IMG/VR virus record: IMGVR_UViG_3300048574_000149
Coordinates: 1 to 64,000 of that record
Direction: 5' to 3' (one strand)
Origin: a virus
Taxonomy: Duplodnaviria > Caudoviricetes
Length of the DNA stretch: 64,000 bases
Numbering within the stretch: position 1 is the stretch's first letter; each line of letters starts with the position of its first letter. The translations under genes and the position numbers were made by a program. Shown piece by piece: positions 1-64,000 of the stretch. The notes beneath the pieces are model-generated. The model was not told the origin of the DNA. It did not search any database and was given only the letters and a program-made list of their open reading frames with translations.

Positions 1-65
1 GCGACCGGGTTGAAGACCACGACGCTCAGGATCCGGAGCCGATTGGTGACGATTTTGCCTGCCAT
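1..65 (-). CDS. Hypothetical protein, 5' end only (runs off the window)
   Basis: ATG at 65 reads MAGKIVTNRLRILSVVVFNPV..., open to the edge; a palindromic operator lies just upstream at 76-89. Confidence 0.5.
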   Translation of the reverse strand, partial: MAGKIVTNRLRILSVVVFNPV

Positions 66-75
66 TTTGTATTCC

Positions 76-89
76 CGTCAGAACTGACT
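76..89. promoter_or_regulatory. AGTCA-N4-TGACT operator (1 mismatch)
   Basis: CGTCA GAAC TGACT. Confidence 0.7.
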
Positions 90-90
90 G

Positions 91-270
91 TTAACCCTGC
101 CGATGCGAAGCGGCCGAGATTGCGGTGATAGTGAAGAAGGCGATCACGACCGAGGTCGCGACCAGTGCAGATTTCCAGAAGCCGAGCCCGACAAGGTCGC
201 CGATCGCGCCGCAGATTGCAGCGATGAAGGACGTGAACGCGATGGCGATGCAGGCGATGAAATAGAGCAT
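91..270 (-). CDS. Small 2-TM membrane protein (59 aa)
   Basis: Manual translation MLYFIACIAIAFTSF...; GGGAG RBS; fits the operon packing. Confidence 0.6.
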   Translation of the reverse strand: MLYFIACIAIAFTSFIAAICGAIGDLVGLGFWKSALVATSVVIAFFTITAISAASHRQG

Positions 271-283
271 CAGGTCTCCCTGT

Positions 284-463
284 TCAGTGGATGACGATCA
301 TGATGAACAGCAGCCACCAGATCCACGCCGGCGCCTTCGACATCATCAGGTGATGTTCGATGAAGTCCCGCAGGGTGAGCTCCTTCGGAAACCGAACGAA
401 GAAGATCGCCAGGGCCGCGAGCAGCAGGATCAGAATAATGATGCCAGTCACAGATGCCTCCAT
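284..463 (-). CDS. Small membrane protein
   Basis: Hydrophobic C-terminal part of track ORF 284..664, starting MEASVTGIIILILLL. Confidence 0.6.
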   Translation of the reverse strand: MEASVTGIIILILLLAALAIFFVRFPKELTLRDFIEHHLMMSKAPAWIWWLLFIMIVIH

Positions 464-975
464 GTCTTGCGCTCGCGAATGTCCGTGATCGTTTTTCTCG
501 TGATCTGTAGAGATATAGCGAGTTGAGCGAGGCTGTCTTCCGGTGCAGCCCGGATTTTCAGCACGTCCCCCGCGGTGAGCTTCGCATTGGCATTGGAGGA
601 GCCGCGGGAGGCCTTCAGGCCGGTGCCGTGCGCGTGCTTCTCCTGATCCGAGCGCGACGCCCATTCGAGATTGGTCTTGGCGTTGTTCGCCTTGACGCCA
701 TCGATGTGATTGACCTCGGGCAGATTCAGCGGGTTCGGCAGGAAGGCGATGCCAATCACCCTGTTCACCAGAACCGATTTGGAGATCCGCTCGAAGGTGA
801 GGGTGAAATAAACCCGGCCCGTCGCCTTGTGCGTGGAAAACTGGATTCGCTTATAGACGCGCTGGTTCCTAACCGTCTTGGCGTGACGATAGACCGAGCC
901 GTCCTCACGGGGCACGATGTGACGCGCCTCGATCGCGCGCTTGATCCAGGCGTCTTTATCCCAGGTATCATTCAT
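448..975 (-). CDS. HNH homing endonuclease with C-terminal helical DNA-binding tail
   Basis: VNRVIGIAFLPNP..EVNHIDGVKANN..NLEW HNH_3-type motif; AKLT...W C-terminus. Confidence 0.85.
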   Translation of the reverse strand: MNDTWDKDAWIKRAIEARHIVPREDGSVYRHAKTVRNQRVYKRIQFSTHKATGRVYFTLTFERISKSVLVNRVIGIAFLPNPLNLPEVNHIDGVKANNAKTNLEWASRSDQEKHAHGTGLKASRGSSNANAKLTAGDVLKIRAAPEDSLAQLAISLQITRKTITDIRERKTWRHL

Positions 976-1499
976 GATGACGCCCGAGCAAAACTGCCAA
1001 AGTGTTTCAAAGCTGCGGCGTCGTAAGCAGCCACAGCTTCATTTTCAGTCGCAAAGCTACCTAGAAAGATATGTTTTTGGTTTACTGTGATTTGAGCGAG
1101 ATATCGGTCTTTTCGCCGGCGAACGCCTTTTTTGCCACTAGAATTATTTGTAGGTCTATTTTTATTCGCCGCACTCTGCGATCCGGTCGCAATCCGAAGA
1201 TTGCCCCATTTGTTGTTCGATGGGTTTGTATCTTCATGGTCGACAATTCTAGTCGGCCATTTGCCGGTTACGATCGCCCAGACGATTCTATGACCTAAAC
1301 AAGGAGATCCATCGATCGATATTATGAGATATCCATCAGGTCGAATTGTTCCCGCTACATCACCCGCTTTTGCGGCTTTACAGCCGCCACGATCGATACG
1401 CCAGCGTAGTTCTCCTGTGAGAGGGTTATAGGAAAGCAACTCCTTCAATCTTTCGACCGAGGGTTCTTTTCTTACTCTCTTTCGACCAATACTGGTCAC
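972..1499 (-). CDS. HNH-AP2 homing endonuclease
   Basis: HRIVWAIVTGKWP..VDHEDTNPSNN..NLR followed by AP2-like SGKKGV...LGSFATENEAVAAYD; AT-rich. Confidence 0.9.
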   Translation of the reverse strand: MTSIGRKRVRKEPSVERLKELLSYNPLTGELRWRIDRGGCKAAKAGDVAGTIRPDGYLIISIDGSPCLGHRIVWAIVTGKWPTRIVDHEDTNPSNNKWGNLRIATGSQSAANKNRPTNNSSGKKGVRRRKDRYLAQITVNQKHIFLGSFATENEAVAAYDAAALKHFGSFARASS

Positions 1500-1660
1500 T
1501 GCGACAAAGCCATGCCAAGCAGCATCAGAAAGCCGATCCCGGCTACTGTCATCGACGCCGTAAGATGAGCGCGCCAGGGATAGAACTGGCTGATGTCGCC
1601 GGCGAGCGGAATCGCACTTACAAAACCAAAGATGAAAAGCCCAAAGCCTAGAGCGATCAT
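1496..1660 (-). CDS. Small 2-TM membrane protein (54 aa)
   Basis: Manual translation MIALGFGLFIFGFVSAIPL...; stop/start overlaps with both neighbours. Confidence 0.6.
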   Translation of the reverse strand: MIALGFGLFIFGFVSAIPLAGDISQFYPWRAHLTASMTVAGIGFLMLLGMALSQ

Positions 1661-1863
1661 TTCAGCCCTTCACGCGCCTGAATGAGAATATTGGTGATCT
1701 CGTAGGGCACGAGACCCTGGATCGTGTCGATCTGATAGCGAAGGATCTGGTCGAGCGTCTGCTTGGTGATCTGAGCCCGGCTGTAGGCGTCCCAGGCATG
1801 CTCCAGCGATTCAATCGCTTTGCGCGCCAGTTCGTCCGACAGCTCGGGCCAGGATCGCTCCAT
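1657..1863 (-). CDS. Hypothetical protein
   Basis: ORF translationally coupled to its neighbours. Confidence 0.7.
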   Translation of the reverse strand: MERSWPELSDELARKAIESLEHAWDAYSRAQITKQTLDQILRYQIDTIQGLVPYEITNILIQAREGLK

Positions 1864-2546
1864 CAGTGAACCGTGATGCCTCGCTCGGCCGCCAATTCCC
1901 GGAAGCGCGAGAGCCAGATAGTCTTGGCGATCTCCGGGGACCAGTATTGGAAGTCGAAATGCCGCGGCTTTTCCTTCGCGCGGTCATAGACCTTCTTGTC
2001 GTAATGAACCGCGTCCTCTTTCGAGGCGATATTCTGCGCCACCTCGGTATGACCGAGAATCTCGTCGGCGATACGAACTTCCTTCGGCCACGGATAGACC
2101 AGGCTGAAGCGCTCGGCGATCGCCCGCGCGATTCGATCCTCGATCTTGAGATACATGGTGCCGTAACAGGGCAGGGCCTTCATCGGCCGGATCAGGTCGC
2201 CGATGATCGATTCCGGCGAATCGTGCATCAGCGCTTCCAGCGCGAATTTCCTGGGCGTCAGGTAGGAGGCGTGAATCTCGTGCTCATTGATGGTCATGCC
2301 CATGATGGACTGGCCATTGAAGCGGTAGACGCGGGACCCGCCGACTGCCAGGTCCTCGATAAAGACCTCCTCGGGGCGTGGGTCGCAGGGGAAGAAGATG
2401 CGGCCGGAATGAGTGAAGGTGTAATGGCCGAGCCGATCCGGATAGCCTGGCGAATGAACGCCCTCCAACAGGTCTTCGAGCGACGAATCCTTGATCGCCT
2501 GATCGATCATCTTCGGGGTCAGTTCCAGTGTGATCTTGTCCAGCAT
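1863..2546 (-). CDS. HD-family 5'-deoxynucleotidase-like protein (YfdR-like)
   Basis: IEDLA..RFNG..EH...ALMHDSPE..GDLIRPMK pattern. Confidence 0.8.
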   Translation of the reverse strand: MLDKITLELTPKMIDQAIKDSSLEDLLEGVHSPGYPDRLGHYTFTHSGRIFFPCDPRPEEVFIEDLAVGGSRVYRFNGQSIMGMTINEHEIHASYLTPRKFALEALMHDSPESIIGDLIRPMKALPCYGTMYLKIEDRIARAIAERFSLVYPWPKEVRIADEILGHTEVAQNIASKEDAVHYDKKVYDRAKEKPRHFDFQYWSPEIAKTIWLSRFRELAAERGITVH

Positions 2547-2565
2547 GAAAGCTCCGCGCGCTATA

Positions 2566-2579
2566 AGTCAGTGTTGACT
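2566..2579. promoter_or_regulatory. AGTCA-N4-TGACT operator
   Basis: AGTCA GTGT TGACT next to minus-strand GCTATATT. Confidence 0.85.
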
Positions 2580-2616
2580 GACAATATAGCGCGCGCAGCG
2601 AGGGGCTTGATTGCGA

Positions 2617-3861
2617 CTAGGCCCGCTTGAGATTCTTGGCCAGGCTCTCGCGGTCCATCTTGAGCTTCTTGGCGATGGCCCGGATCGACAGGCCTTTGCC
2701 GCCCTTATGCAGCTTCACCGCCTGGGCGAGCTTCTTGGCGTAGGCCGTATTGGGCGTCATATTGGGCGCCGAATTGATCGCGGAGGCGAGATCGCCGCGC
2801 TTGGCGGCTTCGACAGCGAGATTCTTGGCGTTCTTCTTGACCTCGACGACCGAGACTGACTGCTTCTCGATCGGCTTCGGCAATGCCCGAGTAGCCTTTT
2901 TCTTCTTCGGCTTCGCTTTCTGCGCGATCGACTTGGTCGTGATCTTGGCGGCGACAGACGTATAATTCGACGCCTTCTCGCGGCCGACCTCGACCGTCTC
3001 CAGGATCCCGACGTGATTGCCAGCGATCACGTCCTGAAGGATCTTGGCGCTTTCAGGCAGATCCTCGATCTTGACGCCCGTATCGCGCAGCCGGATCGCT
3101 TCTTCCCTCGGCAGTATCGCCACGACGTGGTAGCGCGCGACGCGAATCTTGGAAGTCTCGTGCGGCACCGCAATCGCATCCGACGGTGAGAACTTGACCA
3201 GAGTGATGGCGCAGCCATCGCCGTAATAGCTCCGAATGTAGTTCTTGGAACAGATATGCAGTCCGGTGCTACAAGCGACCCTTGCCTCATCGACCTTGGA
3301 TTCGGGCATGAACACCAGCGAGCCGACCTTCTGGCGCACCTGGCGGGTGTGACAGTCGGTCATGTAGTCGTCGGCGTCCGGCGCATTGAGGATTTTGTAG
3401 CCGATCATGCTGCCATCGTCGGCGATCGGCAGATCGGTGCCTTGAAGGAACTTGAGAAGATCGTCGCTGCTGTGCTGGCGACGTTTCGCGACGACCGCGA
3501 AATTCGCCAGGAAGTTCTTGAGGGCCTTCGGATTGTTGTTATAGACCGTCTGCTCCACGATCTTGCGCAATCCTGCCCCTTTGAGCTTCTGGTTGCCCAT
3601 CTGAATCGCAACCTCGCCGTCAGGCTTGGTTTCGATCTTGATATTCGAGTTCACGCCGAGCATCTGCTCGACCTTCTTCTCCAGTGAGAACTGGGAAAGA
3701 TCGATTTCGGGATGCTCGCCGCGGCCGAGCTTCGGCATGACCGCGTCCACGATATCCTTGGTACGGTAGCTGTCCTGTGCAAAAACCTGCACCTGACCGT
3801 CTCCCAAGAACAGCGTCACGCCGTTCTTGCCGACAACGAGACCTGTGACCTTCTCAATCAT
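2617..3861 (-). CDS. rIIB: rIIB-like protein
   Basis: LPIADDGSMIGYK...CSTGLH...VAIP/KIRVARYHV rIIB-type motifs; ATGA overlap with rIIA; C-terminal HTH. Confidence 0.8.
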   Translation of the reverse strand: MIEKVTGLVVGKNGVTLFLGDGQVQVFAQDSYRTKDIVDAVMPKLGRGEHPEIDLSQFSLEKKVEQMLGVNSNIKIETKPDGEVAIQMGNQKLKGAGLRKIVEQTVYNNNPKALKNFLANFAVVAKRRQHSSDDLLKFLQGTDLPIADDGSMIGYKILNAPDADDYMTDCHTRQVRQKVGSLVFMPESKVDEARVACSTGLHICSKNYIRSYYGDGCAITLVKFSPSDAIAVPHETSKIRVARYHVVAILPREEAIRLRDTGVKIEDLPESAKILQDVIAGNHVGILETVEVGREKASNYTSVAAKITTKSIAQKAKPKKKKATRALPKPIEKQSVSVVEVKKNAKNLAVEAAKRGDLASAINSAPNMTPNTAYAKKLAQAVKLHKGGKGLSIRAIAKKLKMDRESLAKNLKRA

Positions 3862-6278
3862 GCTTTCTCCTTCTTGCGATACGATTTCAAATGACCTTCG
3901 AGAATATTTGCGAGCGCCTCGATCGAAGGTTTGTCGAGCGATCGGTCGTAGCTGCTCCGATATTCCGGACGAATGAAGCGCCAGAGCGATTCCAGATGTG
4001 CACAATCGCGGTCGCGCACGTCGCCGCCTAAAAGTGCAAAGGCCATTTCGCGCTTGCCGGGATCCTTGATCGCGTAAGCCGCATTCTCACGATGCGCCTG
4101 CAGATAGGTGTGAAACTCGAACCACTCATCCTCGTGCAAACCAAGGCTTCGATATCGGTCGCGATGGCGAATATTGAAAAACTCCAGAACGAGCTGCCAT
4201 AAGGCCAGGCGCTCGTCGCCGTCCTTTTGTTTCGGTGTCGGGAGCCCAATTGCCAGATGTGCCAGCCTTGTGTTGACGCTCATAAGTGCGATGGCGAGGC
4301 TCGTTGCCCTATCAATGCAATAGGGAACGTCGCGATGGGTTGCCATGAAGGGAATGAAGCCGTCTTCCGAAGCGTTTCGCTTCCAGGTGAACAATTTCTG
4401 GAGAAGGGCTTCTTCCAGGCTGATCGCGCCGAGCTTCTTGACTGTTTCAGCCTCGGAGAGATTGCGACACAGCACGGTCTGAGGAAAAAGCTTGAGAACC
4501 TTCTTCAGATTTTCCAGAGATCCGCGATCGATCGAAAAGACCAGATCGTTCTCAAGACCATTCCTAACCCTGCGCATGGATTTCGCAACGAAATAGACAC
4601 TCGGCTTCGCAATCTGCTTGGTTTCGTCCATCACGGCATAGACGCCGCTGCCGCAGCGATGCTGCCAGACATGCTTGAGAACGAGTTGCTGATAGGTCTC
4701 TGCCTTCGGCGCCGGCTTGACCTTCTTCTCGACCCGCTTCGGCGGGCGCATTGCGGAATAGGCGCTCGTTGAAAAGCCAAAGCGCTCGGCCGTCTTCTGC
4801 AGCGCCTCGATTTCCTCGCAGGTGATATCCTTCTTGACGATGAAGAAGCCTGCGGGCTTTTCATAGGCACTCTCGAAATCGGGACGTTGCGCGACCGAAA
4901 CGTGAGACACAATCCGGATGGAAAGGGCCGCATCCTGAAGACACAAGCCGGACAAATTGTTCTGTTTGCTGATTTTTTCCAACGCACCATGCGGTGGGCG
5001 ATACATCAGACAATCCTGAAGACCTACGGCTGATACTGCGCGCCACAGGCGCCGCAGAATATATCGGCTGCGAATTTCCCGTTCCGAGGTGTAGACCGCG
5101 TGTTTGGTCGCGACGGAATAGGCCCAGCTCGGTACGTTCTTCTTGATGCGGTGATCGTGAAACAAACGGTTCGCCGCCTTAATCAGAACCTCCTGACCGT
5201 TACTGCGCCCCAAAAGATAAAAGTGCGCAGCCACGACAGCGGTTGCCGGTCCGTAATAGGCGCCTTCAGGGGCTCGCATGGTCTTGCTGAGAAAATTTAG
5301 ACGAGTTGCTTTCTTCAGATGGTCATGAACGACACGATTCACCTCGTGCGCGGTACGACACCCGATCTGCTTGTCAGCCTTTTGAATCAGACCCTTCAGC
5401 GTCGCAATGGTCTTGGAATTGTAGTTGAGACCTTCGCGGTTCGGCATCGGGGTGATCGAGGAGGGCGGCGCGTAGAAAATGATCGCGCAATGCCCGCGGA
5501 AATGTTTGGTCTGAATTTGTCGCAAATCAGCATCGACCGCATCGTTGCTGATCGGGTACAGCACGTTGCCATAGAGCACCGAAAACGGAGTCTCGCCATG
5601 CAGCGAACCATAGCTCGCGCCATAGCCGTGCTTTTTCAGCTCGGAATAGTCGCGCCCGGAATGAAGCTCGCCGTTCAGAAGCAGCGTAATGCCGCCGGTT
5701 TTTGAGACGCGGCGGATCTTGTCGTCAAATCTGAGCCGATCCTTCGGCTCGATCGGCACCTGCACGCAAATGCCGGATTCTGTGGTCAGACCCTGCGTCA
5801 TCAGCCGCATCGAGGGAGCGCCGTCATTGACCTCCTCGTCGCCGACGGTGACGACATAGGTGTAGCGCGTGCCCTTGTGGTGATTGATGACGGTGAAATA
5901 GTCGCTGTAGGCGAAGGGAGACTTGGCGCCGAGCCCGAAGCCGCCGGTCTGGCTGTCATCGAGCTGCTTGGTCGAGCCGAAATAGGTGCAGTAGATATCC
6001 GCCATCTTCTTCGGGTCGATGCCGGCGCCGAAATCGCGCACCGAAAACTCAGCCTCGGTCAGCTTGACCTCGATCGGCCGCTCGATGCCGGCGGCGATAT
6101 GCGCGTCCTGCGCGTTACAGATGACCTCGCGAACGACGGCGAGGGGAATGTCGCTGTAGAGCCCGGCCGAGAGCAGCTTATAGGCCTGGGCCGAAGCGTG
6201 GATCTTGAACGCCTCGGCGGGCGCTGCGCCGCCGACTAGCGCGTATTTGTCGCTCGAAACTTCCGAAGAAACCTGCAT
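3858..6278 (-). CDS. rIIA: rIIA-like protein (N-terminal GHKL/Hsp90-like ATPase)
   Basis: LYSD..AVVREVICNAQDAH, VRDFGAG, STK, GGFGLGAKSPFAY; adjacent to rIIB. Confidence 0.85.
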   Translation of the reverse strand: MQVSSEVSSDKYALVGGAAPAEAFKIHASAQAYKLLSAGLYSDIPLAVVREVICNAQDAHIAAGIERPIEVKLTEAEFSVRDFGAGIDPKKMADIYCTYFGSTKQLDDSQTGGFGLGAKSPFAYSDYFTVINHHKGTRYTYVVTVGDEEVNDGAPSMRLMTQGLTTESGICVQVPIEPKDRLRFDDKIRRVSKTGGITLLLNGELHSGRDYSELKKHGYGASYGSLHGETPFSVLYGNVLYPISNDAVDADLRQIQTKHFRGHCAIIFYAPPSSITPMPNREGLNYNSKTIATLKGLIQKADKQIGCRTAHEVNRVVHDHLKKATRLNFLSKTMRAPEGAYYGPATAVVAAHFYLLGRSNGQEVLIKAANRLFHDHRIKKNVPSWAYSVATKHAVYTSEREIRSRYILRRLWRAVSAVGLQDCLMYRPPHGALEKISKQNNLSGLCLQDAALSIRIVSHVSVAQRPDFESAYEKPAGFFIVKKDITCEEIEALQKTAERFGFSTSAYSAMRPPKRVEKKVKPAPKAETYQQLVLKHVWQHRCGSGVYAVMDETKQIAKPSVYFVAKSMRRVRNGLENDLVFSIDRGSLENLKKVLKLFPQTVLCRNLSEAETVKKLGAISLEEALLQKLFTWKRNASEDGFIPFMATHRDVPYCIDRATSLAIALMSVNTRLAHLAIGLPTPKQKDGDERLALWQLVLEFFNIRHRDRYRSLGLHEDEWFEFHTYLQAHRENAAYAIKDPGKREMAFALLGGDVRDRDCAHLESLWRFIRPEYRSSYDRSLDKPSIEALANILEGHLKSYRKKEKA

Positions 6279-6306
6279 TGAAGACTGCCCCGCTGTGCTG
6301 ACAATA

Positions 6307-6320
6307 AGTCAAGACTGACT
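6307..6320. promoter_or_regulatory. AGTCA-N4-TGACT operator (rIIA)
   Basis: AGTCA AGAC TGACT overlapping the GCTATA -10. Confidence 0.85.
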
Positions 6321-6350
6321 ATAGCGAATCGCGCGAGGAAGTCGGGTGGC
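6320..6350 (-). repeat. 31-bp promoter repeat, copy 1
   Basis: 28/31 identical to 21245-21275. Confidence 0.85.
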
Positions 6351-6355
6351 ATCTT

Positions 6356-6964
6356 CTAGTTCAGCATCAATCCCTGATGTTCTTCGCGCAGGGCGCACAG
6401 GCGATCGGTGAAGAAGCGCATGGAATATTCCACACGACTTTCGTGGTCATTGGTGGTCAGGACCGCGGAGGCGAGCTGGCGATTGAGCTGGTTAGCCGCA
6501 CCCTCGATCAGAAACTGGATCCCGCGCTGATAGGAGCGGTTCGGCGGCGGCGATTTCGGATCATAGGCGTAGTCCGCGAGCGGCCGCGTGATCACGACGG
6601 CATCGAAATGCCGAGCAGTCTCGTCCAGACAACGCTGCACATAGGCATTGATCGCACGATCCTCGATCTCGCTGGTGTTGTGCATCGTGACCTCGCCCAG
6701 CATGTAGGCTGCCATGTCGAGCGGCGTGCGATCGGTGACGCAAGGCCGCGGCGCCTTGACGAAGTCCTCAATGAACCGAGACAGGATATGCTCCTGGACC
6801 TCGATCCGCTGCAGGATCGGCAGCTCGGCGACTGAGTTGACGCCGATCTCACGCGCGAGCGCCGAAACCGAAGCCTCGTGAAGATGCATCTTGCCGCGCT
6901 CGGCGATGTCCTTCGCCAGCGTGGTCTTCCCAGACCGGTGAGCTCCTGCGAGACCAAATCCCAT
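6356..6964 (-). CDS. P-loop nucleotide kinase-like / AAA_28 ATPase
   Basis: N-terminal GAHRSGKTT Walker A; VTDRTPLD motif. Confidence 0.75.
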   Translation of the reverse strand: MGFGLAGAHRSGKTTLAKDIAERGKMHLHEASVSALAREIGVNSVAELPILQRIEVQEHILSRFIEDFVKAPRPCVTDRTPLDMAAYMLGEVTMHNTSEIEDRAINAYVQRCLDETARHFDAVVITRPLADYAYDPKSPPPNRSYQRGIQFLIEGAANQLNRQLASAVLTTNDHESRVEYSMRFFTDRLCALREEHQGLMLN

Positions 6965-6965
6965 G

Positions 6966-7490
6966 TCAGAGCCCCGTGAAAGCCACTGCGCGCGGCCGCA
7001 CTGCCTGCTTGATGCCGGTCGAGCCGAAGCCGCCGGCGCCGCGCACCGTGGTGTCGAGCCACTCGACCGGTTGCAGGTTCACACGAGCGAAGGGTGCGAA
7101 CACGATCTGGGCGATCCGATCGCCGGCGCGCACCAGGAATGTCTCGTTGCCGGCGTTGTAGAGAACAACCCCGAGGGACCCGCGGTAATCGGGGTCGATG
7201 GTGCCCGGTGAGTTCAGCACATGCACACCGTTCTTGAGCGCCAGGCCAGAGCGTGAGCGGATCTGCGCTTCCAGGTGAGCGGGCAGGGCGATGGCGATAT
7301 TGGTCGGAACCAGCTTGCGCTCGCCGATCGCGATCTGAACGTCCGCGTCGGCGTGAAGATCCATGCCGGCCGAACCCGGCGTGGCATAGGTCGGCATCAC
7401 CGCGGTGTCGGACAGGCGCTTGAAACACACCTCGTTCGAGGCACGGGTCTCGCCAGGGAACAGGTTATTGAACAGGCTCAAGAGCGACAT
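6966..7490 (-). CDS. dut: Trimeric dUTPase
   Basis: Motifs [35 protein letters not shown]. Confidence 0.95.
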
Positions 7491-7758
7491 GGCGCTTTTC
7501 CTTTTGATTGAAATGAATGATCTGGGTGAGCCAGATCGCATTCATAAGGACCAGGAACACGCCGCCGACGAACGAAAACCATTGATCGAGCGACGGGTAG
7601 AAAAAACAGTTCCAGAAGCCCCAAGCGGTGAAGAACATGACCTGGGGCCAGGCGACGCCGCGCACGACCTTTTCACGGGCGAGTTTGACGATGCTGGCGA
7701 GAAGAAAGCCGCCGCCGGCAAACTCAAAGAGCCCGTTGATCAGATCAGGCGTCTGCAT
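7465..7758 (-). CDS. PQ-loop/SemiSWEET-like 3-TM membrane protein
   Basis: Three TM segments with KVVRGV..W..WGFWN..YY-like pattern. Confidence 0.55.
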
Positions 7759-7996
7759 CGGAGTGGTCCTTCAAGGCGTCGCGAATAAAGTCGCGCGCCG
7801 CATCGATCGCGGCTTCGTGGGTCTCGAAGGGACCGGCGAGAAACAGCTCGCTCGGATGAACCTTCTCGGATTCATCCATCGGGATCGAATAGTAGAAGCC
7901 AGGCTCGCCGAGCTGGCGGCACTCCGGCGGAGTGAGGTCGACAATGTCGAAGGGAACCTTGAGGATATCTTCCTCGGAGATTTCGGCGTCGGTCAT
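7745..7996 (-). CDS. Hypothetical acidic protein
   Basis: ORF directly downstream of the promoter/operator at 8010-8034. Confidence 0.7.
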   Translation of the reverse strand: MTDAEISEEDILKVPFDIVDLTPPECRQLGEPGFYYSIPMDESEKVHPSELFLAGPFETHEAAIDAARDFIRDALKDHSDADA

Positions 7997-8009
7997 GATT
8001 GCCTGTGTA

Positions 8010-8023
8010 AGTCAGTTATGACT
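8010..8023. promoter_or_regulatory. AGTCA-N4-TGACT operator
   Basis: AGTCA GTTA TGACT next to GCTATAAT. Confidence 0.85.
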
Positions 8024-8040
8024 GACATTATAGCGCAAAA

Positions 8041-8238
8041 TTAATTGGCTTTGCGCTGATATTGATCGCACCGCGGAAACGGCATCCGTCGCAGCTCCAC
8101 GCATTCCCAATCGGCCTTGCGCAGATACATCGACTCCGACAGAAACTGATCCTTAATCATAGCGGCAGCCGTCACGACAAAGGCGATGCCGGCGATGATC
8201 AGCACGGTATTGACCGCGGCGATAAGGGTGAGACGCAT
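8041..8238 (-). CDS. Small membrane-anchored protein
   Basis: N-terminal TM segment, two Cys. Confidence 0.6.
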   Translation of the reverse strand: MRLTLIAAVNTVLIIAGIAFVVTAAAMIKDQFLSESMYLRKADWECVELRRMPFPRCDQYQRKAN

Positions 8239-8360
8239 TAGTTCTGCTCCGCTCCGATATAGGCGATCGGCCGCAGCGGCGCCGTGACAGGCTTGCTGCT
8301 ACAGGCGAACAGCATCAGTCCGAGCGTGAAGACGCCGAACGCAACGATCCCGTTGATCAT
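8238..8360 (-). CDS. Small lipoprotein-like peptide (40 aa)
   Basis: Manual translation MINGIVAFGVFTLGLMLFACSSKP...; lipobox-like LFAC; coupled to neighbours. Confidence 0.55.
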   Translation of the reverse strand: MINGIVAFGVFTLGLMLFACSSKPVTAPLRPIAYIGAEQN

Positions 8361-8509
8361 GACATCGACCACCAGGTCATCTGATAGATGGAGAAGCCGA
8401 ACATATTGTAGTAGAGCCCGCCGGCGTCACCGAGGGCGTTCGGATCCCAGGTCTTGCTGTAATAGGGGTAACAGTGAAGCCAGCCGGGCCAGTAGAGCTG
8501 CCAGTTCAT
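8357..8509 (-). CDS. Trp/Tyr-rich small protein
   Basis: MNWQLYWPGW...; start overlaps the upstream stop. Confidence 0.55.
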   Translation of the reverse strand: MNWQLYWPGWLHCYPYYSKTWDPNALGDAGGLYYNMFGFSIYQMTWWSMS

Positions 8510-8775
8510 TTGGCAAACCACCTGCAGGGGTTGATGACTTCCTTCTCCCAGATCGGCCATTCACCGATCCAATGCAGGGTGACGGCGATAGCGAATAGAA
8601 TGCAGGCGATCATGGTGAGTGGCGGAAACCACATCAGCAGAAAGCACCAGGTCAGCGTGCCGATTGTGATTGGCTTGCAGCGCGGTTCGTGGTCCACACG
8701 CGCATCCAGCCAGCGCATCAGAAAGAACGAGACGACACCGGTGATCAACCAAAGTGGGATCAGAAGATAGGTCAC
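8506..8775 (-). CDS. Membrane protein
   Basis: GTG start overlapping the thyX stop; 2-3 TM segments. Confidence 0.6.
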   Translation of the reverse strand: MTYLLIPLWLITGVVSFFLMRWLDARVDHEPRCKPITIGTLTWCFLLMWFPPLTMIACILFAIAVTLHWIGEWPIWEKEVINPCRWFAK

Positions 8776-9746
8776 GCCACGTTCTCCAAGTTTTCGTTCG
8801 GCAGCGTCTTGCGATGTTGGATCCAACCCTTGAAATTGCCGTGCAGGTGCCAGTTGTCCCATTTCTTGACCGCTTTTCGCGCGCTCGGGCCTTCGCTGGC
8901 ATCCACTACGATGTGTTGAGTGTCCGGCGTTGCCTGATGCTCGGCCGGCGAAGCGTGAATCGGGTGTGAGCCGACGAGCTGGTCGTAAAGCGCCAGATCC
9001 GCTTTGATCGAGGGCTTGGCGCCGTCATGCGTCAGATAGGAGACGCGGGCGCAACGGGCGACAGAAACTCGCCTGGCGACATCGATCAGATCCAATTCAT
9101 GCTCGATGGCGTACTGATCCATCTGGCTCAGATCCTCAGAACCACCGATTACGTTATAAAAATCGACGTAAGGCAGGTGCCATTCGCCTGGCGCAAGCGG
9201 TTGCCAGATGCCAGTTGCCATCGCGATCGCCATGCAGCGCGCCAGCTCTTGAATCTCCGGCTGGGCGTCGGGGTGAGCGCGCAAGCCGAACCAATTCTTC
9301 CATTCGGTCGAGGTGACCAGCACATTGATGTGGGAGAACGGTTCCAGCAGACGATTGACGATCTGCTTGTGGTAGCCAGCTTCGGAGAACGCGCGGGCCA
9401 TATCGATTGCCTGATCGCGCGCGAGAAGCCACGCCGTGTGATTCTTGGCGTACCCGTATTGATCACCCCATAAGGTATCCGACAGATCAATGGTTGTCGC
9501 ACACTCCTCGTCAGCCTGCATGCCCTTCTGATTCTTGCCCCAGTGGATCGGCATCGCGGTGTCGTTGATGATGTCCTGAATGAGCCGCTCGACCGGGATC
9601 GCGCGCGAGGAGCTCGCATTGCGACTGAAAACCCGGTGCGTCATCAGCTCCGCGTGAATGAAGCGCGGATAGCGGAGTTGCATGGTGGTCAACTTGATGC
9701 CCTCGGGCGACACCGAGCCGGCAATCATCTTGGCGGAAATGGTCAT
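8772..9746 (-). CDS. thyX: Flavin-dependent thymidylate synthase (phage ThyX-like)
   Basis: ELMTHRVFSRNASSSR signature, LR..DAQPEI, ARCARVSY, HASPAEH. Confidence 0.9.
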   Translation of the reverse strand: MTISAKMIAGSVSPEGIKLTTMQLRYPRFIHAELMTHRVFSRNASSSRAIPVERLIQDIINDTAMPIHWGKNQKGMQADEECATTIDLSDTLWGDQYGYAKNHTAWLLARDQAIDMARAFSEAGYHKQIVNRLLEPFSHINVLVTSTEWKNWFGLRAHPDAQPEIQELARCMAIAMATGIWQPLAPGEWHLPYVDFYNVIGGSEDLSQMDQYAIEHELDLIDVARRVSVARCARVSYLTHDGAKPSIKADLALYDQLVGSHPIHASPAEHQATPDTQHIVVDASEGPSARKAVKKWDNWHLHGNFKGWIQHRKTLPNENLENVA

Positions 9747-9985
9747 AGCGTGGTGTAGTCCTTGCGCAGCGTTGCCAGTGAGTTGAGCACCGACAGAACA
9801 TCGGTGACCGAGACGCGCGACGTGCGCGAAACCAGCACCGCGATGGTGCTCATTTTGAGCCCAGCCTTCAGCATGGCGTCGGTGTTCTGGCTGATCTTGA
9901 CGATCGCCTCGGCGAGAATCTTGGCGTCGACCGGCGCCTCGGGATTTTGCTCGACGATCACTCGCCGCGCTTTGGAAGCTGACAT
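9743..9985 (-). CDS. Hypothetical protein
   Basis: ORF from MSASKARR, coupled to thyX. Confidence 0.65.
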   Translation of the reverse strand: MSASKARRVIVEQNPEAPVDAKILAEAIVKISQNTDAMLKAGLKMSTIAVLVSRTSRVSVTDVLSVLNSLATLRKDYTTL

Positions 9986-10266
9986 GAAATCTTGTCTCCG
10001 TTCTGAACCATTTCGAATGGGGCGGGGCAGGCGTATTCCTCGCGAACGCACTGATCGCCGAATGTGCAACCGCCGCGGCCGCACATTTCGACCTTATTCG
10101 ACATCAGGCATTGCTTCTTCGGCGCCGGCATATCGACCGCGCCGGTTTTGTCCGAGCACGCTGTGACAACGGCGAGCACAAAACAGAGCGTGACGCCAAA
10201 TGCGAAGCCCTGGAGCCGGTGATAGCCAGGCTCGGAAGTTGGCTCGATGACCGGCTCGTAGCTCAT
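9958..10266 (-). CDS. Cys-rich putative lipoprotein
   Basis: TM segment then VTAC lipobox; six further Cys. Confidence 0.6.
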   Translation of the reverse strand: MSYEPVIEPTSEPGYHRLQGFAFGVTLCFVLAVVTACSDKTGAVDMPAPKKQCLMSNKVEMCGRGGCTFGDQCVREEYACPAPFEMVQNGDKISCQLPKRGE

Positions 10267-10484
10267 GTCTTTATCTCGTGCGCCATCTTGATGCGGTCGC
10301 CGACCTTCAAGAGAACGTCGGCCATACCCTGCGAATCCGGAGTGCCATTAAGTTCGTCGGAGAACATGGTTCCGACCTGCATCGCTTCGCGATAGGTCAT
10401 GTTGCGGAACAGATCGCCCATCTGCTTCACGCGCGGCGTGACAGACTCGAAATCGTCGGGCTTGACCTCTTTGTCGGCGCTCAT
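10263..10484 (-). CDS. Hypothetical protein
   Basis: ORF track; coupled to the downstream gene. Confidence 0.65.
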   Translation of the reverse strand: MSADKEVKPDDFESVTPRVKQMGDLFRNMTYREAMQVGTMFSDELNGTPDSQGMADVLLKVGDRIKMAHEIKT

Positions 10485-10489
10485 GTTTC

Positions 10490-10715
10490 AAACCTGTTGG
10501 GATCGAAACTCCGGGAGACGCAAAACCTGCTCCCGGAGTGCTCGATCAGAAAACGAGTGTCCAAATATCGAATTCCACAGTTGCTACCCGACAGCGGACA
10601 ACCACAAAACCGACCTCAGTCACCCTGGAGGCGCTCGCGGCGGAAAGGTACGTCGCGAGAGTTTTCCTCGAACCGCCGGTGTTACATTCCGCCACCGCCG
10701 GCTGGGCGGTTGGCT
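10490..10715. ncRNA. Candidate structured non-coding RNA / leader
   Basis: About 225 bp without a credible ORF and packed with inverted repeats, e.g. a long stem at 10501-10547. Confidence 0.35.
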
Positions 10716-11105
10716 CTAGTCGCGAAGCGGTGCGCCGTAGCGCTCCATCGCTTGCACGCCGAGAGCCGAAACCTTGCGAAGGAAGGGGAGAGCGTTGGTA
10801 GCGCCGTCGGGCCTGTACCAGGCTTCGCGCGCGTCGCTCAGACACTTCTCCATGCAGAGAATGACCTCGCCCGGCAGCAGATGCGGCGGGGCGCCCTCGT
10901 GACGGGCTGCGTTGCCGAGGCCGGCGTCCTGATAGTCGCGCTCGCTGTCGATCGCGGCATAGGCTGCGAAGCGCGGCGCCTGAAGATCGTGTTCGAGCTG
11001 GGAGAGGATCTTGTCGAGGCGATCGCCGGGCTCGCCGCCGATCAGTTTGTTGCCGACAAGGTCACGGGCTTCGTGAAGAAGCCCGGCAATTTTGGAGAGC
11101 GACAT
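10716..11105 (-). CDS. Hypothetical protein
   Basis: ORF downstream of the promoter/operator at 11132-11152, GAGG RBS. Confidence 0.7.
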   Translation of the reverse strand: MSLSKIAGLLHEARDLVGNKLIGGEPGDRLDKILSQLEHDLQAPRFAAYAAIDSERDYQDAGLGNAARHEGAPPHLLPGEVILCMEKCLSDAREAWYRPDGATNALPFLRKVSALGVQAMERYGAPLRD

Positions 11106-11131
11106 TTGCGCCTACCTCGCTGTTCGTGTTC

Positions 11132-11145
11132 AGTCAGTGCTGACA
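11132..11145. promoter_or_regulatory. AGTCA-N4-TGACT operator (1 mismatch)
   Basis: AGTCA GTGC TGACA next to GCTATAGT. Confidence 0.8.
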
Positions 11146-11175
11146 CTATAGCGAGTTGTGCGAGGGAGCTTCCGG

Positions 11176-11817
11176 CTAGCGGCGGCTCTTGATGCGCTGG
11201 ATAATCAGGGTGTGCAGGGCAGGGTCGCCCGCCATCGCCACATGCGGCTGACGCCAGACCTGGTTCTTGGCGCCGTTCACATAAGCCCCGCCGCAGCAGA
11301 TCACGAGCGGGATCCGGTTCGCCGGGTTGTAGAAGGCATAAGTGATCGTCTTGGGCCGCGCGCCGATATTGGCGACCGTGGCGTCGACCGAGAAGGTCAT
11401 TTTCGAGCCCTCGGTCGCAACAACCCGGTCCGCGCCAGCCGAATGCCCGACATAGGCGACGAAATCACCGCGGGCGCGGGCTTCCGCCGAAGCTGAATAA
11501 GGGTTCACATAGTGGCTGTAGACCTGGGCGTCCCAGCCCTGCCGGCGCATCTTGGCGGCGAGGTCGTTGAACTGGCACTTGTCGAACATGAACAGACCAC
11601 AGGCCAGCACCACGGTGGTCTTGCCCGAGGCCTTGGGCGCCGCCTGGCGCCGGATTGTAGGCTTGGTCGGCGGCTTTGCCGCCGGGTAGCAGTAATTGGC
11701 CTGTAGACAGCGCTCCGCCTGGCTGCCGGCGGGCGCCGCCGGCTGGGCAAGAGCGGCCGCGATCGGGACCAGGGTGAAGACGGTAAGGAGGTAGAGTCGA
11801 GCCAGAAGCGGACGCAT
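11176..11817 (-). CDS. Secreted small alpha/beta-hydrolase-like protein
   Basis: Signal peptide ending ALA-Q; YVGHSAG nucleophile-elbow motif; late His (QPHVAM). Confidence 0.6.
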   Translation of the reverse strand: MRPLLARLYLLTVFTLVPIAAALAQPAAPAGSQAERCLQANYCYPAAKPPTKPTIRRQAAPKASGKTTVVLACGLFMFDKCQFNDLAAKMRRQGWDAQVYSHYVNPYSASAEARARGDFVAYVGHSAGADRVVATEGSKMTFSVDATVANIGARPKTITYAFYNPANRIPLVICCGGAYVNGAKNQVWRQPHVAMAGDPALHTLIIQRIKSRR

Positions 11818-11834
11818 GGGGTCTCCGGTATATC

Positions 11835-11848
11835 AGTCAGGACTGACT
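11835..11848. promoter_or_regulatory. AGTCA-N4-TGACT operator
   Basis: AGTCA GGAC TGACT next to GGTATAAT. Confidence 0.85.
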
Positions 11849-11850
11849 GA

Positions 11851-12444
11851 TTATACCAGAAGCGGGCCGTGCGTCTCGGGCTTTTTGAGCAGGGCGATTT
11901 GCGGCGCCGGACCGTTGAAGCCGCGCTCCCAGACGAACCAGGTGCATTCCATCGCCGGCTTGCCCAGGCCCTTGAAATCGAGCCGCCAGGTCAGCGGCAG
12001 CGCCCAGGCGGGCATGTATTCGTTGAATAGCGGGATCCGGTTCTTGGCCTGCCAATAGGTCGATTTTAGCAGCAGGGCGAGCGTGCGCGGCCGGATCTCC
12101 GTCAGGGTGTGCCGGATGATCTTCTCGGCAAGATTGAAGGGCGGGTTGGTGATCACGTCGATCATGGTGTCGACGCCAGGCTTCGCCTTGATCGTAAAGA
12201 TGTCCCGCTGCTTCACTCGTGGATCCAGCGGGTGAATATCGGTCCCAGTCACGGGCAGACCGAACGCCTCGATCTCGGCCGCCATCATGTAATTGCCGGC
12301 GCAAGGCTCCAGCACCGGACCCTGGAAGCGATAGTGACGCATCAGCGCCACCGTCGCTTCCCAAGGTGTCGGATAGAAACCGCGAGGTTCTTGCTCGCCA
12401 CTTGCTGGATTTCCACCAGCCATCATAGCGCCGAGCCCGGTCAT
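11851..12444 (-). CDS. Orphan DNA amino-methyltransferase
   Basis: FYPTP, VLEPCAG (SAM binding) and ITNPPF (motif IV). Confidence 0.85.
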   Translation of the reverse strand: MTGLGAMMAGGNPASGEQEPRGFYPTPWEATVALMRHYRFQGPVLEPCAGNYMMAAEIEAFGLPVTGTDIHPLDPRVKQRDIFTIKAKPGVDTMIDVITNPPFNLAEKIIRHTLTEIRPRTLALLLKSTYWQAKNRIPLFNEYMPAWALPLTWRLDFKGLGKPAMECTWFVWERGFNGPAPQIALLKKPETHGPLLV

Positions 12445-12944
12445 GCGGCACCCGGCAGATGTGCCCAAGTTTTACCCGTAGCCGCTTTCCAAACCGTCAT
12501 CGTAGCGACGCCGTATTCCTTAGCTAGATTTTCATAGGTCTCTTTAGTAGCTCGGTTCCTAATTTCCAGAACTTGAGCTTCCGTCAGTTTGGCCGTGCAG
12601 TGTTTTTCGCCTCTAGTTTGCGTCCCGTGTATTTTCTTGTCGGCCAAATTCTGAGCCCGCGTGCCAAATATAAGGTTGGTATTCTTGTTGTTGTCGCAAT
12701 TACCGTCTCGATGACGAATTTCCTCACCTTTCGGAGTTGGACCGTTGAAAGCTGCGGAGACCAAGTGATGAATGTAGAGCGTCGACCCTTTGCCGTTCTC
12801 TTTTAGAGTGATGATCCAATAGCCGACTCCGCGCTTCATCTTTGTCAGCTTGCGCAGTTGCCCATTCTCGTCATTTCGCACTCGGCCCCACGAGGAGACC
12901 GAGTAACGATTTTCGAAACCTGGAATTTTAGCCCAGATCTCCAT
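12441..12944 (-). CDS. NUMOD4-HNH homing endonuclease
   Basis: EIWAKIPGFENRYSVSSWGRVR (NUMOD4) plus IHHLV..AF..IRHRDGNCDNN..NL. Confidence 0.9.
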   Translation of the reverse strand: MEIWAKIPGFENRYSVSSWGRVRNDENGQLRKLTKMKRGVGYWIITLKENGKGSTLYIHHLVSAAFNGPTPKGEEIRHRDGNCDNNKNTNLIFGTRAQNLADKKIHGTQTRGEKHCTAKLTEAQVLEIRNRATKETYENLAKEYGVATMTVWKAATGKTWAHLPGAA

Positions 12945-15211
12945 CAGGCAACTCGCTTGCTGGAGAAGTCCACCGGACAAGCTCCGGATCCGCAATCGAC
13001 GTGAACAAAATCCACATCTTCTCGTGTCGCCGTCTCCTGAATTTCCGCGGCAATAGCCTCAAACTCGTGTTTTGTTACAGGAGTTTCCGGCTGATACTCA
13101 TATGCGCTCGTATCTTGTTGAGGCATGACAGAGCAGCAACGAATGGAAAACTGACCTTCAATTAGAGTGTCCAAGAAACGATCAAAGGACACCTGATCCG
13201 GTCGATATTTTAAGGTATAGCTAATCTGGTTCCCGGAATCGGGAAGCGGCGTCACGCCGTCCTCGGCCACACCAATGAGCCAGTATTTTTCGAGCAGCCG
13301 CAGGAATTGATACTGCTCCTCGGGCGTCGCTTCGGCCGCGGTCACGACCCAATCGCCGCCGTCGAGTTCACAGACCTTCGGCCGCGTCGGGAAACCGATG
13401 ATGGTGTGGCCCTTGTAGACCTGGAGCACCTTCACCGGATAACCCTTGGCACGATATTCATTGACCAGCGGATCGTCGTCGCGGAACTGAACCCAGCGCA
13501 GATATTCGCGCATCGAGGGCAGGTGAGCGCCCTCGGTCAGCCCGAACAGCTTCGAGGTGGTGCCGGCGGGCTTGAAGGTGGTGTTGGTATGCGGCACCAC
13601 GACGCCAAGCTCCTTGGCGTATTTCTCCGCCTCATCGACGACCGCGCGCTTGAAGCGCGAGACCGTCTGCCACAAGGCTTGAGATTTCTGCTCGTCGATC
13701 AGGTCGTGCCAGGTGAATTTGAACCGATCGTAGGCCCATTCGTGGAAGCCGGTCATGCCGACGCCGATCCGGTTCGTCCGCTTGACCTCGCGCGAATAGA
13801 GACTATCCATCAGGTTCGTGCGAATGAGAGCGCGCGTCGTGGTGCGAAACGCATCCTCAGCGTCGTCATCGTTCTGGGCGTGGAACGGCACCACATCGGC
13901 GATTACGCAATAGCCGCCGAGCGACAGCAGCACGATCTCGCCGCAGGGATTGGTGATCACCTTGTAGCGAGCCTGCATCGCGGCCGAGGCCAGCGCTTTC
14001 ATGAGGGGCAGAGTTTCCGGATCAAGCTTGAACTTGGCCGACTCGGCAAAGAGCCCATCCTGGTAGACTTCCAGACCCTCGTCGTTCTGATTGAGGCGAT
14101 CGACGTTGATAAGGCCTGGCTCGCCGGTGCCGTCGTAATAGGCAGCCTCTGCGATTGCCAGCATGACACGCCAAGCGTGCTTTTCGAGCGGAGTAAGACG
14201 CTGTATCGCATAGTTGGTAAGCAGCTTGCCGGCGTTCGTAGCCGCATGCGCCTTCCGCACCGCCTCGCGAAATTCCTCGTCGATCGTGACCGAGTTATTC
14301 GAGCTCCACAGGAAGCCGCCGCGTTTGACCTCGATGAAATCGAACACCGAAGGGTCGCGCCAGCTCTTGGTTGCCATGCGCGCCGCGCGCCGCGCGCCGC
14401 CGACGAGAACACATTCCGCGGCATAGTGATCGGCGTACATCGCCGCGCGCCAGGGCTCCATATTCGCATCGCGCAGCCGGGCGATATTGGCGATCGCCGA
14501 CATCAGCGGGCCGGGGCCGGAAGCAGGGCGGCCCTGCATACCCATGATCGGCTCGTCCTTCGGCCGCACCTTCGAAAAATCGAGGATCAGCACATCGTCG
14601 CGGCGCTTCTCGAACGCCATGCGCTCGACAATCTCGATCGCCTTGGCCCAGCCTTCTCGACTGTCCGGCACCTCGAAAACTGTGACATTCCGGTCACAAT
14701 AGAGGTGCTTGGCGTTGCGCTGATCCATATAGCTCTGGATCAAGCCAAGCTGCACATCGCGGTGGTGACCGTCGATGGTGCAGATCACGATCGGCATCTG
14801 GTTCAGATCGGAGACGATCATGTTGTCGTCGTAGCAGCGGCCGACACCGGATCCGTTCAGCAATAGATAGAACATCAGGAAGGTCGACGCCGAGGTCGAA
14901 CAGTTGGTGAAGACCTCCATGTTGCGCGTCGGCTGCGTCTCGTCGCCGTGCTGCAAGTGCCGGCCCGACATCAGGGTCGAGGCCTGGCGCAGATGGTGTT
15001 CGAGGCGCGACTGTTCGCGCAATTGAAATGACAGGTTTGACCGATCCCATTTGATGCGCGGATCCAGAAGCGAATTACCAAGCGCCACGCGAGCCGCAAC
15101 GTCTTCCCAGGTTTCGATCGTGCCGTCGTTCTTCTTGCGATTGATTGTGCGGTCTGCGACAGCCTGGCCCATACCGGCAAAATAGCTGCGCGCGGGCGTG
15201 GAATGGCCCAT
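12944..15211 (-). CDS. nrdJ: Class II (adenosylcobalamin-dependent) ribonucleotide reductase
   Basis: FTNC, ITNPCGE active-site loop, RIGVGMTG, KPAGTTS, C-terminal CGSGACP; no nrdB/nrdG partner. Confidence 0.9.
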   Translation of the reverse strand: MGHSTPARSYFAGMGQAVADRTINRKKNDGTIETWEDVAARVALGNSLLDPRIKWDRSNLSFQLREQSRLEHHLRQASTLMSGRHLQHGDETQPTRNMEVFTNCSTSASTFLMFYLLLNGSGVGRCYDDNMIVSDLNQMPIVICTIDGHHRDVQLGLIQSYMDQRNAKHLYCDRNVTVFEVPDSREGWAKAIEIVERMAFEKRRDDVLILDFSKVRPKDEPIMGMQGRPASGPGPLMSAIANIARLRDANMEPWRAAMYADHYAAECVLVGGARRAARMATKSWRDPSVFDFIEVKRGGFLWSSNNSVTIDEEFREAVRKAHAATNAGKLLTNYAIQRLTPLEKHAWRVMLAIAEAAYYDGTGEPGLINVDRLNQNDEGLEVYQDGLFAESAKFKLDPETLPLMKALASAAMQARYKVITNPCGEIVLLSLGGYCVIADVVPFHAQNDDDAEDAFRTTTRALIRTNLMDSLYSREVKRTNRIGVGMTGFHEWAYDRFKFTWHDLIDEQKSQALWQTVSRFKRAVVDEAEKYAKELGVVVPHTNTTFKPAGTTSKLFGLTEGAHLPSMREYLRWVQFRDDDPLVNEYRAKGYPVKVLQVYKGHTIIGFPTRPKVCELDGGDWVVTAAEATPEEQYQFLRLLEKYWLIGVAEDGVTPLPDSGNQISYTLKYRPDQVSFDRFLDTLIEGQFSIRCCSVMPQQDTSAYEYQPETPVTKHEFEAIAAEIQETATREDVDFVHVDCGSGACPVDFSSKRVA

Positions 15212-15261
15212 CGGGAAACTCCTGATTTTCTGATTTGTTGGTCGGAGCATTAGTGTAAGAC

Positions 15262-15275
15262 AGTCAGGACTGACT
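15262..15275. promoter_or_regulatory. AGTCA-N4-TGACT operator (nrdJ)
   Basis: AGTCA GGAC TGACT. Confidence 0.85.
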
Positions 15276-15300
15276 TACTATTCTTGACGTGGAAAAATCT

Positions 15301-15900
15301 TTATGCAGCGCGAGCGAGCTTCCACATGGCGAGCATTTGCTGGAACTGATCGGTCTTGACACCGGCATGAACGACCGCAAGGGCGTCAGCCAGATGCTCC
15401 TGATCCTCGTGGATCTCGCCGGCGCGGCGCGTGACCTTGCCGCGGAACACGACATCTTTCGGATATCGCTTCCAGGGCAGGTTCGGATAGGTCTGACTCG
15501 CCCAATGAATCATTTCTTCCTTGGAGGCGGTCCTGGTGCCCACCGCGGCCATCTTGGTCTCGGCCGCCTGCACCTGAACGAGCGGAATGGGGCAGGAAGC
15601 CAGGATCCCGATCGAGAAGCCGTAGCTTGCCATGGCGCGAGCCGACTGCGAGCCGTGCGGAATTTCCGTGAAGCAGAACACGCAATTGTCGCACCAGGCT
15701 TGAAACGCGGTGTGGAGCTCGATGGCGCGCCGCAGATCGTCCGAGTTCTGACGGATTGACTTGGTCGTGCGCTTCTCGGTCGAAACCAGCTTCATGTCTT
15801 GCACGCCGATATCGAGCGTTGCCAGGTCGACCGTGACATGGATAAGCCCGAAATTTGCGAGCGCGGGATCCACGGATGCGCATCGAATGGTCTGACTCAT
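15301..15900 (-). CDS. ruvC: RuvC-like Holliday junction resolvase
   Basis: SVDPALANFG, TE-P-GSQS, ASKEEMI.WA, EHLADA. Confidence 0.8.
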   Translation of the reverse strand: MSQTIRCASVDPALANFGLIHVTVDLATLDIGVQDMKLVSTEKRTTKSIRQNSDDLRRAIELHTAFQAWCDNCVFCFTEIPHGSQSARAMASYGFSIGILASCPIPLVQVQAAETKMAAVGTRTASKEEMIHWASQTYPNLPWKRYPKDVVFRGKVTRRAGEIHEDQEHLADALAVVHAGVKTDQFQQMLAMWKLARAA

Positions 15901-16514
15901 TAGAAAATGCCCCAATTCGGGTTGGTCGCCATGACCTTCTCGATCTCGGCCTTTTCCGCTTCGCGGGCGATTTCTCGCTCCTTTTTGACCTCCAGCCGGC
16001 TCTGCTCCATTTGCTTGAGCAGAAACTTGGCCTTCGCCTGGTCGAAATTGTCACAGGCAAGATCGCCGTCTTCGCCGGCGGCGAGCGCGGTCCGCGATAT
16101 ACGCCCCAGGCAATAGCCGAGCGCCGCGACGGCGTCGCTTTCGAAATCCGGGTGCATTGCCTCGAAAATCTGCCGCTGTTCGAGCTCCACCGACTTCCAT
16201 TCGGGATCGAGTGCGACGAAGGCGAAGATCAGATTGCCGCGCTTGCCCATATAGACCTTGGACAGCCGCAGCTCTTGCTCGTTGCCAACCGGCTTCTTCT
16301 TCCAGGAGCCGTCGGCCATGTGAATGTTCATCAAGGTCGAGTTGCGGAGCGTGTAGAATTTCTCCGAACCGATCTTCTCGGTCATTTGCTCGCACATCTT
16401 GGCGAGGGCTCGATCAGCCGCTTCCTTGTCGGCAGGAAGCGGCACACTCTCTCCACCAACCACTACGGTCGGTTCTTCAACTCTAGGTCGGGATGGTCGT
16501 CGTCGGATTGCCAT
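15900..16514 (-). CDS. Hypothetical protein with C-terminal WGxF
   Basis: ORF after the promoter/operator at 16523-16549; ends NPNWGIF. Confidence 0.75.
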   Translation of the reverse strand: MAIRRRPSRPRVEEPTVVVGGESVPLPADKEAADRALAKMCEQMTEKIGSEKFYTLRNSTLMNIHMADGSWKKKPVGNEQELRLSKVYMGKRGNLIFAFVALDPEWKSVELEQRQIFEAMHPDFESDAVAALGYCLGRISRTALAAGEDGDLACDNFDQAKAKFLLKQMEQSRLEVKKEREIAREAEKAEIEKVMATNPNWGIF

Positions 16515-16522
16515 GATCTACC

Positions 16523-16536
16523 AGTCAGTGATGACT
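16523..16536. promoter_or_regulatory. AGTCA-N4-TGACT operator
   Basis: AGTCA GTGA TGACT next to GCTATAGT. Confidence 0.85.
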
Positions 16537-16553
16537 GATCTACTATAGCAGAA

Positions 16554-17036
16554 TTATTTGTGGAGCTGCGTCCAGCGTTTCCAGGCATTCTCAATCGGTC
16601 TATCGACCGAAAGCGCATAGGAGACGCAATTGCCGGTGCCGCCTTTGGATCCATCCCAAAGCGCCAGCACCTTGTTGCACTTGTTCACCATCCACTTGTT
16701 GCGGACGTGCATCTTGTGCGCGGCGTAACCGCCTGGCGAGACCAGCACCTCCTTAGCGGCCTTGCTCCGAAGTGCCTCCCAAATGCACCGATAATCGTAG
16801 CTCCACAGTGATTCCTGACCTACGCAGGGGATCGCCGCGACAAAGGGAATGGTCAATTCGTGCGCGGCGTGCGCTAAAGCCAGGTCCCAGCCTGCTGCCA
16901 TGCCGGAGATTATCAGGCTGGGACCTGATTCAAGACGGACAATTTCGCCCCTTGCGAAATCCTTCAACCGCAAATGCTGCGGGCGACCCCAGCCGCCGAG
17001 TTTGTCAGGGCGGTGACCCGTGCCGGCGAGAATCAT
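16554..17036 (-). CDS. SLOG-superfamily (DUF1273/YspA-like) protein
   Basis: AGTGHRP, ISGMAAGWD, RNKWMV, ALWDGSKGGTGNCV. Confidence 0.85.
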   Translation of the reverse strand: MILAGTGHRPDKLGGWGRPQHLRLKDFARGEIVRLESGPSLIISGMAAGWDLALAHAAHELTIPFVAAIPCVGQESLWSYDYRCIWEALRSKAAKEVLVSPGGYAAHKMHVRNKWMVNKCNKVLALWDGSKGGTGNCVSYALSVDRPIENAWKRWTQLHK

Positions 17037-17245
17037 GACCTGTTCTCGTCGAACCAGTTCGTATCGATATCCCTTGGCTGGCCCGCTTCGATTCGATCGG
17101 CGAGATAGGTAAGAGCATCAAACGAGGCAAGATGCTTGCAGGTCGAATACAGGTGATTCAGCCTAAATTGCCGTCGCGCATCTTCAAGCTGATCCTGAGC
17201 CAGCGACCGTAGCAGCTTTACGCTCCAGTCTTGCGAAACTTTCAT
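17033..17245 (-). CDS. Hypothetical protein
   Basis: Coupled ORF. Confidence 0.55.
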   Translation of the reverse strand: MKVSQDWSVKLLRSLAQDQLEDARRQFRLNHLYSTCKHLASFDALTYLADRIEAGQPRDIDTNWFDENRS

Positions 17246-17454
17246 TTCGCCCTCGCGCGCCGGTAGCGTCTCCACCGACGACCAACCCGGCGCGCCCAGA
17301 GCTTGTTGCCTGTCGGATCGTATGGATCGCGAAGCTCATAGGCGACGTGGTCGCAAAAGTAATACCACCAAAGCCGGAACACGTTCATTGCGGCCACCGC
17401 ATCGGTATGACGCACAGGCACGCCCTGACCGACAATCCGAATACATTTCGCCAT
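17242..17454 (-). CDS. Hypothetical basic protein
   Basis: AAGGAG RBS; Arg-rich C-terminus. Confidence 0.55.
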   Translation of the reverse strand: MAKCIRIVGQGVPVRHTDAVAAMNVFRLWWYYFCDHVAYELRDPYDPTGNKLWARRVGRRWRRYRRARAK

Positions 17455-17481
17455 ATCGTTCTCCTTCAATTGTTCGATGAT

Positions 17482-18051
17482 TCAGTGTCGCACAGCGCTC
17501 AACGGATTTCGGTTGGCATCGTGCGGTTGATGATGATCGGGCTCGATGCGGCGCGGAAACGCCTGCATTCGCTCCTTGACCTGATCGAGCGAGACGGGAA
17601 CGAAGCCCCAGCAATCCACGCCGACATCGCAGCTTTGACTGTCGCCTTGCAGATTGCCGTGACTGTGCCCGAAGAAATGCAGCGCGCCGTAATGCGACAT
17701 ATTCCAGGTCCGCATCGCGTAATGGCAAAGCGTGATCGGCAGCATGTCCAGCTTTTTCAAAATCACCATGCGATCGACGGCAGCCCAGCCGCTGGCCTTC
17801 TTCACCAGCCGGCTGTGATCGTGATTGCCAAGAACCAGAATCTTCTCGCCCTTGAGGCGCTGCAGGTATGGCGTGTGATCCTTCATGGCAAAGTCACCGA
17901 GAACATAGACTGTGTCGCGAACGCTGACCTGCTTATTCCAGTTGCCGATGATCGCGTCGTCCATTTCCTCCGCAGAGATAAACGGACGATTTGCCAATTC
18001 GATCATTCGCTGATGGCCAAGATGAAGATCGGCCGTGAACCATCGGCTCAT
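17482..18051 (-). CDS. Calcineurin-like metallophosphoesterase
   Basis: DLHLGH, LGD, GNHD, CHY, GHSH motifs. Confidence 0.9.
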   Translation of the reverse strand: MSRWFTADLHLGHQRMIELANRPFISAEEMDDAIIGNWNKQVSVRDTVYVLGDFAMKDHTPYLQRLKGEKILVLGNHDHSRLVKKASGWAAVDRMVILKKLDMLPITLCHYAMRTWNMSHYGALHFFGHSHGNLQGDSQSCDVGVDCWGFVPVSLDQVKERMQAFPRRIEPDHHQPHDANRNPLSAVRH

Positions 18052-18056
18052 AACTT

Positions 18057-18293
18057 TCAAAAACCTCGCTGTCCCATAATCCAGTCGCTCGCGTAAATTG
18101 AACCGTCATCGTCTTTGCGGAGCTGTGAGATTGGAAACAGCTCCTCGACAACCTTGCCACGCTTCTTAACCGTCAGGACGACTGCCTTATCAGTGTGACG
18201 CTTCACCTCCTCGATACTGAGGAGATCAAAATCATCCCACTCACTGTCGCGGATTGTTTCGACGCGATGCAGAAGTTGGAGATCGTTATTCAT
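18057..18293 (-). CDS. Hypothetical protein
   Basis: Coupled ORF. Confidence 0.65.
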   Translation of the reverse strand: MNNDLQLLHRVETIRDSEWDDFDLLSIEEVKRHTDKAVVLTVKKRGKVVEELFPISQLRKDDDGSIYASDWIMGQRGF

Positions 18294-18499
18294 CGTTCTT
18301 TTTCCATAAAATCACCGCCGGAGAAGGCGCCAATCTCGGGCTTGCCATCGACGATATTGAGCCAGAACAGCCCGTCATCCTGATCCTGCTCGGCGTGAAT
18401 CTTCTTGGCCATTTCCATCTGCGCTTCGGGCGAAGAAAACGGACCAATCATGTCCGGATCGACACAGCCAAACACTGAAACGAGCCAATAAGTTTTCAC
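18290..18499 (-). CDS. Hypothetical protein
   Basis: Coupled ORF. Confidence 0.65.
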   Translation of the reverse strand: MKTYWLVSVFGCVDPDMIGPFSSPEAQMEMAKKIHAEQDQDDGLFWLNIVDGKPEIGAFSGGDFMEKER

Positions 18500-20433
18500 G
18501 ACACAGCCTCCTCAACCGCCGCGACGCCACCCTTCTTACGGAAGACCATCGAGTTGCGGCACCAATCCTTCAGCTCGTTGTGGCTGATGATGAACACAGA
18601 TCCACGCTCGCGCGCTTTCTCCTCCAGGATCATCATCAGACGCTCCAGGCCGGCGACATCGAGCGCGTCGTCAATCTCGTCGCCAATGAACAGGTCAATC
18701 GGCTTGGTCGCGCGCCGAGCGACCAGGTCCTGAAGGGCGAGGGCGCAGGCGATCCGCACCTTGCGCTTCTCGCCGCCGGAGATTCCCTTGAAGGTGTCGG
18801 CGCCGTGTGCGTTCGTGACCTCGATGGAGAATTTCTCCTTCAGCTCACCCTTGCCGTTTTTGACCAGGGTCGACCAGGTCGCGGTGATATTGCCGTCGGA
18901 CAGCGTGCCGAGATATTTCGCGGTCTGGTCGTTGAGGAAAGGCGTCACCTCGTCGAGCAGGAAGGCCCGCACGCCGGCTGGGCTGAACACCTTGTGCGCG
19001 GCCTCGGCGATCTTGACGTTCTGCTCGGCATCTTTGACGTTGGCCTCGGCGGCATCCTTGTCCGCTTCGGCCTTGGTCAATTTGGCATTGGCCTCCTGCA
19101 CCATCGCGATGAAGGGATTGACCTTTGCCTTTTCAGCAAGCGCCAGATTCTTGAGATTCTCGCGCGCGGCCCGCTTCATGGCGATATTGCTCTCGATATT
19201 GGTAATCTGATCGAGTTCGGCCTGCCGCGACGCGCGGGATCGATTTGCCGCGCTGACATCAGTCATTGACGCTTTGAACGCATCCCGTGCGTCTGTCGCT
19301 GTTTTTGCGCTCGCATTCGCATTGGAAACAGCGATCATCGCTTTCGCAGCTTGCTCGCGCAGCATTTCCGCTTTCGTCTCGGCGATCTTCTTTGCCGGCG
19401 CGATATCGGCCGCGCTGTAGGGGCGGTTGCAGGTCGTACAGGGACAGCCGACCTGGTGATCCGCCAGCGCCACGCTTTTTACAGCGTCATCATGTGCCTT
19501 TCGGGCGATCGCTAGGTCCCGATCGGCGCCGGCGGCTTCGGCCGATGTCGTCGTGATCTTGCGTTCCAGCTCCGCCAGGGTCTTTTGCTCACCAGCGACG
19601 GCACCGATCGCCATATCGAGCGAGCGAATGTCCTCCTCGATCGAGGCGCGTGCATCGTGAGATTTGAGGAGCGTTTCCAGGGTTGCGATTTCGCCGTCGA
19701 TCGCCTTGGCCTGGCCGACGAAACTGCGGATCGTCTCGACCCGGTCGTTGTCGAACTTGAAAACGCCCTTCTTGGCGCTCTCCATCGCGTCCTTGATATT
19801 GTCGATCAGGGACAGCAGGGAATTGCGCGTGGTTACAGTCGCGTCGCGGTCGCGCATTGCGGACTGCAAGCGAACAGCCGCTTCCTTGTAAGCCGCTTCG
19901 AGAATGGTGGCGCCGGACGCCTCCTCGATCAGCATCTTGAGGGTCTTGTCGGTCATGCCGGGCAGGTCGGGCATGCGTTCCTGACCTGCATAGATCGCCC
20001 CGCAGAAGACCTCGTGCGAGCAGCCGACGATCTGATTGATGACCTCCTGGGTCAGCTTCTCGGTGCCCTTGGTCAGATCCTTCGAGACGGGATCGGTCGT
20101 GTCATAGACCCAGGTGGAATTCTTGAATTTCTTGTCCTTCCGATAACGCTGGATGACATAGGTCCGCGCGTCATCCTCGATCTGGAGCTCGACCTTGGTG
20201 CCACCCTTGCCGAAGCGATTAACGACTTTGTCGCCATCCTCGCCGCGGGCGGTCACGCCATAGAGACACCAGGAGATCGCATCAGCCATTGACGACTTGC
20301 TGGCGCCATTGGAATTGGCCGATGTGTCGTCATCATTGACGCCCTGCACAGCCACAAGCCCGCGATCAGCGAGGTTGATCTTTGCCTCGCCGATACCCAT
20401 GAAATTGCGAATTTCAACGCTGTGCAGTTTCAT
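18496..20433 (-). CDS. sbcC: SbcC/Rad50/gp46-like SMC ATPase
   Basis: NGASKS Walker A, coiled coils with CTTC zinc hook, SGGE signature, FIGDEIDDALD, ISH. Confidence 0.9.
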   Translation of the reverse strand: MKLHSVEIRNFMGIGEAKINLADRGLVAVQGVNDDDTSANSNGASKSSMADAISWCLYGVTARGEDGDKVVNRFGKGGTKVELQIEDDARTYVIQRYRKDKKFKNSTWVYDTTDPVSKDLTKGTEKLTQEVINQIVGCSHEVFCGAIYAGQERMPDLPGMTDKTLKMLIEEASGATILEAAYKEAAVRLQSAMRDRDATVTTRNSLLSLIDNIKDAMESAKKGVFKFDNDRVETIRSFVGQAKAIDGEIATLETLLKSHDARASIEEDIRSLDMAIGAVAGEQKTLAELERKITTTSAEAAGADRDLAIARKAHDDAVKSVALADHQVGCPCTTCNRPYSAADIAPAKKIAETKAEMLREQAAKAMIAVSNANASAKTATDARDAFKASMTDVSAANRSRASRQAELDQITNIESNIAMKRAARENLKNLALAEKAKVNPFIAMVQEANAKLTKAEADKDAAEANVKDAEQNVKIAEAAHKVFSPAGVRAFLLDEVTPFLNDQTAKYLGTLSDGNITATWSTLVKNGKGELKEKFSIEVTNAHGADTFKGISGGEKRKVRIACALALQDLVARRATKPIDLFIGDEIDDALDVAGLERLMMILEEKARERGSVFIISHNELKDWCRNSMVFRKKGGVAAVEEAVS

Positions 20434-20834
20434 CCGATTTCCACTGCTCCGTCTGCTTCGCGCTTGTCCGCGCAGCTCGGGCAATACCCGTCGAAGCCAT
20501 CGCCGACGGTGCCCCATTCCGGCGAGCCCTCGACCGCTGAGCAGCCTGGACAGACGACCTTGTCCCCGTCCCCGTCCTCATCTTCATCGCTGCCTTTATC
20601 CAGATCAGTTCCGGCGAACGTCACCCAGCGCCAACCCAAAACATAGGCACCGTTACCGTCACCTTCCGAAATCAGGGCGTTATCAACCTCAAAGCGCTCG
20701 TCACGGGTTTCGACCAGCGCCGCGACCTGCTTGTCGCGCTCGGTTGCTTTGCTATCGAAGAAGAAGAGACAATCCGAAAGTGTCAGTCCTTCGATTGCTT
20801 CAAGCTGCGTGTGCTTTGGATTCGGCTCGCTCAT
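20430..20834 (-). CDS. Hypothetical acidic protein with C-terminal zinc ribbon
   Basis: CPGC...CPSC. Confidence 0.65.
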   Translation of the reverse strand: MSEPNPKHTQLEAIEGLTLSDCLFFFDSKATERDKQVAALVETRDERFEVDNALISEGDGNGAYVLGWRWVTFAGTDLDKGSDEDEDGDGDKVVCPGCSAVEGSPEWGTVGDGFDGYCPSCADKREADGAVEIG

Positions 20835-21211
20835 TACGCATCCTCCAGCGCCGAATTGATCGTGGCGGCAAAGTCACCACGCTTGGCGCCTTCGACGGTC
20901 TCGTCGCGCGCGACTTCCAGATCCTCGCTGGTCTTGGGCTCACCCGACGGCTTCCAGTGTCGTGCAGTGCGTTCGCGCGCGGAAGGAACTCGGCCGATCT
21001 TCTCGGATTTGCCTTCGACGGCATGTGCCTGTCCGACGATTTCGACCTGGGCGTCCGGAAATTTCGTTTGATAGGAAAGCGCCGTCGAGTGGGGCAGGTC
21101 GTGATAGACCTGCGGCAGCAACACAACTTCCTCGGCGACCTTGTTTCCACTCGTATCGAAACGGGAAATGATCTGCTTGCGGACCATCTTCACCGTATAA
21201 AGCTGGCTCAT
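20834..21211 (-). CDS. Hypothetical protein carrying the shared VEAAKxGDLASAINS-type motif at its C-terminus
   Basis: ORF after the promoter at 21245-21275; ends VEGAKRGDFAATINSALEDA. Confidence 0.75.
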   Translation of the reverse strand: MSQLYTVKMVRKQIISRFDTSGNKVAEEVVLLPQVYHDLPHSTALSYQTKFPDAQVEIVGQAHAVEGKSEKIGRVPSARERTARHWKPSGEPKTSEDLEVARDETVEGAKRGDFAATINSALEDA

Positions 21212-21244
21212 TCCATCCTCTCGCGCTTGTGTTCGCTATTCAGA

Positions 21245-21275
21245 TATAGCGATCTGCGCGAGGAAGTCGGGTGGC
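21245..21275 (-). repeat. 31-bp promoter repeat, copy 2
   Basis: 28/31 identical to 6320-6350. Confidence 0.85.
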
Positions 21276-21304
21276 GTGTAGTGGGTTCTTATTCGCTTAT
21301 TTGC

Positions 21305-21412
21305 TTATTTGCGTTGCGCCTTGATCCAGTCGCGCAGATGTTTCCGCGCGGCAGCAAGCAGCTTCTTCGTGCATGGGTGACAAAGGCAATCTTCGTCGTG
21401 CCGCTCTGTCAT
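21305..21412 (-). CDS. 35-aa putative zinc-binding peptide
   Basis: Manual translation MTERHDEDCLCHPCTKKLL...; GGGAG RBS. Confidence 0.45.
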   Translation of the reverse strand: MTERHDEDCLCHPCTKKLLAAARKHLRDWIKAQRK

Positions 21413-21426
21413 CACATATCTCCCTT

Positions 21427-21612
21427 CTAGAAAATCGCAGCGTCCTGCGCGTCAGCAGATGCTTCCTGTTTCGTTTCCCGAAGGGCCGTCCGAAGCTTCT
21501 CCGCTATATCACCCGCGGCATCCCTGAATGTGAGACGTGTCATTGAGTGACAATCCGACGCCATCCGATCCAATTCCTTGATCGCTTCGGCGACCGCGCT
21601 TTCCAATGTCAT
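21427..21612 (-). CDS. Hypothetical protein
   Basis: Coupled ORF. Confidence 0.6.
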   Translation of the reverse strand: MTLESAVAEAIKELDRMASDCHSMTRLTFRDAAGDIAEKLRTALRETKQEASADAQDAAIF

Positions 21613-22055
21613 CGTTTCGCCAGCTCCTGCTGCAATTCCGAATAGAACTCGTGATAGCGAACCATCCGGGCGATGTCCTTCTCAGTGACACCCTTGAGCC
21701 GCCGAATATCGCTGTTGTGGCGTAGGTCCTCGATCTTCACGCGGATTGCGTCCGGATTTTCCTTCACGCGCGCCCGGTAAGTCACCGCATCCTCGCTCGG
21801 AATTTTGGTCAAGGCGACGATGCCCCGCACGATTCGATTGCTAAAGCCGAGGCTCTCAAGCTCCTGCGGATATGTGCTGGTGTCCTCGATCAGATCGTGA
21901 CCGACCGCGATGCATTGCAATTCCTCGTCGTCGGTGCGCAGCCGGTGCATGACGGTGAGGGGGTGCAGAATGTAGGGTCTGCCGCCCTTGTCGAATTGTC
22001 CCGCGTGGCGTTCGGTCGCCAGCGAGATCATCTTCGACAGCATTTCACCTTTCAT
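21609..22055 (-). CDS. Stand-alone RelA/SpoT-type HD hydrolase (small alarmone hydrolase-like)
   Basis: H.GQ.DKGG.PYILHP, GHDLIEDT, VKIEDLRHN. Confidence 0.85.
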   Translation of the reverse strand: MKGEMLSKMISLATERHAGQFDKGGRPYILHPLTVMHRLRTDDEELQCIAVGHDLIEDTSTYPQELESLGFSNRIVRGIVALTKIPSEDAVTYRARVKENPDAIRVKIEDLRHNSDIRRLKGVTEKDIARMVRYHEFYSELQQELAKR

Positions 22056-22264
22056 CGTTTCACCGTCTGTTCGATGGCGCGCAAGACCATGTACGCCCGG
22101 ATATAGTGATCGCGGTTCGTTGATGTTGAGACCGTCAGGTCGCCGTTGTCGTTGAAAACAGCATCGGCGAACGGCTTGAGCGCCGCCCGAAGCTGTTCAT
22201 TCTGACCCTCTAAAGCGGCCCGGTGAGATTCGTGATTCTTTCTCATACCTAGAACGATCCCCAT
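22052..22264 (-). CDS. Hypothetical protein
   Basis: Coupled ORF; start may be 22246. Confidence 0.55.
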   Translation of the reverse strand: MGIVLGMRKNHESHRAALEGQNEQLRAALKPFADAVFNDNGDLTVSTSTNRDHYIRAYMVLRAIEQTVKR

Positions 22265-22791
22265 CGTGAATCGGTTTCAAAGCGAGCGACCTGTTCCTTG
22301 TTCTTTCGGGCCGCTTCAAGCTTCTCTTTTTCAGCCTTGCGAGCCTTATAGGCTTTCGCCTCCTCCAGCTCCTTCCGCATGTTGCTCTCCATGTTCTGCG
22401 GCTGAAAATCAGAAATGAATGACGGGTAATAGTCCGCCGTGTTGCTGGTGCCTATTTCCAGGACCAACTTGGAAGTCTCAACGTCGAAGAACTGCACCGT
22501 ATCGTTTTCGTAATCGCCAGGCGGTCCCTTTTCCGCTCTCACCGTGGCCGGCTCAAACACGTTGTTCATTTTTACGCCATCGAGCCGGATCAATTCTTCC
22601 ATGCACGAGCGATAGCCGTCGTTTGAATCCTCATTTGCCTGAAAAACCTCGCCATTCAGCCGAAACCGAATGACACTGGCGTCTTCGTCGCACCAGTTAT
22701 CAGCACGCTTTTCGGTGAACATATCCACCGCGTCCAGTGTGAAGGTCTTGCCGACGAACCAACTCAGCTCGACGGAGTTCTTCTCGGTCAC
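22249..22791 (-). CDS. Hypothetical protein with C-terminal WGxF
   Basis: Ends in a charged helix then DSRWGSF. Confidence 0.75.
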   Translation of the reverse strand: MTEKNSVELSWFVGKTFTLDAVDMFTEKRADNWCDEDASVIRFRLNGEVFQANEDSNDGYRSCMEELIRLDGVKMNNVFEPATVRAEKGPPGDYENDTVQFFDVETSKLVLEIGTSNTADYYPSFISDFQPQNMESNMRKELEEAKAYKARKAEKEKLEAARKNKEQVARFETDSRWGSF

Positions 22792-23846
22792 GCCGCGACG
22801 CTCCGCACCTGCGAGAGAATGTCGGCGCAGGCCTTCTTGACCGCCGGCACCGGTGCATCGGTCATGGTGTCGATAAAAGCGTCGACCGATTGGTCGAGCG
22901 TCTTGGCGGCGCCGATCGGCGTGCCGGCGCGCACCGAGACCGTCTCGCGCGCGACCTGGAACGTGATGCCTTTGGCGCCCATACCTTCCAGCTCCTTGCG
23001 AAGCTTGTTGACCTCCTCGTCGGTCAGGCGCAGGCCGCGGATTCGGACGTAGTTGCCGTCGACGATGGACAGATAATCGTCAGGATCGTCATCCTGGGTG
23101 AGCTCCACGAAGGAGGGCGCATGGGATGCTCGGAACTCCACCTGGTCAGGCGTGACGAACAGAAAGCCCGCCTTGGTGCCGATATCGCGCCAGCTCTGCT
23201 GGGTCGTGGCACCGATGCTGATGACTTTGCCGTCTTCCATCACCTTGTGATTGTGATAGTCGCCGGCGAACACCCGCTTGAAACCCCAGGAAGCAACTTC
23301 CTTCGCCGACAGGCCGTGATCAGGCACGCCCGCCAGAACACCGTCGATGCCGGCGTGAATGAACAGATCCAGTTCGTCGGCGATCGCGGTCTTTTCCTTG
23401 ATCTCCTCGACCGCCTTGCGCAGATCCTCCAGGTTGCGCTGCCAGGGAATGAAGGCGGCGCTGCCGAAGATTTGCGGCGTGGTGACGACAAAAATGCCGG
23501 GAATGTTGGTCAGAGATTGAAAGGCATTACCAAGTTCGGTCGTGTGCTTCTGCACAAGATCATGATTGCCTGGGATCATGATGATTTCGATCCCGCAGAG
23601 CGCGATCTTACGGAAGCACTCGTAGACCGGGTTGAACACTTCCGGGTTGATCGAGCCGCGAACGTGGAAAAGGTCGCCGGCGACGATCATTCGCTTACCG
23701 CCGCGGGCTTTCAGTTCCTCGGCCGCGCGGTAGAGCTCGCCGAGCTGCAGGCACAGGCGCGAGTTTTGCCCGGTATTCATCGTGATCGCGAACGCGCTCC
23801 AGTCGTGAGCGTGGATATCAGCGACGACAAGATCGGGGCCGCTCAT
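22788..23846 (-). CDS. sbcD: SbcD/Mre11/gp47-like nuclease
   Basis: DIH, AGDLFH, PGNHD, GDYH phosphoesterase motifs; near sbcC. Confidence 0.85.
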   Translation of the reverse strand: MSGPDLVVADIHAHDWSAFAITMNTGQNSRLCLQLGELYRAAEELKARGGKRMIVAGDLFHVRGSINPEVFNPVYECFRKIALCGIEIIMIPGNHDLVQKHTTELGNAFQSLTNIPGIFVVTTPQIFGSAAFIPWQRNLEDLRKAVEEIKEKTAIADELDLFIHAGIDGVLAGVPDHGLSAKEVASWGFKRVFAGDYHNHKVMEDGKVISIGATTQQSWRDIGTKAGFLFVTPDQVEFRASHAPSFVELTQDDDPDDYLSIVDGNYVRIRGLRLTDEEVNKLRKELEGMGAKGITFQVARETVSVRAGTPIGAAKTLDQSVDAFIDTMTDAPVPAVKKACADILSQVRSVAA

Positions 23847-24151
23847 GCTGCTTTCTCCGTCTCGCGCGGGATCGGGTAGGTGCGGACGAGGTGCTGCGTC
23901 TCGTCGACCTTGAGGGACAGCGTCACTGTCACCGGGACGATGCGGTAATCGGTGATGTTAACTCGGTCATCCGTGGGATATGGATAGTTCTTCCAGTAGT
24001 CAGCCAGATGCTTCAAAGCCTCCTCCGGCTTTCCAAAGACATCGGTTGTCCAGAAATCACCATGCTTGTTGAGAATGCCCCAGAGCGACTGTGGAGCTTT
24101 CGCTGTCGGCAGCTTCTTGAAATAGGAGCGGGTGCAGGCTTCCTCGGTCAT
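23843..24151 (-). CDS. Hypothetical protein
   Basis: Coupled ORF. Confidence 0.65.
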   Translation of the reverse strand: MTEEACTRSYFKKLPTAKAPQSLWGILNKHGDFWTTDVFGKPEEALKHLADYWKNYPYPTDDRVNITDYRIVPVTVTLSLKVDETQHLVRTYPIPRETEKAA

Positions 24152-24540
24152 GCCGCGTCATCCTTGAGCGGCCGAACGTGAAACAGGTGATCGGGCTTCT
24201 TCGCCGCCTTCGCGCGGATCTTGTCCTTGTTGTCGCGCACGCGGTTGATTTCGACATCGGCGCAGGTCTCGGCGTCGTAGCCATGCGCTCCGGTGAGCGA
24301 ATAGAGCGTGACCATCGTGCCGCCGACCTCCTGCGGAAAGTGACCGGGATCGGGCTTGTTGTATTCGTGTTCCAGCATGATCTGAACATCGGACTTGTTC
24401 AGTCCAGCGGCGCGGGCGAGCTCGATCGCCTCCTCGGCAAAGCGAAGGGCGCGCTCGCGCTGATTGGTGATCGAAGCAGCGTCAAACACGTCTGCGCCAA
24501 TGGCGATTATCCGATGTTGACGATGGGAAATTCCGCTCAT
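24148..24540 (-). CDS. MazG-like NTP pyrophosphohydrolase-fold protein
   Basis: RFAEEAIEL ... QEVGG.MVTL acidic helix pattern. Confidence 0.65.
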   Translation of the reverse strand: MSGISHRQHRIIAIGADVFDAASITNQRERALRFAEEAIELARAAGLNKSDVQIMLEHEYNKPDPGHFPQEVGGTMVTLYSLTGAHGYDAETCADVEINRVRDNKDKIRAKAAKKPDHLFHVRPLKDDAA

Positions 24541-24551
24541 GTTGTTCTCAT

Positions 24552-24565
24552 AGTCAGAACTGACT
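24552..24565. promoter_or_regulatory. AGTCA-N4-TGACT operator
   Basis: AGTCA GAAC TGACT near GCTATATT. Confidence 0.85.
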
Positions 24566-24651
24566 GTCACGCGCTAATATAGCGCGTGAAAGCTAGGACG
24601 TGAGTGGTTGTGCGATACGCTTCGTTCGACGCTAAGCTTTTCCATAGCGCT

Positions 24652-24990
24652 TTAAGAAGCGGCAACAGGAGATTGAGCGTCTAATATAGATTTCCTGACT
24701 GGCCGCATCGCTTCTTTTTGAGCTTTGGATGCATCTTTAACTTTGACCTTTAGAATAACCATTGAAGCATAAAGATGCGAAGGTAAGAAAATACGCTCGA
24801 CAACCTCATATACACTCCACGCACCAAAGACGCAGGGCTTATTGTCGTCATCAACAACAAGCTCCGGAATTATTGTCTCGCCAACATTTGGAATATTTCC
24901 TCCGAACGATTCTAGAGAATAGTCATCAATAGGACATTCGTTCAAAAGATCTCCAACCTCCATAAGCCGAATACAAGTAAGCTTTTTCAT
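24652..24990 (-). CDS. AT-rich hypothetical protein (recent insertion)
   Basis: AGGAG RBS; markedly AT-rich compared with neighbours. Confidence 0.65.
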   Translation of the reverse strand: MKKLTCIRLMEVGDLLNECPIDDYSLESFGGNIPNVGETIIPELVVDDDNKPCVFGAWSVYEVVERIFLPSHLYASMVILKVKVKDASKAQKEAMRPVRKSILDAQSPVAAS

Positions 24991-25003
24991 CACATTCTCC
25001 TTT

Positions 25004-25390
25004 TCAAATAACAACGCCGGGCCGATGCCCGAAATAGCGCAGCGGCAAGCACAAATGCGGCGTTCGGATTAGATAGGGCGAGGGCCTGGCCTTACTGCGA
25101 TCCATGAAATTTTCCAGCGTCGTCAGCCAGATATCCATCGTCTCCCGAAGGAGAACGCCAACATATTTCACACCGTCGAGGCGCATCTTGAGAAGGATCT
25201 CCTCCTCGATCGCCCAGGCACCTTCACCGGCGCGCGCCGCGTCGCTATTGGTCTTGTATTGGTAGCGGTGCAGGTCGGCGCTCTTGCGGTGCGCGAGATA
25301 GAAGCGCTCGCCGCCTGGCGCCGTCACCAGCCGGCCGACGACACGCCGCCCGCGCAGCACCTTCTCGGTCTTGAGCTTGGTCTTAGCCAT
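25004..25390 (-). CDS. Hypothetical protein
   Basis: Coupled ORF. Confidence 0.7.
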   Translation of the reverse strand: MAKTKLKTEKVLRGRRVVGRLVTAPGGERFYLAHRKSADLHRYQYKTNSDAARAGEGAWAIEEEILLKMRLDGVKYVGVLLRETMDIWLTTLENFMDRSKARPSPYLIRTPHLCLPLRYFGHRPGVVI

Positions 25391-25814
25391 GCCAGTGCCA
25401 GATACCCTGACCGCCGCGACAGGCTACGGGCTCCTGAAAGGCAGCAATGTTGGATACTGGCCAGGCCCAACGACCAGATTGCCAATCGCCGAGCTGGAAT
25501 TCACGCTCCTCAACAGCGACGGTCCATTCGTAATCGATCTTCCGACTTGCCTCGAAGACAACGGTGCCGAGAACGCAGCCGCGCGGCAGATCCTCCAGCG
25601 GCACATTGACGAGCGGAAACTTGCGCCAGACCCGCTGAAATCGCGGTGCGTTGAAGCATTTGCGCTGCTCGCCTTTGATTTGCTTAGTCGCAGCAAGCGC
25701 GATCGGCACCCCAATGAGTGCCTCGGGCATTGGCCAGCCGCGCGTCTCAAACAGCTTCCAGCCGCGGACCAGCGCGGTCGCATAGGGCTGCCATAGCGAA
25801 ATCGCCTTCATCAT
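25383..25814 (-). CDS. ASCH-domain protein
   Basis: KAISLWQPYA...G.K.FETR.W, PRG..LG, GGQGIW. Confidence 0.85.
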   Translation of the reverse strand: MMKAISLWQPYATALVRGWKLFETRGWPMPEALIGVPIALAATKQIKGEQRKCFNAPRFQRVWRKFPLVNVPLEDLPRGCVLGTVVFEASRKIDYEWTVAVEEREFQLGDWQSGRWAWPVSNIAAFQEPVACRGGQGIWHWHG

Positions 25815-26026
25815 TTAGGCAGCTCCTCGTTGCCGTCAGCCATTTCCTCGACCGACTCGATCGTCGGCTCGTCGACCTGATTGTCTCCTTCGCGCCAGTC
25901 GCGATCAGCGGATCTGATTTCGGTAGCCCTTTTCAGAGCCACCTCCTCAGTATCCGCTTCGATCACGTCCTCGGCGATCTCGCGAATCTTCCGGGTGCGG
26001 AAGTATTTGGCGATGAAGAAGGGCAA
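25811..26026 (-). CDS. Hypothetical acidic protein
   Basis: Coupled ORF. Confidence 0.55.
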   Translation of the reverse strand: MPFFIAKYFRTRKIREIAEDVIEADTEEVALKRATEIRSADRDWREGDNQVDEPTIESVEEMADGNEELPK

Positions 26027-27115
26027 CTAGGCAGCTTCCTCCGCCGGCAATTCTGCCGAAGCCACAACCGGCGGCTCATACGCTGCCGGCAGCAGCGCCT
26101 TAAGCTTATCGAAGGCGCCATCCTTCTCGATCTGGCGAGCCAGATGTTCCTTGAAGATTTGCTTGCCTTCCCACTCGACGCGCCCGGAAGTTCCCTTCTT
26201 GAGAGCGCCTTCGCTTTCAAGGAACTCGATCAGCGAGCGCTCCACGTCGAAGCGACCGGTGCCGTCGGGCTGGAACACGAAACGCCAGTCGGCTTTCAGG
26301 AACGGCCGCGCCACCTTGTTCTTGATCACGCCGGCAGAGATCAGCATACCGAGGACCTCGGCCGCTTCGCCTTCACCCTTGGCGATCTTCTTGGCGACGC
26401 CGAGCATGACGCGCAGCGAGGCATAGAATTTCGGCGCCTCGCCGCCGGGCGTGGTGCGGGGATCGCCGTACATCACGCCGAGCTTCATGCGAATCTGGTT
26501 GAGGAACAGCGCGCAGATATTCAGCTCCTCGCAATGCTGTGCGAAAGCAGGGAAGGCGGCCGACGTGGCGCGCGCGAGCGCGGTGTTATCGTGCATCGAG
26601 CGATCATCCAGGGCCTTTTCCTTGCCGTTCTTGTCGAACAGCGCGGACTGCGGCACCATTGAGGCGAGACTGTCGTAGGTGAAGCACAACGGCGCTTCCG
26701 GTGCGATCAGCTTCTTCTCGCGAATCACCTTGGCGACGTTGACCGTCATGGTCAACGACTCCTCGAAGGTGCGCGGCTTCTTGAAGATGAACTTGCTCGG
26801 CGCAACGTCGAGGCCGAGCTTCGGCGCCAGCTTGAGCGAGAATGACCGCTCGTGATCCATGAACGCAGCGATGCCGCCGGCGCGCTGTGCCGCGGCCATT
26901 GCAGCCGTTGCGATCGCGGTCTTGCCGGAGGAGGGCGGGCCGGCAATCTCGACGATGCGGCCGACGGGCAGACCGCCATCCCATTTCGAGGACAGCGCAT
27001 AATTCAGCGGCGGATAGCCGGTGTCGAGAAATTGCGTGACGGTCGATTCCTCGTCGTTGGCGCCGATGGCGCCGGCGAGGGCTTTTGCAACGTCCGATGC
27101 GGAAGGAAGGCTCAT
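26027..27115 (-). CDS. recA: RecA/UvsX recombinase
   Basis: GRIVEIAGPPSSGKT, DSLASM, LNQIRMKLGVMYGDPRTTPGG.A.KFYAS, KNKVARPF. Confidence 0.95.
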   Translation of the reverse strand: MSLPSASDVAKALAGAIGANDEESTVTQFLDTGYPPLNYALSSKWDGGLPVGRIVEIAGPPSSGKTAIATAAMAAAQRAGGIAAFMDHERSFSLKLAPKLGLDVAPSKFIFKKPRTFEESLTMTVNVAKVIREKKLIAPEAPLCFTYDSLASMVPQSALFDKNGKEKALDDRSMHDNTALARATSAAFPAFAQHCEELNICALFLNQIRMKLGVMYGDPRTTPGGEAPKFYASLRVMLGVAKKIAKGEGEAAEVLGMLISAGVIKNKVARPFLKADWRFVFQPDGTGRFDVERSLIEFLESEGALKKGTSGRVEWEGKQIFKEHLARQIEKDGAFDKLKALLPAAYEPPVVASAELPAEEAA

Positions 27116-27126
27116 GTGTTCTCCTG

Positions 27127-27630
27127 TTAATCTTCGATGAAGCCGGCATCGGCGATGCCGCCATGTTTTGGATGCGGCTTCTCTCCGGGTTCTTCGGGCA
27201 GACGCTTTGTTGGCTCGTCATCGAGCGCGAAAACCGGTTCCTTGGTGCCGACGAGGCGACCCACCGCCTTGCCGCGCGGGCGTTCGGGCGGCAATGGACC
27301 CGTAGTGGGACGCGCGGGCTCGGGCGCTGACGGCACGGTAAAGGCGGGCGTTGCTGGAACGAGCGACGCTTCATCCAGCATACCGATTTCGTCGTCGGTC
27401 AAAGCATCATCCTCGCCGTCACTATCGAGCGAGAAATTACTGATCTTTGCCTCACAGGCGGTGCGGGCTTTCTTATGCGCCGCCGCTAGTGCCTTGTTCA
27501 GGAACACGAAAGACTTGTCGCAATCCTTCACGCTGGCGCCCAATTTATCCATGACGCCAACCATGGCTTCGATGGAATGTGCGAGCTTCACTACCGCGCC
27601 CTCAAGGCGCTTCTTGTTAGGGTCGGACAT
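27127..27630 (-). CDS. Hypothetical protein (helical N-terminus, Pro-rich tail)
   Basis: Start overlaps the exonuclease stop. Confidence 0.7.
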   Translation of the reverse strand: MSDPNKKRLEGAVVKLAHSIEAMVGVMDKLGASVKDCDKSFVFLNKALAAAHKKARTACEAKISNFSLDSDGEDDALTDDEIGMLDEASLVPATPAFTVPSAPEPARPTTGPLPPERPRGKAVGRLVGTKEPVFALDDEPTKRLPEEPGEKPHPKHGGIADAGFIED

Positions 27631-28568
27631 CAGGCGGCCTTTGCGATCTTGGGTCGAAACGTCTCGATCCACTCCGCGTCGCCGAGGATCGACTTGAACA
27701 GGAGGGTCTCGCAGAGCTTGCGGAACTTCTCCTCGTTGAACAGACCACGCTCCAGTTCGAGCGCGGCCGGCGCCGGACGCAGCGGCGTATTCAGATCCAT
27801 CAGCTTCATGTTGCGATGGTAGTTTTCGAGCTTCTCGGCGTTCTGCCCAAGCTCGCGGTATTTCTTGTGCAGCTTTTCCACGTCGATCGACTTGTCCATC
27901 ACGCCGTTGATGAACGATGCGACCGAGCCGTATTGATTGATGAACTCGATCGCGCCCTTCTCGCCGATGCCGCCGACGCCGGGAATGCCATCCGACACGT
28001 CACCCATCAGGCACTTGATTTCGAGCCAGGCGCGCGCGTCCGGCACGCCGAGCTTCTCGGCAATGTTTGCCGGCGAAATGCGATTGTTGCGGATCGGGTC
28101 GAACCAGGTCACGGAATTGTCGATAAGCTGGATCCAGTCGCGGTCGGCCGAGATCAGTAGCGTGTGCAGCCCTTTGGCTTTGGTCTTTTGAACCATCAAC
28201 GCGGCAAGATCATCGGCCTCATAGTTGAAGGCGAACATCTGCGGAACCGCCAGGTGCTTGAGTGCGGTGCGAATAAACGGCACCTGGGTCTTGAACTGCT
28301 CGCGCAGCTTCGCCTGCTCGATTTCAATCTTGGTCGTCGGCGTCTTGTTGCGGTTCGCCTTGTATTCTGGAAAGTGTTCGTAGCGCCAGGAGCGCCCGTC
28401 CCACAGCACGATCGGCGACAGCATGGGAAAGGTCGCTGCGAGCGGGCGCAACGTGCGAAGAAATCCGTAGATCGCTTGCGTCGGCAAGGTGCCAACCGAC
28501 AGTCGCTGCGCCTGATTTGCGGCGTGAGCGATGTTATTGCCGTCGATAAGGATGACGCCTTTGCTCAT
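27630..28568 (-). CDS. 5'-3' exonuclease / RNase H (FEN family)
   Basis: LIDGNN, WDG, YKANR, YEADD, SADRD, GDVSDGIPGVGGIGEKGA. Confidence 0.92.
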   Translation of the reverse strand: MSKGVILIDGNNIAHAANQAQRLSVGTLPTQAIYGFLRTLRPLAATFPMLSPIVLWDGRSWRYEHFPEYKANRNKTPTTKIEIEQAKLREQFKTQVPFIRTALKHLAVPQMFAFNYEADDLAALMVQKTKAKGLHTLLISADRDWIQLIDNSVTWFDPIRNNRISPANIAEKLGVPDARAWLEIKCLMGDVSDGIPGVGGIGEKGAIEFINQYGSVASFINGVMDKSIDVEKLHKKYRELGQNAEKLENYHRNMKLMDLNTPLRPAPAALELERGLFNEEKFRKLCETLLFKSILGDAEWIETFRPKIAKAA

Positions 28569-28798
28569 GTCTTGACCTTGACCTGCACAACACGATCCCA
28601 GTCGATCGCACCAAGACTTGAGCTATCCGGAATGGTGATCACCCGCACGTCATAGAACTCGTTCAGTTCCATTTCGTAATAGGCACAAAAATATTCGATA
28701 GCCGCGTCGGTTGAGATTGCATTGACGAACAGATCCATATTCTCGCCGTCGCCCGCATTGGTGGCGCAGACCAGATATCGATTGAATCGTTCAGTCAT
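28565..28798 (-). CDS. Hypothetical protein
   Basis: GAGG RBS, coupled ORF. Confidence 0.6.
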   Translation of the reverse strand: MTERFNRYLVCATNAGDGENMDLFVNAISTDAAIEYFCAYYEMELNEFYDVRVITIPDSSSLGAIDWDRVVQVKVKT

Positions 28799-28819
28799 GA
28801 CGACCTCGTGCGGAATGGT

Positions 28820-28858
28820 TGGGTGACGCGCCTTGGAACAACGCGCGTCACCCGTTTT
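28820..28858. terminator. Hairpin downstream of the SSB gene
   Basis: GGGTGACGCGC...GCGCGTCACCC stem; the T-run is on the plus side. Confidence 0.5.
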
Positions 28859-28890
28859 CGACCGAAGAACCGGTTAAGTCCGGTCGAAAC

Positions 28891-29889
28891 TCAACCGAGG
28901 GAGTTCAGCAGAGCATCCACGTCGCTCGTGGAGAGCGATGCGTTGAATGTATCCCCCGCAGGCGCCGGCGCAGCAGAAGCTGCGGGGGCGACGGTAGCAG
29001 CAGCGGCTGGAGCCGGCGCCGCGGGGACCGCTGCAGGGGCAGCAGCAGGAACGGAAACACTGGGCGCTACCGGGGCGACCGGCGGCGCAATCGTAGGCTC
29101 GATCTCGCGAAGAACTTCCTCCTCCAGTGCGGAGGCGGTGACCGGCGCGGCGATTGCCGGACCCGTCAGAGCAGGCGCTCCAGCGGGGGCGGCCAGCGCC
29201 GGACCGGCACTCGGACCAGCGAGAGCCATGCCGGAGAAGTTGCCCATCGCGAGCAGCGCCTTTGTATGATCGCCGCGGAAGTAGTTCGCTTCGATCCACT
29301 GGTCGAGATCGTGGAGCTTCTCGAAGACCGCCGGACTGACCGGGGTTTCGACCGGGGAGGGGATCACCGTGTATTTGGTGTTGAAGCCCTGGCCCGCGCG
29401 CTCGATCACGAAATCACGACCCTTGATCGGATCCAGCACGTTGATACCGTGCGTGACCTCGTATTCTTCCATCATGCCGGCGATCGCGCCCCAGGTCGTC
29501 GGAGTGAGCTCCAGCACCTGCGCCATGTCGCTCTTGCTCGGGCCGTCCTTGATGAGGGCATTGACGAGAACGCCCTTGCCGGCCTTCCAGTCGGCGATCA
29601 TCTTGACTTCGCCGTCGGACACCGCCGCCGCGGAAGCCTTCGCGATTGCCGCACAGATCGGGCAGGGCTCATTCTTGGTTGCGTCGTAGCACCCGACGAC
29701 AGCGACGGGCTTTTCCTTCTCGCCACCCTTGATCCAGTGAACGCCGACCTCGCGCCAGAAGACGCCGGGCGTGGCGAGGATACGGATGGTGGTCTTGCCT
29801 TCCTTCAGCTTCACCGCCTTGGCGTTGTTGCTGTATTTCGTCTTCGCACCCTTCAGGGCTGCGAGCAGTTCAGGCGACATGGTCGTCAT
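28891..29889 (-). CDS. gp32-like single-stranded DNA-binding protein
   Basis: IRIL..., HW, C...CPIC zinc site, DP..GRDF.I.R.GQG..TKY, Ala/Pro linker and short terminal helix. Confidence 0.75.
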   Translation of the reverse strand: MTTMSPELLAALKGAKTKYSNNAKAVKLKEGKTTIRILATPGVFWREVGVHWIKGGEKEKPVAVVGCYDATKNEPCPICAAIAKASAAAVSDGEVKMIADWKAGKGVLVNALIKDGPSKSDMAQVLELTPTTWGAIAGMMEEYEVTHGINVLDPIKGRDFVIERAGQGFNTKYTVIPSPVETPVSPAVFEKLHDLDQWIEANYFRGDHTKALLAMGNFSGMALAGPSAGPALAAPAGAPALTGPAIAAPVTASALEEEVLREIEPTIAPPVAPVAPSVSVPAAAPAAVPAAPAPAAAATVAPAASAAPAPAGDTFNASLSTSDVDALLNSLG

Positions 29890-30019
29890 CTTTGGTCCTT
29901 GATCCTTGGTGACTTGCTGCTTTGGGTTCTTTGTCCTTGCTCCACCGCCAACCAGAGTTAGCGATTTCGCTATTTCGTTAATATAGCAGCTTTTGCACGG
30001 GAGTGATTGGAAATCGAAC

Positions 30020-30033
30020 AGTCAGTTATGACT
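30020..30033. promoter_or_regulatory. AGTCA-N4-TGACT operator (SSB)
   Basis: AGTCA GTTA TGACT upstream of the -10 at 29980-29987. Confidence 0.85.
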
Positions 30034-30044
30034 GGTCGCCATGT

Positions 30045-30416
30045 TCAAAAATGAGACACCTGGATCCGGGCGGATCCGCCCATCCCGATCGCACGCGCGG
30101 CGCCGGCCGACAGATCGATATCCTTGCCGGTCCAGGACGCCGGCCCGCGATCATTCACCACAACCACGACACAGCCGCGATGACAGACCCGAAGCCGGGT
30201 GCCGAGCGGCAGCGTGCGGTGCGCAGCGGTGAGGCCGTTCGGGTTGAATTGCGCGCCGGAGGCGGTGCGCTTGCTCTTGGAGCACTGACCGGGCGCCTTG
30301 CAGTCATACCAGGAGGCCATCATGGTGCCGGCCTGAGCTTCGTTAAGGCCTTTCGGACAGCCACCAACCAATGTGAGACAGCCGAAAGTGGCGAGAAGGG
30401 TAGCGAAACGACGCAT
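30045..30416 (-). CDS. rlpA: RlpA-like (DPBB) lytic transglycosylase lipoprotein
   Basis: ASWY, TASG..F....TAAHRTLPLGT.LRV, VNDRGP, IDLS..AA..IG; signal peptide with Cys. Confidence 0.9.
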   Translation of the reverse strand: MRRFATLLATFGCLTLVGGCPKGLNEAQAGTMMASWYDCKAPGQCSKSKRTASGAQFNPNGLTAAHRTLPLGTRLRVCHRGCVVVVVNDRGPASWTGKDIDLSAGAARAIGMGGSARIQVSHF

Positions 30417-30417
30417 A

Positions 30418-30960
30418 CTAGGTTCCTTGTTGTGTGACACGCTGGCGCAGTCGCTCGACGACGGCAGCATCATTTGCCTCACGCTGGAGGCGGCCCATTG
30501 TGCGCAAATCACCCTCGCGCTCCTGACGCCCATCGGCGCCATGCTGCACGAGCATGTCCTTGCGCTGCTCGAAGGCCTTGACCGCACCTTTGGCGGTGGC
30601 CTCGACCTGCTTTGCGGCGTTCAACGCCCGCTTGACCGCAATGATCGTCGGATCCGCGCGCACGTCGCGCTCGATCTCGGAAACGACGACCTTCTTTTCC
30701 TCGGCGACCAGGGCGTCGCGAATCTTGCGAAACGCCTTCGCCTCCTGAACCTCCAGGACCAGCTCGATATCGTCGACCTGGCGCGAGCATCTTGCCAGCA
30801 GCTCGGTGTAATGCGCGTGCAAGCCCGCCTGATGCATCATCGCGTCCGACAGATTCGTCAGCGAATAGGCCAGATCCGCTTTCAGCTTGTCCGGATCGAT
30901 GTGATTCTTGACGGCAACGGTGGTTACCGGCGCTGCTGCGAGGACGGGCGTTTCGCTCAT
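30418..30960 (-). CDS. UvsY-like helical recombination mediator (putative)
   Basis: All-helical, AFEQRKDML motif, located between dnaE and SSB. Confidence 0.5.
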   Translation of the reverse strand: MSETPVLAAAPVTTVAVKNHIDPDKLKADLAYSLTNLSDAMMHQAGLHAHYTELLARCSRQVDDIELVLEVQEAKAFRKIRDALVAEEKKVVVSEIERDVRADPTIIAVKRALNAAKQVEATAKGAVKAFEQRKDMLVQHGADGRQEREGDLRTMGRLQREANDAAVVERLRQRVTQQGT

Positions 30961-30974
30961 GACGGGTCTCGGAA

Positions 30975-30988
30975 AGTCAGTTCTGACT
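30975..30988. promoter_or_regulatory. AGTCA-N4-TGACT operator
   Basis: AGTCA GTTC TGACT next to GCTATATT. Confidence 0.85.
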
Positions 30989-31007
30989 GACAATATAGCG
31001 CGAAAAA

Positions 31008-34000
31008 TCAGGCAGCGATCAGGGACGCGACGGCGAGAAAGACCTCGTTCATCGGCACCTGCTTTTCGGCGTCATGATAGATTTCGCCTGGATTGAAGCC
31101 GATGACCAAATTGACATCCAAGTCCTTGTTATAAAAGACCTTTCCGGCGGAATCTGACGCCTTGCCCTTCAGATCGGGCAGGAAGTGGCGTACCACCTGG
31201 GAGCCGAGCAGGACGATCGCCGGCGGCTTCAACACCTCGATCTCGCGTTGCAGATAGGGCAGGTAGGTCGCGCTCTCGGCCGCGGAGACCTGCTTGCCTT
31301 CCTTTGGGCGCTTGATCATCGAGGTCCAATAGGCGTCGTTGCGCGACAGACCGGCGGCTTGCAGCGCCTGCGCGACGTTCTGAAAGCTGTCCGACAAAGT
31401 GAGCTGACCATTGCGATCTTCGCCGTTCGTCGGCGCGTCGCTGATCACCATGAATTTCCCCTCCTTGCCCCAGAGAGGGTTGATCGGCATACCATCATTC
31501 TGGTGCTTGGTCTTGTATTCGGCGACGATCATCGCCACCGCCTTCTTGGTCTCCGGATCCGTGTGCATGTCGCGCTTGACCGGCACCAGGCTCGAAATCA
31601 GCCCAGGGATCAACTCGCGCTGATCCTTGATCCGATCGGGGTGATCGGGCGCGATTTGACCAGGCTCGATCCGCGCGAAGGCGCCGATCGCATCGAGCTT
31701 GGTCTGGTGCCCGATATTGCAACGACGCTTCTCGACCCGCGCCAGGAAGTCGGCCTTGTCCTTGAAGGGACCCGCCGCTCGCGCTTCCAGGATCGCCTTC
31801 GTCGTGTTGTCGCCGATCCCCTTGACGCGCCCGAACGGAATGCAGAGCGTCGTGGAATTGAGGATCTCGAACTCGGAAGACGAGACGTTGATATCCGGCG
31901 GGCTCACGGTGATGCCGAAATCGTTGGCATCCTTGAGAATGCCCGGCAACTTGTCCTCTTTCAGAAGCGACAAGGTCGCGGCATAGAACTCGACCGGGAA
32001 ATAGGTCTTGAGATACATCGCCTGATAGGAGATTAGCGCGTATTCGACCGAGTGCGACTTGTTGAAGCCGTAGCCGGCGAAGCCCTCGATCTTGTCGAAC
32101 AGGTCGCCCGCCCAGGCTTCGGTCGCGCCGACCGTCTTGACGCAGCCCTCGACGAACTTGCCGCGCTCCTTCTTCATTTCTTCGGGCAGCTTCTTGCCCA
32201 TGATCTTGCGCAGCTTGTCGGCGTCGGGGGCGCTGTAGCCCGCGATCGTCCGCGACACCTGCATGACCTGTTCCTGATAGACCATCACGCCGAAGGTGGG
32301 TTTCAGGATCGGCTCCATCAGCGGGTGATCGTAATCGACCGTCTCGACGCCCTGCTTGCGGCGCCAATAGCTGTCCATCATCCCCGATTCCATCGGACCC
32401 GGACGATAGAGCGCGGTCGCCGCGGTGATATCGTCGAAGGAGATCACGCCATCCTTGCCGAGCTCCTTGAGCAGGCGCCGCATGCCGCCGCCGTCGAACT
32501 GAAAGATGCCGGTGGTGTTGGCCTTGGCGAAATTGTCGAGCACCTTCTTGTCGTCGAGCGGAATCTGCCACAGATCGGGCGCGGTCGAGTGCATCTTGCG
32601 GATATAGCGCAGCGCCAGGTCGATCACGTCCAGTGTTTCAAGCGACAGCACGTCGACCTTGACCAGACCCTGATCCTCGATCGTGCGCTTGTCCCAGTTG
32701 ATCGCCGGAAAATCCTTGCGCCGCTCGATTACGCCGCGTTCGACAAGATCGCAGCCTCCAACCACGATACCGGCGGCGTGCGAGCCGAATGACGCGATGG
32801 ATCCTTCAAGACGTAAAGCGACGTTCCACACTGCCGGGTGGGCGTCGCGATAAGCTCCGATCTCCGGGACAACGTCAGCCGCCTTGGCCAGCGGTATATT
32901 TTGTCCATGCAGCTTGGGGACAAATTTAGAGCAGCCATAATCGCGGTCGTCTTGCCCGAACGCCTTGCCGACTGAGCGAATGGCTGCTGCGGTCGCAAGC
33001 GTGTTAAAATTGGAGACGCCAGAAACGCGCGCTGCGCCATACTTGCCGACGACATACTGGATGACCTCGCCGGTCCTTGCAGACATGAAATCCAGGTCGA
33101 TGTCGGGAAGGTCGATGCGGTCCGGGTTAATGAACCGCTCAAAGAGAAGTCCAAATCGAAGCGGGTCACAGTCGGTGATGCCCATGAGATACGCAATGAG
33201 GGAGCCGCCGACAGAACCACGTCCAGGGCCGACAAGGATGCCGTTCGATTTCGCATAGCGCACGATGTCCTGCACGAGAAGGAAATAGCCGGAGAAGCCG
33301 AGTTTCTGAATGACGCCCAGCTCGTATTGCAGGCGCGGCATATAGACATCGCGCAATTCGTCGGCCGACGGCTGGTGGCCGAAGGTGGTCTTGTAGAGAC
33401 GCTCCTTGAAGCCCTTGCGGCATTCCTCGACCAGCGCCTTGTATTCATCGGGCGCCATGATCGGCAGCGACACCTTCTGTTTCGACCAACAATACGTGAC
33501 CTTGTCGGCGATCACCGCGGTATTACGCAGACCCTTGCCGAAGCAGGGCGACGCCGGCAGACCGCTGACGGATCCGCCGCGGCGGCGCTCGATGCGCTCG
33601 GCCGCCTCCTTGCAAGCGGTGACCATTTCCGCGGCGTCGAGAGGGTAGAGATCGCGATATTGCGGCTTTGGGCACCAGGTCGACAGCAGCGGCTCGTTGT
33701 CGGCGATCGCGCGCATGACCATGTTGGCGTCGGCCGGATGCGCGCCGGTGCCGTCGTGCCGCGGATAACAGATGGGCCGGGTGACCAGCAATTCGAGCCC
33801 CGCGGCGCGCGAGGCGTAATCGATGGCAATTTCGTTGATGCGGTCGAAGTAGGGAGTGTTGACCGGCACCAGGCTCAGATAGACGCCGGCGCCGCCGAGC
33901 GCGATGCGAAGCATGGCGAGCTGATCGAGCGCCTGCGGGTGATGCAGGTAGCCGTTGATATCGCCCGACGCAAAGGCGAGGTCGTTCGCGTCTAAGCTCT

Positions 34001-34397
34001 CCGTGCGGATCTCGTTGAAGATATCGCCCATCGACAGCTTGGCGTCGAAATAGAAGCGATCCTCGGAATTGGCGAGGGTGAGCAGGCGCAGCAGCGCCTT
34101 CATGCCCTTCTCGGACAGGACGTAGCAGGTCAGGAAATATTCAGGCGGGCGCTTCTTGTCCTCTTTGGTCTTGCGCCAGGTCGGATCGTCGACGATCCGC
34201 AGCCGGGTGCCAATGATCGGCTTCACACCGGCTTTCTTGCAGCGATTGGTGAAATCGATCATTGAGGTCACCGACATGGTGTCGGTTACTGCGATCACCG
34301 ATGCGCCGGCGGCTTTCGCCTTGTCGACAAGGTCGTCGACCGAAAAGATCGATTCGCCGACAGAGTATTCGGTGCGCGCTGCGAAAACGGTGTGCAT
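31008..34397 (-). CDS. dnaE: DNA polymerase III alpha subunit with C-terminal UDG-like domain
   Basis: GPGRGS, FERFINPDR..LPDIDLDF, HAAG, KVDVL, ALYRPGP, YQEQ, YGFNKSH; degenerate PHP N-terminus. Confidence 0.95.
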   Translation of the reverse strand: MHTVFAARTEYSVGESIFSVDDLVDKAKAAGASVIAVTDTMSVTSMIDFTNRCKKAGVKPIIGTRLRIVDDPTWRKTKEDKKRPPEYFLTCYVLSEKGMKALLRLLTLANSEDRFYFDAKLSMGDIFNEIRTESLDANDLAFASGDINGYLHHPQALDQLAMLRIALGGAGVYLSLVPVNTPYFDRINEIAIDYASRAAGLELLVTRPICYPRHDGTGAHPADANMVMRAIADNEPLLSTWCPKPQYRDLYPLDAAEMVTACKEAAERIERRRGGSVSGLPASPCFGKGLRNTAVIADKVTYCWSKQKVSLPIMAPDEYKALVEECRKGFKERLYKTTFGHQPSADELRDVYMPRLQYELGVIQKLGFSGYFLLVQDIVRYAKSNGILVGPGRGSVGGSLIAYLMGITDCDPLRFGLLFERFINPDRIDLPDIDLDFMSARTGEVIQYVVGKYGAARVSGVSNFNTLATAAAIRSVGKAFGQDDRDYGCSKFVPKLHGQNIPLAKAADVVPEIGAYRDAHPAVWNVALRLEGSIASFGSHAAGIVVGGCDLVERGVIERRKDFPAINWDKRTIEDQGLVKVDVLSLETLDVIDLALRYIRKMHSTAPDLWQIPLDDKKVLDNFAKANTTGIFQFDGGGMRRLLKELGKDGVISFDDITAATALYRPGPMESGMMDSYWRRKQGVETVDYDHPLMEPILKPTFGVMVYQEQVMQVSRTIAGYSAPDADKLRKIMGKKLPEEMKKERGKFVEGCVKTVGATEAWAGDLFDKIEGFAGYGFNKSHSVEYALISYQAMYLKTYFPVEFYAATLSLLKEDKLPGILKDANDFGITVSPPDINVSSSEFEILNSTTLCIPFGRVKGIGDNTTKAILEARAAGPFKDKADFLARVEKRRCNIGHQTKLDAIGAFARIEPGQIAPDHPDRIKDQRELIPGLISSLVPVKRDMHTDPETKKAVAMIVAEYKTKHQNDGMPINPLWGKEGKFMVISDAPTNGEDRNGQLTLSDSFQNVAQALQAAGLSRNDAYWTSMIKRPKEGKQVSAAESATYLPYLQREIEVLKPPAIVLLGSQVVRHFLPDLKGKASDSAGKVFYNKDLDVNLVIGFNPGEIYHDAEKQVPMNEVFLAVASLIAA

Positions 34398-34498
34398 CAA
34401 TCAGCCTTCAAATTGTAGATGGTGACGCGGCGCTGCACTGCGTTGTTGCCGAAATACAGCGTGATGGAATTGACCGGGACGAAATCCGCCTCGATCAC
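34397..34498 (-). CDS. 33-aa peptide
   Basis: GTG start overlapping the upstream TGA; stop overlaps the dnaE start. Confidence 0.4.
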   Translation of the reverse strand: MIEADFVPVNSITLYFGNNAVQRRVTIYNLKAD

Positions 34499-34608
34499 AG
34501 GTACAACGCCACCAAACAGAAGATGACCAGGAACGTGCCGGCGGCGATCGGATCGCGCGCCAGGAGCGACAGCAGCGCCAGAACTCCCAGCGGGATCAGC
34601 ACGGTCAT
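34495..34608 (-). CDS. 37-aa 2-TM peptide
   Basis: Manual translation MTVLIPLGVLALLSLLARDPIAAGTFLVIFCLVALYL; TGATG coupling. Confidence 0.55.
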   Translation of the reverse strand: MTVLIPLGVLALLSLLARDPIAAGTFLVIFCLVALYL

Positions 34609-35111
34609 CAGAGGATCCGAAGGACATGGTCGTCCTCCCGCGTTGCGCCGAGCGCGCCGAGCGTCTGCACCGCCTGCAACACATGCGCGCTTGCGGTCTG
34701 TTCAGCGTGATCGAGGGTTTTCTGAAAGGCGTATTTCAGCAGGTTGCGATGAACGCCCAGCGGGTTGCGCAACAGCAGATGACAGGTGATTTTCAGGAAC
34801 CTGGGCCGATCGGAGAAAGGATTTCGACCCTCGTGAAGGTTTTTCGCAACCATCAGTCCGGCGCCCTGAATTTGCGCGACGAGCGCCGAGACCTTCTTCG
34901 GCAGCATCGCTTCGATGGGACTCGCGGGCTTCGGCGCTGGCTTCGCGATCGGTTTAATACCGAGCTGAACGCGCACCTCCTCGATGCGCGTTGCAGAAAG
35001 CGGGCCGCATTCGGCGGCAAACTGACAGGTGTCGCAGACCTGGGTTCCCGGCTGATAGACCATACCCATGCCGAAACAGCCGGGTGCCAGATCAAGCGAT
35101 GGTTTCGTCAT
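34608..35111 (-). CDS. Hypothetical protein (N-terminal Cys cluster, possible winged-helix C-terminus)
   Basis: PGCFG...CDTC...C. Confidence 0.7.
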   Translation of the reverse strand: MTKPSLDLAPGCFGMGMVYQPGTQVCDTCQFAAECGPLSATRIEEVRVQLGIKPIAKPAPKPASPIEAMLPKKVSALVAQIQGAGLMVAKNLHEGRNPFSDRPRFLKITCHLLLRNPLGVHRNLLKYAFQKTLDHAEQTASAHVLQAVQTLGALGATREDDHVLRIL

Positions 35112-35773
35112 TGCTGACTGAACTCCTCGGTGGCTCTTTTGATTTCCGCGTGGATCGCGTGACGCTCCGAGACGTTGCAGCCGAGCACCTCGAAGACCAT
35201 CGAGGCGCTGACCGACTTGGAGACCGGAGAGACCGGCAAACCCCGCTCGCGCGCGAAATCGGCGCGCTTGCGCATACCGATGTGAATCTCCACCAGCTCC
35301 TCGGGCGGATTGGCCAGGAGCTGTAGAAACTGCCTGGTCCGCTCGGACAGTGACCAGCCGAACCAGTCTTCCCAGCGCTTCGGGTTGTCCAGAAAGTCTC
35401 GTTGATCTGCCGCGATCAGCGCTTCCTCGGGCGACATGCCCGCCGGATCGGCCGCCACCTCGTGCAGAGTGCCGTCGTCGACATCACCCATCGGGGCGTC
35501 AAGATCGAACGGAGCGATCAGCCGCTGGCGAACCTCATAATTCGCCCAGCGATTGATGTGCTGATGCATGCCGCGCGCGAGATACGCCCCGAACGGCACG
35601 CCGTGTTCCTGCGACCACAGGTCACGAGCCTTGCAATAGGCGATCACCAGCTCGTTGACGATATCCTCAAGCTGAACTGTTTTGGCGCCGGCGGCTTGCA
35701 GCCGTCGATGCACTCGCCAGGCGAAGTGATCGATCAGCCGCTTGTAGTCCTCAAACCGGACCTGTGCTGCCAT
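35108..35773 (-). CDS. Sigma-70 region-2-like transcription factor
   Basis: LEDIVNEL..AYCKA...W....GVPFGAYL, LDAPMGD..TLHE...PEE pattern. Confidence 0.65.
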   Translation of the reverse strand: MAAQVRFEDYKRLIDHFAWRVHRRLQAAGAKTVQLEDIVNELVIAYCKARDLWSQEHGVPFGAYLARGMHQHINRWANYEVRQRLIAPFDLDAPMGDVDDGTLHEVAADPAGMSPEEALIAADQRDFLDNPKRWEDWFGWSLSERTRQFLQLLANPPEELVEIHIGMRKRADFARERGLPVSPVSKSVSASMVFEVLGCNVSERHAIHAEIKRATEEFSQQ

Positions 35774-36963
35774 CAGTGACCCCCAAAAACTCTCTGGGCA
35801 TACTGATCGGCAAGCTCGCGATCGGTCGGCGACAGGCGATTGATGAATGCCTTGCGCAGACCCTCGCGATAGTCACCGGCCTTGACCGCGCCGAGAACAC
35901 CGGCGGTGATCAGTTCGCGGGGCGAGGGCAGGAGACTCATTTGCCCACCGGCATATGCCTTGCGGCATTCGGTGCCGAAATTGACGAGCTTTTTGGCTTC
36001 GTCCATCCGGATGCCGGCCTGACCCGCAACGATCGCCGCTTCGATATCCGGAGCCGGGTATTCGACCCGTTCGGTGATCTTGAAGCGGCTGTAATTCGCG
36101 GAGTTCTGAACCTGGGTGCCCTGATAGAGCCCAGTGTCGTCGCCGGCGCCGTTGGTGTTGCCGGTCGCGAAGATGCGGAAATTCGGGTGCGGGTGAACCA
36201 CGCGCGCTTCCGGCGGCGCGTCCTTGATATAGAGCGCCTTGCCTTCGAGCACAGGCTGATAGAGCGACAGCACCGACGGCATCGCATAGTCGTATTCGTC
36301 GGCGCAGAACACGTAGCCCTTCTGCATCGCAATCGGCAGCGGGCCGGGATTGAAGACGGTATTGCCGCCCTTCACCGCCCATTGCCCGAGAACATGGGCT
36401 TCTTCGGTGTTGATGGTGTGCTGCAGGCGCAGGAACGGCCGATTGAGCCTGGCGCAGACCTGCTCGAAACAGGTGGTCTTGCCGGAGCCGTGAAAGCCCC
36501 AGAACAGCATCGGCATGTTGAGGGTGAGCCCGATGATGACCGACTTGGTCAGCTCGATATTGAACACGTAGTTCGGGTCGATCTTCGGGATGAAAGCCGC
36601 GTCCTCCGGATCCATCTTGGAGGGATCGGCGACGATCACCTTGATCGGATGCTTGCGTGCGTTGAGGGTCTTCTCGACGGGGAAGCCGAATACGTCGGCC
36701 ATATTGCGTTCTTCGCCGTCGATCACCGCGATGCCTTTCTTTTCTTCTTCCATCCGGCGCGCGCGAATCTGCGCGTCTGCGCTCGGTGAAAGCAGCGGAG
36801 CGTCAGGATATTTCTCCTGATAAGCCGCGAGAGCCTTCTTAACCTCGGCGTCAGACCAGGTCGGATTGGTCTTCTTGAGGTGGACGAAAATGGAATGAAC
36901 GAGTGCCCCGTCAAGCTCGCACTTGATCTTGCCACTGGGGTCGGTGGTTACTGCCGTCGTCAT
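35773..36963 (-). CDS. MoxR/CobS-type AAA+ ATPase
   Basis: GFHGSGKTT, CADEYD, HPNFRIFATGNT.G.GD, SRF, SPR. Confidence 0.9.
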   Translation of the reverse strand: MTTAVTTDPSGKIKCELDGALVHSIFVHLKKTNPTWSDAEVKKALAAYQEKYPDAPLLSPSADAQIRARRMEEEKKGIAVIDGEERNMADVFGFPVEKTLNARKHPIKVIVADPSKMDPEDAAFIPKIDPNYVFNIELTKSVIIGLTLNMPMLFWGFHGSGKTTCFEQVCARLNRPFLRLQHTINTEEAHVLGQWAVKGGNTVFNPGPLPIAMQKGYVFCADEYDYAMPSVLSLYQPVLEGKALYIKDAPPEARVVHPHPNFRIFATGNTNGAGDDTGLYQGTQVQNSANYSRFKITERVEYPAPDIEAAIVAGQAGIRMDEAKKLVNFGTECRKAYAGGQMSLLPSPRELITAGVLGAVKAGDYREGLRKAFINRLSPTDRELADQYAQRVFGGH

Positions 36964-37026
36964 GTCGCTCCTCTCTATGTGCGCTGTGTTCGCACGTCTA
37001 ACTTAGACATCACGCGACGGGATGCA

Positions 37027-37040
37027 AGTCAGTAATGACT
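37027..37040. promoter_or_regulatory. AGTCA-N4-TGACT operator (AAA-sigma-dnaE operon)
   Basis: AGTCA GTAA TGACT. Confidence 0.85.
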
Positions 37041-37080
37041 GATCCAATAACGTGCCAAAAAGCTCCCTGCAAGTGAAAAC

Positions 37081-37548
37081 TTACACGTCCAGGAATTGCG
37101 CCAATGCCATACTATGGCTGGTGTCGCTTCGCCCCAGCGCCGCAAGCATTACGCCGATGCCGCCTTCCGACGACCATTCAAGCGGTAAGCGTTGACTGAC
37201 CAATTCATTGATGGAGGCGCCGATGCCGAATTTCAGCGCTCGCTCCAGTTCGATCACGCGCTCTGCGGGATCCACGGTGGGAGCAGGGTCATCGTGCTGC
37301 CCGGTCGCAGCCTCGTATTCAGCCTGGTCGATCTCCTCAGTATCATCCACTTCGACATCGGCGTGATCGAAACCATCCGTGGAATGCTCCGTCATGACGA
37401 TATCGTCGCGCCGGCCCTTCCACGCATCGTATGCCGCAAGGGTTGCTTCCTTGGCGGTTTCGACACCGTGTTGTTTCGACGACAACAGCGCCTCGTGATT
37501 GATATAGGCGTCCTGGCGAACCAGAACGCGAAAGAATTTCTCCGTCAT
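37081..37548 (-). CDS. Hypothetical acidic protein
   Basis: GGAGG RBS; lies between the vWA and AAA genes. Confidence 0.65.
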   Translation of the reverse strand: MTEKFFRVLVRQDAYINHEALLSSKQHGVETAKEATLAAYDAWKGRRDDIVMTEHSTDGFDHADVEVDDTEEIDQAEYEAATGQHDDPAPTVDPAERVIELERALKFGIGASINELVSQRLPLEWSSEGGIGVMLAALGRSDTSHSMALAQFLDV

Positions 37549-37549
37549 G

Positions 37550-39952
37550 TCACCCTCCCGGCTTCAACAGAATGCGCTTCAACTGGCCCATGATCAGACC
37601 GGGCAAGTCCGATACCTTTTCCAGAACCACATATTTTGGATAGAAGGTGCGGACCGCATCGTCCTCGATGCCGATGCCGATAATCTCGACCTTCGCCTTT
37701 TCCGCCTCTTTCACTGCGCGATGCAGATCGGAATAGATTTCCTGCGGATACATGGATGAGCAGGCGGGCTGACCGTCGGACAGGACGATCATCACCTTGC
37801 GTTCTTCGGGGCGCTTCAAAAGCCGGCGCAACCCGACCCGTACACATTCGCCGTCAATGTTGTTCCTCATCCCGACATTGCTGACCGACGACTTTGCAAG
37901 CCGCTGACGAACGACGGTCGTGAACCGCTCGTCAAATTCCTTGTAGATCGGGATATAGAGGTTCTCGACGCGGCTGAAACCGATGCCCAGACGAGCCTGT
38001 TCCGCAACCAGCTCTTTCATCTGACTGGGAGAAGGGTGTGTGGTCGAGAAGCCAAGCACCTCGTTCTTGACGCCGACCTTTTCCAGGGTCTGCGACAGCG
38101 CATAGCCCGCGGCCGAGGCGACGAATACGCAGCTCCCACTCATGGAGCCTGAATTGTCGATCATCAGCGTCACCGCGGTCGACTTGGTGCGGTGGATCTC
38201 CTTGCGACGAAACACCCGATCATCTTCGAGCCGAAGGCGATGCAGGGCGCCGCCATGCAGTCGGCCGGACCGGAAGCCAGGCACATGAATGGCCTGGCTG
38301 CGCGCCGCCATCATGCGCTCGATTTCCTTCTGCATCGGCCCGATCATGTGCCGCGTCTCGTCGTCGAGCTTGGTCACCCAATCGGGATCAACGTCCTTGA
38401 CCGAGGGTGCTTCGATCTTGTCCCATTCGGTTGTGTAGACCCGATAATCCGCGTCCTTTATGTCGCGGCTTGCGTCGTTGGTGATGATCTTGGCGATCGA
38501 GGCTGAAATATCGACGCCGCCGAGGTCGGGATCGGCGCTCAGAAACGGGCTCGATCCAAGTCCACCAGGCTTGCCGGCGCCTGCTTCCTCTAGTTCGTCG
38601 GCGTCATAGTCAACCGATGCGGCTACTTCTTTGGAGCCGCCCGACGAAGCTCCTTCGCCTTCTTCGTCCTCGGCAGATTCGCCGCCAGCGCGTGCGTCGT
38701 CCGCAGAGCCTCCTGCATCGCCAGCGTTATCGGCGTCATTGTCCTCCTCGTCACCGTCGCCATCGGCGTCTGACGAATCGCCGTCAGCGTCGGATTCATC
38801 ATCGCCGTCATCTGCATCGCCAGGTCCAGCAGGAGAATCGGCTTCATCGCCTTCATCGTCTGCGTCCGAATCGTCGTCGCCGTCCCGATCATCGTCAGGA
38901 GTTTCAGCTCCTTCGCCGTCAGCATCGTCATCCTTGCTTTCAGCGTCATCATCGCCGTCAGCGTCTTGATCCTTGTCCTTGTCGCCAGCATCGCCCTTCT
39001 CCTTTTTGTCGGGCTGGGACGCGCCGTCGTCCTTCGACTTGTCCTTTTTCGATTCATCCTTCTTGTTGTCAGACTTTTCACCGCCGGAGCCCTTGTCGTC
39101 GGCATCCTCGGGCTTGTCCTTGTTCGAGCCTTTGCCGTCGTCTTTGTCCTTCGATTTGGACTTCGACTTGGATTCAGCCTCGCTCTCGTCCTTGTCCTCG
39201 CTCTCCGAACTGCACGGCGGGGGCGGCGGAGGAGGCGGAGGAGGCGGAGGAGGGGGCGTCTCCGGATAGATCACGTCGAAGATTTCGCGGGCGACCTTGT
39301 AGGTATCCTGGCTGTTGTTCGCGGTTGCGATCGCGCGCTTGGTCTTGGCGGGAAGGGCGTCGGACAGCGCCTTGATCAGCGGGTGCTTCCAGTAACCCTT
39401 CTGATCCATGAAGTCCTGAAAGACCTTCTGACCGGCCCAGGCGCGCACCGCCGGCACAATCAGAATGTCAAACTCGTCCTTGATGTCGCCCTTGACGGTA
39501 TCGAGCGCAGGCTGTGTCGAGCGATCGAGGAACATCTTGAACAGATTGTCCAAGTTCCAGGCGGAGCCGGTGAAGCGCTTCTGCATGGCGCGCTCGACAT
39601 ACGGATCCTCGACCAGATTGTGCAGATTGTGCAGACGCTCCTGCACTTGCTTCTCGGGCTCGCCGCGCTTCTTGGCGATCGCCGCGGCTTCCTCGTTGAC
39701 CTTCTTGCTGAATTTGAAATCGGTCGCGAGAATGTGCCCGACTTCGTGGTCGATGAAACCCTGAATGGCCCGGATGAACGTGATATCGGCATTCTCGGAG
39801 ATCATCGGGATATTGACCCGAATGGGCTTGCCGGTCGCGTCCGATTGAACGAAGGCGCGGCCGCCAGCTTGCGTCACTTTCACGCCCATCCCTGCAATCA
39901 TCGGAACGAGCTTCGTGACAACCTCACGAAGAATGGCGATATCTCTGTTCAT
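37550..39952 (-). CDS. CobT-like protein: HExxH N-domain, acidic linker, C-terminal vWA domain
   Basis: DHEVGH...N.VED..VE; IDNSGSM MIDAS; LSDGQP. Confidence 0.88.
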   Translation of the reverse strand: MNRDIAILREVVTKLVPMIAGMGVKVTQAGGRAFVQSDATGKPIRVNIPMISENADITFIRAIQGFIDHEVGHILATDFKFSKKVNEEAAAIAKKRGEPEKQVQERLHNLHNLVEDPYVERAMQKRFTGSAWNLDNLFKMFLDRSTQPALDTVKGDIKDEFDILIVPAVRAWAGQKVFQDFMDQKGYWKHPLIKALSDALPAKTKRAIATANNSQDTYKVAREIFDVIYPETPPPPPPPPPPPPPPCSSESEDKDESEAESKSKSKSKDKDDGKGSNKDKPEDADDKGSGGEKSDNKKDESKKDKSKDDGASQPDKKEKGDAGDKDKDQDADGDDDAESKDDDADGEGAETPDDDRDGDDDSDADDEGDEADSPAGPGDADDGDDESDADGDSSDADGDGDEEDNDADNAGDAGGSADDARAGGESAEDEEGEGASSGGSKEVAASVDYDADELEEAGAGKPGGLGSSPFLSADPDLGGVDISASIAKIITNDASRDIKDADYRVYTTEWDKIEAPSVKDVDPDWVTKLDDETRHMIGPMQKEIERMMAARSQAIHVPGFRSGRLHGGALHRLRLEDDRVFRRKEIHRTKSTAVTLMIDNSGSMSGSCVFVASAAGYALSQTLEKVGVKNEVLGFSTTHPSPSQMKELVAEQARLGIGFSRVENLYIPIYKEFDERFTTVVRQRLAKSSVSNVGMRNNIDGECVRVGLRRLLKRPEERKVMIVLSDGQPACSSMYPQEIYSDLHRAVKEAEKAKVEIIGIGIEDDAVRTFYPKYVVLEKVSDLPGLIMGQLKRILLKPGG
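39215..39256 (-). repeat. Poly-proline tract (14 consecutive Pro codons)
   Basis: Counted from the sequence; mixed CCG/CCT/CCC codons. Confidence 0.95.
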
Positions 39953-39967
39953 GCCCCTTGCGCCTCA

Positions 39968-39981
39968 AGTCAGTAGTGACT
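39968..39981. promoter_or_regulatory. AGTCA-N4-TGACT operator (vWA gene)
   Basis: AGTCA GTAG TGACT. Confidence 0.85.
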
Positions 39982-39997
39982 GTTGACTTGAGACGTA

Positions 39998-40237
39998 TCA
40001 ATCGAGCTTGCGGAACGCAACAGGGATCGGGTGGAGATTTGACGGAAGAAGAATGGAATCTCCCAGGGGCGGCACCACGATGTAGACGGGGCCGAGCTCG
40101 GCATCGATGCCGGAGAACACTGTCATATTGTCGGTTTCTTCTTTTTGGCGATCCTGCAATCGCTCGGCCCTATCATAGGCTTGTTCGTGTGTGAGTGACT
40201 GGATTGCGAATTTCCCAACTGCATCTTGCAGGGACAT
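39998..40237 (-). CDS. Hypothetical protein
   Basis: AAGGA RBS; operator upstream at 40264. Confidence 0.6.
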   Translation of the reverse strand: MSLQDAVGKFAIQSLTHEQAYDRAERLQDRQKEETDNMTVFSGIDAELGPVYIVVPPLGDSILLPSNLHPIPVAFRKLD

Positions 40238-40263
40238 CACTAGTTCCTTGGTTACACAGTGAA

Positions 40264-40277
40264 AGTCAGCACTTACT
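40264..40277. promoter_or_regulatory. AGTCA-N4-TGACT operator (1 mismatch)
   Basis: AGTCA GCAC TTACT. Confidence 0.7.
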
Positions 40278-40292
40278 GACGGTTGAAGGCGC

Positions 40293-40328
40293 AAAAATAG
40301 CGGGGTAGCCGTTCGGCAGCCCCGCTAT
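40293..40328 (-). terminator. Intrinsic terminator after the repressor gene
   Basis: ATAGCGGGG...CCCCGCTAT stem followed by TTTTT on the minus strand. Confidence 0.7.
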
Positions 40329-40338
40329 GATATAGCGG

Positions 40339-40746
40339 TTATTTCAACGCGGCGCGGAGCTTGCGCTCCAGGTCCGGCGTAAGTCTCGGATCGGCATTCT
40401 TCGTTACGTCGCGGATCACTTCCAGGATCTTGACTTCGTTCTTGGAGACGATCGTGCCGAACACCTCTGCGATCGCCTTGAGATTGTCGCCCTTCCAGTA
40501 TTGCTGGATGGCGAGACGCATCAGAAAAGCCGGATCGACGTTGAGCGCGCGGGCGAGGGCCGGCACCTTTTCGATCGGGACTTTCGTATCCCCGGTGCGC
40601 ATCATGGAGACCATGTTCGGCCGCTCGTAGCCGATCTCCTCCGAGATATCGCGCTGGGTCTTACCCATTGATCCGGCGATGTCGATTTGCTTGCCGAGAT
40701 ACTCGGCAATCGGTGGAAGTGCGCCTTTGCCCTTGACCGACTTCAT
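40339..40746 (-). CDS. XRE-family HTH protein, candidate master repressor
   Basis: TQRDISEEIGY..PNMVSMMRTG.TKVP...VPALARAL.VDP; divergent from the rep cassette. Confidence 0.8.
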   Translation of the reverse strand: MKSVKGKGALPPIAEYLGKQIDIAGSMGKTQRDISEEIGYERPNMVSMMRTGDTKVPIEKVPALARALNVDPAFLMRLAIQQYWKGDNLKAIAEVFGTIVSKNEVKILEVIRDVTKNADPRLTPDLERKLRAALK

Positions 40747-41069
40747 GGATGAAATGCCCTCCAACTTCACGTTATATCCTTTCCTTAAAATCGCACCGCA
40801 CCGGGTCGTCAAAGACAACTCAGATATAGCGAGCGATTCAAGGGACTTCAGTCAGGATTACATGGAAACAAAAATCAGTTCTGAATGTCGAGAATTCATT
40901 ACGTTCCTAAAGCCTGTCAACCACGGCGTTTGGTTTTCTTCTGAAAAATATTTCGCCCTGCTGAAAAATTGCCGATTTCTTGCATATTTGTCGGTGATCG
41001 GCGATTACAAATTGTAAATCAGGCGTTACAAAATGTTCCATAATCTATGTTCTGCGAATCACCGCAAAA

Positions 41070-41083
41070 AGTCAGGACTGACA
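41070..41083. promoter_or_regulatory. AGTCA-N4-TGACT operator (1 mismatch), repressor/rep intergenic region
   Basis: AGTCA GGAC TGACA. Confidence 0.75.
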
Positions 41084-41211
41084 AAATAAAAAGTAATGGT
41101 TGATCCCAATTTTCGATGGTCCCGCCCCGGCATGATCAGCGATTTTTGAGCCTGTTGGACTTTGGAAACCGACTCAGCCATTACTTGTAGCGTTACGAGT
41201 CGGACACCCAC

Positions 41212-41412
41212 ATGGCAGATCCACTATCTCGCAAGCGGGTCGAGCGGCTGCGCGAATCACGCAAGGCCGCCGGCGAGGTCGAAACGACCGTCTGGATACC
41301 ATCGATCGTAAAAAAGGCGATTGATCAGCATGTTGCGTCAGGTGCGTTCCCATCCCGACGGGCCGCGATAAATCACGCCCTGGAGCGGGTTTTCGTCAAT
41401 GCGGAGAAATAG
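41212..41412 (+). CDS. Small ribbon-helix-helix-like protein upstream of repC
   Basis: TTVWIP...KAIDQHV..GAFPSR..AI..AL RHH pattern. Confidence 0.7.
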   Translation: MADPLSRKRVERLRESRKAAGEVETTVWIPSIVKKAIDQHVASGAFPSRRAAINHALERVFVNAEK

Positions 41413-41429
41413 ATAGAGGCACCCTGACA

Positions 41430-41503
41430 AGCAAAAGGCCCGCGGGCGGCAACCCACAGGCCTTTCGGTGATGATCCCTACCGGGTTCGGCAAGGCGAAT
41501 ACC
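41430..41503 (-). ncRNA. Counter-transcribed antisense RNA (ctRNA) of the repC replicon
   Basis: Minus-strand TTGACA (41534-41539), 18-nt spacer, CATAAG (41510-41515); terminator stem 41433-41465 pairs fully (G-U) only on the minus strand and ends in a U-run; ends approximate. Confidence 0.7.
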
Positions 41504-41588
41504 ACTCCCCTTATGCCACCCCCGGCTATCCGGTGTCAACAGCGCCGATTCGGCGATCGCATCTGCTTGTCCACATTTGGAGAAGGAC

Positions 41589-42788
41589 ATGCGAACGGGC
41601 TCTACGGGAGGCCGGCGGCTGACGCTTGCTGCCTTGGCTTCCACCGAAATACCTCTGCCGAAGCCCTCGGCGGCGATCACGCGAAAGGACATGAGTGCGG
41701 CCGCGCGTGACTGCATGAAGGCGCTCAAGCTGCGCCCTACCCTGCGCCTGGTTCTCGGCGAGCTCACCGGCTGCTGGGGCGAGCAAGAGTTCGACGGGCG
41801 GATCATGGTCTGGCCCTCGAACGAATACCTGATCGCACGCACGGGCCTGTCAGAGCGCGCCGTGCGCTATGGGATCCGGGGCCTCGTGGAGCTGCAACTG
41901 ATCACGCCGAAGGATTCCGCCAACGGCAAGCGCTTCGTTCGTCGCAAGGAGGGCCGCATTATCGATGCCTATGGCTTCGATCTGCGACCGGTTTATGCGC
42001 GTCGAAACGAATGGACGGAAACTCTGGATTCGCAGGAGCGTTTCACTGAAATGCAGCGCGCCTGTTTCGAGGAGATCACCGTCTGTCGCCGAGCGGCCGA
42101 GGAAGCTCTGTCGTCGCTTGCAATCCATTATCCAGGCGCCGATCGCGCCGAGATCGAGCAGATGATCGAGGAAGCTCGAAGCCAGACGCCGCGGCGGTCA
42201 GCCAAGATCCCGCAGGAGGTGCTCGATCACGTCCTGTCGAAGTGGCAACGCACGCGCGAGACCGCGGAGCGAACCTTCTATCAGGCCGGCTTTGGCGGCA
42301 CGAGCTGCCGTCATATAGAGTCAAACCCCAATCCTGCTATTATGATCGATTGCAAAGAAGGCATCCGAAAGGATGCTGAGGTCGGAGAAAGTCCTTCTCT
42401 CGACCCGATAGCACCATCACTGAAATTGATCACTGAGGCCTTGCCGGTCATCAGTCAGTATTATCCAAAGCCGATTCTGAAAGACACCGATGTGATCGCC
42501 GCCGGCGCTTATCTGCGACCCTCGATCGGCGCGTCGCCCGATTCCTGGCACGAGGCGCTCGCCCGACTCGGCCCGCTGCGCGCGGCCATTCTTGTGCTGA
42601 TCACGCTCCAGATCGCCGAAGACGAGGCCCGTCTTGCAGACGAAGGCAAGAAGGCGAAGCTGATTCGTTCGCCCGGCGGCTATTTCCGCACACTGGTGCG
42701 GCTCGCCGCGCAGCCACACCCCAATGGCGGCGGCCGCTTCAACATGGAGATCGAGCTGATGCGGCTCCGAAGGATCCACCTAGAGTAG
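41589..42788 (+). CDS. repC: repABC-family replication initiator RepC
   Basis: GRRLTLA N-terminus, VWPSNE.L, KDSANGKRF.R, AYGFDL.P, IRSPGGY.R.L; GGAGAAGG RBS before ATG 41589. Confidence 0.92.
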   Translation: MRTGSTGGRRLTLAALASTEIPLPKPSAAITRKDMSAAARDCMKALKLRPTLRLVLGELTGCWGEQEFDGRIMVWPSNEYLIARTGLSERAVRYGIRGLVELQLITPKDSANGKRFVRRKEGRIIDAYGFDLRPVYARRNEWTETLDSQERFTEMQRACFEEITVCRRAAEEALSSLAIHYPGADRAEIEQMIEEARSQTPRRSAKIPQEVLDHVLSKWQRTRETAERTFYQAGFGGTSCRHIESNPNPAIMIDCKEGIRKDAEVGESPSLDPIAPSLKLITEALPVISQYYPKPILKDTDVIAAGAYLRPSIGASPDSWHEALARLGPLRAAILVLITLQIAEDEARLADEGKKAKLIRSPGGYFRTLVRLAAQPHPNGGGRFNMEIELMRLRRIHLE

Positions 42789-43133
42789 CTTCGGGAATTC
42801 ATCGGGCCACATGCCGGCTTCTCGCGCTTTCAGACCGACATAGAGAAGCCGGCGCACAGCCTCGTTCCAACTGACGCCGTCTGCGTGCGCTGCCTGCAGA
42901 ACTTGGTCGTGATAGACCGATCGAAGATGCACGCCGCCGCGGCGCACGTCGCTGCGCCAGGCCTTGCCGCCGCCGGCAAGAGACTTGAGCGGCTTCGGTT
43001 CGAAATGGCACCGAGGGCATGCCGGCTCGGTCCATTTCCGGTGACTGGTGCGATATCCGCACGCCTTGCATTCGCGGCGCGCCGGTCGCTTGTATTTGGG
43101 TTTGCCCGGAACGGGCTGCACTCTGATGTTCAT
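42780..43133 (-). CDS. Zinc-ribbon plus RHH-like small protein
   Basis: CKAC...CPRC then VHLRS..HDQV..AA..DGVSWNEAVRRLL; converges on and overlaps the repC end. Confidence 0.55.
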   Translation of the reverse strand: MNIRVQPVPGKPKYKRPARRECKACGYRTSHRKWTEPACPRCHFEPKPLKSLAGGGKAWRSDVRRGGVHLRSVYHDQVLQAAHADGVSWNEAVRRLLYVGLKAREAGMWPDEFPKLL

Positions 43134-43150
43134 GCAGCCCTTATACAGCA

Positions 43151-43226
43151 TGGCTGGGAAGACAGGGCTCGAACCTGTGACCGCTCGATTAACAGCCGAG
43201 AGCTCTACCAACTGAGCTACTTCCCA
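43151..43226 (-). tRNA. tRNA-Asn(GTT)
   Basis: Cloverleaf folded by hand; loop CT GTT AA; encoded CCA. Confidence 0.93.
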
Positions 43227-43230
43227 ATCT

Positions 43231-43307
43231 TGGTCGGGGCGGCAGGATTTGAACCTGCGGCCCTCTGCTCCCAAAGCAGATGCGCTACCGGACTGCGCTA
43301 CACCCCG
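43231..43307 (-). tRNA. tRNA-Pro(TGG)
   Basis: Cloverleaf; loop TT TGG GA; encoded CCA. Confidence 0.95.
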
Positions 43308-43388
43308 TATGTCGGCAGGACGCCTAGTCGCCTTCATCCCGACTAGCTTTTCCGGCGGCCGGCGCCTTGCGACGCGGGCGGTCCCTTC

Positions 43389-43463
43389 TGGTTGAGAGAG
43401 CAGGATTTGAACCTGCGACCTAACGCTTATCAAGCGCGCGCTCTACCGCTGAGCTACCCCTCA
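43389..43463 (-). tRNA. tRNA-Ile(GAT)
   Basis: Cloverleaf; loop TT GAT AA; C27:U43 mismatch; encoded CCA. Confidence 0.88.
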
Positions 43464-43466
43464 ATT

Positions 43467-43543
<77 letters not shown>

Positions 43544-43567
43544 ATTCCTAAACTGTTCTCCTCATGC

Positions 43568-43595
43568 AAAAGGGCGGGCACCAGGCCCGCCCTTT
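43568..43595. terminator. Bidirectional terminator-like hairpin
   Basis: AAAAGGGCGGGC-ACCAG-GCCCGCCCTTT. Confidence 0.7.
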
Positions 43596-43619
43596 CTGAA
43601 CCGACGATGTGTCGATCGA

Positions 43620-44306
43620 TTAGGCGAGCGTGCCGGTATTCACAATCGGCTGCCACGAGGCATTGAGGAACTTCACCTTGAACATCTTGCCCGCGGTATC
43701 GAGCGTGATCTTGGTGCCGCCGACGAACGCGCCATTGACCTGCGCATTCGCACCCGCGCCCTTCGTCTTGAGATAGAAGGTCTGCTCCTGGCCTTCCTCG
43801 CCGGCCGGAAGGTCGAACTCGTTGATGACGTTCAGTGCGCCGACGAGCGTGACGAGCGCCTTGGTCTCCGACTTGTCGAGGCTGACCACGTCAGCATCGA
43901 GGCCGTCAGCCAGCGTCACAGCCGACTTGGTGCCGACCGAACCGCCAAGCGTGAAGGCGTTGCCGGCGGCGCCGTAGGCGTCGTAGGTGACAGTCAGCTT
44001 GGTGGAGCCGCCCTTGGCGTAGGTGGCCTTGGCCACCGCGGCGTCGGCCGATGCGTTCAGTACGGTGACCAGCGCGTCGAGCGAGAGCGTCAGCGTGCCA
44101 GCGATGTTGAACTGGTTGCCCGCGGCACCCGAGCCCTTCGCGGTAAAGGTCACGCCGTTGACGATCACGGTGTCTTCGGGGCTGAAATTGCCCGAATAGG
44201 TGATTTCGCCGTAAGCCTGGCGCTTGCCGAAAAGCGTGGATTTGGACTGGTGCTTGCCGGCTGCCAGATCGGCGACCGCGCGCGGGTGGATGAAATGGTT
44301 GTTCAT
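43620..44306 (-). CDS. Probable virion structural/decoration protein
   Basis: Gly/Ala/Thr-rich beta composition, DTVIVNGVTFTA..FNI motif typical of tail/sheath-type domains. Confidence 0.6.
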   Translation of the reverse strand: MNNHFIHPRAVADLAAGKHQSKSTLFGKRQAYGEITYSGNFSPEDTVIVNGVTFTAKGSGAAGNQFNIAGTLTLSLDALVTVLNASADAAVAKATYAKGGSTKLTVTYDAYGAAGNAFTLGGSVGTKSAVTLADGLDADVVSLDKSETKALVTLVGALNVINEFDLPAGEEGQEQTFYLKTKGAGANAQVNGAFVGGTKITLDTAGKMFKVKFLNASWQPIVNTGTLA

Positions 44307-44355
44307 CGAACAGATCTCCAGAATGAGAACAGCCTTTCGGCCGGGGCAGAAAGTA

Positions 44356-44369
44356 AGTCAGCACTGATT
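44356..44369. promoter_or_regulatory. AGTCA-N4-TGACT operator (1 mismatch)
   Basis: AGTCA GCAC TGATT overlapping GCTATAAT. Confidence 0.75.
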
Positions 44370-44392
44370 ATAGCAATTTCAAGCACGGGAGC

Positions 44393-44426
44393 AAAGAAAA
44401 AAGGCCCGGATCGAAATCCGGGCCTT
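44393..44426 (-). terminator. Intrinsic terminator (UUCG loop)
   Basis: AAGGCCCGGAT-TTCG-ATCCGGGCCTT then a long U-run on the minus strand. Confidence 0.85.
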
Positions 44427-44486
44427 GGCTACACAGAGAGGGCTGCCGTTTTTACCCAAACGGCCAGGGATTCCAAATACTTATAT

Positions 44487-44500
44487 AGTCACTACTGACG
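44487..44500. promoter_or_regulatory. AGTCA-N4-TGACT operator (1 mismatch)
   Basis: AGTCA CTAC TGACG overlapping CTATAT. Confidence 0.7.
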
Positions 44501-45061
44501 GAATTTCGAGCCCGCGAAATGATCGATCGGGAATTTTCCGGTCATCAGATCGCCGAGATTGATGACCTGGACCGAGCCGATCTTGAAGCCATTCGCCTCC
44601 AGGTCGCGAACGATATCCTGCACCTCGGGCGGCATCATCGAGGTGTCGACGCCGGCGTCGGCGGGAGCCGGCGAAGCCATCTTCTCGCTGTAGCCACAAT
44701 CCGCGATCTGCTCCAGGGCCGTGATCCGCGGCAGCAGATTTTCGAGCTCCCGCTCGGCGGTCCGGGCGCGCTCCAGGTATTCGTTGTTGATCTTCACCAG
44801 CTCCTCGTTGTGCTTCTGCAGACGGGAAACCTCGTCCTCCAGGAGCTGGATCGAGCGCGCCTTCGGCTTGCTCAGCTCCTCGGCCAGATCGAACAGCAGA
44901 TTCTGAACCTGGAACGGCGTCTTGCTGGTGATCGTGTTGGCGGTGAACCGCGCCTCATCGGCGAGATTCCGCTTCGCCGGCTCGGCGTTGATACTGAGGT
45001 GCTTGGTGAAAATCCGCTCACCATTCACCGGCATTTCGGCGATTTGATCGTTGTTGCTCAT
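44492..45061 (-). CDS. Coiled-coil hypothetical protein
   Basis: ORF following the ligase. Confidence 0.7.
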   Translation of the reverse strand: MSNNDQIAEMPVNGERIFTKHLSINAEPAKRNLADEARFTANTITSKTPFQVQNLLFDLAEELSKPKARSIQLLEDEVSRLQKHNEELVKINNEYLERARTAERELENLLPRITALEQIADCGYSEKMASPAPADAGVDTSMMPPEVQDIVRDLEANGFKIGSVQVINLGDLMTGKFPIDHFAGSKFRQ

Positions 45062-45064
45062 GGT

Positions 45065-46165
45065 CTAATCCAGCCTCCCGTGTGGATGGAAGTCGACGGC
45101 AACCGGGAAGCGAGGCATACCATCGGGGGTCGGGGTGAAGTGGCGAATGGTGACCTGACGCTTGTCGCTCCAGTTCGGCCATTCCTTCAGCAGCTCGGCA
45201 GCGCGCGATTGGGTGCCGCGAATACCGGCACCACATTCGCGCCCGTCGGGCAGCGTGAACACGACGCGCTTCGCATAGCCGGCCCAGTTACCCTGACCCT
45301 CCTCGATGCGAGCGAGCGGAAATTCCGCGGTGATGAATTCCTTGCGCTTGAGCAAGGTCTTGGAGCGCTTGTCGACCTCGTAGGGCTGATCGAGCCGCAC
45401 CATCTGGCCCTCATAGCCCTGCTCCAGATATGCGCCGTAATGTCCGTCAAGCTCCGCCTGGTCGAGCGCCTTGTGCGTCACGACCGGAACGATCGAGGGC
45501 ATCGTGCGCTCGCCGAAGATGGTCTTGAACAGAAAGAGATTGCGGGCCGAGAAATACTCGACCGCGTAGGATCCAGCCACGTCATAGACGTGATACTGAA
45601 TCAGCTTCGCTGCCTCGGCGCGCTTCTCCTCGTCGACGTTCTGCTTCCGCACGATCGAGGTGATCTTGTTGAAATCATCCTTTAGATCGTGATTGTAAAG
45701 CTCACCGTCAAACACCACGCCTGGGAATTCTTGGAAGATCGGCGCCAGCGCCTTCAGAATATGATCGACGTTGTAGTGGGTCTGATAGTCGCGCGTGAAA
45801 GCACCATCCTTTGTCACCAGCGCCCGGATCCCGTCGAGCTTGGGCTGCGAGAAGACCGGAAACTTGATCGCCTTCTGCTTGGCGAAATCCTGGGCCAGCA
45901 TCGGCGACATCGGCACGCCATCGAGCTCCTCGACAGTCCGACGATATTGCCGATCGAGCTTCTTCTTAAACTCGGCCTGCGCCTCGAACGCCGCCTGTTC
46001 CTCGTCGGTCGCTTGCGATTTCGCCTTGCAATCGGTCCAGGCGCTCGTCACGGGCGCCCCACCCTCGATGCCGGCGATCGTGCGATAGCGCGGCCCTTCG
46101 ACCTCGTATTGCCAATAGCGAGTCTTGCCGACTGAATCGCGCTGATAAATCTTGTCCGAGATCAT
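45065..46165 (-). CDS. lig: ATP-dependent DNA ligase
   Basis: PMLA, QPKLDGIR, FDGELY, YEGQMVR, KRS..LLKRK, OB tail PRFP. Confidence 0.93.
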   Translation of the reverse strand: MISDKIYQRDSVGKTRYWQYEVEGPRYRTIAGIEGGAPVTSAWTDCKAKSQATDEEQAAFEAQAEFKKKLDRQYRRTVEELDGVPMSPMLAQDFAKQKAIKFPVFSQPKLDGIRALVTKDGAFTRDYQTHYNVDHILKALAPIFQEFPGVVFDGELYNHDLKDDFNKITSIVRKQNVDEEKRAEAAKLIQYHVYDVAGSYAVEYFSARNLFLFKTIFGERTMPSIVPVVTHKALDQAELDGHYGAYLEQGYEGQMVRLDQPYEVDKRSKTLLKRKEFITAEFPLARIEEGQGNWAGYAKRVVFTLPDGRECGAGIRGTQSRAAELLKEWPNWSDKRQVTIRHFTPTPDGMPRFPVAVDFHPHGRLD

Positions 46166-46698
46166 TTCTGCTCCTCGTTATTGATGGCCGACGCCAGATC
46201 GCCGGTCTTTGCAGCCTCGACAACAGCATCCGTTGCAACGGGACCCGCGGGTGCGGCAGCAACAGGCGGCGGGGTGTATTTCGGAATGCGCTTCGTCGCT
46301 GGCGCGCCGCTACGGGCACGCTCATTGGCGAGAAGCAGCAATTCACGTTCCCGATCGGAGCATTTGGCATCCTCGATATGCCGATCGATCACCGTGATCC
46401 GCGCGATGCGATTCAGGTCGACGGCATCGAGCTTGCCGAGGCTCATGGCGTTCTGAGAGTGATAGGGATCGCATTCCTCACGCAGCATCCGGTTGAGAAT
46501 GTGCGGGATCGGGCATTTGCTTGAATGCAGCGCCGCCTGACAGCCCTTGCGAACTGCGACTTCCTCGCCGCGCCAGACCTTGTCGCGCAATTGAAAACAC
46601 GGCGCGATCGCGACCTTGGTCTCGAAGATCGGACAGACGAAGCTGAACTGATTTTCCGGATCCAGGGTCTTGGAATGAACTGGATTGATGACGGCCAT
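46162..46698 (-). CDS. Cys-containing hypothetical protein with the shared motif at its C-terminus
   Basis: Ends VVEAAKTGDLASAINNEEQK. Confidence 0.75.
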   Translation of the reverse strand: MAVINPVHSKTLDPENQFSFVCPIFETKVAIAPCFQLRDKVWRGEEVAVRKGCQAALHSSKCPIPHILNRMLREECDPYHSQNAMSLGKLDAVDLNRIARITVIDRHIEDAKCSDRERELLLLANERARSGAPATKRIPKYTPPPVAAAPAGPVATDAVVEAAKTGDLASAINNEEQK

Positions 46699-47264
46699 TA
46701 GAACATTCCCCAAGCCGGATTGTCGTCAAAGCGCCGCGCGGCAGCTTCGGTTTCCTGGCGCGCGCGTTCTTCCTCCCGCTCGCGCAAGAGCCGATCCTGT
46801 CGCTCCAGCTCCTCGGGTGGAGTCGGAATTGGAGCTGTTTCTGCTTTCCAGGAACCGTCGGGGCGCTGCGCGAATGTCGTTGGTCGATGCGCGGCGGCGC
46901 CGGTCGTGTCGATTTCGTCGGACAGGAATTTCAGATCATCGGGATCGAGCTTCGGCCAATATTGACCAAGCTCGGCTTTGAACTCCCGCTCGTTGATGAC
47001 CTTCTTTTCGATGAGGGCAAATTGCTTGTAGCCCTTGCAAGGCGAAAACTTTTCCCGCTCCTTATTGGCGAATTCGTCGGCGATCTCTGTGTAGGAGCCT
47101 CGAACGACGTTCCAGCCAGTGCCCCAGGAATGAGCCTTGCCCCAGCGCTGAATAAGAAGCGCGCGATTGCCCTCCGCCAGGATCAGCACCTGGTGATAAT
47201 CCTTTCCGCCTGATGCGGAAGGCGCGCGATAGCTCACCTTCCTGATCATCATGGGAAATGGCAT
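46698..47264 (-). CDS. WGR-domain-like protein with C-terminal WGxF
   Basis: GGKDY...LIQRWGK...EK..KGY; ends NPAWGMF. Confidence 0.7.
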   Translation of the reverse strand: MPFPMMIRKVSYRAPSASGGKDYHQVLILAEGNRALLIQRWGKAHSWGTGWNVVRGSYTEIADEFANKEREKFSPCKGYKQFALIEKKVINEREFKAELGQYWPKLDPDDLKFLSDEIDTTGAAAHRPTTFAQRPDGSWKAETAPIPTPPEELERQDRLLREREEERARQETEAAARRFDDNPAWGMF

Positions 47265-47316
47265 TACGGATCCTCTCGCTCGCTGTGTCTGTCGCGATTG
47301 ATATAGCGACTTTTCA

Positions 47317-48447
47317 CTAGGAGTGAGAGTCAGTCCTGACTGTTGCCAATCGCTGGAAATATGGGTTCTTCACGCGCCAGAGAATGTCGATCTCGGGGCT
47401 GTAACGGGTCGCCTCCCAAAATGCGCGGCGCACCACGTCTGTCGTGACCTCGTTGGGATCCTTCTCGGCCGGCAGCAGAGCGATCTTGGCGATGATCCCG
47501 ATGCCCGTCAGAAGCTTGGCCGCATCGAGCGCCGAAATCAGCGCCGCAGGCTCGCCGTCCCACATGATCGTGACCTCGCGCAGCCCGGACGCTTTGAGCT
47601 TGATGAAGGCGCCGAGCTGGTCGTTACCGTCTGGATCGCCGTAGCTCAGGTGCTTGCCGAACGAGCCGATCGGCACCACGTCGCGTAACGCCACCTCCCC
47701 ATCGAGCGCCGTCTTGATGGCGATCACGTCGAAGGCGCCCTCTCCCATACAGGCACGCTCGACGCTTGTGGCGTTTTGCCCGTTGAACAAATATCTGCCG
47801 GTTCCTGGCAGGCCGGACGGAAACAGATATTTCTTGTCGCCGACTAAACCCGTGACATCGCGGCCCTGAAAGGTGACCAGCTTTCCCTCCAAATCGAAGA
47901 CTGGGATGATTACGCGGTTGTTGAAGTTCTGCCGGCCTGACGTGCCGTCGATATTGGTGAACCGCCAGACACCCTTTACGCAGCAACGCAAGTGAAAGAA
48001 CTTCGCCAGCTCGCCGGTGATGTGGCGATCCTCCAGATATTGCAGGTTTCGCCCGTCGGGCGTCGGCAGCTCGAAGGATTCCGGCAGCTCGACGCTGTCC
48101 ATGACGACCGCGGCCGTCGTGGTGCGCTTGGGGCGCCAGCCCTGCTCTTTCAGAACATCGCGGACATAGTCGTAGGTTCGGCCCCAGTCGCGTTTGCTTT
48201 CAGGGTCGTGGCCTAGATACAGATGGATGAACTTGATGTTGTTGAAGGTCTCATTACAGACGAAGCAGTTTCCCCGCCTGGTGTCCTCGCCCATATAGGT
48301 TCGATAGCGGCCGTCACCGCAATTCGGGCAGGTCTGGATCTGGAACTGCATACCGGAACGACCGCGGGAGCGCTTGTAACCAATGCTCTCGCGGTCGAGC
48401 CAGTATTCGAAATCCAGGTTGTCGCTGAGCTCCTGATTGTCGCTCAT
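47317..48447 (-). CDS. DNA primase (zinc finger + TOPRIM)
   Basis: CPNC..CFVC, RVIIPV, FQGR, GEGAFD, WDGE, KDPNE. Confidence 0.9.
   Translation of the reverse strand: MSDNQELSDNLDFEYWLDRESIGYKRSRGRSGMQFQIQTCPNCGDGRYRTYMGEDTRRGNCFVCNETFNNIKFIHLYLGHDPESKRDWGRTYDYVRDVLKEQGWRPKRTTTAAVVMDSVELPESFELPTPDGRNLQYLEDRHITGELAKFFHLRCCVKGVWRFTNIDGTSGRQNFNNRVIIPVFDLEGKLVTFQGRDVTGLVGDKKYLFPSGLPGTGRYLFNGQNATSVERACMGEGAFDVIAIKTALDGEVALRDVVPIGSFGKHLSYGDPDGNDQLGAFIKLKASGLREVTIMWDGEPAALISALDAAKLLTGIGIIAKIALLPAEKDPNEVTTDVVRRAFWEATRYSPEIDILWRVKNPYFQRLATVRTDSHS
47328..47341. promoter_or_regulatory. AGTCA-N4-TGACT operator inside the primase 3' end
   Basis: AGTCA GTCC TGACT upstream of the -10 at 47301-47307. Confidence 0.85.
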
Positions 48448-49850
48448 ACCCGCCCCAGGACCTTCTTGATGAATTTCATCCGTGAGCGATCCTGCTGGAT
48501 CCGGATCGAGAATTCGCCTTCCTGGTTGCGCGAGGCCGCGAAGTAGAGCCTGGCCTCGCCGGCAAGGACCTCTGCCTCGGTGGCCGAGATCGAGATCACC
48601 AGATCGGCGTGCCGGACCTTGTTGATGTCTTCGGCGACGTTTTCAGCCTTCACGGTGACCGCCTTAAAGCCCTCTCGATTGGACTGGGTGGCCGTCAGAA
48701 CGGCTGCATTTTCTTCCGTTGCGATCGCGCGCAAAGCGAGCCAGATCGAGTTGGAGTTCTCTCGCGCCACGTCGCTCTTATCGTCGGGCGCCATGATGTC
48801 GGCATAGTCAACCACGATCACGTCGAAGATGATGCCGCGCGTGCGGTAATTCGCGATCAGCCGGCGCAACTGCGACGGCGTAAGCGTTCCGCTCGGGAAT
48901 TCATGGATCTTGATGTGACCATGCCGAGTGGAATCGTAGAGCCGCTCGATGATGGACTGGACGGACTTGGCGCTCTTGCGCAGCTCCTTCATCATCGTAT
49001 CGGCGAGGTTGGCATCGATACGATCGGAATAGATGCGCGCCGATACCTCGCAGGAGCAGATCAGCACGTTGAAGCCAGCCATCGCTGCGTTCTTGGCGAA
49101 ATCGCCAAGACCCATCGACTTGCCTTTCTTCGCCGGCGCCAGGAGTGCTGAGACTTCCTTGCGACCCCAGCCCTGGTGCATCAGCTCGCGGTCGAGCTCA
49201 GGGATGCCCGTCGTAATGCCGTCAGGCTTGATTAGCCCGCATTCGAGCGCCACGCGATGATCGGTGCGGTTCCCGATTTCCTTCCAGTAGTCGTACTCGC
49301 CGCCGTTATCGGACAAGCCGACCTGTAGCGCCTGAGAGACCAGCTTCTCGATCCTGCCGAAATCACCCTTCTGCAGCGCCGAGACCGACGCGATGATCGC
49401 GTTCTCCATCGCCCGATGCCTGGCAAACTCCGCGACCTTGTCGGCCACGAAGTCGCGATCAGACGGCACCCGCCCGGTGATGATTTCGCGCAGCCGGTCG
49501 CGAATGAGCGGAACCAGATCGGAACGAATCCGCTTCTTCGCCAGCTCGTCCTTCAGGACGTAGGTGAGCGAGGCGAGATCGGGGGATTTCTTGTAACGCT
49601 TGAAGAAATCAGTGACGACCTTGGCGATCGCGCCGTCGACCTCGCTGGAGAAGTATTCCGGCTTGATTAGACCGTCGACCTTCCCCATGAACACGCTGTC
49701 TTTGGTCGCAAGCGCAAGGATCTGAGCCTGAAAGCGCTCGTCGAACTCGAATGGCCGCTCCTTCTCCTCGACGGCCGCGGGAACGGTCGACGGAGAGGAA
49801 ATGGCCGAGCCGAGCTCGCCCTTCTTGGCAGCTTCGACGACGGCGGTCAT
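48444..49850 (-). CDS. DnaB-like replicative helicase
   Basis: APAKKGKS Walker A, VVDYAD, TATQSNR, AEDINK, SRN. Confidence 0.92.
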   Translation of the reverse strand: MTAVVEAAKKGELGSAISSPSTVPAAVEEKERPFEFDERFQAQILALATKDSVFMGKVDGLIKPEYFSSEVDGAIAKVVTDFFKRYKKSPDLASLTYVLKDELAKKRIRSDLVPLIRDRLREIITGRVPSDRDFVADKVAEFARHRAMENAIIASVSALQKGDFGRIEKLVSQALQVGLSDNGGEYDYWKEIGNRTDHRVALECGLIKPDGITTGIPELDRELMHQGWGRKEVSALLAPAKKGKSMGLGDFAKNAAMAGFNVLICSCEVSARIYSDRIDANLADTMMKELRKSAKSVQSIIERLYDSTRHGHIKIHEFPSGTLTPSQLRRLIANYRTRGIIFDVIVVDYADIMAPDDKSDVARENSNSIWLALRAIATEENAAVLTATQSNREGFKAVTVKAENVAEDINKVRHADLVISISATEAEVLAGEARLYFAASRNQEGEFSIRIQQDRSRMKFIKKVLGRV

Positions 49851-50113
49851 TTTTCGAGTTCGTAACGTGCTACCGCGTGCTTTTGAACAGTCATCACTGA
49901 CTGACCAATCTGGATCTGAAAAGTGTATGGGTCGGCATTCAAAAGCCTACCCGTGGTGAAGGCCGATTCTTCGGCCATACCGTGATAAAGGTAGATTTTC
50001 TTGCCGAACGCCGCCTTCAGCTCAGCCTGGTGCGACCAGGCCGGCGGTTTGATCTTGTGCCGCTTGCCATTGCCGTGCCGCTCGACCACCACATTGTTGA
50101 CGGTGCCCATCAC
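49847..50113 (-). CDS. Hfq/LSm-like protein
   Basis: IYL..G...G.L...D.Y (Sm1-like) and VQKHAV (cf. Hfq YKHAI Sm2). Confidence 0.6.
   Translation of the reverse strand: MMGTVNNVVVERHGNGKRHKIKPPAWSHQAELKAAFGKKIYLYHGMAEESAFTTGRLLNADPYTFQIQIGQSVMTVQKHAVARYELEK
49889..49902. promoter_or_regulatory. AGTCA-N4-TGACT operator inside the Hfq-like gene, just upstream of the helicase
   Basis: AGTCA TCAC TGACT. Confidence 0.8.
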
Positions 50114-50135
50114 TCACTCTCTGCTCGTTGATGTC

Positions 50136-50867
50136 TCAGTTATAGCGCGAGAACTCAGGCAGTGTTTTGCCGTGTTCCAGGATATCGTCGAACCGCTCCT
50201 GCCCTAGTCGCTGCGCGACGATCTCGGCCGGCAGCACCTGATCGCGATAGATCAATTCGGCGAGCCGCTGCGGCGGATTGAACTTCGCCTCGGTCTGGGC
50301 AAAGATCCAGTCATGGTGCGCGAGCTGCTCGCGCGTGCCCTGGAAATTCCGGTTCTGATATTGCGGCAGCTTCGAATACCAAAGCCGATCAGCGATCAGA
50401 TCCTTCCAGCCCTTCTGCGCTCGATCCGTAACCAGGTCCGAATAGAGCGTATTCGGCCGCGGCAGATATGCCTGGTTCCAGTATTTCAGGTTCGAATCGA
50501 AGGCGAAGTTCAGGTAGATATCGTAGGGCATGCAGAGCGCGTCGGCGATCTGACGCCCGCGCCAGATGCCCGAGACCCGCATCGGCTTCGCGTCGGCGAA
50601 GAAATCTTCACCCTTGAACGGGCTCACATAGGGCGCACGAGCGGCGTCCATGTATCGCTTGTAGAAGACCTGATAGGTCTTCTTCAGCTCATGGGCATAC
50701 AGGTATGTGGCCTTGACGGGACTGATGAAGCGGTAATCGAACCACTTGCCCGTATAGAGCAAAGCCTCGTGCTTGAGCCATTTTCTGTTGATGCGGAACA
50801 TGCGCTCTATCTCCTCGTGTGGAGTGAGCGTGGTTCCAAAAATCTCAGGGTTTTCGTTGTCCGTCAT
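50136..50867 (-). CDS. Conserved-looking hypothetical protein (replication module)
   Basis: Aromatic-rich ORF upstream of the helicase; KWFDYR motif. Confidence 0.7.
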   Translation of the reverse strand: MTDNENPEIFGTTLTPHEEIERMFRINRKWLKHEALLYTGKWFDYRFISPVKATYLYAHELKKTYQVFYKRYMDAARAPYVSPFKGEDFFADAKPMRVSGIWRGRQIADALCMPYDIYLNFAFDSNLKYWNQAYLPRPNTLYSDLVTDRAQKGWKDLIADRLWYSKLPQYQNRNFQGTREQLAHHDWIFAQTEAKFNPPQRLAELIYRDQVLPAEIVAQRLGQERFDDILEHGKTLPEFSRYN

Positions 50868-51678
50868 TCACTGCTCGTAACACCCGACGGACTCCTGCTG
50901 AATCGTCGTCGCTTGCACTATAGCGATTTTTCTCAGGCTCTCGATCCTCGTAGCGCTCAATGATCGCTTGGCAGAGACCGGAGCGCACGATATCGGCGCG
51001 CGAGAAGACCACCTGCTCGACCCCTTTCAACCCGCGCAGCCGCACCAGGGCGTCGGCCAAGCCGGAGGTGCCTGGGATATCCTGCTGTGACAGATCGCCG
51101 TTGACTATCACCTTGCAGTTCTCGCCGATGCGCGAGAGGAACATTTTCATCTGGGCCGGCGTCGTATTCTGCATTTCGTCGGCGAGCACCCAGCAATTCT
51201 TGAAGGTGGCGCCGCGCAGATAGGCGAGCGGACGCGCCTCGATGATGCCGGACCTGACGAAATATTCGAGCGGGCCGGATCCGAGCTGCTCCTCCAGCGC
51301 ATCGCGCACGGGCCGGAAATATGGATCGTATTTCTCGTCGAGATCGCCCGGCAGAAAGCCAAGACTTTCACCCGCCTCGATCGCGGGCCGGGTCACCACA
51401 ATCCGCTCGATCTCTTTCCCATCCAAAGCCTCGGCCGCACGCGAAGCCGCCCACCAGGTTTTCCCGGTGCCGGCGGGGCCGATGCCGAAGGTCAGCGTGT
51501 TCGCGAAGATCGCAGCATCATAGGCGTGCTGCGCGTCGGTGAGCGGTTCGAGCGGCTTGCGCGAGGCCTGCACGCGCGGCCGGCGAGCCTGATCTTCCCG
51601 GACTAGTTCTAGGAGCGGTTCATGGTTCTTTCGGCCTTTTCGTTCTTTTCGTCTGTCGGGCCGCTTTCGGGGAGCCAT
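50845..51678 (-). CDS. phoH: PhoH-family ATPase
   Basis: GPAGTGKT, TRP, GFLPG, YLRGATF, DEMQN, GD..Q.D, DIVRS. Confidence 0.95.
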   Translation of the reverse strand: MAPRKRPDRRKERKGRKNHEPLLELVREDQARRPRVQASRKPLEPLTDAQHAYDAAIFANTLTFGIGPAGTGKTWWAASRAAEALDGKEIERIVVTRPAIEAGESLGFLPGDLDEKYDPYFRPVRDALEEQLGSGPLEYFVRSGIIEARPLAYLRGATFKNCWVLADEMQNTTPAQMKMFLSRIGENCKVIVNGDLSQQDIPGTSGLADALVRLRGLKGVEQVVFSRADIVRSGLCQAIIERYEDREPEKNRYSASDDDSAGVRRVLRAVNDGQRKP

Positions 51679-51709
51679 TTCAAACCTGCACTATTAGCCA
51701 AGGCGCACG

Positions 51710-52072
51710 TCACGACCAGAATTCGAGGGTAACAACCGTCGTAGCTGGTGCGATCAGAAGAATATGCGTCGTTCCTTCCGGGATCTCTCGCATGCCCGGT
51801 TTGAATGCCGGCGCCGAGCCATTGGTCACGTCAGCCGCCGGAACAGTGATTGCCGTGTTGTCGGACTGGAAGCGCGCGTAGAAATCAGCATTGGCCGAGA
51901 AGTTGACGTAGCGGGCGCCCGCGGGCACCGCATGCGCCTCCGATGTGTTGGCGGCAAGAACACGAGCGTCGATAAAACCCGAACCCTCCGGAATAGAATT
52001 CCGGCGGGCGAATACCGGAGCTTGATTGCGACTTTCGCGCTGCGCAGCGCCAGTGAAGGGCGTTAGAGCCAT
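51710..52072 (-). CDS. Probable small virion structural protein
   Basis: Beta-rich jelly-roll-like composition; own operator and GAGGAG RBS. Confidence 0.55.
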   Translation of the reverse strand: MALTPFTGAAQRESRNQAPVFARRNSIPEGSGFIDARVLAANTSEAHAVPAGARYVNFSANADFYARFQSDNTAITVPAADVTNGSAPAFKPGMREIPEGTTHILLIAPATTVVTLEFWS

Positions 52073-52099
52073 GATGTGTTCTCCTCGTCCAATAAGTAT

Positions 52100-52113
52100 A
52101 GTCAGTTCTGACT
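52100..52113. promoter_or_regulatory. AGTCA-N4-TGACT operator
   Basis: AGTCA GTTC TGACT overlapping CTATACT. Confidence 0.85.
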
Positions 52114-52120
52114 GGCGATA

Positions 52121-53974
52121 CTAGCCGCGAATTTTTCCGTTCTGCATGGTCACGAGCGCACGCTTGCCGTCGGGGTATTGCACGATGTGACTTACAGCCC
52201 AGCCTGACGGCCCTTTGTTGTAACCGTGCTGCAGCTCCATGGTGCCCGCGACATAGACGCCATCCATGATCTCGGGCGAATGCTTGTCGCCGATCGACAT
52301 TTTCTTTCCGATCCTTGAAAAACCTGCGACGGATCCTTTGGCGCCGTTGGCACCGCGGAACCCGTGATGTCCGCATTCGACGCCGTCGATAACGAACGAC
52401 TTGCCGTCGATCACCCATTTCACATTGCGCAGGCCGCTATCGATCTTGCGGACCGCGTATTCGAGCAGGCTGAAGGATGGCGTTGGCTTGTAGGCGTTGA
52501 GCGCATCCCCTACCCGCTCGCGGTATTCCATATAGGCGTCTTCGAGCTGCAGACCGAGACGGATATTCTTGCCGTCGAGCCGGTAGCGACCCTCGCGAAC
52601 GTATTTCTCCAGCGCCAGGTCATGATTGGAATCGACGACCCACACGGTCATGCCTCGCCGGCAGATGAAGCCCAGAAAGCGAGCTGCGTCTTTCAGCTCG
52701 TCGAGAACATTCTCCTTGCCGCGATGCGCCACCTCGTAGAAGTGGGCATTGTCCTTCTGGTTGTGGTGATTACGGGCATAGTTGTCGAATACGTCGTGAA
52801 TGAAGATGTCCTTTGGCTTCAGCAGATCGAGCAAGGAGCCTTTGATAGGAGCGCCTGTGTCGATATCGATGCCGAAAGTGGCGCCGGCATTCTTCGGCGT
52901 CAGCTTTGCCCGATGCACGTCGCCAAAGGTGATGGCGCGCGCCCGGTGACCGCGCGTGACCTTGGCTTTCTTCACGAAGGCATCGAGATCGTAGAAGTCG
53001 CCATCCTGGTTGGCCGAAATATGCCGACAGAAGATATCGCCATCCTGGTCGAACTCGACGACAACGGCGCCGATGACGTGATGGAAGATCGACTTTACGC
53101 CAGCCTTGCGCGGAATGATCTTGGGCCTGGTGCAGGACCCGGTCGTCATCACCTGGTGCGCCTGGATCGATGGATCGGTCGAGGGCACGCTCTTGAGCTG
53201 CCGTTTGGCATGCGGAAACACGGCCCAGCGGCCGCGGCTATAGGTGACCAGGTCTGAAATGGGACGCGACGCCGTGGGCAGGGTGTTCATTTCGCCGCAG
53301 AACACGAAATTCTTGCCGATCTTCATCTGACCGAAGCACAGATAGTCTTCCAGCAGCGGATCGTAGGAGCGCGAGGTCGGGTTGTTCTCGGCCCACCATT
53401 GCGTTTCGTAGGTCCACGGCCCCACCACGATCTCGGCGCCGATATCCGCCGCATAGGCCTGCAGATTGATCCAGAAGCCTTCGTGAACCTCGGTATCGTT
53501 CTGCGCGCCGGTGAAGATGAAGCGCCGCCCCTTGCAATCCTCGATCGGATTCACCCGCAAGGTGTCGGAGAGCCATGTTCTGGGTGTGCTTTCCTTCTGC
53601 ACGCGCGCCCAGACCTCGCGATCCCAGACGTGGATCATCGAGCTTTCGACAATGACCGATTCCGGGTTGATGACTGGATACTGGGACTTGGTGAGAAGCG
53701 TTGTGATTTCGCTGGACAGCGTCTCGGCGCGCCGATCGGCATGCTGCTTGGGCGTGCCCTTGTTCTTGGTGACCGCTCGGGCCTTGTTCTGCTCCTCCTG
53801 ACGATTGAGGATTGTAGGTCCCTTACCCTTTCTGTTCATCGCCCGGAGAATGGCAGAGCGATTGCGAACCGTCTGATAGGTGATGCCCAGCTCGACGCAG
53901 ACATCAGCAAGAGAAGGATGCTTTTCCAGATCGTTGAAGACGCTGGCGAAGCGATCCCAGTCAATAGCCGGCAT
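52121..53974 (-). CDS. Large metallophosphoesterase-like phage protein with N-terminal HTH (T5 A1-like)
   Basis: GDVH, HD.FD, SNHD, HGFRG, GDKHS motifs in the C-terminal half. Confidence 0.65.
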   Translation of the reverse strand: MPAIDWDRFASVFNDLEKHPSLADVCVELGITYQTVRNRSAILRAMNRKGKGPTILNRQEEQNKARAVTKNKGTPKQHADRRAETLSSEITTLLTKSQYPVINPESVIVESSMIHVWDREVWARVQKESTPRTWLSDTLRVNPIEDCKGRRFIFTGAQNDTEVHEGFWINLQAYAADIGAEIVVGPWTYETQWWAENNPTSRSYDPLLEDYLCFGQMKIGKNFVFCGEMNTLPTASRPISDLVTYSRGRWAVFPHAKRQLKSVPSTDPSIQAHQVMTTGSCTRPKIIPRKAGVKSIFHHVIGAVVVEFDQDGDIFCRHISANQDGDFYDLDAFVKKAKVTRGHRARAITFGDVHRAKLTPKNAGATFGIDIDTGAPIKGSLLDLLKPKDIFIHDVFDNYARNHHNQKDNAHFYEVAHRGKENVLDELKDAARFLGFICRRGMTVWVVDSNHDLALEKYVREGRYRLDGKNIRLGLQLEDAYMEYRERVGDALNAYKPTPSFSLLEYAVRKIDSGLRNVKWVIDGKSFVIDGVECGHHGFRGANGAKGSVAGFSRIGKKMSIGDKHSPEIMDGVYVAGTMELQHGYNKGPSGWAVSHIVQYPDGKRALVTMQNGKIRG

Positions 53975-53994
53975 GCAAACCCTTCCCGGAAATC

Positions 53995-54008
53995 AGTCAC
54001 AACTGACT
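53995..54008. promoter_or_regulatory. AGTCA-N4-TGACT operator
   Basis: AGTCA CAAC TGACT next to GCTATAT. Confidence 0.85.
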
Positions 54009-54077
54009 TATGATATAGCACCGGAAATCACTCCGGTGCAACTTTCCCAGAACCTATTTTCGTCTATCTTTCTTCTC

Positions 54078-54449
54078 TTACTTTTTCTTCTTGCTGGAAA
54101 TAGGCTCCGGGAAAGCAACGCGCGATTGCTCCGGCGTGCTCGGCCGGCTCGGAGAGCCATTCCGCTTCTGGTAATAGTTCATCACCGCGTTCGCCTGGCC
54201 CATCCAGTTGCCGATCTCAACCTTGTTGTCGAGCGACCTCTGCGCCTCATTCGGCGTCAGGCATACATTCGGGCCGCACGGCTTGTACGGCTCGTCATAG
54301 ATCGCGATCGGCGCTGGGCGGGCCGGCGCGATCGGCTCAACGGTTCGGGTCGGAACGAGCTGGGGCTTCGCCTCGCGAGCGACGTTCGAGCATCCGGTTA
54401 AGAGCACCATTGCGCTCGCGCAAACCATCAACAGCTTTGACCGGGTCAT
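54078..54449 (-). CDS. o-spanin (Rz1-like lipoprotein)
   Basis: LLTGC lipobox, Pro-rich, overlaps the 3' end of the i-spanin in another frame. Confidence 0.75.
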   Translation of the reverse strand: MTRSKLLMVCASAMVLLTGCSNVAREAKPQLVPTRTVEPIAPARPAPIAIYDEPYKPCGPNVCLTPNEAQRSLDNKVEIGNWMGQANAVMNYYQKRNGSPSRPSTPEQSRVAFPEPISSKKKK

Positions 54450-54867
54450 TGGTGAAATCCTTTTGCAGGTCATATTCGTTCAGCGTCTTGCGCAGTTGGG
54501 CGGTTTCGTCGGCGAGCGAGTTTCGCTCAGACTCCAACTCCTCAACGCGCTGTTTGCTCAGGTCGTAGGTTCTCTCAGCCTCATCGGCGCGAATCTTCTC
54601 CAGATCCTTGAAGATCTCCTCCTGGGCGAGCTTCTCCTTGGTCAGGATCAGGCTCTTGACCGTGTCGTCGTATTGCTTCCAGCCGGCGAACACGATCAGC
54701 GTGATGCCAAATGCTGCAAGCGCCATGACGACCAGGCGCCAGGGAATGTTCTTGGCGACCAACCAGGCGACGGTGCTGCCGAAAAAGCCCAGCAGCGTCA
54801 TTCCCCAGAAGCCGACGCCCGCGGCCGAGAGCAGCCCGAGAGCCCACAAAACAATGGACAACATCAC
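54337..54867 (-). CDS. i-spanin (Rz-like)
   Basis: N-terminal TM segments followed by a periplasmic coiled coil. Confidence 0.7.
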   Translation of the reverse strand: MMLSIVLWALGLLSAAGVGFWGMTLLGFFGSTVAWLVAKNIPWRLVVMALAAFGITLIVFAGWKQYDDTVKSLILTKEKLAQEEIFKDLEKIRADEAERTYDLSKQRVEELESERNSLADETAQLRKTLNEYDLQKDFTNDPVKAVDGLRERNGALNRMLERRSRGEAPARSDPNR

Positions 54868-55208
54868 TCGTCACCTTTCTCGCCCTCACCGTCTTCTTCC
54901 GACGGCGGCGCGGAGTTTGGATCGTTCATTTTCTCGGTCATCGACGACCAGTATTGGCGCTTGTTGTTGTCATCCCAGACCGCGCCGAACACGTAGAACA
55001 TCAGGATCGACATGATGGCGCCGAGCAGCGTCATGAAGATCTGAACCGCAAAGCCGGAGCCTGCGAAGAACAGCACGTTGATCAGCACCACCTCGGCGTT
55101 GACCGACAGGGCGATGACCGCGAAGCGCATCCAGCGGCGGCGAATGGGCCAATTATCCTGCCAGAGCTGCTCGGCGATCTTGTTGTCGAGCACCTTTCGA
55201 ATAGACAT
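54864..55208 (-). CDS. Holin-like 2-TM protein
   Basis: W..RRR then two TMs, YVFGA.WDD, charged tail; upstream of the spanins. Confidence 0.65.
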   Translation of the reverse strand: MSIRKVLDNKIAEQLWQDNWPIRRRWMRFAVIALSVNAEVVLINVLFFAGSGFAVQIFMTLLGAIMSILMFYVFGAVWDDNNKRQYWSSMTEKMNDPNSAPPSEEDGEGEKGDE

Positions 55209-55663
55209 TAAGGAAGGGCCTTGAGTTTGGACGGAGAAGGCTTCAGGCCCGGCTTTCGGGCCTTCAGATCCTTCAGCCTGGCCATCGTCTCCTGCTCGCG
55301 GCGATCGAGGGTGGTCAGTTCGTCTGCAATCTGGCCCAGCCGGCGCTCAAAGGTGACGCGCGCGGAGGGATCCGGATTGGCGGTGTTGACGGTGCGCTCC
55401 AGGTTGAATTTCTCGGAGCGAAGCCCGGCCCGGCGCAGGTCGATCTGTTCCATCTGACCTTCCAGCACCAGGAAGGTGATATCGGCGATCACTTCGGACT
55501 GGGTGGCGACATAAGCCTCGAAACGGGATTCGACATAGGCCTGGGTCGCCGGCACGGGCATACCGGACTGCTGATAGGACACCCAGAGGCCCGCCGTGAC
55601 GCCGAGAGCGCCCAGCAAGGCTTTTGCGTGTTCCGTATAGGACGAGAGGCTGAAGTCGAACAT
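55208..55663 (-). CDS. TM plus coiled-coil protein (lysis block)
   Basis: One TM segment followed by a coiled coil. Confidence 0.6.
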   Translation of the reverse strand: MFDFSLSSYTEHAKALLGALGVTAGLWVSYQQSGMPVPATQAYVESRFEAYVATQSEVIADITFLVLEGQMEQIDLRRAGLRSEKFNLERTVNTANPDPSARVTFERRLGQIADELTTLDRREQETMARLKDLKARKPGLKPSPSKLKALP

Positions 55664-55683
55664 GGTTCGGCGTCCGGGGCGTC

Positions 55684-55697
55684 AGTCAGGAATGACT
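55684..55697. promoter_or_regulatory. AGTCA-N4-TGACT operator (lysis block)
   Basis: AGTCA GGAA TGACT next to GCTATAAT. Confidence 0.85.
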
Positions 55698-55744
55698 GAT
55701 TATAGCGCCCCGGCTCGGGGCTGGAAACAGGATTCGACATGGGG

Positions 55745-57088
55745 CTAGAAAATTACCCCGCCATAGGCCGTGGGCTTTCGCGGCATACCGGTCAGGGCGA
55801 TGCTGGTTTCAAACGGTTGACGAATATTGCGGGTTTTGCGGCGCAAAGCCCCAAAAGTTGCGTCGGTTTCGACACAGAGCCCGATCGACTGGGCGACGTA
55901 ATTGCGAACATAGCCGCCGATGGGCGCCGCTGCGGCCGGAAGACCAGCGACGGTATTCGGCTTGATATTGCCGGTGATATTCGGCCCGACATGGATCGCA
56001 TCGAGAGATCCGTCGGTTTCGACACAGAGCCCGATGGCGCGCTTTTTGAGGCGCGCCGCGGAAAAGGTGGCGTCCGAGGTCGCAGGCTGGCCCGTCAGGC
56101 GACGCTTGTTGCGAACCGCCGCAAAGGCGCTGTCGGTCTCCAGGTTGAGCCCGAATACCTTATCCTTGTGCGAATAGAAGCCCTGCGCGGAATCGGTTTC
56201 GGTCGGTAATGCCGCCCGAATCTGCTTGTTCTTCCAGACCGCAAGGGCCTGGTCACTTTCGATCACCTGCCCGATCGACATCGTGGTGTTGACGATGGCA
56301 ATCAACGGCGCGTCAGTTTCGCTCGCAAAACCGATCGGGCGGTTCTTGAGACGCGCGACCGCAAAGGCACTGTCCGACGCCAGCGATTGCCCGATTGCAC
56401 GAGCTTTTCGTGGCTGAACACCTAGCGAAATACCAGTTTCGATATTCAGCTCGATGTCAGCGATCTTGTCGCTCGTGATTGCCAGTGCTGCATCGGTTTC
56501 AACAGCAAGGCCGATATGACCGATGCGGAACCAGGTGACGGCTTGCGAGGCGTCGGTTTCGGCCGGCAGACCGACGAGCCTGTTCTTTTTGCCTTGCAAG
56601 GTCAGGGAGCTGTCGTCTTCTTCGGCGAGCCCGATATTGATCGGGACCAGAACGCGCGGTGAGAAATCGACTTCCAGCGGCTGGCCGATCGAGCGAGTTT
56701 TTATCCGCGTTGCGGTTGGAACAGCGTCGCTTTCAACACAAAGTTCAGCACTGCATTTTTTGGAATGAGCGACCGAAAAGACGGTATCAGTCTCGGCGCA
56801 AAGTCCTGCAACGCGGCTCTTAATGCGCGTCGCTGTTAGAACGATATCAGTTTCGGTCGTCGCACTGATATTGGCGTATTGAATTGGATTCTTAGCCGGC
56901 AGTTTGCCGGCGATCGGCGCTGCACCAATAGGCAGGCCCGCGACACCCGCATAAAGCGGAGCGCTCACCGAAAACGCGGTATTCGTTTCCGTTGCGATAT
57001 CAATGTAGGTCTGAGGCGTAACCTCAGACGCTACCGGTGCCGCGGCAACCGGTAAGCCGGAGACACCAGCCCGGATTGTCGCGGCCAT
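55745..57088 (-). CDS. Repetitive virion/tail protein (~22-aa ETD repeats)
   Basis: More than 12 imperfect IG...ETD.A......K.R repeats; three GLP.AAAPIA motifs. Confidence 0.7.
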   Translation of the reverse strand: MAATIRAGVSGLPVAAAPVASEVTPQTYIDIATETNTAFSVSAPLYAGVAGLPIGAAPIAGKLPAKNPIQYANISATTETDIVLTATRIKSRVAGLCAETDTVFSVAHSKKCSAELCVESDAVPTATRIKTRSIGQPLEVDFSPRVLVPINIGLAEEDDSSLTLQGKKNRLVGLPAETDASQAVTWFRIGHIGLAVETDAALAITSDKIADIELNIETGISLGVQPRKARAIGQSLASDSAFAVARLKNRPIGFASETDAPLIAIVNTTMSIGQVIESDQALAVWKNKQIRAALPTETDSAQGFYSHKDKVFGLNLETDSAFAAVRNKRRLTGQPATSDATFSAARLKKRAIGLCVETDGSLDAIHVGPNITGNIKPNTVAGLPAAAAPIGGYVRNYVAQSIGLCVETDATFGALRRKTRNIRQPFETSIALTGMPRKPTAYGGVIF

Positions 57089-57101
57089 TTAGATCACCTT
57101 G

Positions 57102-57611
57102 TTAGCCGAAGGTTGGCCAGTCGTGAGATTGCCAGGTAGTGAGGGCTTCGAAATCAAGCCCATTCACTTCGGCTTCCAGGATATTGCTGTGATCGCGAAC
57201 CGCTTTGATCCAATTCCACGCGGCCTGAAGCTGTGCAGCTTCGGTCTCCTCGACGGTCGACCAGGATTCGTTCAGACGCCAGTTGTTTTGCAGCTCGACG
57301 CCGCGCGCAACCATATTGGTTTGCTTCCAGTCTGGAAATACCATGAGAATGATCGAACGTGCCTGGGCCTTAAGGGTATCGACATGCGTCTGTCGGATCT
57401 GTTCGATCGGGCGCGGAACCGGATCGCCAATATCGCTCTGAAAATAAAAGCGCTGATCAACCGGCGCCGACTCGATCACTTCGGTCGCTCCGATAGCGGA
57501 GCGTTCGGCAGGCGTCGCGGTGCGCAGCCAGCCCGGAGAATAATAGACGCCGTCATGGGTGAAACCCATGTCGATCGTTACAATCGCTCCACCAGGAATT
57601 TGAAAACGCAT
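57102..57611 (-). CDS. Tail-fibre assembly-like protein
   Basis: Y.PGWL...T..ER.AIG...DQRFY; C-terminal WP; follows the fibre gene. Confidence 0.6.
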   Translation of the reverse strand: MRFQIPGGAIVTIDMGFTHDGVYYSPGWLRTATPAERSAIGATEVIESAPVDQRFYFQSDIGDPVPRPIEQIRQTHVDTLKAQARSIILMVFPDWKQTNMVARGVELQNNWRLNESWSTVEETEAAQLQAAWNWIKAVRDHSNILEAEVNGLDFEALTTWQSHDWPTFG

Positions 57612-57624
57612 CGTGATCTCCTAA

Positions 57625-60600
57625 TCAGGCCGCGCGGGCATACTTGAAGGGGTTCTCGGCGAACGCCGCGAAGACGAATGCCGCACCCGCTTCGTTGGTG
57701 TGACCGTTTGACGTTCGCATCTTGAAGCCGTTCGACAAGAAATCGACGAGGTTCTGCGTATTGGTTCCTACAGCAGTGCCATTCTCAACTTCGGCGTTGT
57801 TTGCGGCGAGCTTGTTGATGCGAGGATTGTAGGTATCTCGCTTGTTGTCGATCATGACCCATTGACCGCCACTTGCGCCTACGTTCCTGATCAACAGGAA
57901 TGCAGGGCGGAATCCGCACCACACAAAGGTGCCGTCTGCGGTTCCACTGCCAGTGAAGGTGCCGAACTTGCTGAAGCCGTCGACCTCGGTAAAGGCAAAC
58001 GCGACATATTTTGCGCCGTTACTGTTGACGGAGCTTCCAGTGCCAAGCGTGATGACCGAGGAAGTCGGCGTGGTATTATTCCAGTAGAGCGCGCTCACAC
58101 TGGGCGCGGCATTCGAATTAAGCGTGATCGCTCCGCCATTGCCGTAACCACGGTGATAAACCATGCCGATCGGATTTACCGAGCCGCGATCCTTGACGAT
58201 GATGAAATGCGGCACGGCGCTCAGGGCGTGCGAGACGTTCTGGTTGGCGCCGGTGCCGGTATACAGAATTTCATCATAGCCAGGCGTAACACCCTTCTTC
58301 CAGGACCACATCACATAGGTCGCCGACAGGGTATTGACCTTGGAATTGTTTCCAATCAGAGCGCCGTATTTAGACCAGGACAGAACGGTCGCTTCGGCTG
58401 CTTCAGCCGAGTTGAGATCGCTGCCCGATCCGATCGTCGGACCACGGCCTGAATCAATCCAGACGTGACTGGTTGCGCCCGATCGACCCTTAAGCCAGAG
58501 CAGATCCGGCTTAATACCGTTCGCCCAATACGTCGACGGCTCGGACAGATTGGCGCTGCACAACGCCTTGAAATCTGACGTGCCTGAGTAAGCGAATGGA
58601 CGCTGCCCTGTGTTGATTGAAAATGTAGGAGCGCCAGACACGGCCGTGCCAACGTGTGGCGCAACAAGCGTTCCGGCAAGTCCCGTACCTGTCTTAATAG
58701 TCCCTTGCGCCGTGCCGTTCTTGTAGAACTTTAGCGTACCAGCGTCACAATCCAATTCAACGCCTATAATATCGCCTGTAGTCCACGCAGCGCCTAGCGT
58801 GTTCGATGCACCGTTATCGTACCATCCGCCATCGTAACCGTTGTAGTGCCAAGACGGCTGCCCGGTGTTCCAAGGATGGGTATTCTTGTTAATATTAGAG
58901 GTGCATACACCTACAACGTTGTTCGATCCACCTGCGGCTACGCATGTAATCTCCCAACGCCACTTTCCCGTTTTCACCCACATCGAGAATGGGTGAACGC
59001 TATTTATGCCGTAGGAACCATCCAGCGCGCCGTTTGTAATCGTGGCGGACGACGGAACGTCCATGACATTTAAGGTAGCGTAATTCCCGCGCACTTCTCC
59101 ACCAACACCAGTGTCGGTGCCGTAATCGCTAGGCGACTCAAGCAGGCTATCATTACCGCTGCCCGCGGCGACGCTGAAATTGTTCGGCGTCCAGTTGTTG
59201 GAGCCAGCCTGATCCTTACCAAGCGTGGTAGAGGTGGTGTTGCTGTTGTCGGAGAAATTCAGCCGGAAGCCCACGGTGCCGTAGGTCAGACCTGAAATAT
59301 CCTTCGGGATCCAGGCGCCGGTCGTGCCGGTTTCTGCAAACGACGACGCATCCAGCGCCTGGCCGTCGCAATAGGCCAGCTCGGCGATATAACCGTCGAA
59401 ATAATTCGACCCGCCATAGTCACGACCAACACTATAGGCCGCCGTGTTACCGAGCGACGTATTGATGTTGGTAGGCTGAGTGTTGGTGTCAAAGGTGGTG
59501 ACCTGCGTGCCGTTCACGTACAGCCGAGCTGTCGTGTTGGCGGCGTCGAGATATGCCACGATATGCACCCAGGCAGTCGTGTCCTTGAAAACCTGCGTGG
59601 TGACCAATCGGAAATCGTATGCTGCGCCTCCGACGTTGTAACTCATGAACTCCAGGCGATCGTTGGTATCGAAACGAAGCACGGCTTGGTTACCGCCGCC
59701 GGCACCGATCGAGAAAATGCCCTGGAACGTACCGAGCTTAGATCGCTTGACCCAAACCGAGATTGTCGCCTTCTTTTGATCGCCAGCCGCTCCAGGCGTG
59801 CGATTCAGATAGGCACTGTCGGCCGAGTTAAATCGCAGCGATCGCGGCACAATCGAATTCGGATCGGGGCGTCGCTCTTGCTGACCAACCCAGATCGAAC
59901 CACCATTCCCGGTATAGGAATTGATCGTGAAATAGTCCTTACCCTTCTTGATCGCCGGATCCGGAAGGTTATGCGCGCAGAGACACTTGAATCCACTAGA
60001 CGCGGCGTAGTCGAAAACACGCTGGCCAAAATTAAAGCTGTAGTTCCAGCCACTATGACCGAAGGCGACGGGGAAGAACTCGCCAGAGGTTAGGCCGGTG
60101 AAGGCCGTACCCTGCGAAACACCCTGCTTGTAGAAAGTCAGCGTTCCAGCATCGCGGTCAAACTCAACGTCGATTATGTCGCCTGCGGTCCACGCACCAC
60201 CATAAGCAACACCTGCTCCACCTCCGCCATTGTTCAGCTTGTTGCCGCTCGGCATGTAGGCATAAACGTCGGCGCCATTGTAGATTATGTTTGAGCCTTC
60301 AACGCCCTTGATACGAGCGGTCGAGCGAACAATACCAACGCCGCATCCGGACGTAGCTCCTAACGCCGTCGCCTTGATCGAAAACTTCCATTTGCCATAG
60401 GACATGGCAAAGTCACCCGTGACGACAGCAACGTAGGATCCGCCTCCATACGCCCCATCCAGACCACCATTCGACACGGTGACCACGTCGGTATTGCTGT
60501 TGATCCAATTCAGCGTGCAGTAATTGCCGCGGATCTCACCGCCCAAGCCGGCGTCAGTGCCATAGGGCGTCGGCGTGTCCAATAGGCTGTCGTTACCGAT

Positions 60601-61518
60601 GCCCGCGGTGACACTGAAGTTCGTCGGCGTCAGATTATTGCCGAGACCGGAGCTGTCCTTGCCGAGCGTCGTTGAGGTGGTTCCGCTATTATCAGCGAAT
60701 TTCCAGAAGCCGCTATTATTGGCGTAGGTGCCGGAATAAGCCTTCGGAACGATAATTCCGCTCGCAGTATCGGTATCCGTAAAGCTGGCATAGGTCAGCG
60801 CCTGACCATCAATGAAATAGACCTCGGTAAGATAGCCTTCGAGCTGGCTACCCCAACTCGGAACATAGGTTCGACTTGAACCGATCGTAATGTAATAGCC
60901 GCTCGTGGCGATGAGGGTCTGCCCGGACGAGAACGAGTTGGTAGAGCCAGTGTCGAGGACGCCGTTCACCCAGACCTTGCAGCGATCTACCTGCGTCGCC
61001 TGATCAGTATCGATGGATAGACAAATGTGATACCAAGCCGTCGGATCACGAAACACCCTGTTTGACACATAGGGCGTTGACGGGGCGCCGCCCGGATCCA
61101 ACTTGATCTTGAGCTTGTCGTCGGTGTCGAAACAAAAGTAATCCCATCGCGAGCCGGCGCCATCAAAGTTCAAGAGCACCCGCTCGGTGCCAAACTTCGT
61201 CGGCTTCACCCAGCAGGAGAAGGTGAATTTCTTGTTGCCGTTGGTGGCAAGCGTGCTGAGAACTCGATCAAGACGCGGGCTGTCCGCAGCATTAAACCGC
61301 AGCGAGCGAGAAATCTGGTAGGCGCCGCTTGGCCGGCCGAATGCTGGAATGAAGGGGAAGAAAGCAGGATTCACCTGCTTGCCCTTCTCCATACGCTGCA
61401 TGGCACGCTCAATCTGCCGCGCACCAGGCAACGCAATCGTTGGCGCCGGCGCGACGGCAAGAAATGCCGCCAGGCTGAAACCTGCAATCCACGCGATCTT
61501 CTTCTGACGGAGCACCAT
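57625..61518 (-). CDS. Tail fibre/receptor-binding protein with duplicated LamG (ConA-like) + SPRY modules
   Basis: Two copies of SLRFN..DS / T.S.WVK / W.H / GY..E...DGQAL / GD.I.V..D.DAGTL.FYK.G; C-terminal GFRP..., AFAENPFKYARA. Confidence 0.8.
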   Translation of the reverse strand: MVLRQKKIAWIAGFSLAAFLAVAPAPTIALPGARQIERAMQRMEKGKQVNPAFFPFIPAFGRPSGAYQISRSLRFNAADSPRLDRVLSTLATNGNKKFTFSCWVKPTKFGTERVLLNFDGAGSRWDYFCFDTDDKLKIKLDPGGAPSTPYVSNRVFRDPTAWYHICLSIDTDQATQVDRCKVWVNGVLDTGSTNSFSSGQTLIATSGYYITIGSSRTYVPSWGSQLEGYLTEVYFIDGQALTYASFTDTDTASGIIVPKAYSGTYANNSGFWKFADNSGTTSTTLGKDSSGLGNNLTPTNFSVTAGIGNDSLLDTPTPYGTDAGLGGEIRGNYCTLNWINSNTDVVTVSNGGLDGAYGGGSYVAVVTGDFAMSYGKWKFSIKATALGATSGCGVGIVRSTARIKGVEGSNIIYNGADVYAYMPSGNKLNNGGGGAGVAYGGAWTAGDIIDVEFDRDAGTLTFYKQGVSQGTAFTGLTSGEFFPVAFGHSGWNYSFNFGQRVFDYAASSGFKCLCAHNLPDPAIKKGKDYFTINSYTGNGGSIWVGQQERRPDPNSIVPRSLRFNSADSAYLNRTPGAAGDQKKATISVWVKRSKLGTFQGIFSIGAGGGNQAVLRFDTNDRLEFMSYNVGGAAYDFRLVTTQVFKDTTAWVHIVAYLDAANTTARLYVNGTQVTTFDTNTQPTNINTSLGNTAAYSVGRDYGGSNYFDGYIAELAYCDGQALDASSFAETGTTGAWIPKDISGLTYGTVGFRLNFSDNSNTTSTTLGKDQAGSNNWTPNNFSVAAGSGNDSLLESPSDYGTDTGVGGEVRGNYATLNVMDVPSSATITNGALDGSYGINSVHPFSMWVKTGKWRWEITCVAAGGSNNVVGVCTSNINKNTHPWNTGQPSWHYNGYDGGWYDNGASNTLGAAWTTGDIIGVELDCDAGTLKFYKNGTAQGTIKTGTGLAGTLVAPHVGTAVSGAPTFSINTGQRPFAYSGTSDFKALCSANLSEPSTYWANGIKPDLLWLKGRSGATSHVWIDSGRGPTIGSGSDLNSAEAAEATVLSWSKYGALIGNNSKVNTLSATYVMWSWKKGVTPGYDEILYTGTGANQNVSHALSAVPHFIIVKDRGSVNPIGMVYHRGYGNGGAITLNSNAAPSVSALYWNNTTPTSSVITLGTGSSVNSNGAKYVAFAFTEVDGFSKFGTFTGSGTADGTFVWCGFRPAFLLIRNVGASGGQWVMIDNKRDTYNPRINKLAANNAEVENGTAVGTNTQNLVDFLSNGFKMRTSNGHTNEAGAAFVFAAFAENPFKYARAA

Positions 61519-61524
61519 CTGAGA

Positions 61525-62172
61525 TCAGGCTCCGGAGACGTTGAGCGTGTGGCCGATATATTCGAGGTTCGAAGTATCGATCGCGCGGCAGAGCAGATGG
61601 TCTTTCTTGCCGGCGGCCTGCGACCAGATGATATTTTGCGCGGAAAGACCGGTGAATGCGCTGGCGAATGCCAGCGTGTGCGCCGTCGTGAAGCTGATAT
61701 AGAAGGCGTAGTAGGCCTTCGCGATCAGACTTCCGCCGGTCGGGCTCGCCGCGGTGAAGTTCGAACCGTTCACGGTGATCGTGCAGGCTTGCTTGTTGCC
61801 GTTCCAGGCGGTGTTGTGGGTCAGCGCCTGATCACCGGCGAGCACCGTCTTCAGGAAGGTATTCAGCTCGTCGAGCAGCGGCATGTCTTCGGCGCGCGGC
61901 GCGATGAACACCGAGGCGTTGCCGGAGAGGTTCAGAAGCGAGCCGGTCGAGCTGGCGGTCAGCGTGCGCGACAGCGTGGTGCCGGACGAGGTATAGGTGC
62001 CGGTGCCAATTTCCCAGTTCGAGCCGTCGATGATGCAGTAGGAAACGACATCGCCGTTCGAAACGCCGGCGGCCGCAAAGCTATGGTAGCCGGTCAATGC
62101 CGCGCCGAGCGTGAGGGTGCCGATGCTAACCGTAGCAGTCGACATCCATGCGCGATTTTTAACTTTGGCCAT
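61525..62172 (-). CDS. Tail protein
   Basis: NR...T.T...[18 protein letters not shown]...TLSR pattern common in tail proteins. Confidence 0.7.
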
Positions 62173-62206
62173 AGGTCACCTTTGAGCTTTGCGGCAGCGT
62201 TTGCGA

Positions 62207-62557
62207 TTAGAGCGAGCCGGCGACGCGCTCGTAATGCGCCTTCGCCTCGCCACCCTTGGTCGCCACCGCGACACCACGACCAGTCTTGAAGTTGCGGAGA
62301 GCCCAGCGCTCCTTGCGATCGCCCAGCGACTGAATCAGGATGACGAGCGGCTTCTCCGGCCGCGGATCCATGTCGGTGCCGGCGACAGCGTCATTCACCG
62401 CGAGCTTGGCGCACTGATAGGCGGTCTCGATCCAATACTGATCGAAGTCCTTCTCCTCGACGCCGAGCGCCTTCAGGATGGCCGGATAGGCGAGATCGGG
62501 ATCGACAATGAAAGCGCCGCTCTTGTTGCGGCTCATCCATTTGGGAAGCTTGTTCAT
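62207..62557 (-). CDS. Hypothetical protein
   Basis: ORF with its own operator at 62576. Confidence 0.7.
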   Translation of the reverse strand: MNKLPKWMSRNKSGAFIVDPDLAYPAILKALGVEEKDFDQYWIETAYQCAKLAVNDAVAGTDMDPRPEKPLVILIQSLGDRKERWALRNFKTGRGVAVATKGGEAKAHYERVAGSL

Positions 62558-62575
62558 GGCAGGACCTTTTTGAAA

Positions 62576-62589
62576 CGTCAGGACTGACT
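62576..62589. promoter_or_regulatory. AGTCA-N4-TGACT operator (1 mismatch)
   Basis: CGTCA GGAC TGACT. Confidence 0.75.
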
Positions 62590-62591
62590 GG

Positions 62592-63029
62592 TTACTGAGC
62601 GCGGAAGAAGCCTGCGGCGTTGACCTGGAGGGTCACGTCGGAGCCGTCGGTCACGACCGGGAAGTCATGACAGGTGAGCGGAACGCGGCCGGAGTCTGCG
62701 GCCGATTCCTGGTAATAGACGACGGCGTCGGTCAGCGTATTGTTCGCCGCGCCGCCGAGCGCGTTCCAGGTCTGGTCCGGCAGATCCACATCGACGCGAT
62801 CGTTGGTGTCATCCACTGTGATCGTGCCGGTGAGACCGGTCTTGCGGGCATAGTTGGTTGCGTCCGCTTCGGTGCCGCCGTTCGCCAAAATTTCAGCGAG
62901 AGTGTCGCGGTCCTTGAAGGTGGAATCGGCTTCGGCCGCCTTGAGCAGCATGATGCCGAGAGCAGAAGCGCCGTCGCGGACCTTCTCGGCCACGGCGCCT
63001 TTGGCGATATTGAAAACAAAGTCAGCCAT
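62592..63029 (-). CDS. Virion structural protein (tail-associated)
   Basis: MADFVFNIAKG...NYARK...D..D.TW....GSD.T.Q....GFF pattern. Confidence 0.7.
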   Translation of the reverse strand: MADFVFNIAKGAVAEKVRDGASALGIMLLKAAEADSTFKDRDTLAEILANGGTEADATNYARKTGLTGTITVDDTNDRVDVDLPDQTWNALGGAANNTLTDAVVYYQESAADSGRVPLTCHDFPVVTDGSDVTLQVNAAGFFRAQ

Positions 63030-63041
63030 ATCAGGCTCCTG

Positions 63042-63998
63042 TTAGCTAGTGACCAAGTTGCGGACCACATGCAGTGACACCGTCACCTTTGTGATTACAG
63101 CGTTCGTGCTGTTGACGTAGAACCGCAACACATCGCCCTGGCTGAGAGACTTGCTCCAGCCGGTCAGGGTGCTGTCTCGCGATTTGATGGCGCCGCTCAG
63201 CGTCGGCACGGCCGACGCGACAATGGTGTCCGGGGAGCTGGGCGGGAAGCTGGCGTAGCTGATGCGCTGAATATCGACAGCCATCGAGCCGACGACATCA
63301 GCAAGCATGGTGACGCGATCGATGGTGCAGTCGAACGGCACCTCAACGTCGACATACTGGGAAATGCCGATCGGCTGGCCGCCGCCATCGAGGATGGCCG
63401 GAATTGCCGCGTAGAGATCCTTGTTTGGCAGATTGCCGGTTCGATAGAAAATGATGTCGAATTCGCCGTCGGCGGAGAAGGCATCGCCGGAATTGACGTG
63501 CGTGACACTCAGCTTGGAGTGGTTCGCATAATTGACGTTGTCGCCGGACAGCCTGTAGACGCCGTATTGCTTGAAATTGAAGCGGTTGCGAACCAGCAAC
63601 GTGCCGCGATCGGTCGGGATATTTCCGTCATCCCAGGTGCCGATGTAGGAGAAGATGTCGTTGGTGAAATTGTCGATCTTCGCCAGCGAAATCTCGTTCA
63701 CCGCGTTGAGCGTCAGCGAGTTCATCTTGAACTTGCCGGATCCGGGATTGTTCGCCGTCACCGTGTCGTTGTTGAAGACATAAGAGAAGCCGCCGAGGCC
63801 TGCGGTGCCGACCGAGGCAAGTAGCGCCCAGTGGCTATTGGTGGTCGTTGGCAGCGTCGGCGGCGCATTGCCGGCACCAGATGTACCGTTGGTATAGACC
63901 CAGGTCGAACCCTTATCGATGACGATATCGAATTCCTGGTAGACCGCGACGGCGCTGTAGTCGCCACACAGATTGAAGCCGACAACTGAGGATTCACC
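63042..63998 (-). CDS. Tail/structural protein, 3' part (start lies beyond the window)
   Basis: Frame is open from the window edge; C-terminal EVPFDCTI..VT.LAD..GS..VDI...LTGW...GDVLRF.V domain. Confidence 0.75.
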   Translation of the reverse strand, partial: GESSVVGFNLCGDYSAVAVYQEFDIVIDKGSTWVYTNGTSGAGNAPPTLPTTTNSHWALLASVGTAGLGGFSYVFNNDTVTANNPGSGKFKMNSLTLNAVNEISLAKIDNFTNDIFSYIGTWDDGNIPTDRGTLLVRNRFNFKQYGVYRLSGDNVNYANHSKLSVTHVNSGDAFSADGEFDIIFYRTGNLPNKDLYAAIPAILDGGGQPIGISQYVDVEVPFDCTIDRVTMLADVVGSMAVDIQRISYASFPPSSPDTIVASAVPTLSGAIKSRDSTLTGWSKSLSQGDVLRFYVNSTNAVITKVTVSLHVVRNLVTS

Positions 63999-64000
63999 GG

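Follow-up and report, generated by a model that had tools for sequence, protein, structure and literature searches.

A palindrome dispersed over the promoters of a 119,013-bp phage-plasmid is a putative operator of one element-encoded repressor

A palindrome, AGTCA-N4-TGACT, recurs throughout a 119,013-bp element that carries plasmid and tailed-phage genes on one record. We consider it probable that this palindrome is the operator of a single element-encoded, two-fold symmetric repressor, likely the XRE-family protein encoded at 40339-40746, which would silence the lytic genes in the plasmid state. The sites lie mostly ahead of genes, mark the majority of the blocks for replication, structural, and lysis-related functions, are conserved across the family of related phage-plasmids and differ in sequence from lineage to lineage; binding and repression at these sites, the identity of the binder and its role in lysogeny are what we infer from them.

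In the window, the first 64,000 nucleotides of the record, there are 16 perfect copies against 0.01 expected (at most 1 in 100 dinucleotide shuffles) and 27 matches with no more than one mismatch against 1.0 expected (largest value 4). All 16 perfect copies reported in an earlier note on this DNA were confirmed, and its seven one-mismatch copies are all present, to which we add matches at 446, 35106, 39975, and 60411. The weaker copy that it had placed at 40850 is a half-site, AGTCAG (40850-40855), and not a full palindrome. Over the whole element we found 28 perfect copies, compared to 0.03 in Markov simulations, and 18 one-mismatch copies, all without a compensating change. A control with the half-sites in reverse order, TCAGT-N4-ACTGA, gave 14 matches, 12 of which are real sites read two bases off register. 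The putative operators of the window and the candidate repressor gene are as follows.

76-89: copy with one mismatch, 10 nt before a 76-aa gene spanning the record end
2566-2579: perfect, 5 nt after GCTATA and 19 nt before a dNMP-phosphatase-like gene (1863-2546, minus strand)
6307-6320: perfect, shares 1 nt with GCTATA, 28 nt before a rIIA-like gene (3858-6278)
8010-8023: perfect, 5 nt after GCTATA, 13 nt before gene 7745-7996
11132-11145: one mismatch, 1 nt after GCTATA, 26 nt before gene 10716-11105
11835-11848: perfect, 3 nt after GGTATA, 17 nt before gene 11176-11817; an 18-bp palindrome, TCAGTCAG-TC-CTGACTGA
15262-15275: perfect, 50 nt before the ribonucleotide reductase gene (12944-15211)
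16523-16536: perfect, 7 nt after GCTATA, ahead of gene 15900-16445/16514
24552-24565: perfect, 12 nt after GCTATA, 11 nt before gene 24148-24540, the head of a SbcCD-like block
30020-30033: perfect, 32 nt upstream of GCTATA, ahead of a SSB-like gene (28891-29889)
30975-30988: perfect, 5 nt after GCTATA, 14 nt before a UvsY-like gene (30418-30960)
35106-35119: one-mismatch copy of uncertain status, overlapping the start codon of gene 34608-35111
37027-37040: perfect, 63 nt before a CobS-like gene (35773-36963)
39968-39981: perfect, with an overlapping one-mismatch copy at 39975-39988, 15 nt before a CobT-like gene (37550-39952)
40264-40277: one mismatch, 26 nt before a 79-aa acidic gene (39998-40237), directly after a terminator-like hairpin closing the XRE gene
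40339-40746 (minus strand): XRE-family HTH protein of 135 aa, candidate repressor, HTH_3, E 7.9e-8
41070-41083: one mismatch, 128 nt before a RHH gene (41212-41412) and repC (41589-42788), plus strand
44356-44369: one mismatch, shares 1 nt with GCTATA, 49 nt before gene 43620-44306
44487-44500: one-mismatch copy at the start of gene 44492-45061
47328-47341: perfect, inside the primase gene at its 3' end, with GCTATA 20 nt downstream; 63 nt ahead of gene 46698-47264
49889-49902: perfect, within the 3' end of gene 49847-50110, 38 nt before a DnaB-like helicase gene (48444-49850)
52100-52113: perfect, 27 nt before gene 51710-52072
53995-54008: perfect, 5 nt after GCTATA, 20 nt before gene 52121-53974
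55684-55697: perfect, 3 nt after GCTATA, 20 nt before gene 55208-55663
62576-62589: one mismatch, 18 nt before gene 62207-62557, in the tail-fibre region

Since the record carries an identical 127-bp repeat at its two ends, the copies at 76 and 118962 are one site.

Once oriented, the sites share the consensus w-C/A-AGTCAG-NN-CTGACT-T/G-A, effectively 18 bp, in which the ten outer bases are near-invariant, G/C borders a free 2-bp centre, and 9 bp separate the centres of the two half-sites. Two symmetric positions are C/G in 29 of 33 generic matches and never A/T, G/C, or T/A, and none of these 33 matches within the element is a compensated variant; it is therefore the sequence that is under selection and not mere pairing ability. 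After the palindrome the flank reads T/G-A-C/T and has no T run. An intrinsic terminator or structured RNA element was rejected given the lack of both a T run and compensated variants, and hairpins of only -4.0 to -8.1 kcal/mol in the five sites folded.

With open reading frames called heuristically, 26 of the 28 perfect copies are intergenic in an element where intergenic DNA makes up 11% of the sequence, and the downstream start codon lies 8-130 nt from the site. The mostly intergenic placement claimed before thus holds in the window (14 of 16 perfect copies), as does the description of 47328 and 49889 as intragenic yet upstream of the next gene, both lying in last codons. The proposal that nearly every promoter is silenced goes too far: a site is present in 34 of the 74 intergenic gaps of at least 25 bp in the whole element, and in only 5 of 24 gaps in the part between 96.6 and 119 kb, which holds plasmid maintenance and small genes. 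The scarcity of sites at 100-119 kb is odd if the small genes there are early lytic genes.

The earlier note had placed the sites usually on or just after a GCTATA box, which is the case for about half of them: 10 of its 23 sites have an exact box that ends -1 to 12 nt before, and 11835 has GGTATA. An exact box accompanies 12 of 40 oriented sites, at spacings of -1, -1, 1, 3, 5 (five sites), 7, 8, and 12 nt. Promoters of the class TCC-N10-12-GCTATR were found with a site (n = 5), with the site upstream (n = 2) and without a site (n = 4), site-free promoters of the TCC-N11-GCTATA class are also present, and in the structural region the site also comes after a distinct late-type upstream motif, CCTTGA-N5. 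This spacing pattern is in keeping with an operator and not with a promoter element or an RNA hairpin at the 5' end.

The element is a member of the RHEph10/pLM21S1/B1VFA group of rhizobial phage-plasmids, whose members are described as ∼115-122 kb long, lacking an integrase, and carrying a full tailed-phage gene set besides genes for partition and RepC-type replication (PMC4447125, PMC12509600). It encodes RepC (PF03428, E 1e-37, plus PF11800 in the Pfam scan) and, by PHROGs and Pfam scans, ParA, portal, capsid, terminase, and tail genes, while none of 168 proteins scanned against PHROGs matched an integrase. A lytic-type gene set is also present, composed of rIIA/rIIB, UvsX/UvsY-like, SSB, SbcCD, RNR, ThyA, Pol III alpha, and a sigma-like protein. 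The gene order in common with RHEph10 is sigma-like, CobS, CobT, a small gene, XRE, a divergent small gene with RepC, ligase, primase, helicase, and PhoH; protein identities are 24-68%, and dnaE alone matches at the DNA level (77-79%). Both pLM21S1 and pRlX6 are resident plasmids (PMC4447125; PMC12509600), the former being described as not inducible with mitomycin C (PMC4447125), and B1VFA and RHEph10 were recovered as plaque-forming phages (PMC12509600). The genes of the present element and these relatives are what suggest a plasmid life style for it, and the precedent of phage-plasmid P1, raised in the earlier note, is an apt one.

The motif search of the full genome and relatives that the note had proposed gave, beyond the 28 perfect copies, lineage-specific versions of the site at orthologous promoters. 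In the B1VFA group the version is TAAGTAA-N4-TTACTTA, and AGTAA-N4-TTACT occurs 31 times in B1VFA, 30 in X66, and 30 in V1VFA-S compared to ≤0.01 expected. The RHEph10 group has ARTCAATATTGAYT, with 19-27 copies of A[AG]TCA-N4-TGA[CT]T in RHEph10, Y2_11, G002, and G003 against 0.2-0.5 expected. Two complete, circular resident plasmids of Methylobacterium carry the exact AGTCA-N4-TGACT type in 40 of 42 and 28 of 35 sites, and a Shinella plasmid has 22 sites mixing A and C halves. Of the gene pairs compared, 11 of 19 in B1VFA, 12 of 19 in RHEph10, and 17 of 24 in G001 have a site ahead of the orthologue, where chance would give ∼7% per gene, and the CobS-like gene has one at the orthologous place in all five relatives tested. 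Relatives infecting the same host genus differ in their version, each strongly over-represented, which makes a host factor unlikely as the binder. The invariant sequence around a free centre, the variable spacing to the -10 box, the conserved positions, and the lineage-specific half-sites together point to a sequence-specific dimeric protein, encoded by the element, as what binds these sites.

The most likely candidate for this binder is the XRE protein, since no other clear HTH regulator turned up, it is predicted to dimerize, and it is conserved wherever the sites occur. Its HTH_3 match (PF01381, residues 27-75) reaches 32.7 bits against a curated cutoff of 23 and is the only Pfam match above the curated cutoff to a dedicated transcription-regulator HTH family among 112 proteins scanned; HTH_26 is the one other Pfam match in the protein, and there is no peptidase domain (no S24). 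The predicted structure has a five-helix N-terminal domain (pLDDT ∼90) with helices at 31-38 and 44-51, the latter being the recognition helix, immediately preceded by E41-R42-P43, and a predicted dimer interface at 99-135. The homodimer prediction scored 0.43 (best control, 0.00), a value that 20 of 30 homodimers of solved structure attain, as against 1 of 23 monomers, with a pLDDT of 76 and at least 67% of contacts shared between runs. Lambda repressor (1lmb, E 0.035) and 434 Cro (2cro, E 0.042) are among the fold matches, none of which reaches E 0.001, and the C-terminal dimerization region matched no PDB chain by sequence at E ≤ 0.01. The upstream region of the XRE gene had been said to carry sites: its own promoter has the half-site at 40850-40855 and nothing more, the copy at 41070 being 323 nt upstream and facing the RHH gene and repC. 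As most small proteins of the element had no Pfam or PHROGs match, the binder may instead be a small element protein that these two collections fail to recognize.

An XRE orthologue is present in 14 of 14 family genomes examined, and the residue before its recognition helix follows operator position 4, with E, D, or T where this is C and S or K where it is A; the Shinella plasmid has N, matching its mixed A/C half-sites. This correlation amounts to one evolutionary switch, as the A-type genomes all fall in one clade (support 91/81). The association extends to two contigs from other bacterial classes: L059, sharing XRE and CobT, has two perfect TAAGTCA-N4-TGACTTA-type sites within 12 kb, and L061, sharing only XRE, has one within 16 kb. 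The latter goes against the correlation, with an S-N-P helix but a perfect C-type site. No such sites were found near the chromosomal XRE homologues L056, L057, L060, and L062.

Under the repressor reading, the operators would span from just inside the -10 box to ∼12 nt past it, covering the expected transcription start of ∼35-40 promoters in the replication, nucleotide-metabolism, recombination, structural, and packaging blocks. The XRE protein, with an N-terminal HTH and a C-terminal dimerization region, would bind as a dimer and block RNA polymerase directly at each promoter, so that the lytic program would be kept off without a lambda-type cascade while the element replicates as a RepC/ParA plasmid. 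Because the protein has no peptidase domain, release would occur via an antirepressor or dilution and not by RecA-stimulated cleavage. No RNA run was found to contain the sequence, which counts neither for nor against this reading.

The same protein-DNA site could instead time the lytic cycle, an early product delaying, shutting off, or activating middle and late promoters. The resemblance of the gene set to that of a large lytic phage (rIIA/rIIB, UvsX/UvsY-like, SSB, SbcCD, RNR, ThyA), the mostly site-free small-gene region at 100-119 kb, as expected of an early region, and the recovery of relatives as plaque formers (PMC12509600) are consistent with such a timer, as are the sites at 47328 and 30020, which lie upstream of the promoter at ∼-41 and ∼-52, activator positions. 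We nevertheless regard it as unlikely, given that the majority of sites cover the -10 box or start point, a repressor position, that the full site set is present in resident plasmids of the family, and that the element encodes RepC and ParA. The two roles are compatible with each other. It is very unlikely that the palindrome acts as RNA, a shared 5'-terminal stem-loop that stabilizes transcripts or recruits a factor. The modal 5-nt spacing after GCTATA would make transcripts start at or just before the palindrome, and a 5-7-bp stem was obtained for the five sites folded, but one of these is no stabler than shuffles (z-score 0.12). The -10 box overlaps or abuts the palindrome in three sites (spacing -1, -1, and 1), so that the 5' arm would stay untranscribed, and in two sites the palindrome is upstream of the promoter. 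The fixed stem sequence, the free loop and the lack of compensatory pairs, including in the 18 one-mismatch copies, likewise argue against an RNA role.

It is highly unlikely that a partition protein or a host regulator binds the sites and that these have little direct bearing on transcription. The SopB sites of N15 are dispersed centromeres, and two ParB_N-domain proteins are encoded here (90850-91530 and 91747-92415, Pfam), with a perfect site between the second gene and a divergent helicase gene. Centromeres of the ParB/parS or SopB type, which are few in number and not bound to promoter geometry, nevertheless fit poorly with ∼40 sites that coincide with promoter starts at -1 to +12 nt from -10 boxes, and with ParA already having its own RHH partner (97321-97614) in a type Ib-like arrangement; a host regulator is at odds with the differing site versions of phages from one host genus. 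Least probable of all is that the sigma-like protein or a modified polymerase reads the palindrome as part of a promoter specific to the phage. A sigma-70 region 2 protein is encoded at 35108-35773 and kept in relatives, and -10 elements with a GTC are typical for ECF sigma factors; yet sigma factors read asymmetric elements at a fixed spacing, whereas the site is symmetric, its distance to the box varies over 13 nt, and identical promoter cores occur with and without it.

Returning to the XRE repressor, a broader reading, which we put forward tentatively and consider rather doubtful, is that this protein and a TAAGTCA-N4-TGACTTA operator constitute an old, portable whole-genome silencing module of alpha-, beta-, and gammaproteobacterial phage-plasmids. 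A new immunity type would emerge when 30-40 dispersed operators switch in concert with one or two residues opening the recognition helix, passing through an intermediate of relaxed specificity. Residue 41 would go from E/D via N to S/K as operator position 4 goes from C via A/C to A, and the Shinella plasmid with its mixed half-sites would be a living example of the intermediate.

Rhizobia and methylobacteria commonly carry phage-plasmids of the RHEph10/pLM21S1/B1VFA type, and the operator map addresses how these are silenced. With an operator defined and a candidate repressor named, the silencing switch can be tested, and immunity groups (AGTCAG, ARTCAAT, AGTAA, and mixed) are predicted from sequence alone. 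The map also serves as a promoter and operon map for a genome whose genes are mostly unannotated, and the family provides a natural series for the joint change in specificity of a repressor and ∼40 operators.

Among known systems, lambda cI, 434 Cro, and P22 C2 share with the XRE candidate an N-terminal HTH_3 domain, but here ∼40 operators are dispersed instead of forming clustered tripartite OR/OL arrays, and the candidate has no S24 peptidase domain and a C-terminal region without a PDB match. In the temperate, integrating Streptomyces phage phiC31, a single repressor binds conserved inverted repeats at many intergenic loci, so that a palindromic operator is repeated much as in our element, whereas phiC31 integrates, belongs to another host phylum, and has an unrelated repressor and fewer sites. 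The stoperators bound by gp71 of mycobacteriophage L5 are asymmetric, oriented with transcription, lie mostly inside transcription units, and stop elongation; they number tens of copies genome-wide, mostly in short intergenic gaps, with immunity-specific variants among relatives. One site repeated genome-wide in short gaps, with variants between relatives, is common to both, but the sites here are symmetric and lie at -10 boxes or start points, with all but two perfect copies intergenic.

The closest parallel is P1, for which 22 C1 operators are described, asymmetric and 17 bp long, of the ATTGCTCTAATAAATTT type (PMC8546580). In both, one repressor without an SOS-cleavable domain would act on many operators at separate lytic operons across a plasmid prophage of ∼100 kb, the dispersed operators here being the 28 perfect and 18 one-mismatch copies over 34 of 74 gaps. 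The present element differs in having more sites (28 perfect, ∼40 usable), a 14-18-bp palindrome of another sequence, which implies a symmetric dimer, and a 135-aa XRE/HTH_3 protein as the candidate. By this comparison the control logic appears to be P1-like in a previously undescribed family, and together with P1 it suggests that direct repression through many operators may be a general solution for large plasmid prophages.

The palindrome AGTCA-N4-TGACT is a real and strong feature of this genome. All 16 perfect copies that the earlier note had placed in the window were found at the same positions, where 0.01 are expected (100 dinucleotide-preserving shuffles, largest count 1). Its seven one-mismatch copies were also recovered, together with four that it had not listed (446, 35106, 39975 and 60411), giving 27 matches with at most one mismatch against 1.0 expected. 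The window is the first 64 kb of a 119,013-bp viral record, over which 28 perfect copies and 18 with one mismatch were counted; those at 76 and 118962 are one site, since an identical 127-bp repeat lies at both record ends (window 1-127, genome 118887-119013). A control pattern read backwards gave 14 matches, 12 of them the same sites two bases out of register. The 127-bp direct terminal repeat looks less like a physical end than like an overlap left when a circular or permuted sequence is assembled; the terminal repeats of B1VFA, a phage of the same phage-plasmid family, are reported to measure 3.6 kb (PMC12509600).

The placement fits an operator. Intergenic sequence makes up 11.0% of the genome when 170 ORFs are called with a simple, uncurated codon-usage heuristic, and the copies fall as follows.

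Intergenic copies of the palindrome by number of mismatches (whole genome, heuristic ORFs)
Perfect copies: 26 of 28
One-mismatch copies: 11 of 18
Two-mismatch copies: 10 of 24

Nearly all sites precede minus-strand genes, with 8-130 nt between site and start codon. This extends to the two copies described earlier as intragenic, which lie in the last codons of one gene and precede the next by 63 nt (47328) and 38 nt (49889). The proposal that nearly every promoter carries a site proved too broad, as only 34 of the 74 gaps between genes that measure 25 bp or more contain a copy with at most one mismatch, with 29 of 50 gaps occupied up to 96.6 kb versus 5 of 24 in 96.6-119 kb. The one-mismatch copy at 35106-35119 overlaps the start codon of the gene at 34608-35111, at the end of the gene for a sigma-like protein.

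When 40 instances were oriented with the downstream gene, the consensus read (A/G)(T/A)C-AGTCAG-(T)(A)-CTGACT-(T/G)A, this element's own version being AGTCAGTTCTGACT. The ten outer bases are near-invariant, a free 2-bp centre is framed by G and C, and the flanks are partly symmetric, so that several copies, such as that at 11835, are full 18-bp palindromes. An exact GCTATA, which agrees with the alphaproteobacterial -10 consensus, lies just 5' of the site in 12 of the 40 instances, at gaps of -1, -1, 1, 3, 5 (five times), 7, 8 and 12 nt. The association with this box, put forward as usual, held for 10 of the 23 sites first listed, plus a GGTATA at 11835. Within the structural region (64-94 kb) the site is instead preceded by CCTTGA-N5 or other TAnnnT-like boxes.

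A promoter class of the form [ACT]TCC-N10-12-GCTAT[AG] occurs 13 times genome-wide (2.3 expected), 12 times on the minus strand; examples are listed here.

window 21212-21304
window 6320-6340
window 11147-11167
genome 98389
genome 111548
genome 116025

Among these 13 promoters the palindrome directly follows the box in five, lies upstream in two (47328 and 30020) and is absent from four. The palindrome is therefore an add-on shared by more than one promoter class, and because its distance from the box varies it behaves like an operator and unlike a polymerase recognition element. The class motif lengthens to ACCGCAATCC in the small-gene region, and B1VFA has promoters of equal design (GCxCTCC-N11-GCTATAA). 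A late-type motif, (A)TTTGACCTTGA-N5, lies immediately 5' of the palindrome in the structural module (loci L042 and L043, genome 71095-88136), for example at 71107, 82315, 85988 and 88027; ATTTAAGCTTGA takes equivalent places in B1VFA. A possible reader of the late-type motif is the sigma-like protein encoded at 35108-35773. A scan of 39900-44600 with an E. coli-type sigma-70 consensus returned 0 promoter-like sites against 1.7 expected, and this consensus is therefore of no use for the element.

The palindrome could also act in the transcript, as an RNA hairpin. Five folded sites gave hairpins of -4.0 to -8.1 kcal/mol, which is modest, and one of the five was no better than shuffles. Symmetric positions 4 and 11 are C/G in 29 of 33 generic matches in this genome and never a compensated A/T, G/C or T/A pair, and the one-mismatch copies are likewise uncompensated. 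The first arm of three sites would remain untranscribed because these sites overlap the -10 box or directly adjoin it, and in two others the palindrome is upstream of the promoter. Across the free centre the half-sites are spaced 9 bp from centre to centre, the spacing at which a dimeric HTH protein reads two successive major grooves. From the uncompensated variants, the modest hairpins, the promoter overlap and this spacing we infer a DNA operator, which we rank well above an RNA element.

Other roles for the palindrome were also considered and rejected. A class II activator site centred near -41.5 is impossible for most copies, which have a start codon 8-30 nt further on. Against a hairpin promoter of the N4 type, the protein family scans revealed no gene for a giant virion RNA polymerase. 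A methylation or restriction target would leave the promoter association unexplained, and the site contains no GANTC.

Five GenBank relatives have few copies of the exact palindrome or none at all (3, 0, 0, 2 and 0). Unbiased counting of gapped palindromes defined a version for each lineage; whole records were required, exact-palindrome counting on loci of 10-20 kb being too weak for motif definition.

Operator versions in relatives (relative; site; copies; expected copies; G-numbers denote relatives' genomes)
B1VFA, X66, V1VFA-S; AGTAA-N4-TTACT, extending to TAAGTAA-N4-TTACTTA; 31, 30, 30; at most 0.01
RHEph10, Y2_11, G002, G003; T(C/A)A(G/A)TCAATATTGA(C/T)T(T/G)A; 19-27; 0.2-0.5
G001; AGTCA-N4-TGACT; 17; 0.04
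G004, G005; AGTCA-N4-TGACT; 7, 5; 0.08
pAMS5a (Methylobacterium); AGTCA-N4-TGACT; 40 of 42 AGTMA-N4-TKACT matches; no simulated expectation
M. oryzae plasmid; AGTCA-N4-TGACT; 28 of 35 AGTMA-N4-TKACT matches; no simulated expectation
pRlX6; AGTMA-N4-TKACT, of AGTAA type among the matches listed; 28; no simulated expectation
Shinella plasmid NZ_CP132310.1 (loci L099-L104); mixed half-sites; 22 (9 A/A, 12 AGTAA/AGTCA hybrids, 1 C/C); no simulated expectation

The B1VFA site lies 4-5 nt after GCTATAA, or else it follows the late-type ATTTAAGCTTGA motif. Site positions are conserved. For site-gene pairs of this genome with an orthologue in the relative (a duplicate row, 39975, was dropped), we asked whether a site of the relative's own lies within 200 nt upstream of that orthologue; one was present for 11 of the 19 pairs shared with B1VFA, 12 of 19 with RHEph10 and 17 of 24 with G001, with chance at about 7% per gene. 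Since phages of a single host genus, Rhizobium, differ in the site, this comparison argues for a reader encoded by the element and not by the host.

Pfam was scanned with 112 small or unassigned proteins of the element, and the candidate DNA-binding proteins with coordinates are listed below.

40339-40746, minus strand, 135-aa XRE protein, candidate repressor
35108-35773, sigma-like protein
41212-41412, RHH-looking protein (by eye), upstream of repC
genome 97321-97614, RHH-looking protein (by eye), downstream of parA

Only the XRE protein passes the curated cut-off of an HTH family dedicated to transcription regulators; the family is HTH_3, and the match scores 32.7 bits where 23 are required (E = 7.9e-8). 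The two RHH-looking proteins had no Pfam match, and the other candidates are RepC, the ParB_N proteins and a terminase-small-like HTH_11 match below cut-off. XRE orthologues with 32-55% identity are present in 14 of 14 family genomes examined, at the same place between cobT and the divergent repC. The 18 homologues from a word-index search have generic names only, such as "transcriptional regulator with XRE-family HTH domain". A terminator-like hairpin at the end of the XRE gene (window 40300-40338) has GCTATA in its arms (CCGCTATGATATAGCGG) and is followed by operator 40264 and a gene for a 79-aa acidic protein.

The AlphaFold model of the XRE protein has a mean pLDDT of 76.7, reaching ~90 over residues 11-80, with HTH helices at 31-38 and 44-51. 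Homodimer prediction scored 0.43 (three runs: 0.43, 0.46 and 0.36) against 0.00 for the best control. Among solved structures, 20 of 30 homodimers but 1 of 23 single chains attain this mark, a calibration that holds only roughly because our own 13-row alignment was used. The runs shared at least 67% of contacts, with a partner pLDDT of 76 and an interface at residues 99-135, and the modelling thus supports a dimer. A PDB sequence search with the XRE alignment gave 0 matches at E ≤ 0.01 and Foldseek against PDB none at E ≤ 0.001; generic XRE-domain matches at E 0.007-0.05 were ClgR, HigA, C.BclI, Stl, lambda cI and 434 Cro.

The XRE alignment also led to two contigs from other bacterial classes. 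The first, from a Piscirickettsiaceae MAG (L059, 41% GC), has only XRE and CobT in common with this genome, and 12 kb of it contain two perfect AGTCA-N4-TGACT sites; the second, from a Methylotenera MAG (L061, 39% GC), has only XRE in common and contains one perfect site together with a hybrid site 69 nt upstream of the XRE gene. Four chromosomal XRE homologues of Rhodobacterales (L056, L057, L060 and L062) have no sites of this kind in their vicinity, and no recurrent shared palindrome was found around them. The three residues before and at the start of the recognition helix track operator type.

Helix residues and operator position 4 (residues; source; base)
ERP; this genome, pAMS5a; C
DKP; G001, M. 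oryzae plasmid; C
ENP; G004, G005; C
TKP; L059; C
TQS; RHEph10 group; C, with the ARTCAAT site
NNA; Shinella plasmid; A or C
KNP; locus L053; A
SNP; B1VFA group; A

The A-type proteins fall into a single clade (support 91/81, Shinella basal), so that the correlation counts as one evolutionary event and not many, and the Methylotenera protein is an exception in that it has SNP yet one perfect C-type site. The Shinella plasmid may be an intermediate of relaxed specificity, and the whole makes an attractive case of operator-repressor co-evolution. In the AGTAA-type phages a hybrid site (TAAGTAACTGTTGACTTA) lies ~100 nt upstream of the XRE gene (B1VFA 94115 and equivalents in X66 and V1VFA-S; loci L020, L025 and L039). 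Its two halves are of AGTAA and AGTCA type, and it is preceded by a run of A and followed by a run of T.

The element combines phage and plasmid genes. PHROG and Pfam matches cover replication and metabolism (rIIA/rIIB-like, thymidylate synthase, RNR, SbcCD-like, UvsX/UvsY-like, SSB, Pol III alpha, a sigma-70 region 2 protein, ligase, primase and DnaB-like helicase), the siphovirus-type structural module is complete, and RepC (PF03428, 1e-37), ParA with a downstream RHH protein and two ParB_N proteins are encoded; the same scans of the element's proteins gave no integrase match. Gene order agrees with Rhizobium phage RHEph10, and published work places this lineage among the phage-plasmids. RHEph10 is described as homologous to pLM21S1 (PMC7969092), a 117.5-kb plasmid-like, RHEph10-related prophage of Sinorhizobium sp. 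LM21 (PMC4447125). B1VFA and V1VFA-S encode parA, parB and repC, with 93-94.5% identity to plasmid pRlX6 (PMC12509600). Circular PLSDB plasmids of ~117 kb with a matching dnaE come from Shinella, Methylobacterium (two) and R. beringeri. A megablast search of phages and plasmids returned dnaE and tRNA matches only and no close relative. Only three wastewater sequencing runs contain 7-10% of the sampled words of this sequence, and no RNA run is among the runs listed. Further features of the genome are as follows.

window 43151-43543, minus strand, tRNA cluster (Asn-GTT, Pro-TGG, Ile-GAT, Met-CAT)
window 42780-43151, ORF call beside the tRNA cluster, which may be spurious
window 448-975 and 12441-12944, HNH endonuclease genes, one directly downstream of the ribonucleotide reductase gene
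genome 102718-103086 (L044 2718-3086), 369-bp intergenic stretch before a GCTATA box, rich in the short repeats CCATGGG, TAGGAACC and GGGACC

Homing endonucleases often sit directly downstream of genes such as that for ribonucleotide reductase. The 369-bp repeat stretch could be iterons or the array of another regulator.

The placement of the sites is shown by the sequence; binding, repression and a lysogenic role are what we infer from these data. In the plasmid state, XRE dimers would occupy the operators and each bound dimer would close its lytic promoter directly, a shut-off suggested by the fact that most operators cover the -10/start region. Expression would continue in the site-poor part, namely from the XRE gene, from parA and its RHH partner, and from the small genes of the 97-119 kb region, among whose products are DUF3085, DUF5983, DUF4314 and DUF6573 proteins (Pfam). 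The repC unit has a one-mismatch copy 128 nt before its RHH gene. Pfam finds no peptidase domain in the XRE protein. This agrees with the report that mitomycin C did not induce pLM21S1 (PMC4447125) and suggests that release would occur through an antirepressor or some other trigger. The acidic 79-aa protein just downstream of XRE has its own conserved operator; that it is a modulator is pure conjecture.

In the literature searched for the RHEph10/pLM21S1/B1VFA family we found no description of the site, and the family papers that were read do not mention operators. TAAGTAA gave only unrelated-looking occurrences among the matches listed, and the other operator motif strings gave none. Searches on dispersed repressor operators in phage-plasmids found no match, and those on Rhizobium phage promoters nothing relevant among the matches listed. 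Phage-plasmid P1 has 22 dispersed C1 operators (PMC8546580). The logic of many dispersed operators is the same, whereas the P1 operator is asymmetric and that of this element palindromic. The stoperators of L5 and the conserved inverted repeats of phiC31 are further precedents. The kind of control system is already known, and this element is an additional member.

Follow-up and report, generated by a model that had tools for sequence, protein, structure and literature searches.

A 15-residue tag shared by unrelated proteins of rhizobial phage-plasmids, a possible docking motif

Four otherwise unrelated proteins of a 119,013-bp phage-plasmid genome carry the same 15-residue tag, which is far beyond chance. 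All four copies lie in the window, the whole 64,000-nucleotide stretch of DNA analyzed here, and translation of its minus strand at the positions in Table 1 gave exactly the peptides quoted in an earlier sequence-only reading; plus-strand translation at the same positions gave no tag. A six-frame scan of the genome recovered these four strict matches and no others, and a degenerate DNA pattern hit 4 sites in the window versus none in any of 100 dinucleotide shuffles. The earlier reading had proposed scanning the proteome with a profile built from the copies, and in that scan the four scored 19 to 30 bits, with the next best open frame of at least 50 amino acids at 5.7 bits. In each of nine genomes, carriers scored 15 to 30 bits and everything else at most 7.5 bits. 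As that reading had also stated, the carriers share nothing else; they form separate BLASTP families, and all cross-family alignments were shorter than 40 amino acids. We found no description of this tag in print. Our main reading, to which we assign a probability of roughly 45%, is that the tag is a portable short linear docking motif with which every carrier binds the same receptor surface on one putative hub.

Table 1. Tag copies, their carrier genes, and genes referred to in the text
Feature	Coordinates	Strand	Evidence or context
rIIB gene	2617..3861	-	PHROG rIIB families (PHROG 2886), E = 2e-75; translation
Tag copy in rIIB, VEAAKRGDLASAINS	2770..2814	-	Six-frame scan; DNA pattern; tag profile, 25.0 bits
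rIIB neighbor	3858..6278		GHKL ATPase domain; X66 homologue annotated rIIA
Rad50/SbcC-like gene	18496..20517		
Gene of 125-aa carrier	20834..21211	-	Between the Rad50/SbcC-like and Mre11/SbcD-like genes
Tag copy, C terminus of 125-aa protein, VEGAKRGDFAATINS, then ALEDA and stop	20852..20896	-	Tag profile, 24.7 bits
Mre11/SbcD-like gene	22788..23846		
ATP-dependent DNA ligase gene	45065..46165		Flanks gene of 178-aa carrier
Gene of 178-aa carrier	46162..46698	-	Cys-containing domain (residues 12-131), disordered linker, and tag
Tag copy, C terminus of 178-aa protein, VEAAKTGDLASAINN, then EEQK and stop	46177..46221	-	Tag profile, 30.0 bits
Other flanking gene of 178-aa carrier	46698..47264		X66 homologue annotated WGR domain-containing
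DnaB-like replicative helicase gene	48444..49850	-	Pfam DnaB_C, 1e-12; PHROG 19, 1e-71
Tag copy, residues 4-18 of helicase, VEAAKKGELGSAISS	49794..49838	-	Tag profile, 19.1 bits
HslV-like peptidase gene	96084..96602		Outside the window

Based on its family-profile match and the adjoining rIIA gene, one carrier is rIIB. Its start is probably the ATG at 3861, and the listed open reading frame extends to a TTG at 4005. The rIIB tag sits on a basic linker ∼50 residues from the C terminus, before a short C-terminal stretch resembling a helix-turn-helix. The sequence-only reading had placed the tag always on a flexible terminal extension outside the folded domains; the tag does follow disordered linkers, but this rIIB copy is not terminal. 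A second carrier combines a DnaB_C domain with a full-length match to phage DnaB-like proteins and is a DnaB-like replicative helicase. Because its ATG at 49850 overlaps the upstream stop codon (ATGA) and no other in-frame start precedes the conserved FEFD block, the tag belongs to the helicase; helicases of the relatives begin at the FEFD block, and the tagged form is unique to this genome. Pfam and PHROGs searches returned nothing for the two small carriers of 125 and 178 amino acids, and PF26983 is the Pfam family precomputed for homologues of the latter. For the N-terminal domain of the 125-aa protein, the ESM Atlas offered weak leads only (e.g., DUF4494, TM 0.36/0.51), and the AF2 model of the 178-aa protein had no fold match in the PDB or BFVD at an E of ≤0.001.

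The window belongs to a tag-bearing clade of rhizobial phage-plasmids of ∼110 to 122 kb (RHEph10, RHph_X66, and B1VFA type). All 13 relatives examined from rhizobial (Hyphomicrobiales, alphaproteobacterial) hosts encode 2 to 5 tag copies, and the gammaproteobacterial relatives BUCTxx99, Nican01, and SSU5 encode none (0/3). Six protein families bear the tag. It is present on the 178-aa family in 13/13 genomes and on the 125-aa family likewise in 13/13, where a tagged frame of 117 to 123 amino acids in B1VFA, RHph_Y2_11, RHph_N1_10, and RHEph10 was placed in the family by length alone and BLASTP comparison of the 8 other whole genomes gave a tagged orthologue in each. The counts are 11/13 for rIIB, 7/13 for a family encoded in the head module immediately past the major capsid gene, and 1/13 for the helicase. 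By this distribution, rIIB, the head-module protein, and the helicase (the helicase only here) have gained or lost the tag, in keeping with the earlier view that it is portable; the recent gain by the helicase and the loss by rIIB in two genomes are clear cases. A concern raised with the original proposal, that orthologues might lack the motif, was not borne out: 12 of 13 database homologues of the 178-aa protein keep it, and these are 34 to 52% identical to that protein, with a linker that cannot be aligned. As an island of ∼15 conserved residues amid variable disordered sequence, gained and lost on unrelated proteins, the tag has two features typical of a short linear motif (SLiM or MoRF), and like such motifs it may bind a defined pocket of a partner.

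The companion concern, that similar scores might arise in shuffled or host proteomes, also fell away, with no comparable match in shuffles or host chromosomes. In five Hyphomicrobiales host genomes (∼25 Mb), all nine matches at an E of ≤0.0011 lay inside mobile elements, and three others had E values of 0.09 to 0.6. The strict 13-codon DNA pattern of the tag had no match in IMG/VR. An AAxxGDLAAAI-like string was present at a minimum of 120 loci in genome contigs, and among the matches listed, ∼114 read as ordinary internal helices or out of frame. Since many unrelated high-GC proteins also have this string within a helix, part of the tag's form is simply a good helix-turn-helix. Scanning for shared terminal 12-mers was noisy (1.5 to 3.5 pairs per shuffled proteome); beyond the tag clique, it gave no second clique in G000 (the genome of the window) or W01, and in W03, W04, and G007 it gave no clique and missed the tag itself.

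The usual core of the tag is Phi-x-x-A-A-x-[ST]-G-D-[LM]-x-A-A-I-[NS], and its wide form is Phi-x-x-A-A-x-[ST/KR]-G-[D/E/N]-[L/M/F/Y]-x-[A/S]-[A/T]-[I/L]-[N/S]. The helix-turn-helix form proposed earlier agrees with prediction, which gives a helix, Gly-Asp, and a second helix following the disordered linker. In the AF2 model of the 178-aa protein, helices at residues 158 to 165 and 168 to 176 are joined by G166-D167, the linker has a pLDDT of <40 and the tag ∼50, and the tail is undocked from its own domain. Between the four copies, nucleotide identity is 58 to 82% and amino acid agreement 7 to 13 of 15 residues, and the majority of differences are at third codon positions, as the synonymous pattern noted earlier implied; codon differences between the rIIB and 178-aa copies are 7 synonymous and 2 nonsynonymous. 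Positions with the same residue have identical codons in 157 of 310 cases versus 134.6 expected from codon usage. This near independence of codons supports the earlier argument that selection acts on the peptide and not on the DNA, and the slight excess would allow for some ancient gene-to-gene copying.

Tags change in concert within each genome. Identity between different families of the same genome is 10.0/15 versus 9.15 between genomes within the same family, and the within-genome value was reached in 1 of 10,000 permutations (mean, 8.88; SD, 0.20), which is an added argument for one shared partner. Among Rhizobium phages, the tag occurs in dialects, with GDLAAAI in X66 and B1VFA and GDM[TS]AAI in RHEph10, Y2_11, and N1_10. 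These are conservative substitutions (L/M, A/S/T) that drift could explain.

Small prophage-like elements of diverse Hyphomicrobiales encode a Phage_TAC_11-like protein that also ends in the tag, in one nearly invariant form (AAATGDLAAAI). Its gene is flanked by the portal and protease-capsid genes, and the protein is the single tag carrier of each element. Because replication and repair genes like those of the large phages are missing from these elements, a host or virion receptor fits them better than a replication hub. Their capsid and portal proteins have no BLASTP similarity to those of the large phages.

By prediction, the tag is two short helices joined by Gly-Asp that hang on a disordered tether. 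If it is a docking motif, it would bring to one hub the Mre11/Rad50-associated protein, the ligase-associated protein, rIIB, and the head-module protein, with the replicative helicase also recruited in this phage. The tag presumably binds a partner, and a single one. Because phages that infect one and the same host genus differ in dialect, we infer that the receptor is probably phage encoded and co-evolves with the tag. More tentatively, the clade may run a private recruitment network analogous to that of clamp and PIP box, in which one phage-encoded receptor belonging to no known hub family co-evolves with a dialect in each lineage, 15 residues confer membership, as they would have on the helicase here, and small elements of the same hosts plug in their own head-module protein; we regard this fuller picture as possible but doubtful.

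Several candidate partners were considered; those named in the earlier reading, among them the MoxR/vWA pair, are guesses. The conserved 243-aa protein adjoining the helicase (PHROG 2500) was modeled as all-helical at low confidence (pLDDT, 54), and on the basis of this fold we rejected it as a sliding clamp. We likewise set aside mimicry of the RecA N-terminal helix; D-[VIL]-A-x-A-[LI] is common to both by eye, and the tag profile put no RecA N terminus above background. For the vWA/MIDAS idea, a tag-like string (15.3 bits) in the CobT-like protein of G002 sits in an inserted Ig-like domain, and since G007 has this domain without the string, the match is probably due to chance. CobS and CobT occur in tag-free outgroups too. 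Phyletic profiling for a clade-specific receptor returned too many candidates to choose among, including rIIA, a ParA-like protein, RepC, a sigma-like protein, an HD phosphatase, ThyX, and several unknowns.

We consider it unlikely that the tag is a degron or protease handle, passing carriers or linkers to the phage HslV-like Ntn peptidase, host HslUV, or another AAA+ protease and thereby timing or limiting early proteins and assembly chaperones. In its favor, the chaperone-like TAC_11 carrier would fit a protein that needs removal, and the peptidase, which begins MTTIAL in this genome, has a gene in 11 of the 13 genomes with tags, whereas neither outgroup searched (BUCTxx99 and Nican01) has one. 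Against it, G001 and G008 lack the peptidase and retain 4 and 2 tags, and the peptidase matches Pfam Proteasome below the family cutoff. The tail that HslU inserts into HslV, ..NTDLSR[YF]IL in the host, shares D-L-x-x-x-I near the C terminus with the tag, but the likeness comes to 3 of 7 residues and omits the aromatic residue, which HslU has three from its end (..SR[YF]IL) and the tag replaces with Ala. Such a tail must also be a free, extreme C terminus, whereas tags end 0 to 109 residues before the stop codon or sit N-terminally, and the rIIB and helicase copies offer none. A complex prediction for three copies of the peptidase of G004 with a 178-aa-family tail scored 0.02, a value that counts neither for nor against binding. 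Also quite unlikely is capsid targeting, by which the tag would bind the procapsid interior or scaffold and its carriers would be packed and injected with the DNA. Gene order favors it, since one tagged family lies just past the major capsid gene and the sole carrier of the small elements occupies the usual place of a scaffold gene; basic Lys/Pro/Ala-rich linkers on several carriers recall injected internal proteins, and a phage-encoded capsid receptor could account for dialects. However, the universal carriers belong to the early modules for DNA metabolism, a replicative helicase, being hexameric, is odd cargo, and BLASTP shows no similarity between small elements and large phages in capsid or portal proteins. 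We found no virion proteome of the clade in print.

It is improbable that the tags instead bind one another, or the folded domain of one universal carrier, and so co-assemble with no separate hub. Such binding would also yield concerted change within genomes, the arrangement of domain, disordered linker, and tip resembles that of self-interacting hub proteins, and every large genome keeps two or more tagged proteins. Against this, two ∼7-residue helices are rather short to form a stable bundle, the modeled tail is undocked (pLDDT, ∼50), and small elements have one carrier only. Least credible of all, and in our view highly improbable, is that the string has no partner and arose through chance or composition in an Ala-rich, high-GC proteome, or that the conserved unit is a DNA or RNA element with the peptide as its by-product. 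AAxxGDLAAAI-like strings do occur in many unrelated high-GC proteins, but the empty shuffles (0/100), the clean score gap in every genome, host genomes free of matches outside mobile elements, the tether-end position kept in orthologues down to 34% identity, and the near-random codon choice with mainly third-position differences all argue otherwise.

The clade offers a clean natural example of a sharp 15-residue signature with two always-tagged carriers and lineage dialects, in phage-plasmids whose hosts are agriculturally relevant rhizobia. A hub, if real, would tie the Mre11/Rad50 and ligase modules to head assembly and to the long-enigmatic rII proteins, and a docking tag would be a handy portable handle for delivering cargo to it.

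Other known motifs resemble the tag in part. UBA and TS-N domains, three-helix units of ∼40 residues with a helix 2, GD, helix 3 signature, have the same turn joining two helices (A-x-x-x-x-G-D-[LI]-x-x-A-I), but the tag is modeled as two short helices within ∼15 residues, and Pfam placed 0 of 8 tails in any family at an E of ≤10. Helix-hairpin-helix DNA-binding motifs have a G-Phi-G hairpin between their helices; in every tag copy compared, the turn consists of one Gly and then Asp. The T4 capsid-targeting sequence is N-terminal and is cut off by the prohead protease, and its carrier is found in virions. With it, the HK97 protease tail, and the C-terminal helix-turn-helix of P22 scaffolding protein, the tag has in common a shared terminal peptide or short helix-turn-helix, which in those systems docks on the capsid interior, and some tag carriers are head-module genes. 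Unlike these, the tag is mostly C-terminal with no evident cleavage site, and most of its carriers are DNA-metabolism proteins.

Sliding clamps and SSB are well-known cases of wiring by tag and hub, but such wiring has seldom been described for phage proteins other than those of T4. The SSB tip, like the tag, is a short conserved end following a folded domain and a long disordered Pro/Ala-rich linker, but in SSB the hub bears the tip and the clients bear pockets, whereas here many clients bear the tip; the SSB tip is also an acidic cluster, versus one acidic residue in the tag. The phage's own gp32-like SSB ends ..DALLNSLG, and those of relatives end ..D[AD]ILAELDNL. Clamp-binding motifs include bacterial beta-clamp QL[SD]LF or QLxLxL, the PCNA PIP box, and the gp45-binding tails of T4 gp43, gp33, and gp55. 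The annotation tables and family scans examined showed no clamp gene, the beta-clamp consensus occurs in none of the tag copies compared, and the tag differs from these motifs in its unrelated sequence, with no Gln and no aromatic pair, and in carriers that include rIIB and a head-module protein. The likeness lies in the design, in which a short terminal peptide, gained and lost in evolution, ties otherwise unrelated proteins of replication, repair, and transcription to one hub, as we propose the tag may do.

Translation of the minus strand returned, exactly as first quoted in the sequence-only reading, four copies of a 15-residue peptide (the tag) in G000, an IMG/VR virus record; the plus strand at the same four sites (see the table) encodes no such peptide. 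A family profile search identified one carrier as rIIB (PHROG rIIB, E = 2e-75), and a second is a DnaB-like helicase (Pfam DnaB_C and PHROG 19, E = 1e-71); the other two carriers in the window are open reading frames (ORFs) of 125 and 178 amino acids. The carriers fall into separate BLASTP families, bearing out the claim that they are otherwise unrelated, and the copies differ mostly at third codon positions, as the suggested synonymous-type divergence implied (nucleotide identity, 58 to 82%; 7 to 13 of 15 amino acids identical). Against a tag profile the copies scored 19.1 to 30.0 bits and the runner-up open frame 5.7 bits; a six-frame scan of the whole G000 genome, with strict and middle patterns, yielded no fifth copy. 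The helicase start codon, an ATG at 49850, shares bases with the upstream stop codon; it is the only in-frame start ahead of the conserved FEFD block, so the helicase copy is translated.

The G000 record, 119,013 bp long and 59% G+C, has direct terminal repeats. Its first 64 kb, the window, encode rIIA and rIIB, a gp32-like SSB, a RecA-like recombinase, UvsY-like, Mre11-like, and Rad50-like proteins, a RuvC-like resolvase, a 5'-3' exonuclease, a Pol III alpha-UDG domain fusion, primase, an ATP-dependent ligase, a CobS/MoxR-like ATPase, a CobT/vWA protein, a sigma-like factor, RepC, and PhoH; a ParA-like ATPase and structural genes lie outside. The SSB tip (..D[AD]ILAELDNL in relatives) is found in tag-free outgroups too, and the 1297-aa protein is probably a host-recognition or fiber protein. 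The closest helicase relatives (45 to 51% identity) belong to Rhizobium phages RHph_X66 (X66), B1VFA, V1VFA-S, RHEph10, RHph_N1_10 (N1_10), and RHph_Y2_11 (Y2_11), and remoter ones to Stenotrophomonas phages, Pseudomonas (Nickievirus) phages, and Salmonella phage-plasmid SSU5. The published description of B1VFA and V1VFA-S calls them phage-plasmid-like, and RHEph10 figures in the phage-plasmid literature.

Coordinates of tag carriers and other features in G000, its relatives, and a small prophage-like element
Feature	Genome or locus	Coordinates (strand)	Remark
rIIB	G000	2617-3861 (-)	Tag at 2770-2814
125-aa carrier	G000	20834-21211 (-)	Tag at 20852-20896
gp32-like SSB	G000	28891-29889 (-)	Long Ala/Pro-rich linker; own conserved acidic-hydrophobic tip, ..DVDALLNSLG
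DNA polymerase III alpha	G000	31008-34400 (-)	C-terminal uracil-DNA-glycosylase superfamily domain (Pfam UDG, residues 981-1088)
178-aa carrier	G000	46162-46698 (-)	Tag at 46177-46221
DnaB-like helicase	G000	48444-49850 (-)	Tag at 49794-49838
243-aa protein (PHROG 2500)	G000	50136-50867 (-)	Directly upstream of helicase in all clade members
1297-aa protein	G000	57625-61518 (-)	Two Laminin_G_3 stretches, two SPRY stretches, C-terminal DUF7483
Frame with diverged form of second terminal peptide	G000	76024-76449 (-)	Beyond window
HslV/proteasome-like Ntn peptidase	G000:C1	96084-96602 (+)	Beyond window; adjoins ParA-like gene
HslV/proteasome-like Ntn peptidase	MW960030 (large phage)	9460-9969	
Frame ending in second terminal peptide	MW960030	32636-33049	Immediately upstream of tape-measure gene
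CobT-like vWA protein	G002 (IMG/VR relative)	29191-31914	~100-residue insertion in proline-rich hinge
CobT-like vWA protein	G007 (IMG/VR relative)	93777-96497	~100-residue insertion in proline-rich hinge
207-aa protein ending in second terminal peptide	L032 (small element)	10063-10773 (-)	After capsid gene; also L048, L079, L276

The comparison took complete genomes from six IMG/VR relatives and from four named phages, and the search was then extended to four more Rhizobium phages and SSU5. The tag is present in all 13 members of alphaproteobacterial affinity, with five copies in G006 and X66; four in G000, G001, G004, V1VFA-S, and B1VFA; three in G007, Y2_11, N1_10, and RHEph10; three plus a doubtful one in G002; and two in G008. 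It was not found in Stenotrophomonas phage BUCTxx99, Pseudomonas phage Nican01, or SSU5, and the first two have no BLASTP homologues of rII or of either small carrier. Named Ancylobacter and Phyllobacterium contigs carry the same tags at coordinates identical to those of G004 and G008, identifying the hosts as Hyphomicrobiales. The core reads Phi-x-x-A-A-x-[ST/KR]-G-[D/E/N]-[L/M/F/Y]-x-[A/S]-[A/T]-[I/L]-[N/S].

Two families are tagged in 13/13 genomes: the 125-aa family, flanked by Mre11-like and Rad50-like genes, with the tag always ≤7 residues from the C terminus, and the 178-aa family (counting the G008 variant AASSGDMAAALNA), flanked by a ligase gene and a gene whose product is annotated WGR in X66. 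rIIB is tagged in 11/13 (exceptions, G007 and G008), 48 to 109 residues ahead of its C-terminal end; B1VFA has a weak copy, at 14.5 bits. The helicase is tagged in G000 only, its relatives starting at the FEFD block, and X66 and G006 each have one additional small tagged ORF. Retention in orthologues, which the original proposal entailed, extends to database homologues of the 178-aa protein (34 to 52% identity), 12/13 of which end in the tag behind unalignable linkers. Three homologues of the 125-aa protein, one from a 520-bp contig and possibly incomplete, have diverged to a longer form, G-x-D-M-x-x-x-[LI]-N-K-x-L-E-x-A.

In a six-frame search of five Hyphomicrobiales genomes (∼25 Mb), all nine matches at E ≤ 0.0011 lay in phage-plasmid contigs or small prophage-like elements, so the tag is neither a mimic of a host motif nor a product of composition; the other three (E, 0.09 to 0.6) were partial and within ordinary proteins. 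No Pfam family was matched by any of eight tails, even at E ≤ 10. The bare AAxxGDLAAAI occurs at at least 120 genome loci, and among the matches listed we read ∼114 as internal helices of unrelated high-GC proteins or as out of frame; what marks the tag is therefore the complete 15-mer placed at a tether end, and the 11-mer by itself does not suffice. Unrelated cellular proteins of Mycobacterium (∼300 aa; L197, L225, L226, L235, L239) terminate in AA[LM]SGDLAAAI[RK], and haloarchaeal ones (157 to 197 aa; L218, L237, L271) in AAEDGDLAAAIsrle; they may point to a full-domain fold of the tag's helix pair.

A loose DNA pattern matched 68 IMG/VR loci, 16 in contigs of the large clade (rhizobial phage-plasmids) and 11 in contigs of 13 to 58 kb (9 of them ≤19 kb); the remaining 41 we read as chance. 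The 11 encode a ∼130-aa protein terminating in ...AAATGDLAAAI[SRN]xxY/LxD..., 9 to 10 residues ahead of the stop, and all three such carriers tested matched Pfam Phage_TAC_11. Genomes of Agrobacterium, Nitratireductor, and Aquamicrobium contain further tagged carriers of this kind, and one host genome has a small element and no large phage-plasmid. These carriers weaken a pure replication-hub reading and leave room for a receptor in the host or the virion. Only tail-tip parts are common to small elements (L020, L032, L048, L051, L073, L076) and large phages: the last ∼50 residues of the tape measure (40 to 77% identity) and the lambda gpM-like and gpL-like proteins (36 to 77%). Capsid and portal genes show no BLASTP relationship, so the tail tip is a mosaic module. 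A second terminal peptide, GLDPEFDR[AE]GLRALKxKI (62 to 83% identity over 21 to 32 residues), is also common to both groups; the large-phage frame that ends in it is probably a frameshifted tail-chaperone product.

Across nine lineages, copies from different families within one genome had 10.0 of 15 residues in common, and orthologous copies between genomes 9.15. Shuffling genome labels within families gave a mean of 8.88 (SD, 0.20), with the observed value attained in 1 of 10,000 permutations, and in none of 10,000 without N1_10. VE[AG]AK is present in all four G000 copies and in no other genome; within one host genus, RHEph10, Y2_11, and N1_10 tags have I-[NS]-x-A-A and G-D-M-[TS], and those of X66 and B1VFA have G-D-L-A. 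The simplest cause of this concerted, peptide-level evolution would be one shared constraint per genome, i.e., a single partner changing with the lineage. Our leading, tentative reading (probability, about 0.45) is that the tag is a portable short linear docking motif for one receptor, forming a recruitment hub. The putative receptor is more likely phage-encoded and coevolving than host-encoded.

Chance or a nucleic-acid element is a very improbable origin: a degenerate DNA pattern found 4 sites in the window and none in any of 100 shuffles, and at same-residue positions 157/310 codons are identical versus 134.6 expected from codon usage, so that DNA homogenization explains little. That tags associate with one another seems improbable. 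In an AlphaFold2 model (alignment of six sequences), the 178-aa protein has a domain at residues 12 to 131 (pLDDT, 75 to 84), a linker at 132 to 157 (pLDDT, <40), and the two-helix form proposed earlier (helix 158 to 165, Gly166-Asp167, helix 168 to 176; pLDDT, ∼50), undocked from the domain. We give slightly more credence, still little, to a capsid-targeting signal: a head-module family (PHROG 916) directly after the major capsid gene is tagged in 7/13 genomes, G000 excluded, and in the small elements the carrier gene is flanked by the portal gene and a protease-capsid fusion.

A degron, the least unlikely of these alternatives, is still doubtful, and part of the probability falls to no named reading. 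An HslV-like peptidase (N terminus, MTTIAL or MSV...) is encoded in 11/13 tag-bearing genomes; host HslU tails have only D-L-x-x-x-I in common with the tag, and the annotation tables and family scans read for the phage genomes turned up no HslU-like partner gene. For the docking motif, no receptor was found among the candidates examined (the 243-aa protein, RecA mimicry, and CobS/CobT). The 243-aa protein, predicted with low confidence to be all-helical, was ruled out as a sliding clamp and is a candidate helicase loader. Mimicry of the RecA N terminus had no profile support, and tag-free relatives encode CobS/CobT too. The insertion in the G002 and G007 CobT-like proteins looks like an Ig-like (IPT/TIG) domain; in G002 it contains a tag-like string, EAAKTGDLAAAL, probably by chance.

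Among 8.4 million papers the tag strings matched one, which is unrelated; in the main texts read we found no relevant description of a shared peptide in the literature on these phages or on phage linear motifs, and the peptide shared across this clade has seemingly not been described before. The tag is not a member of the UBA/TS-N, HhH, or HslU-tail motifs. Its mode of action would resemble that of clamp-binding motifs, PIP motifs, and T4 gp45-binding tails, although it does not belong to those families.
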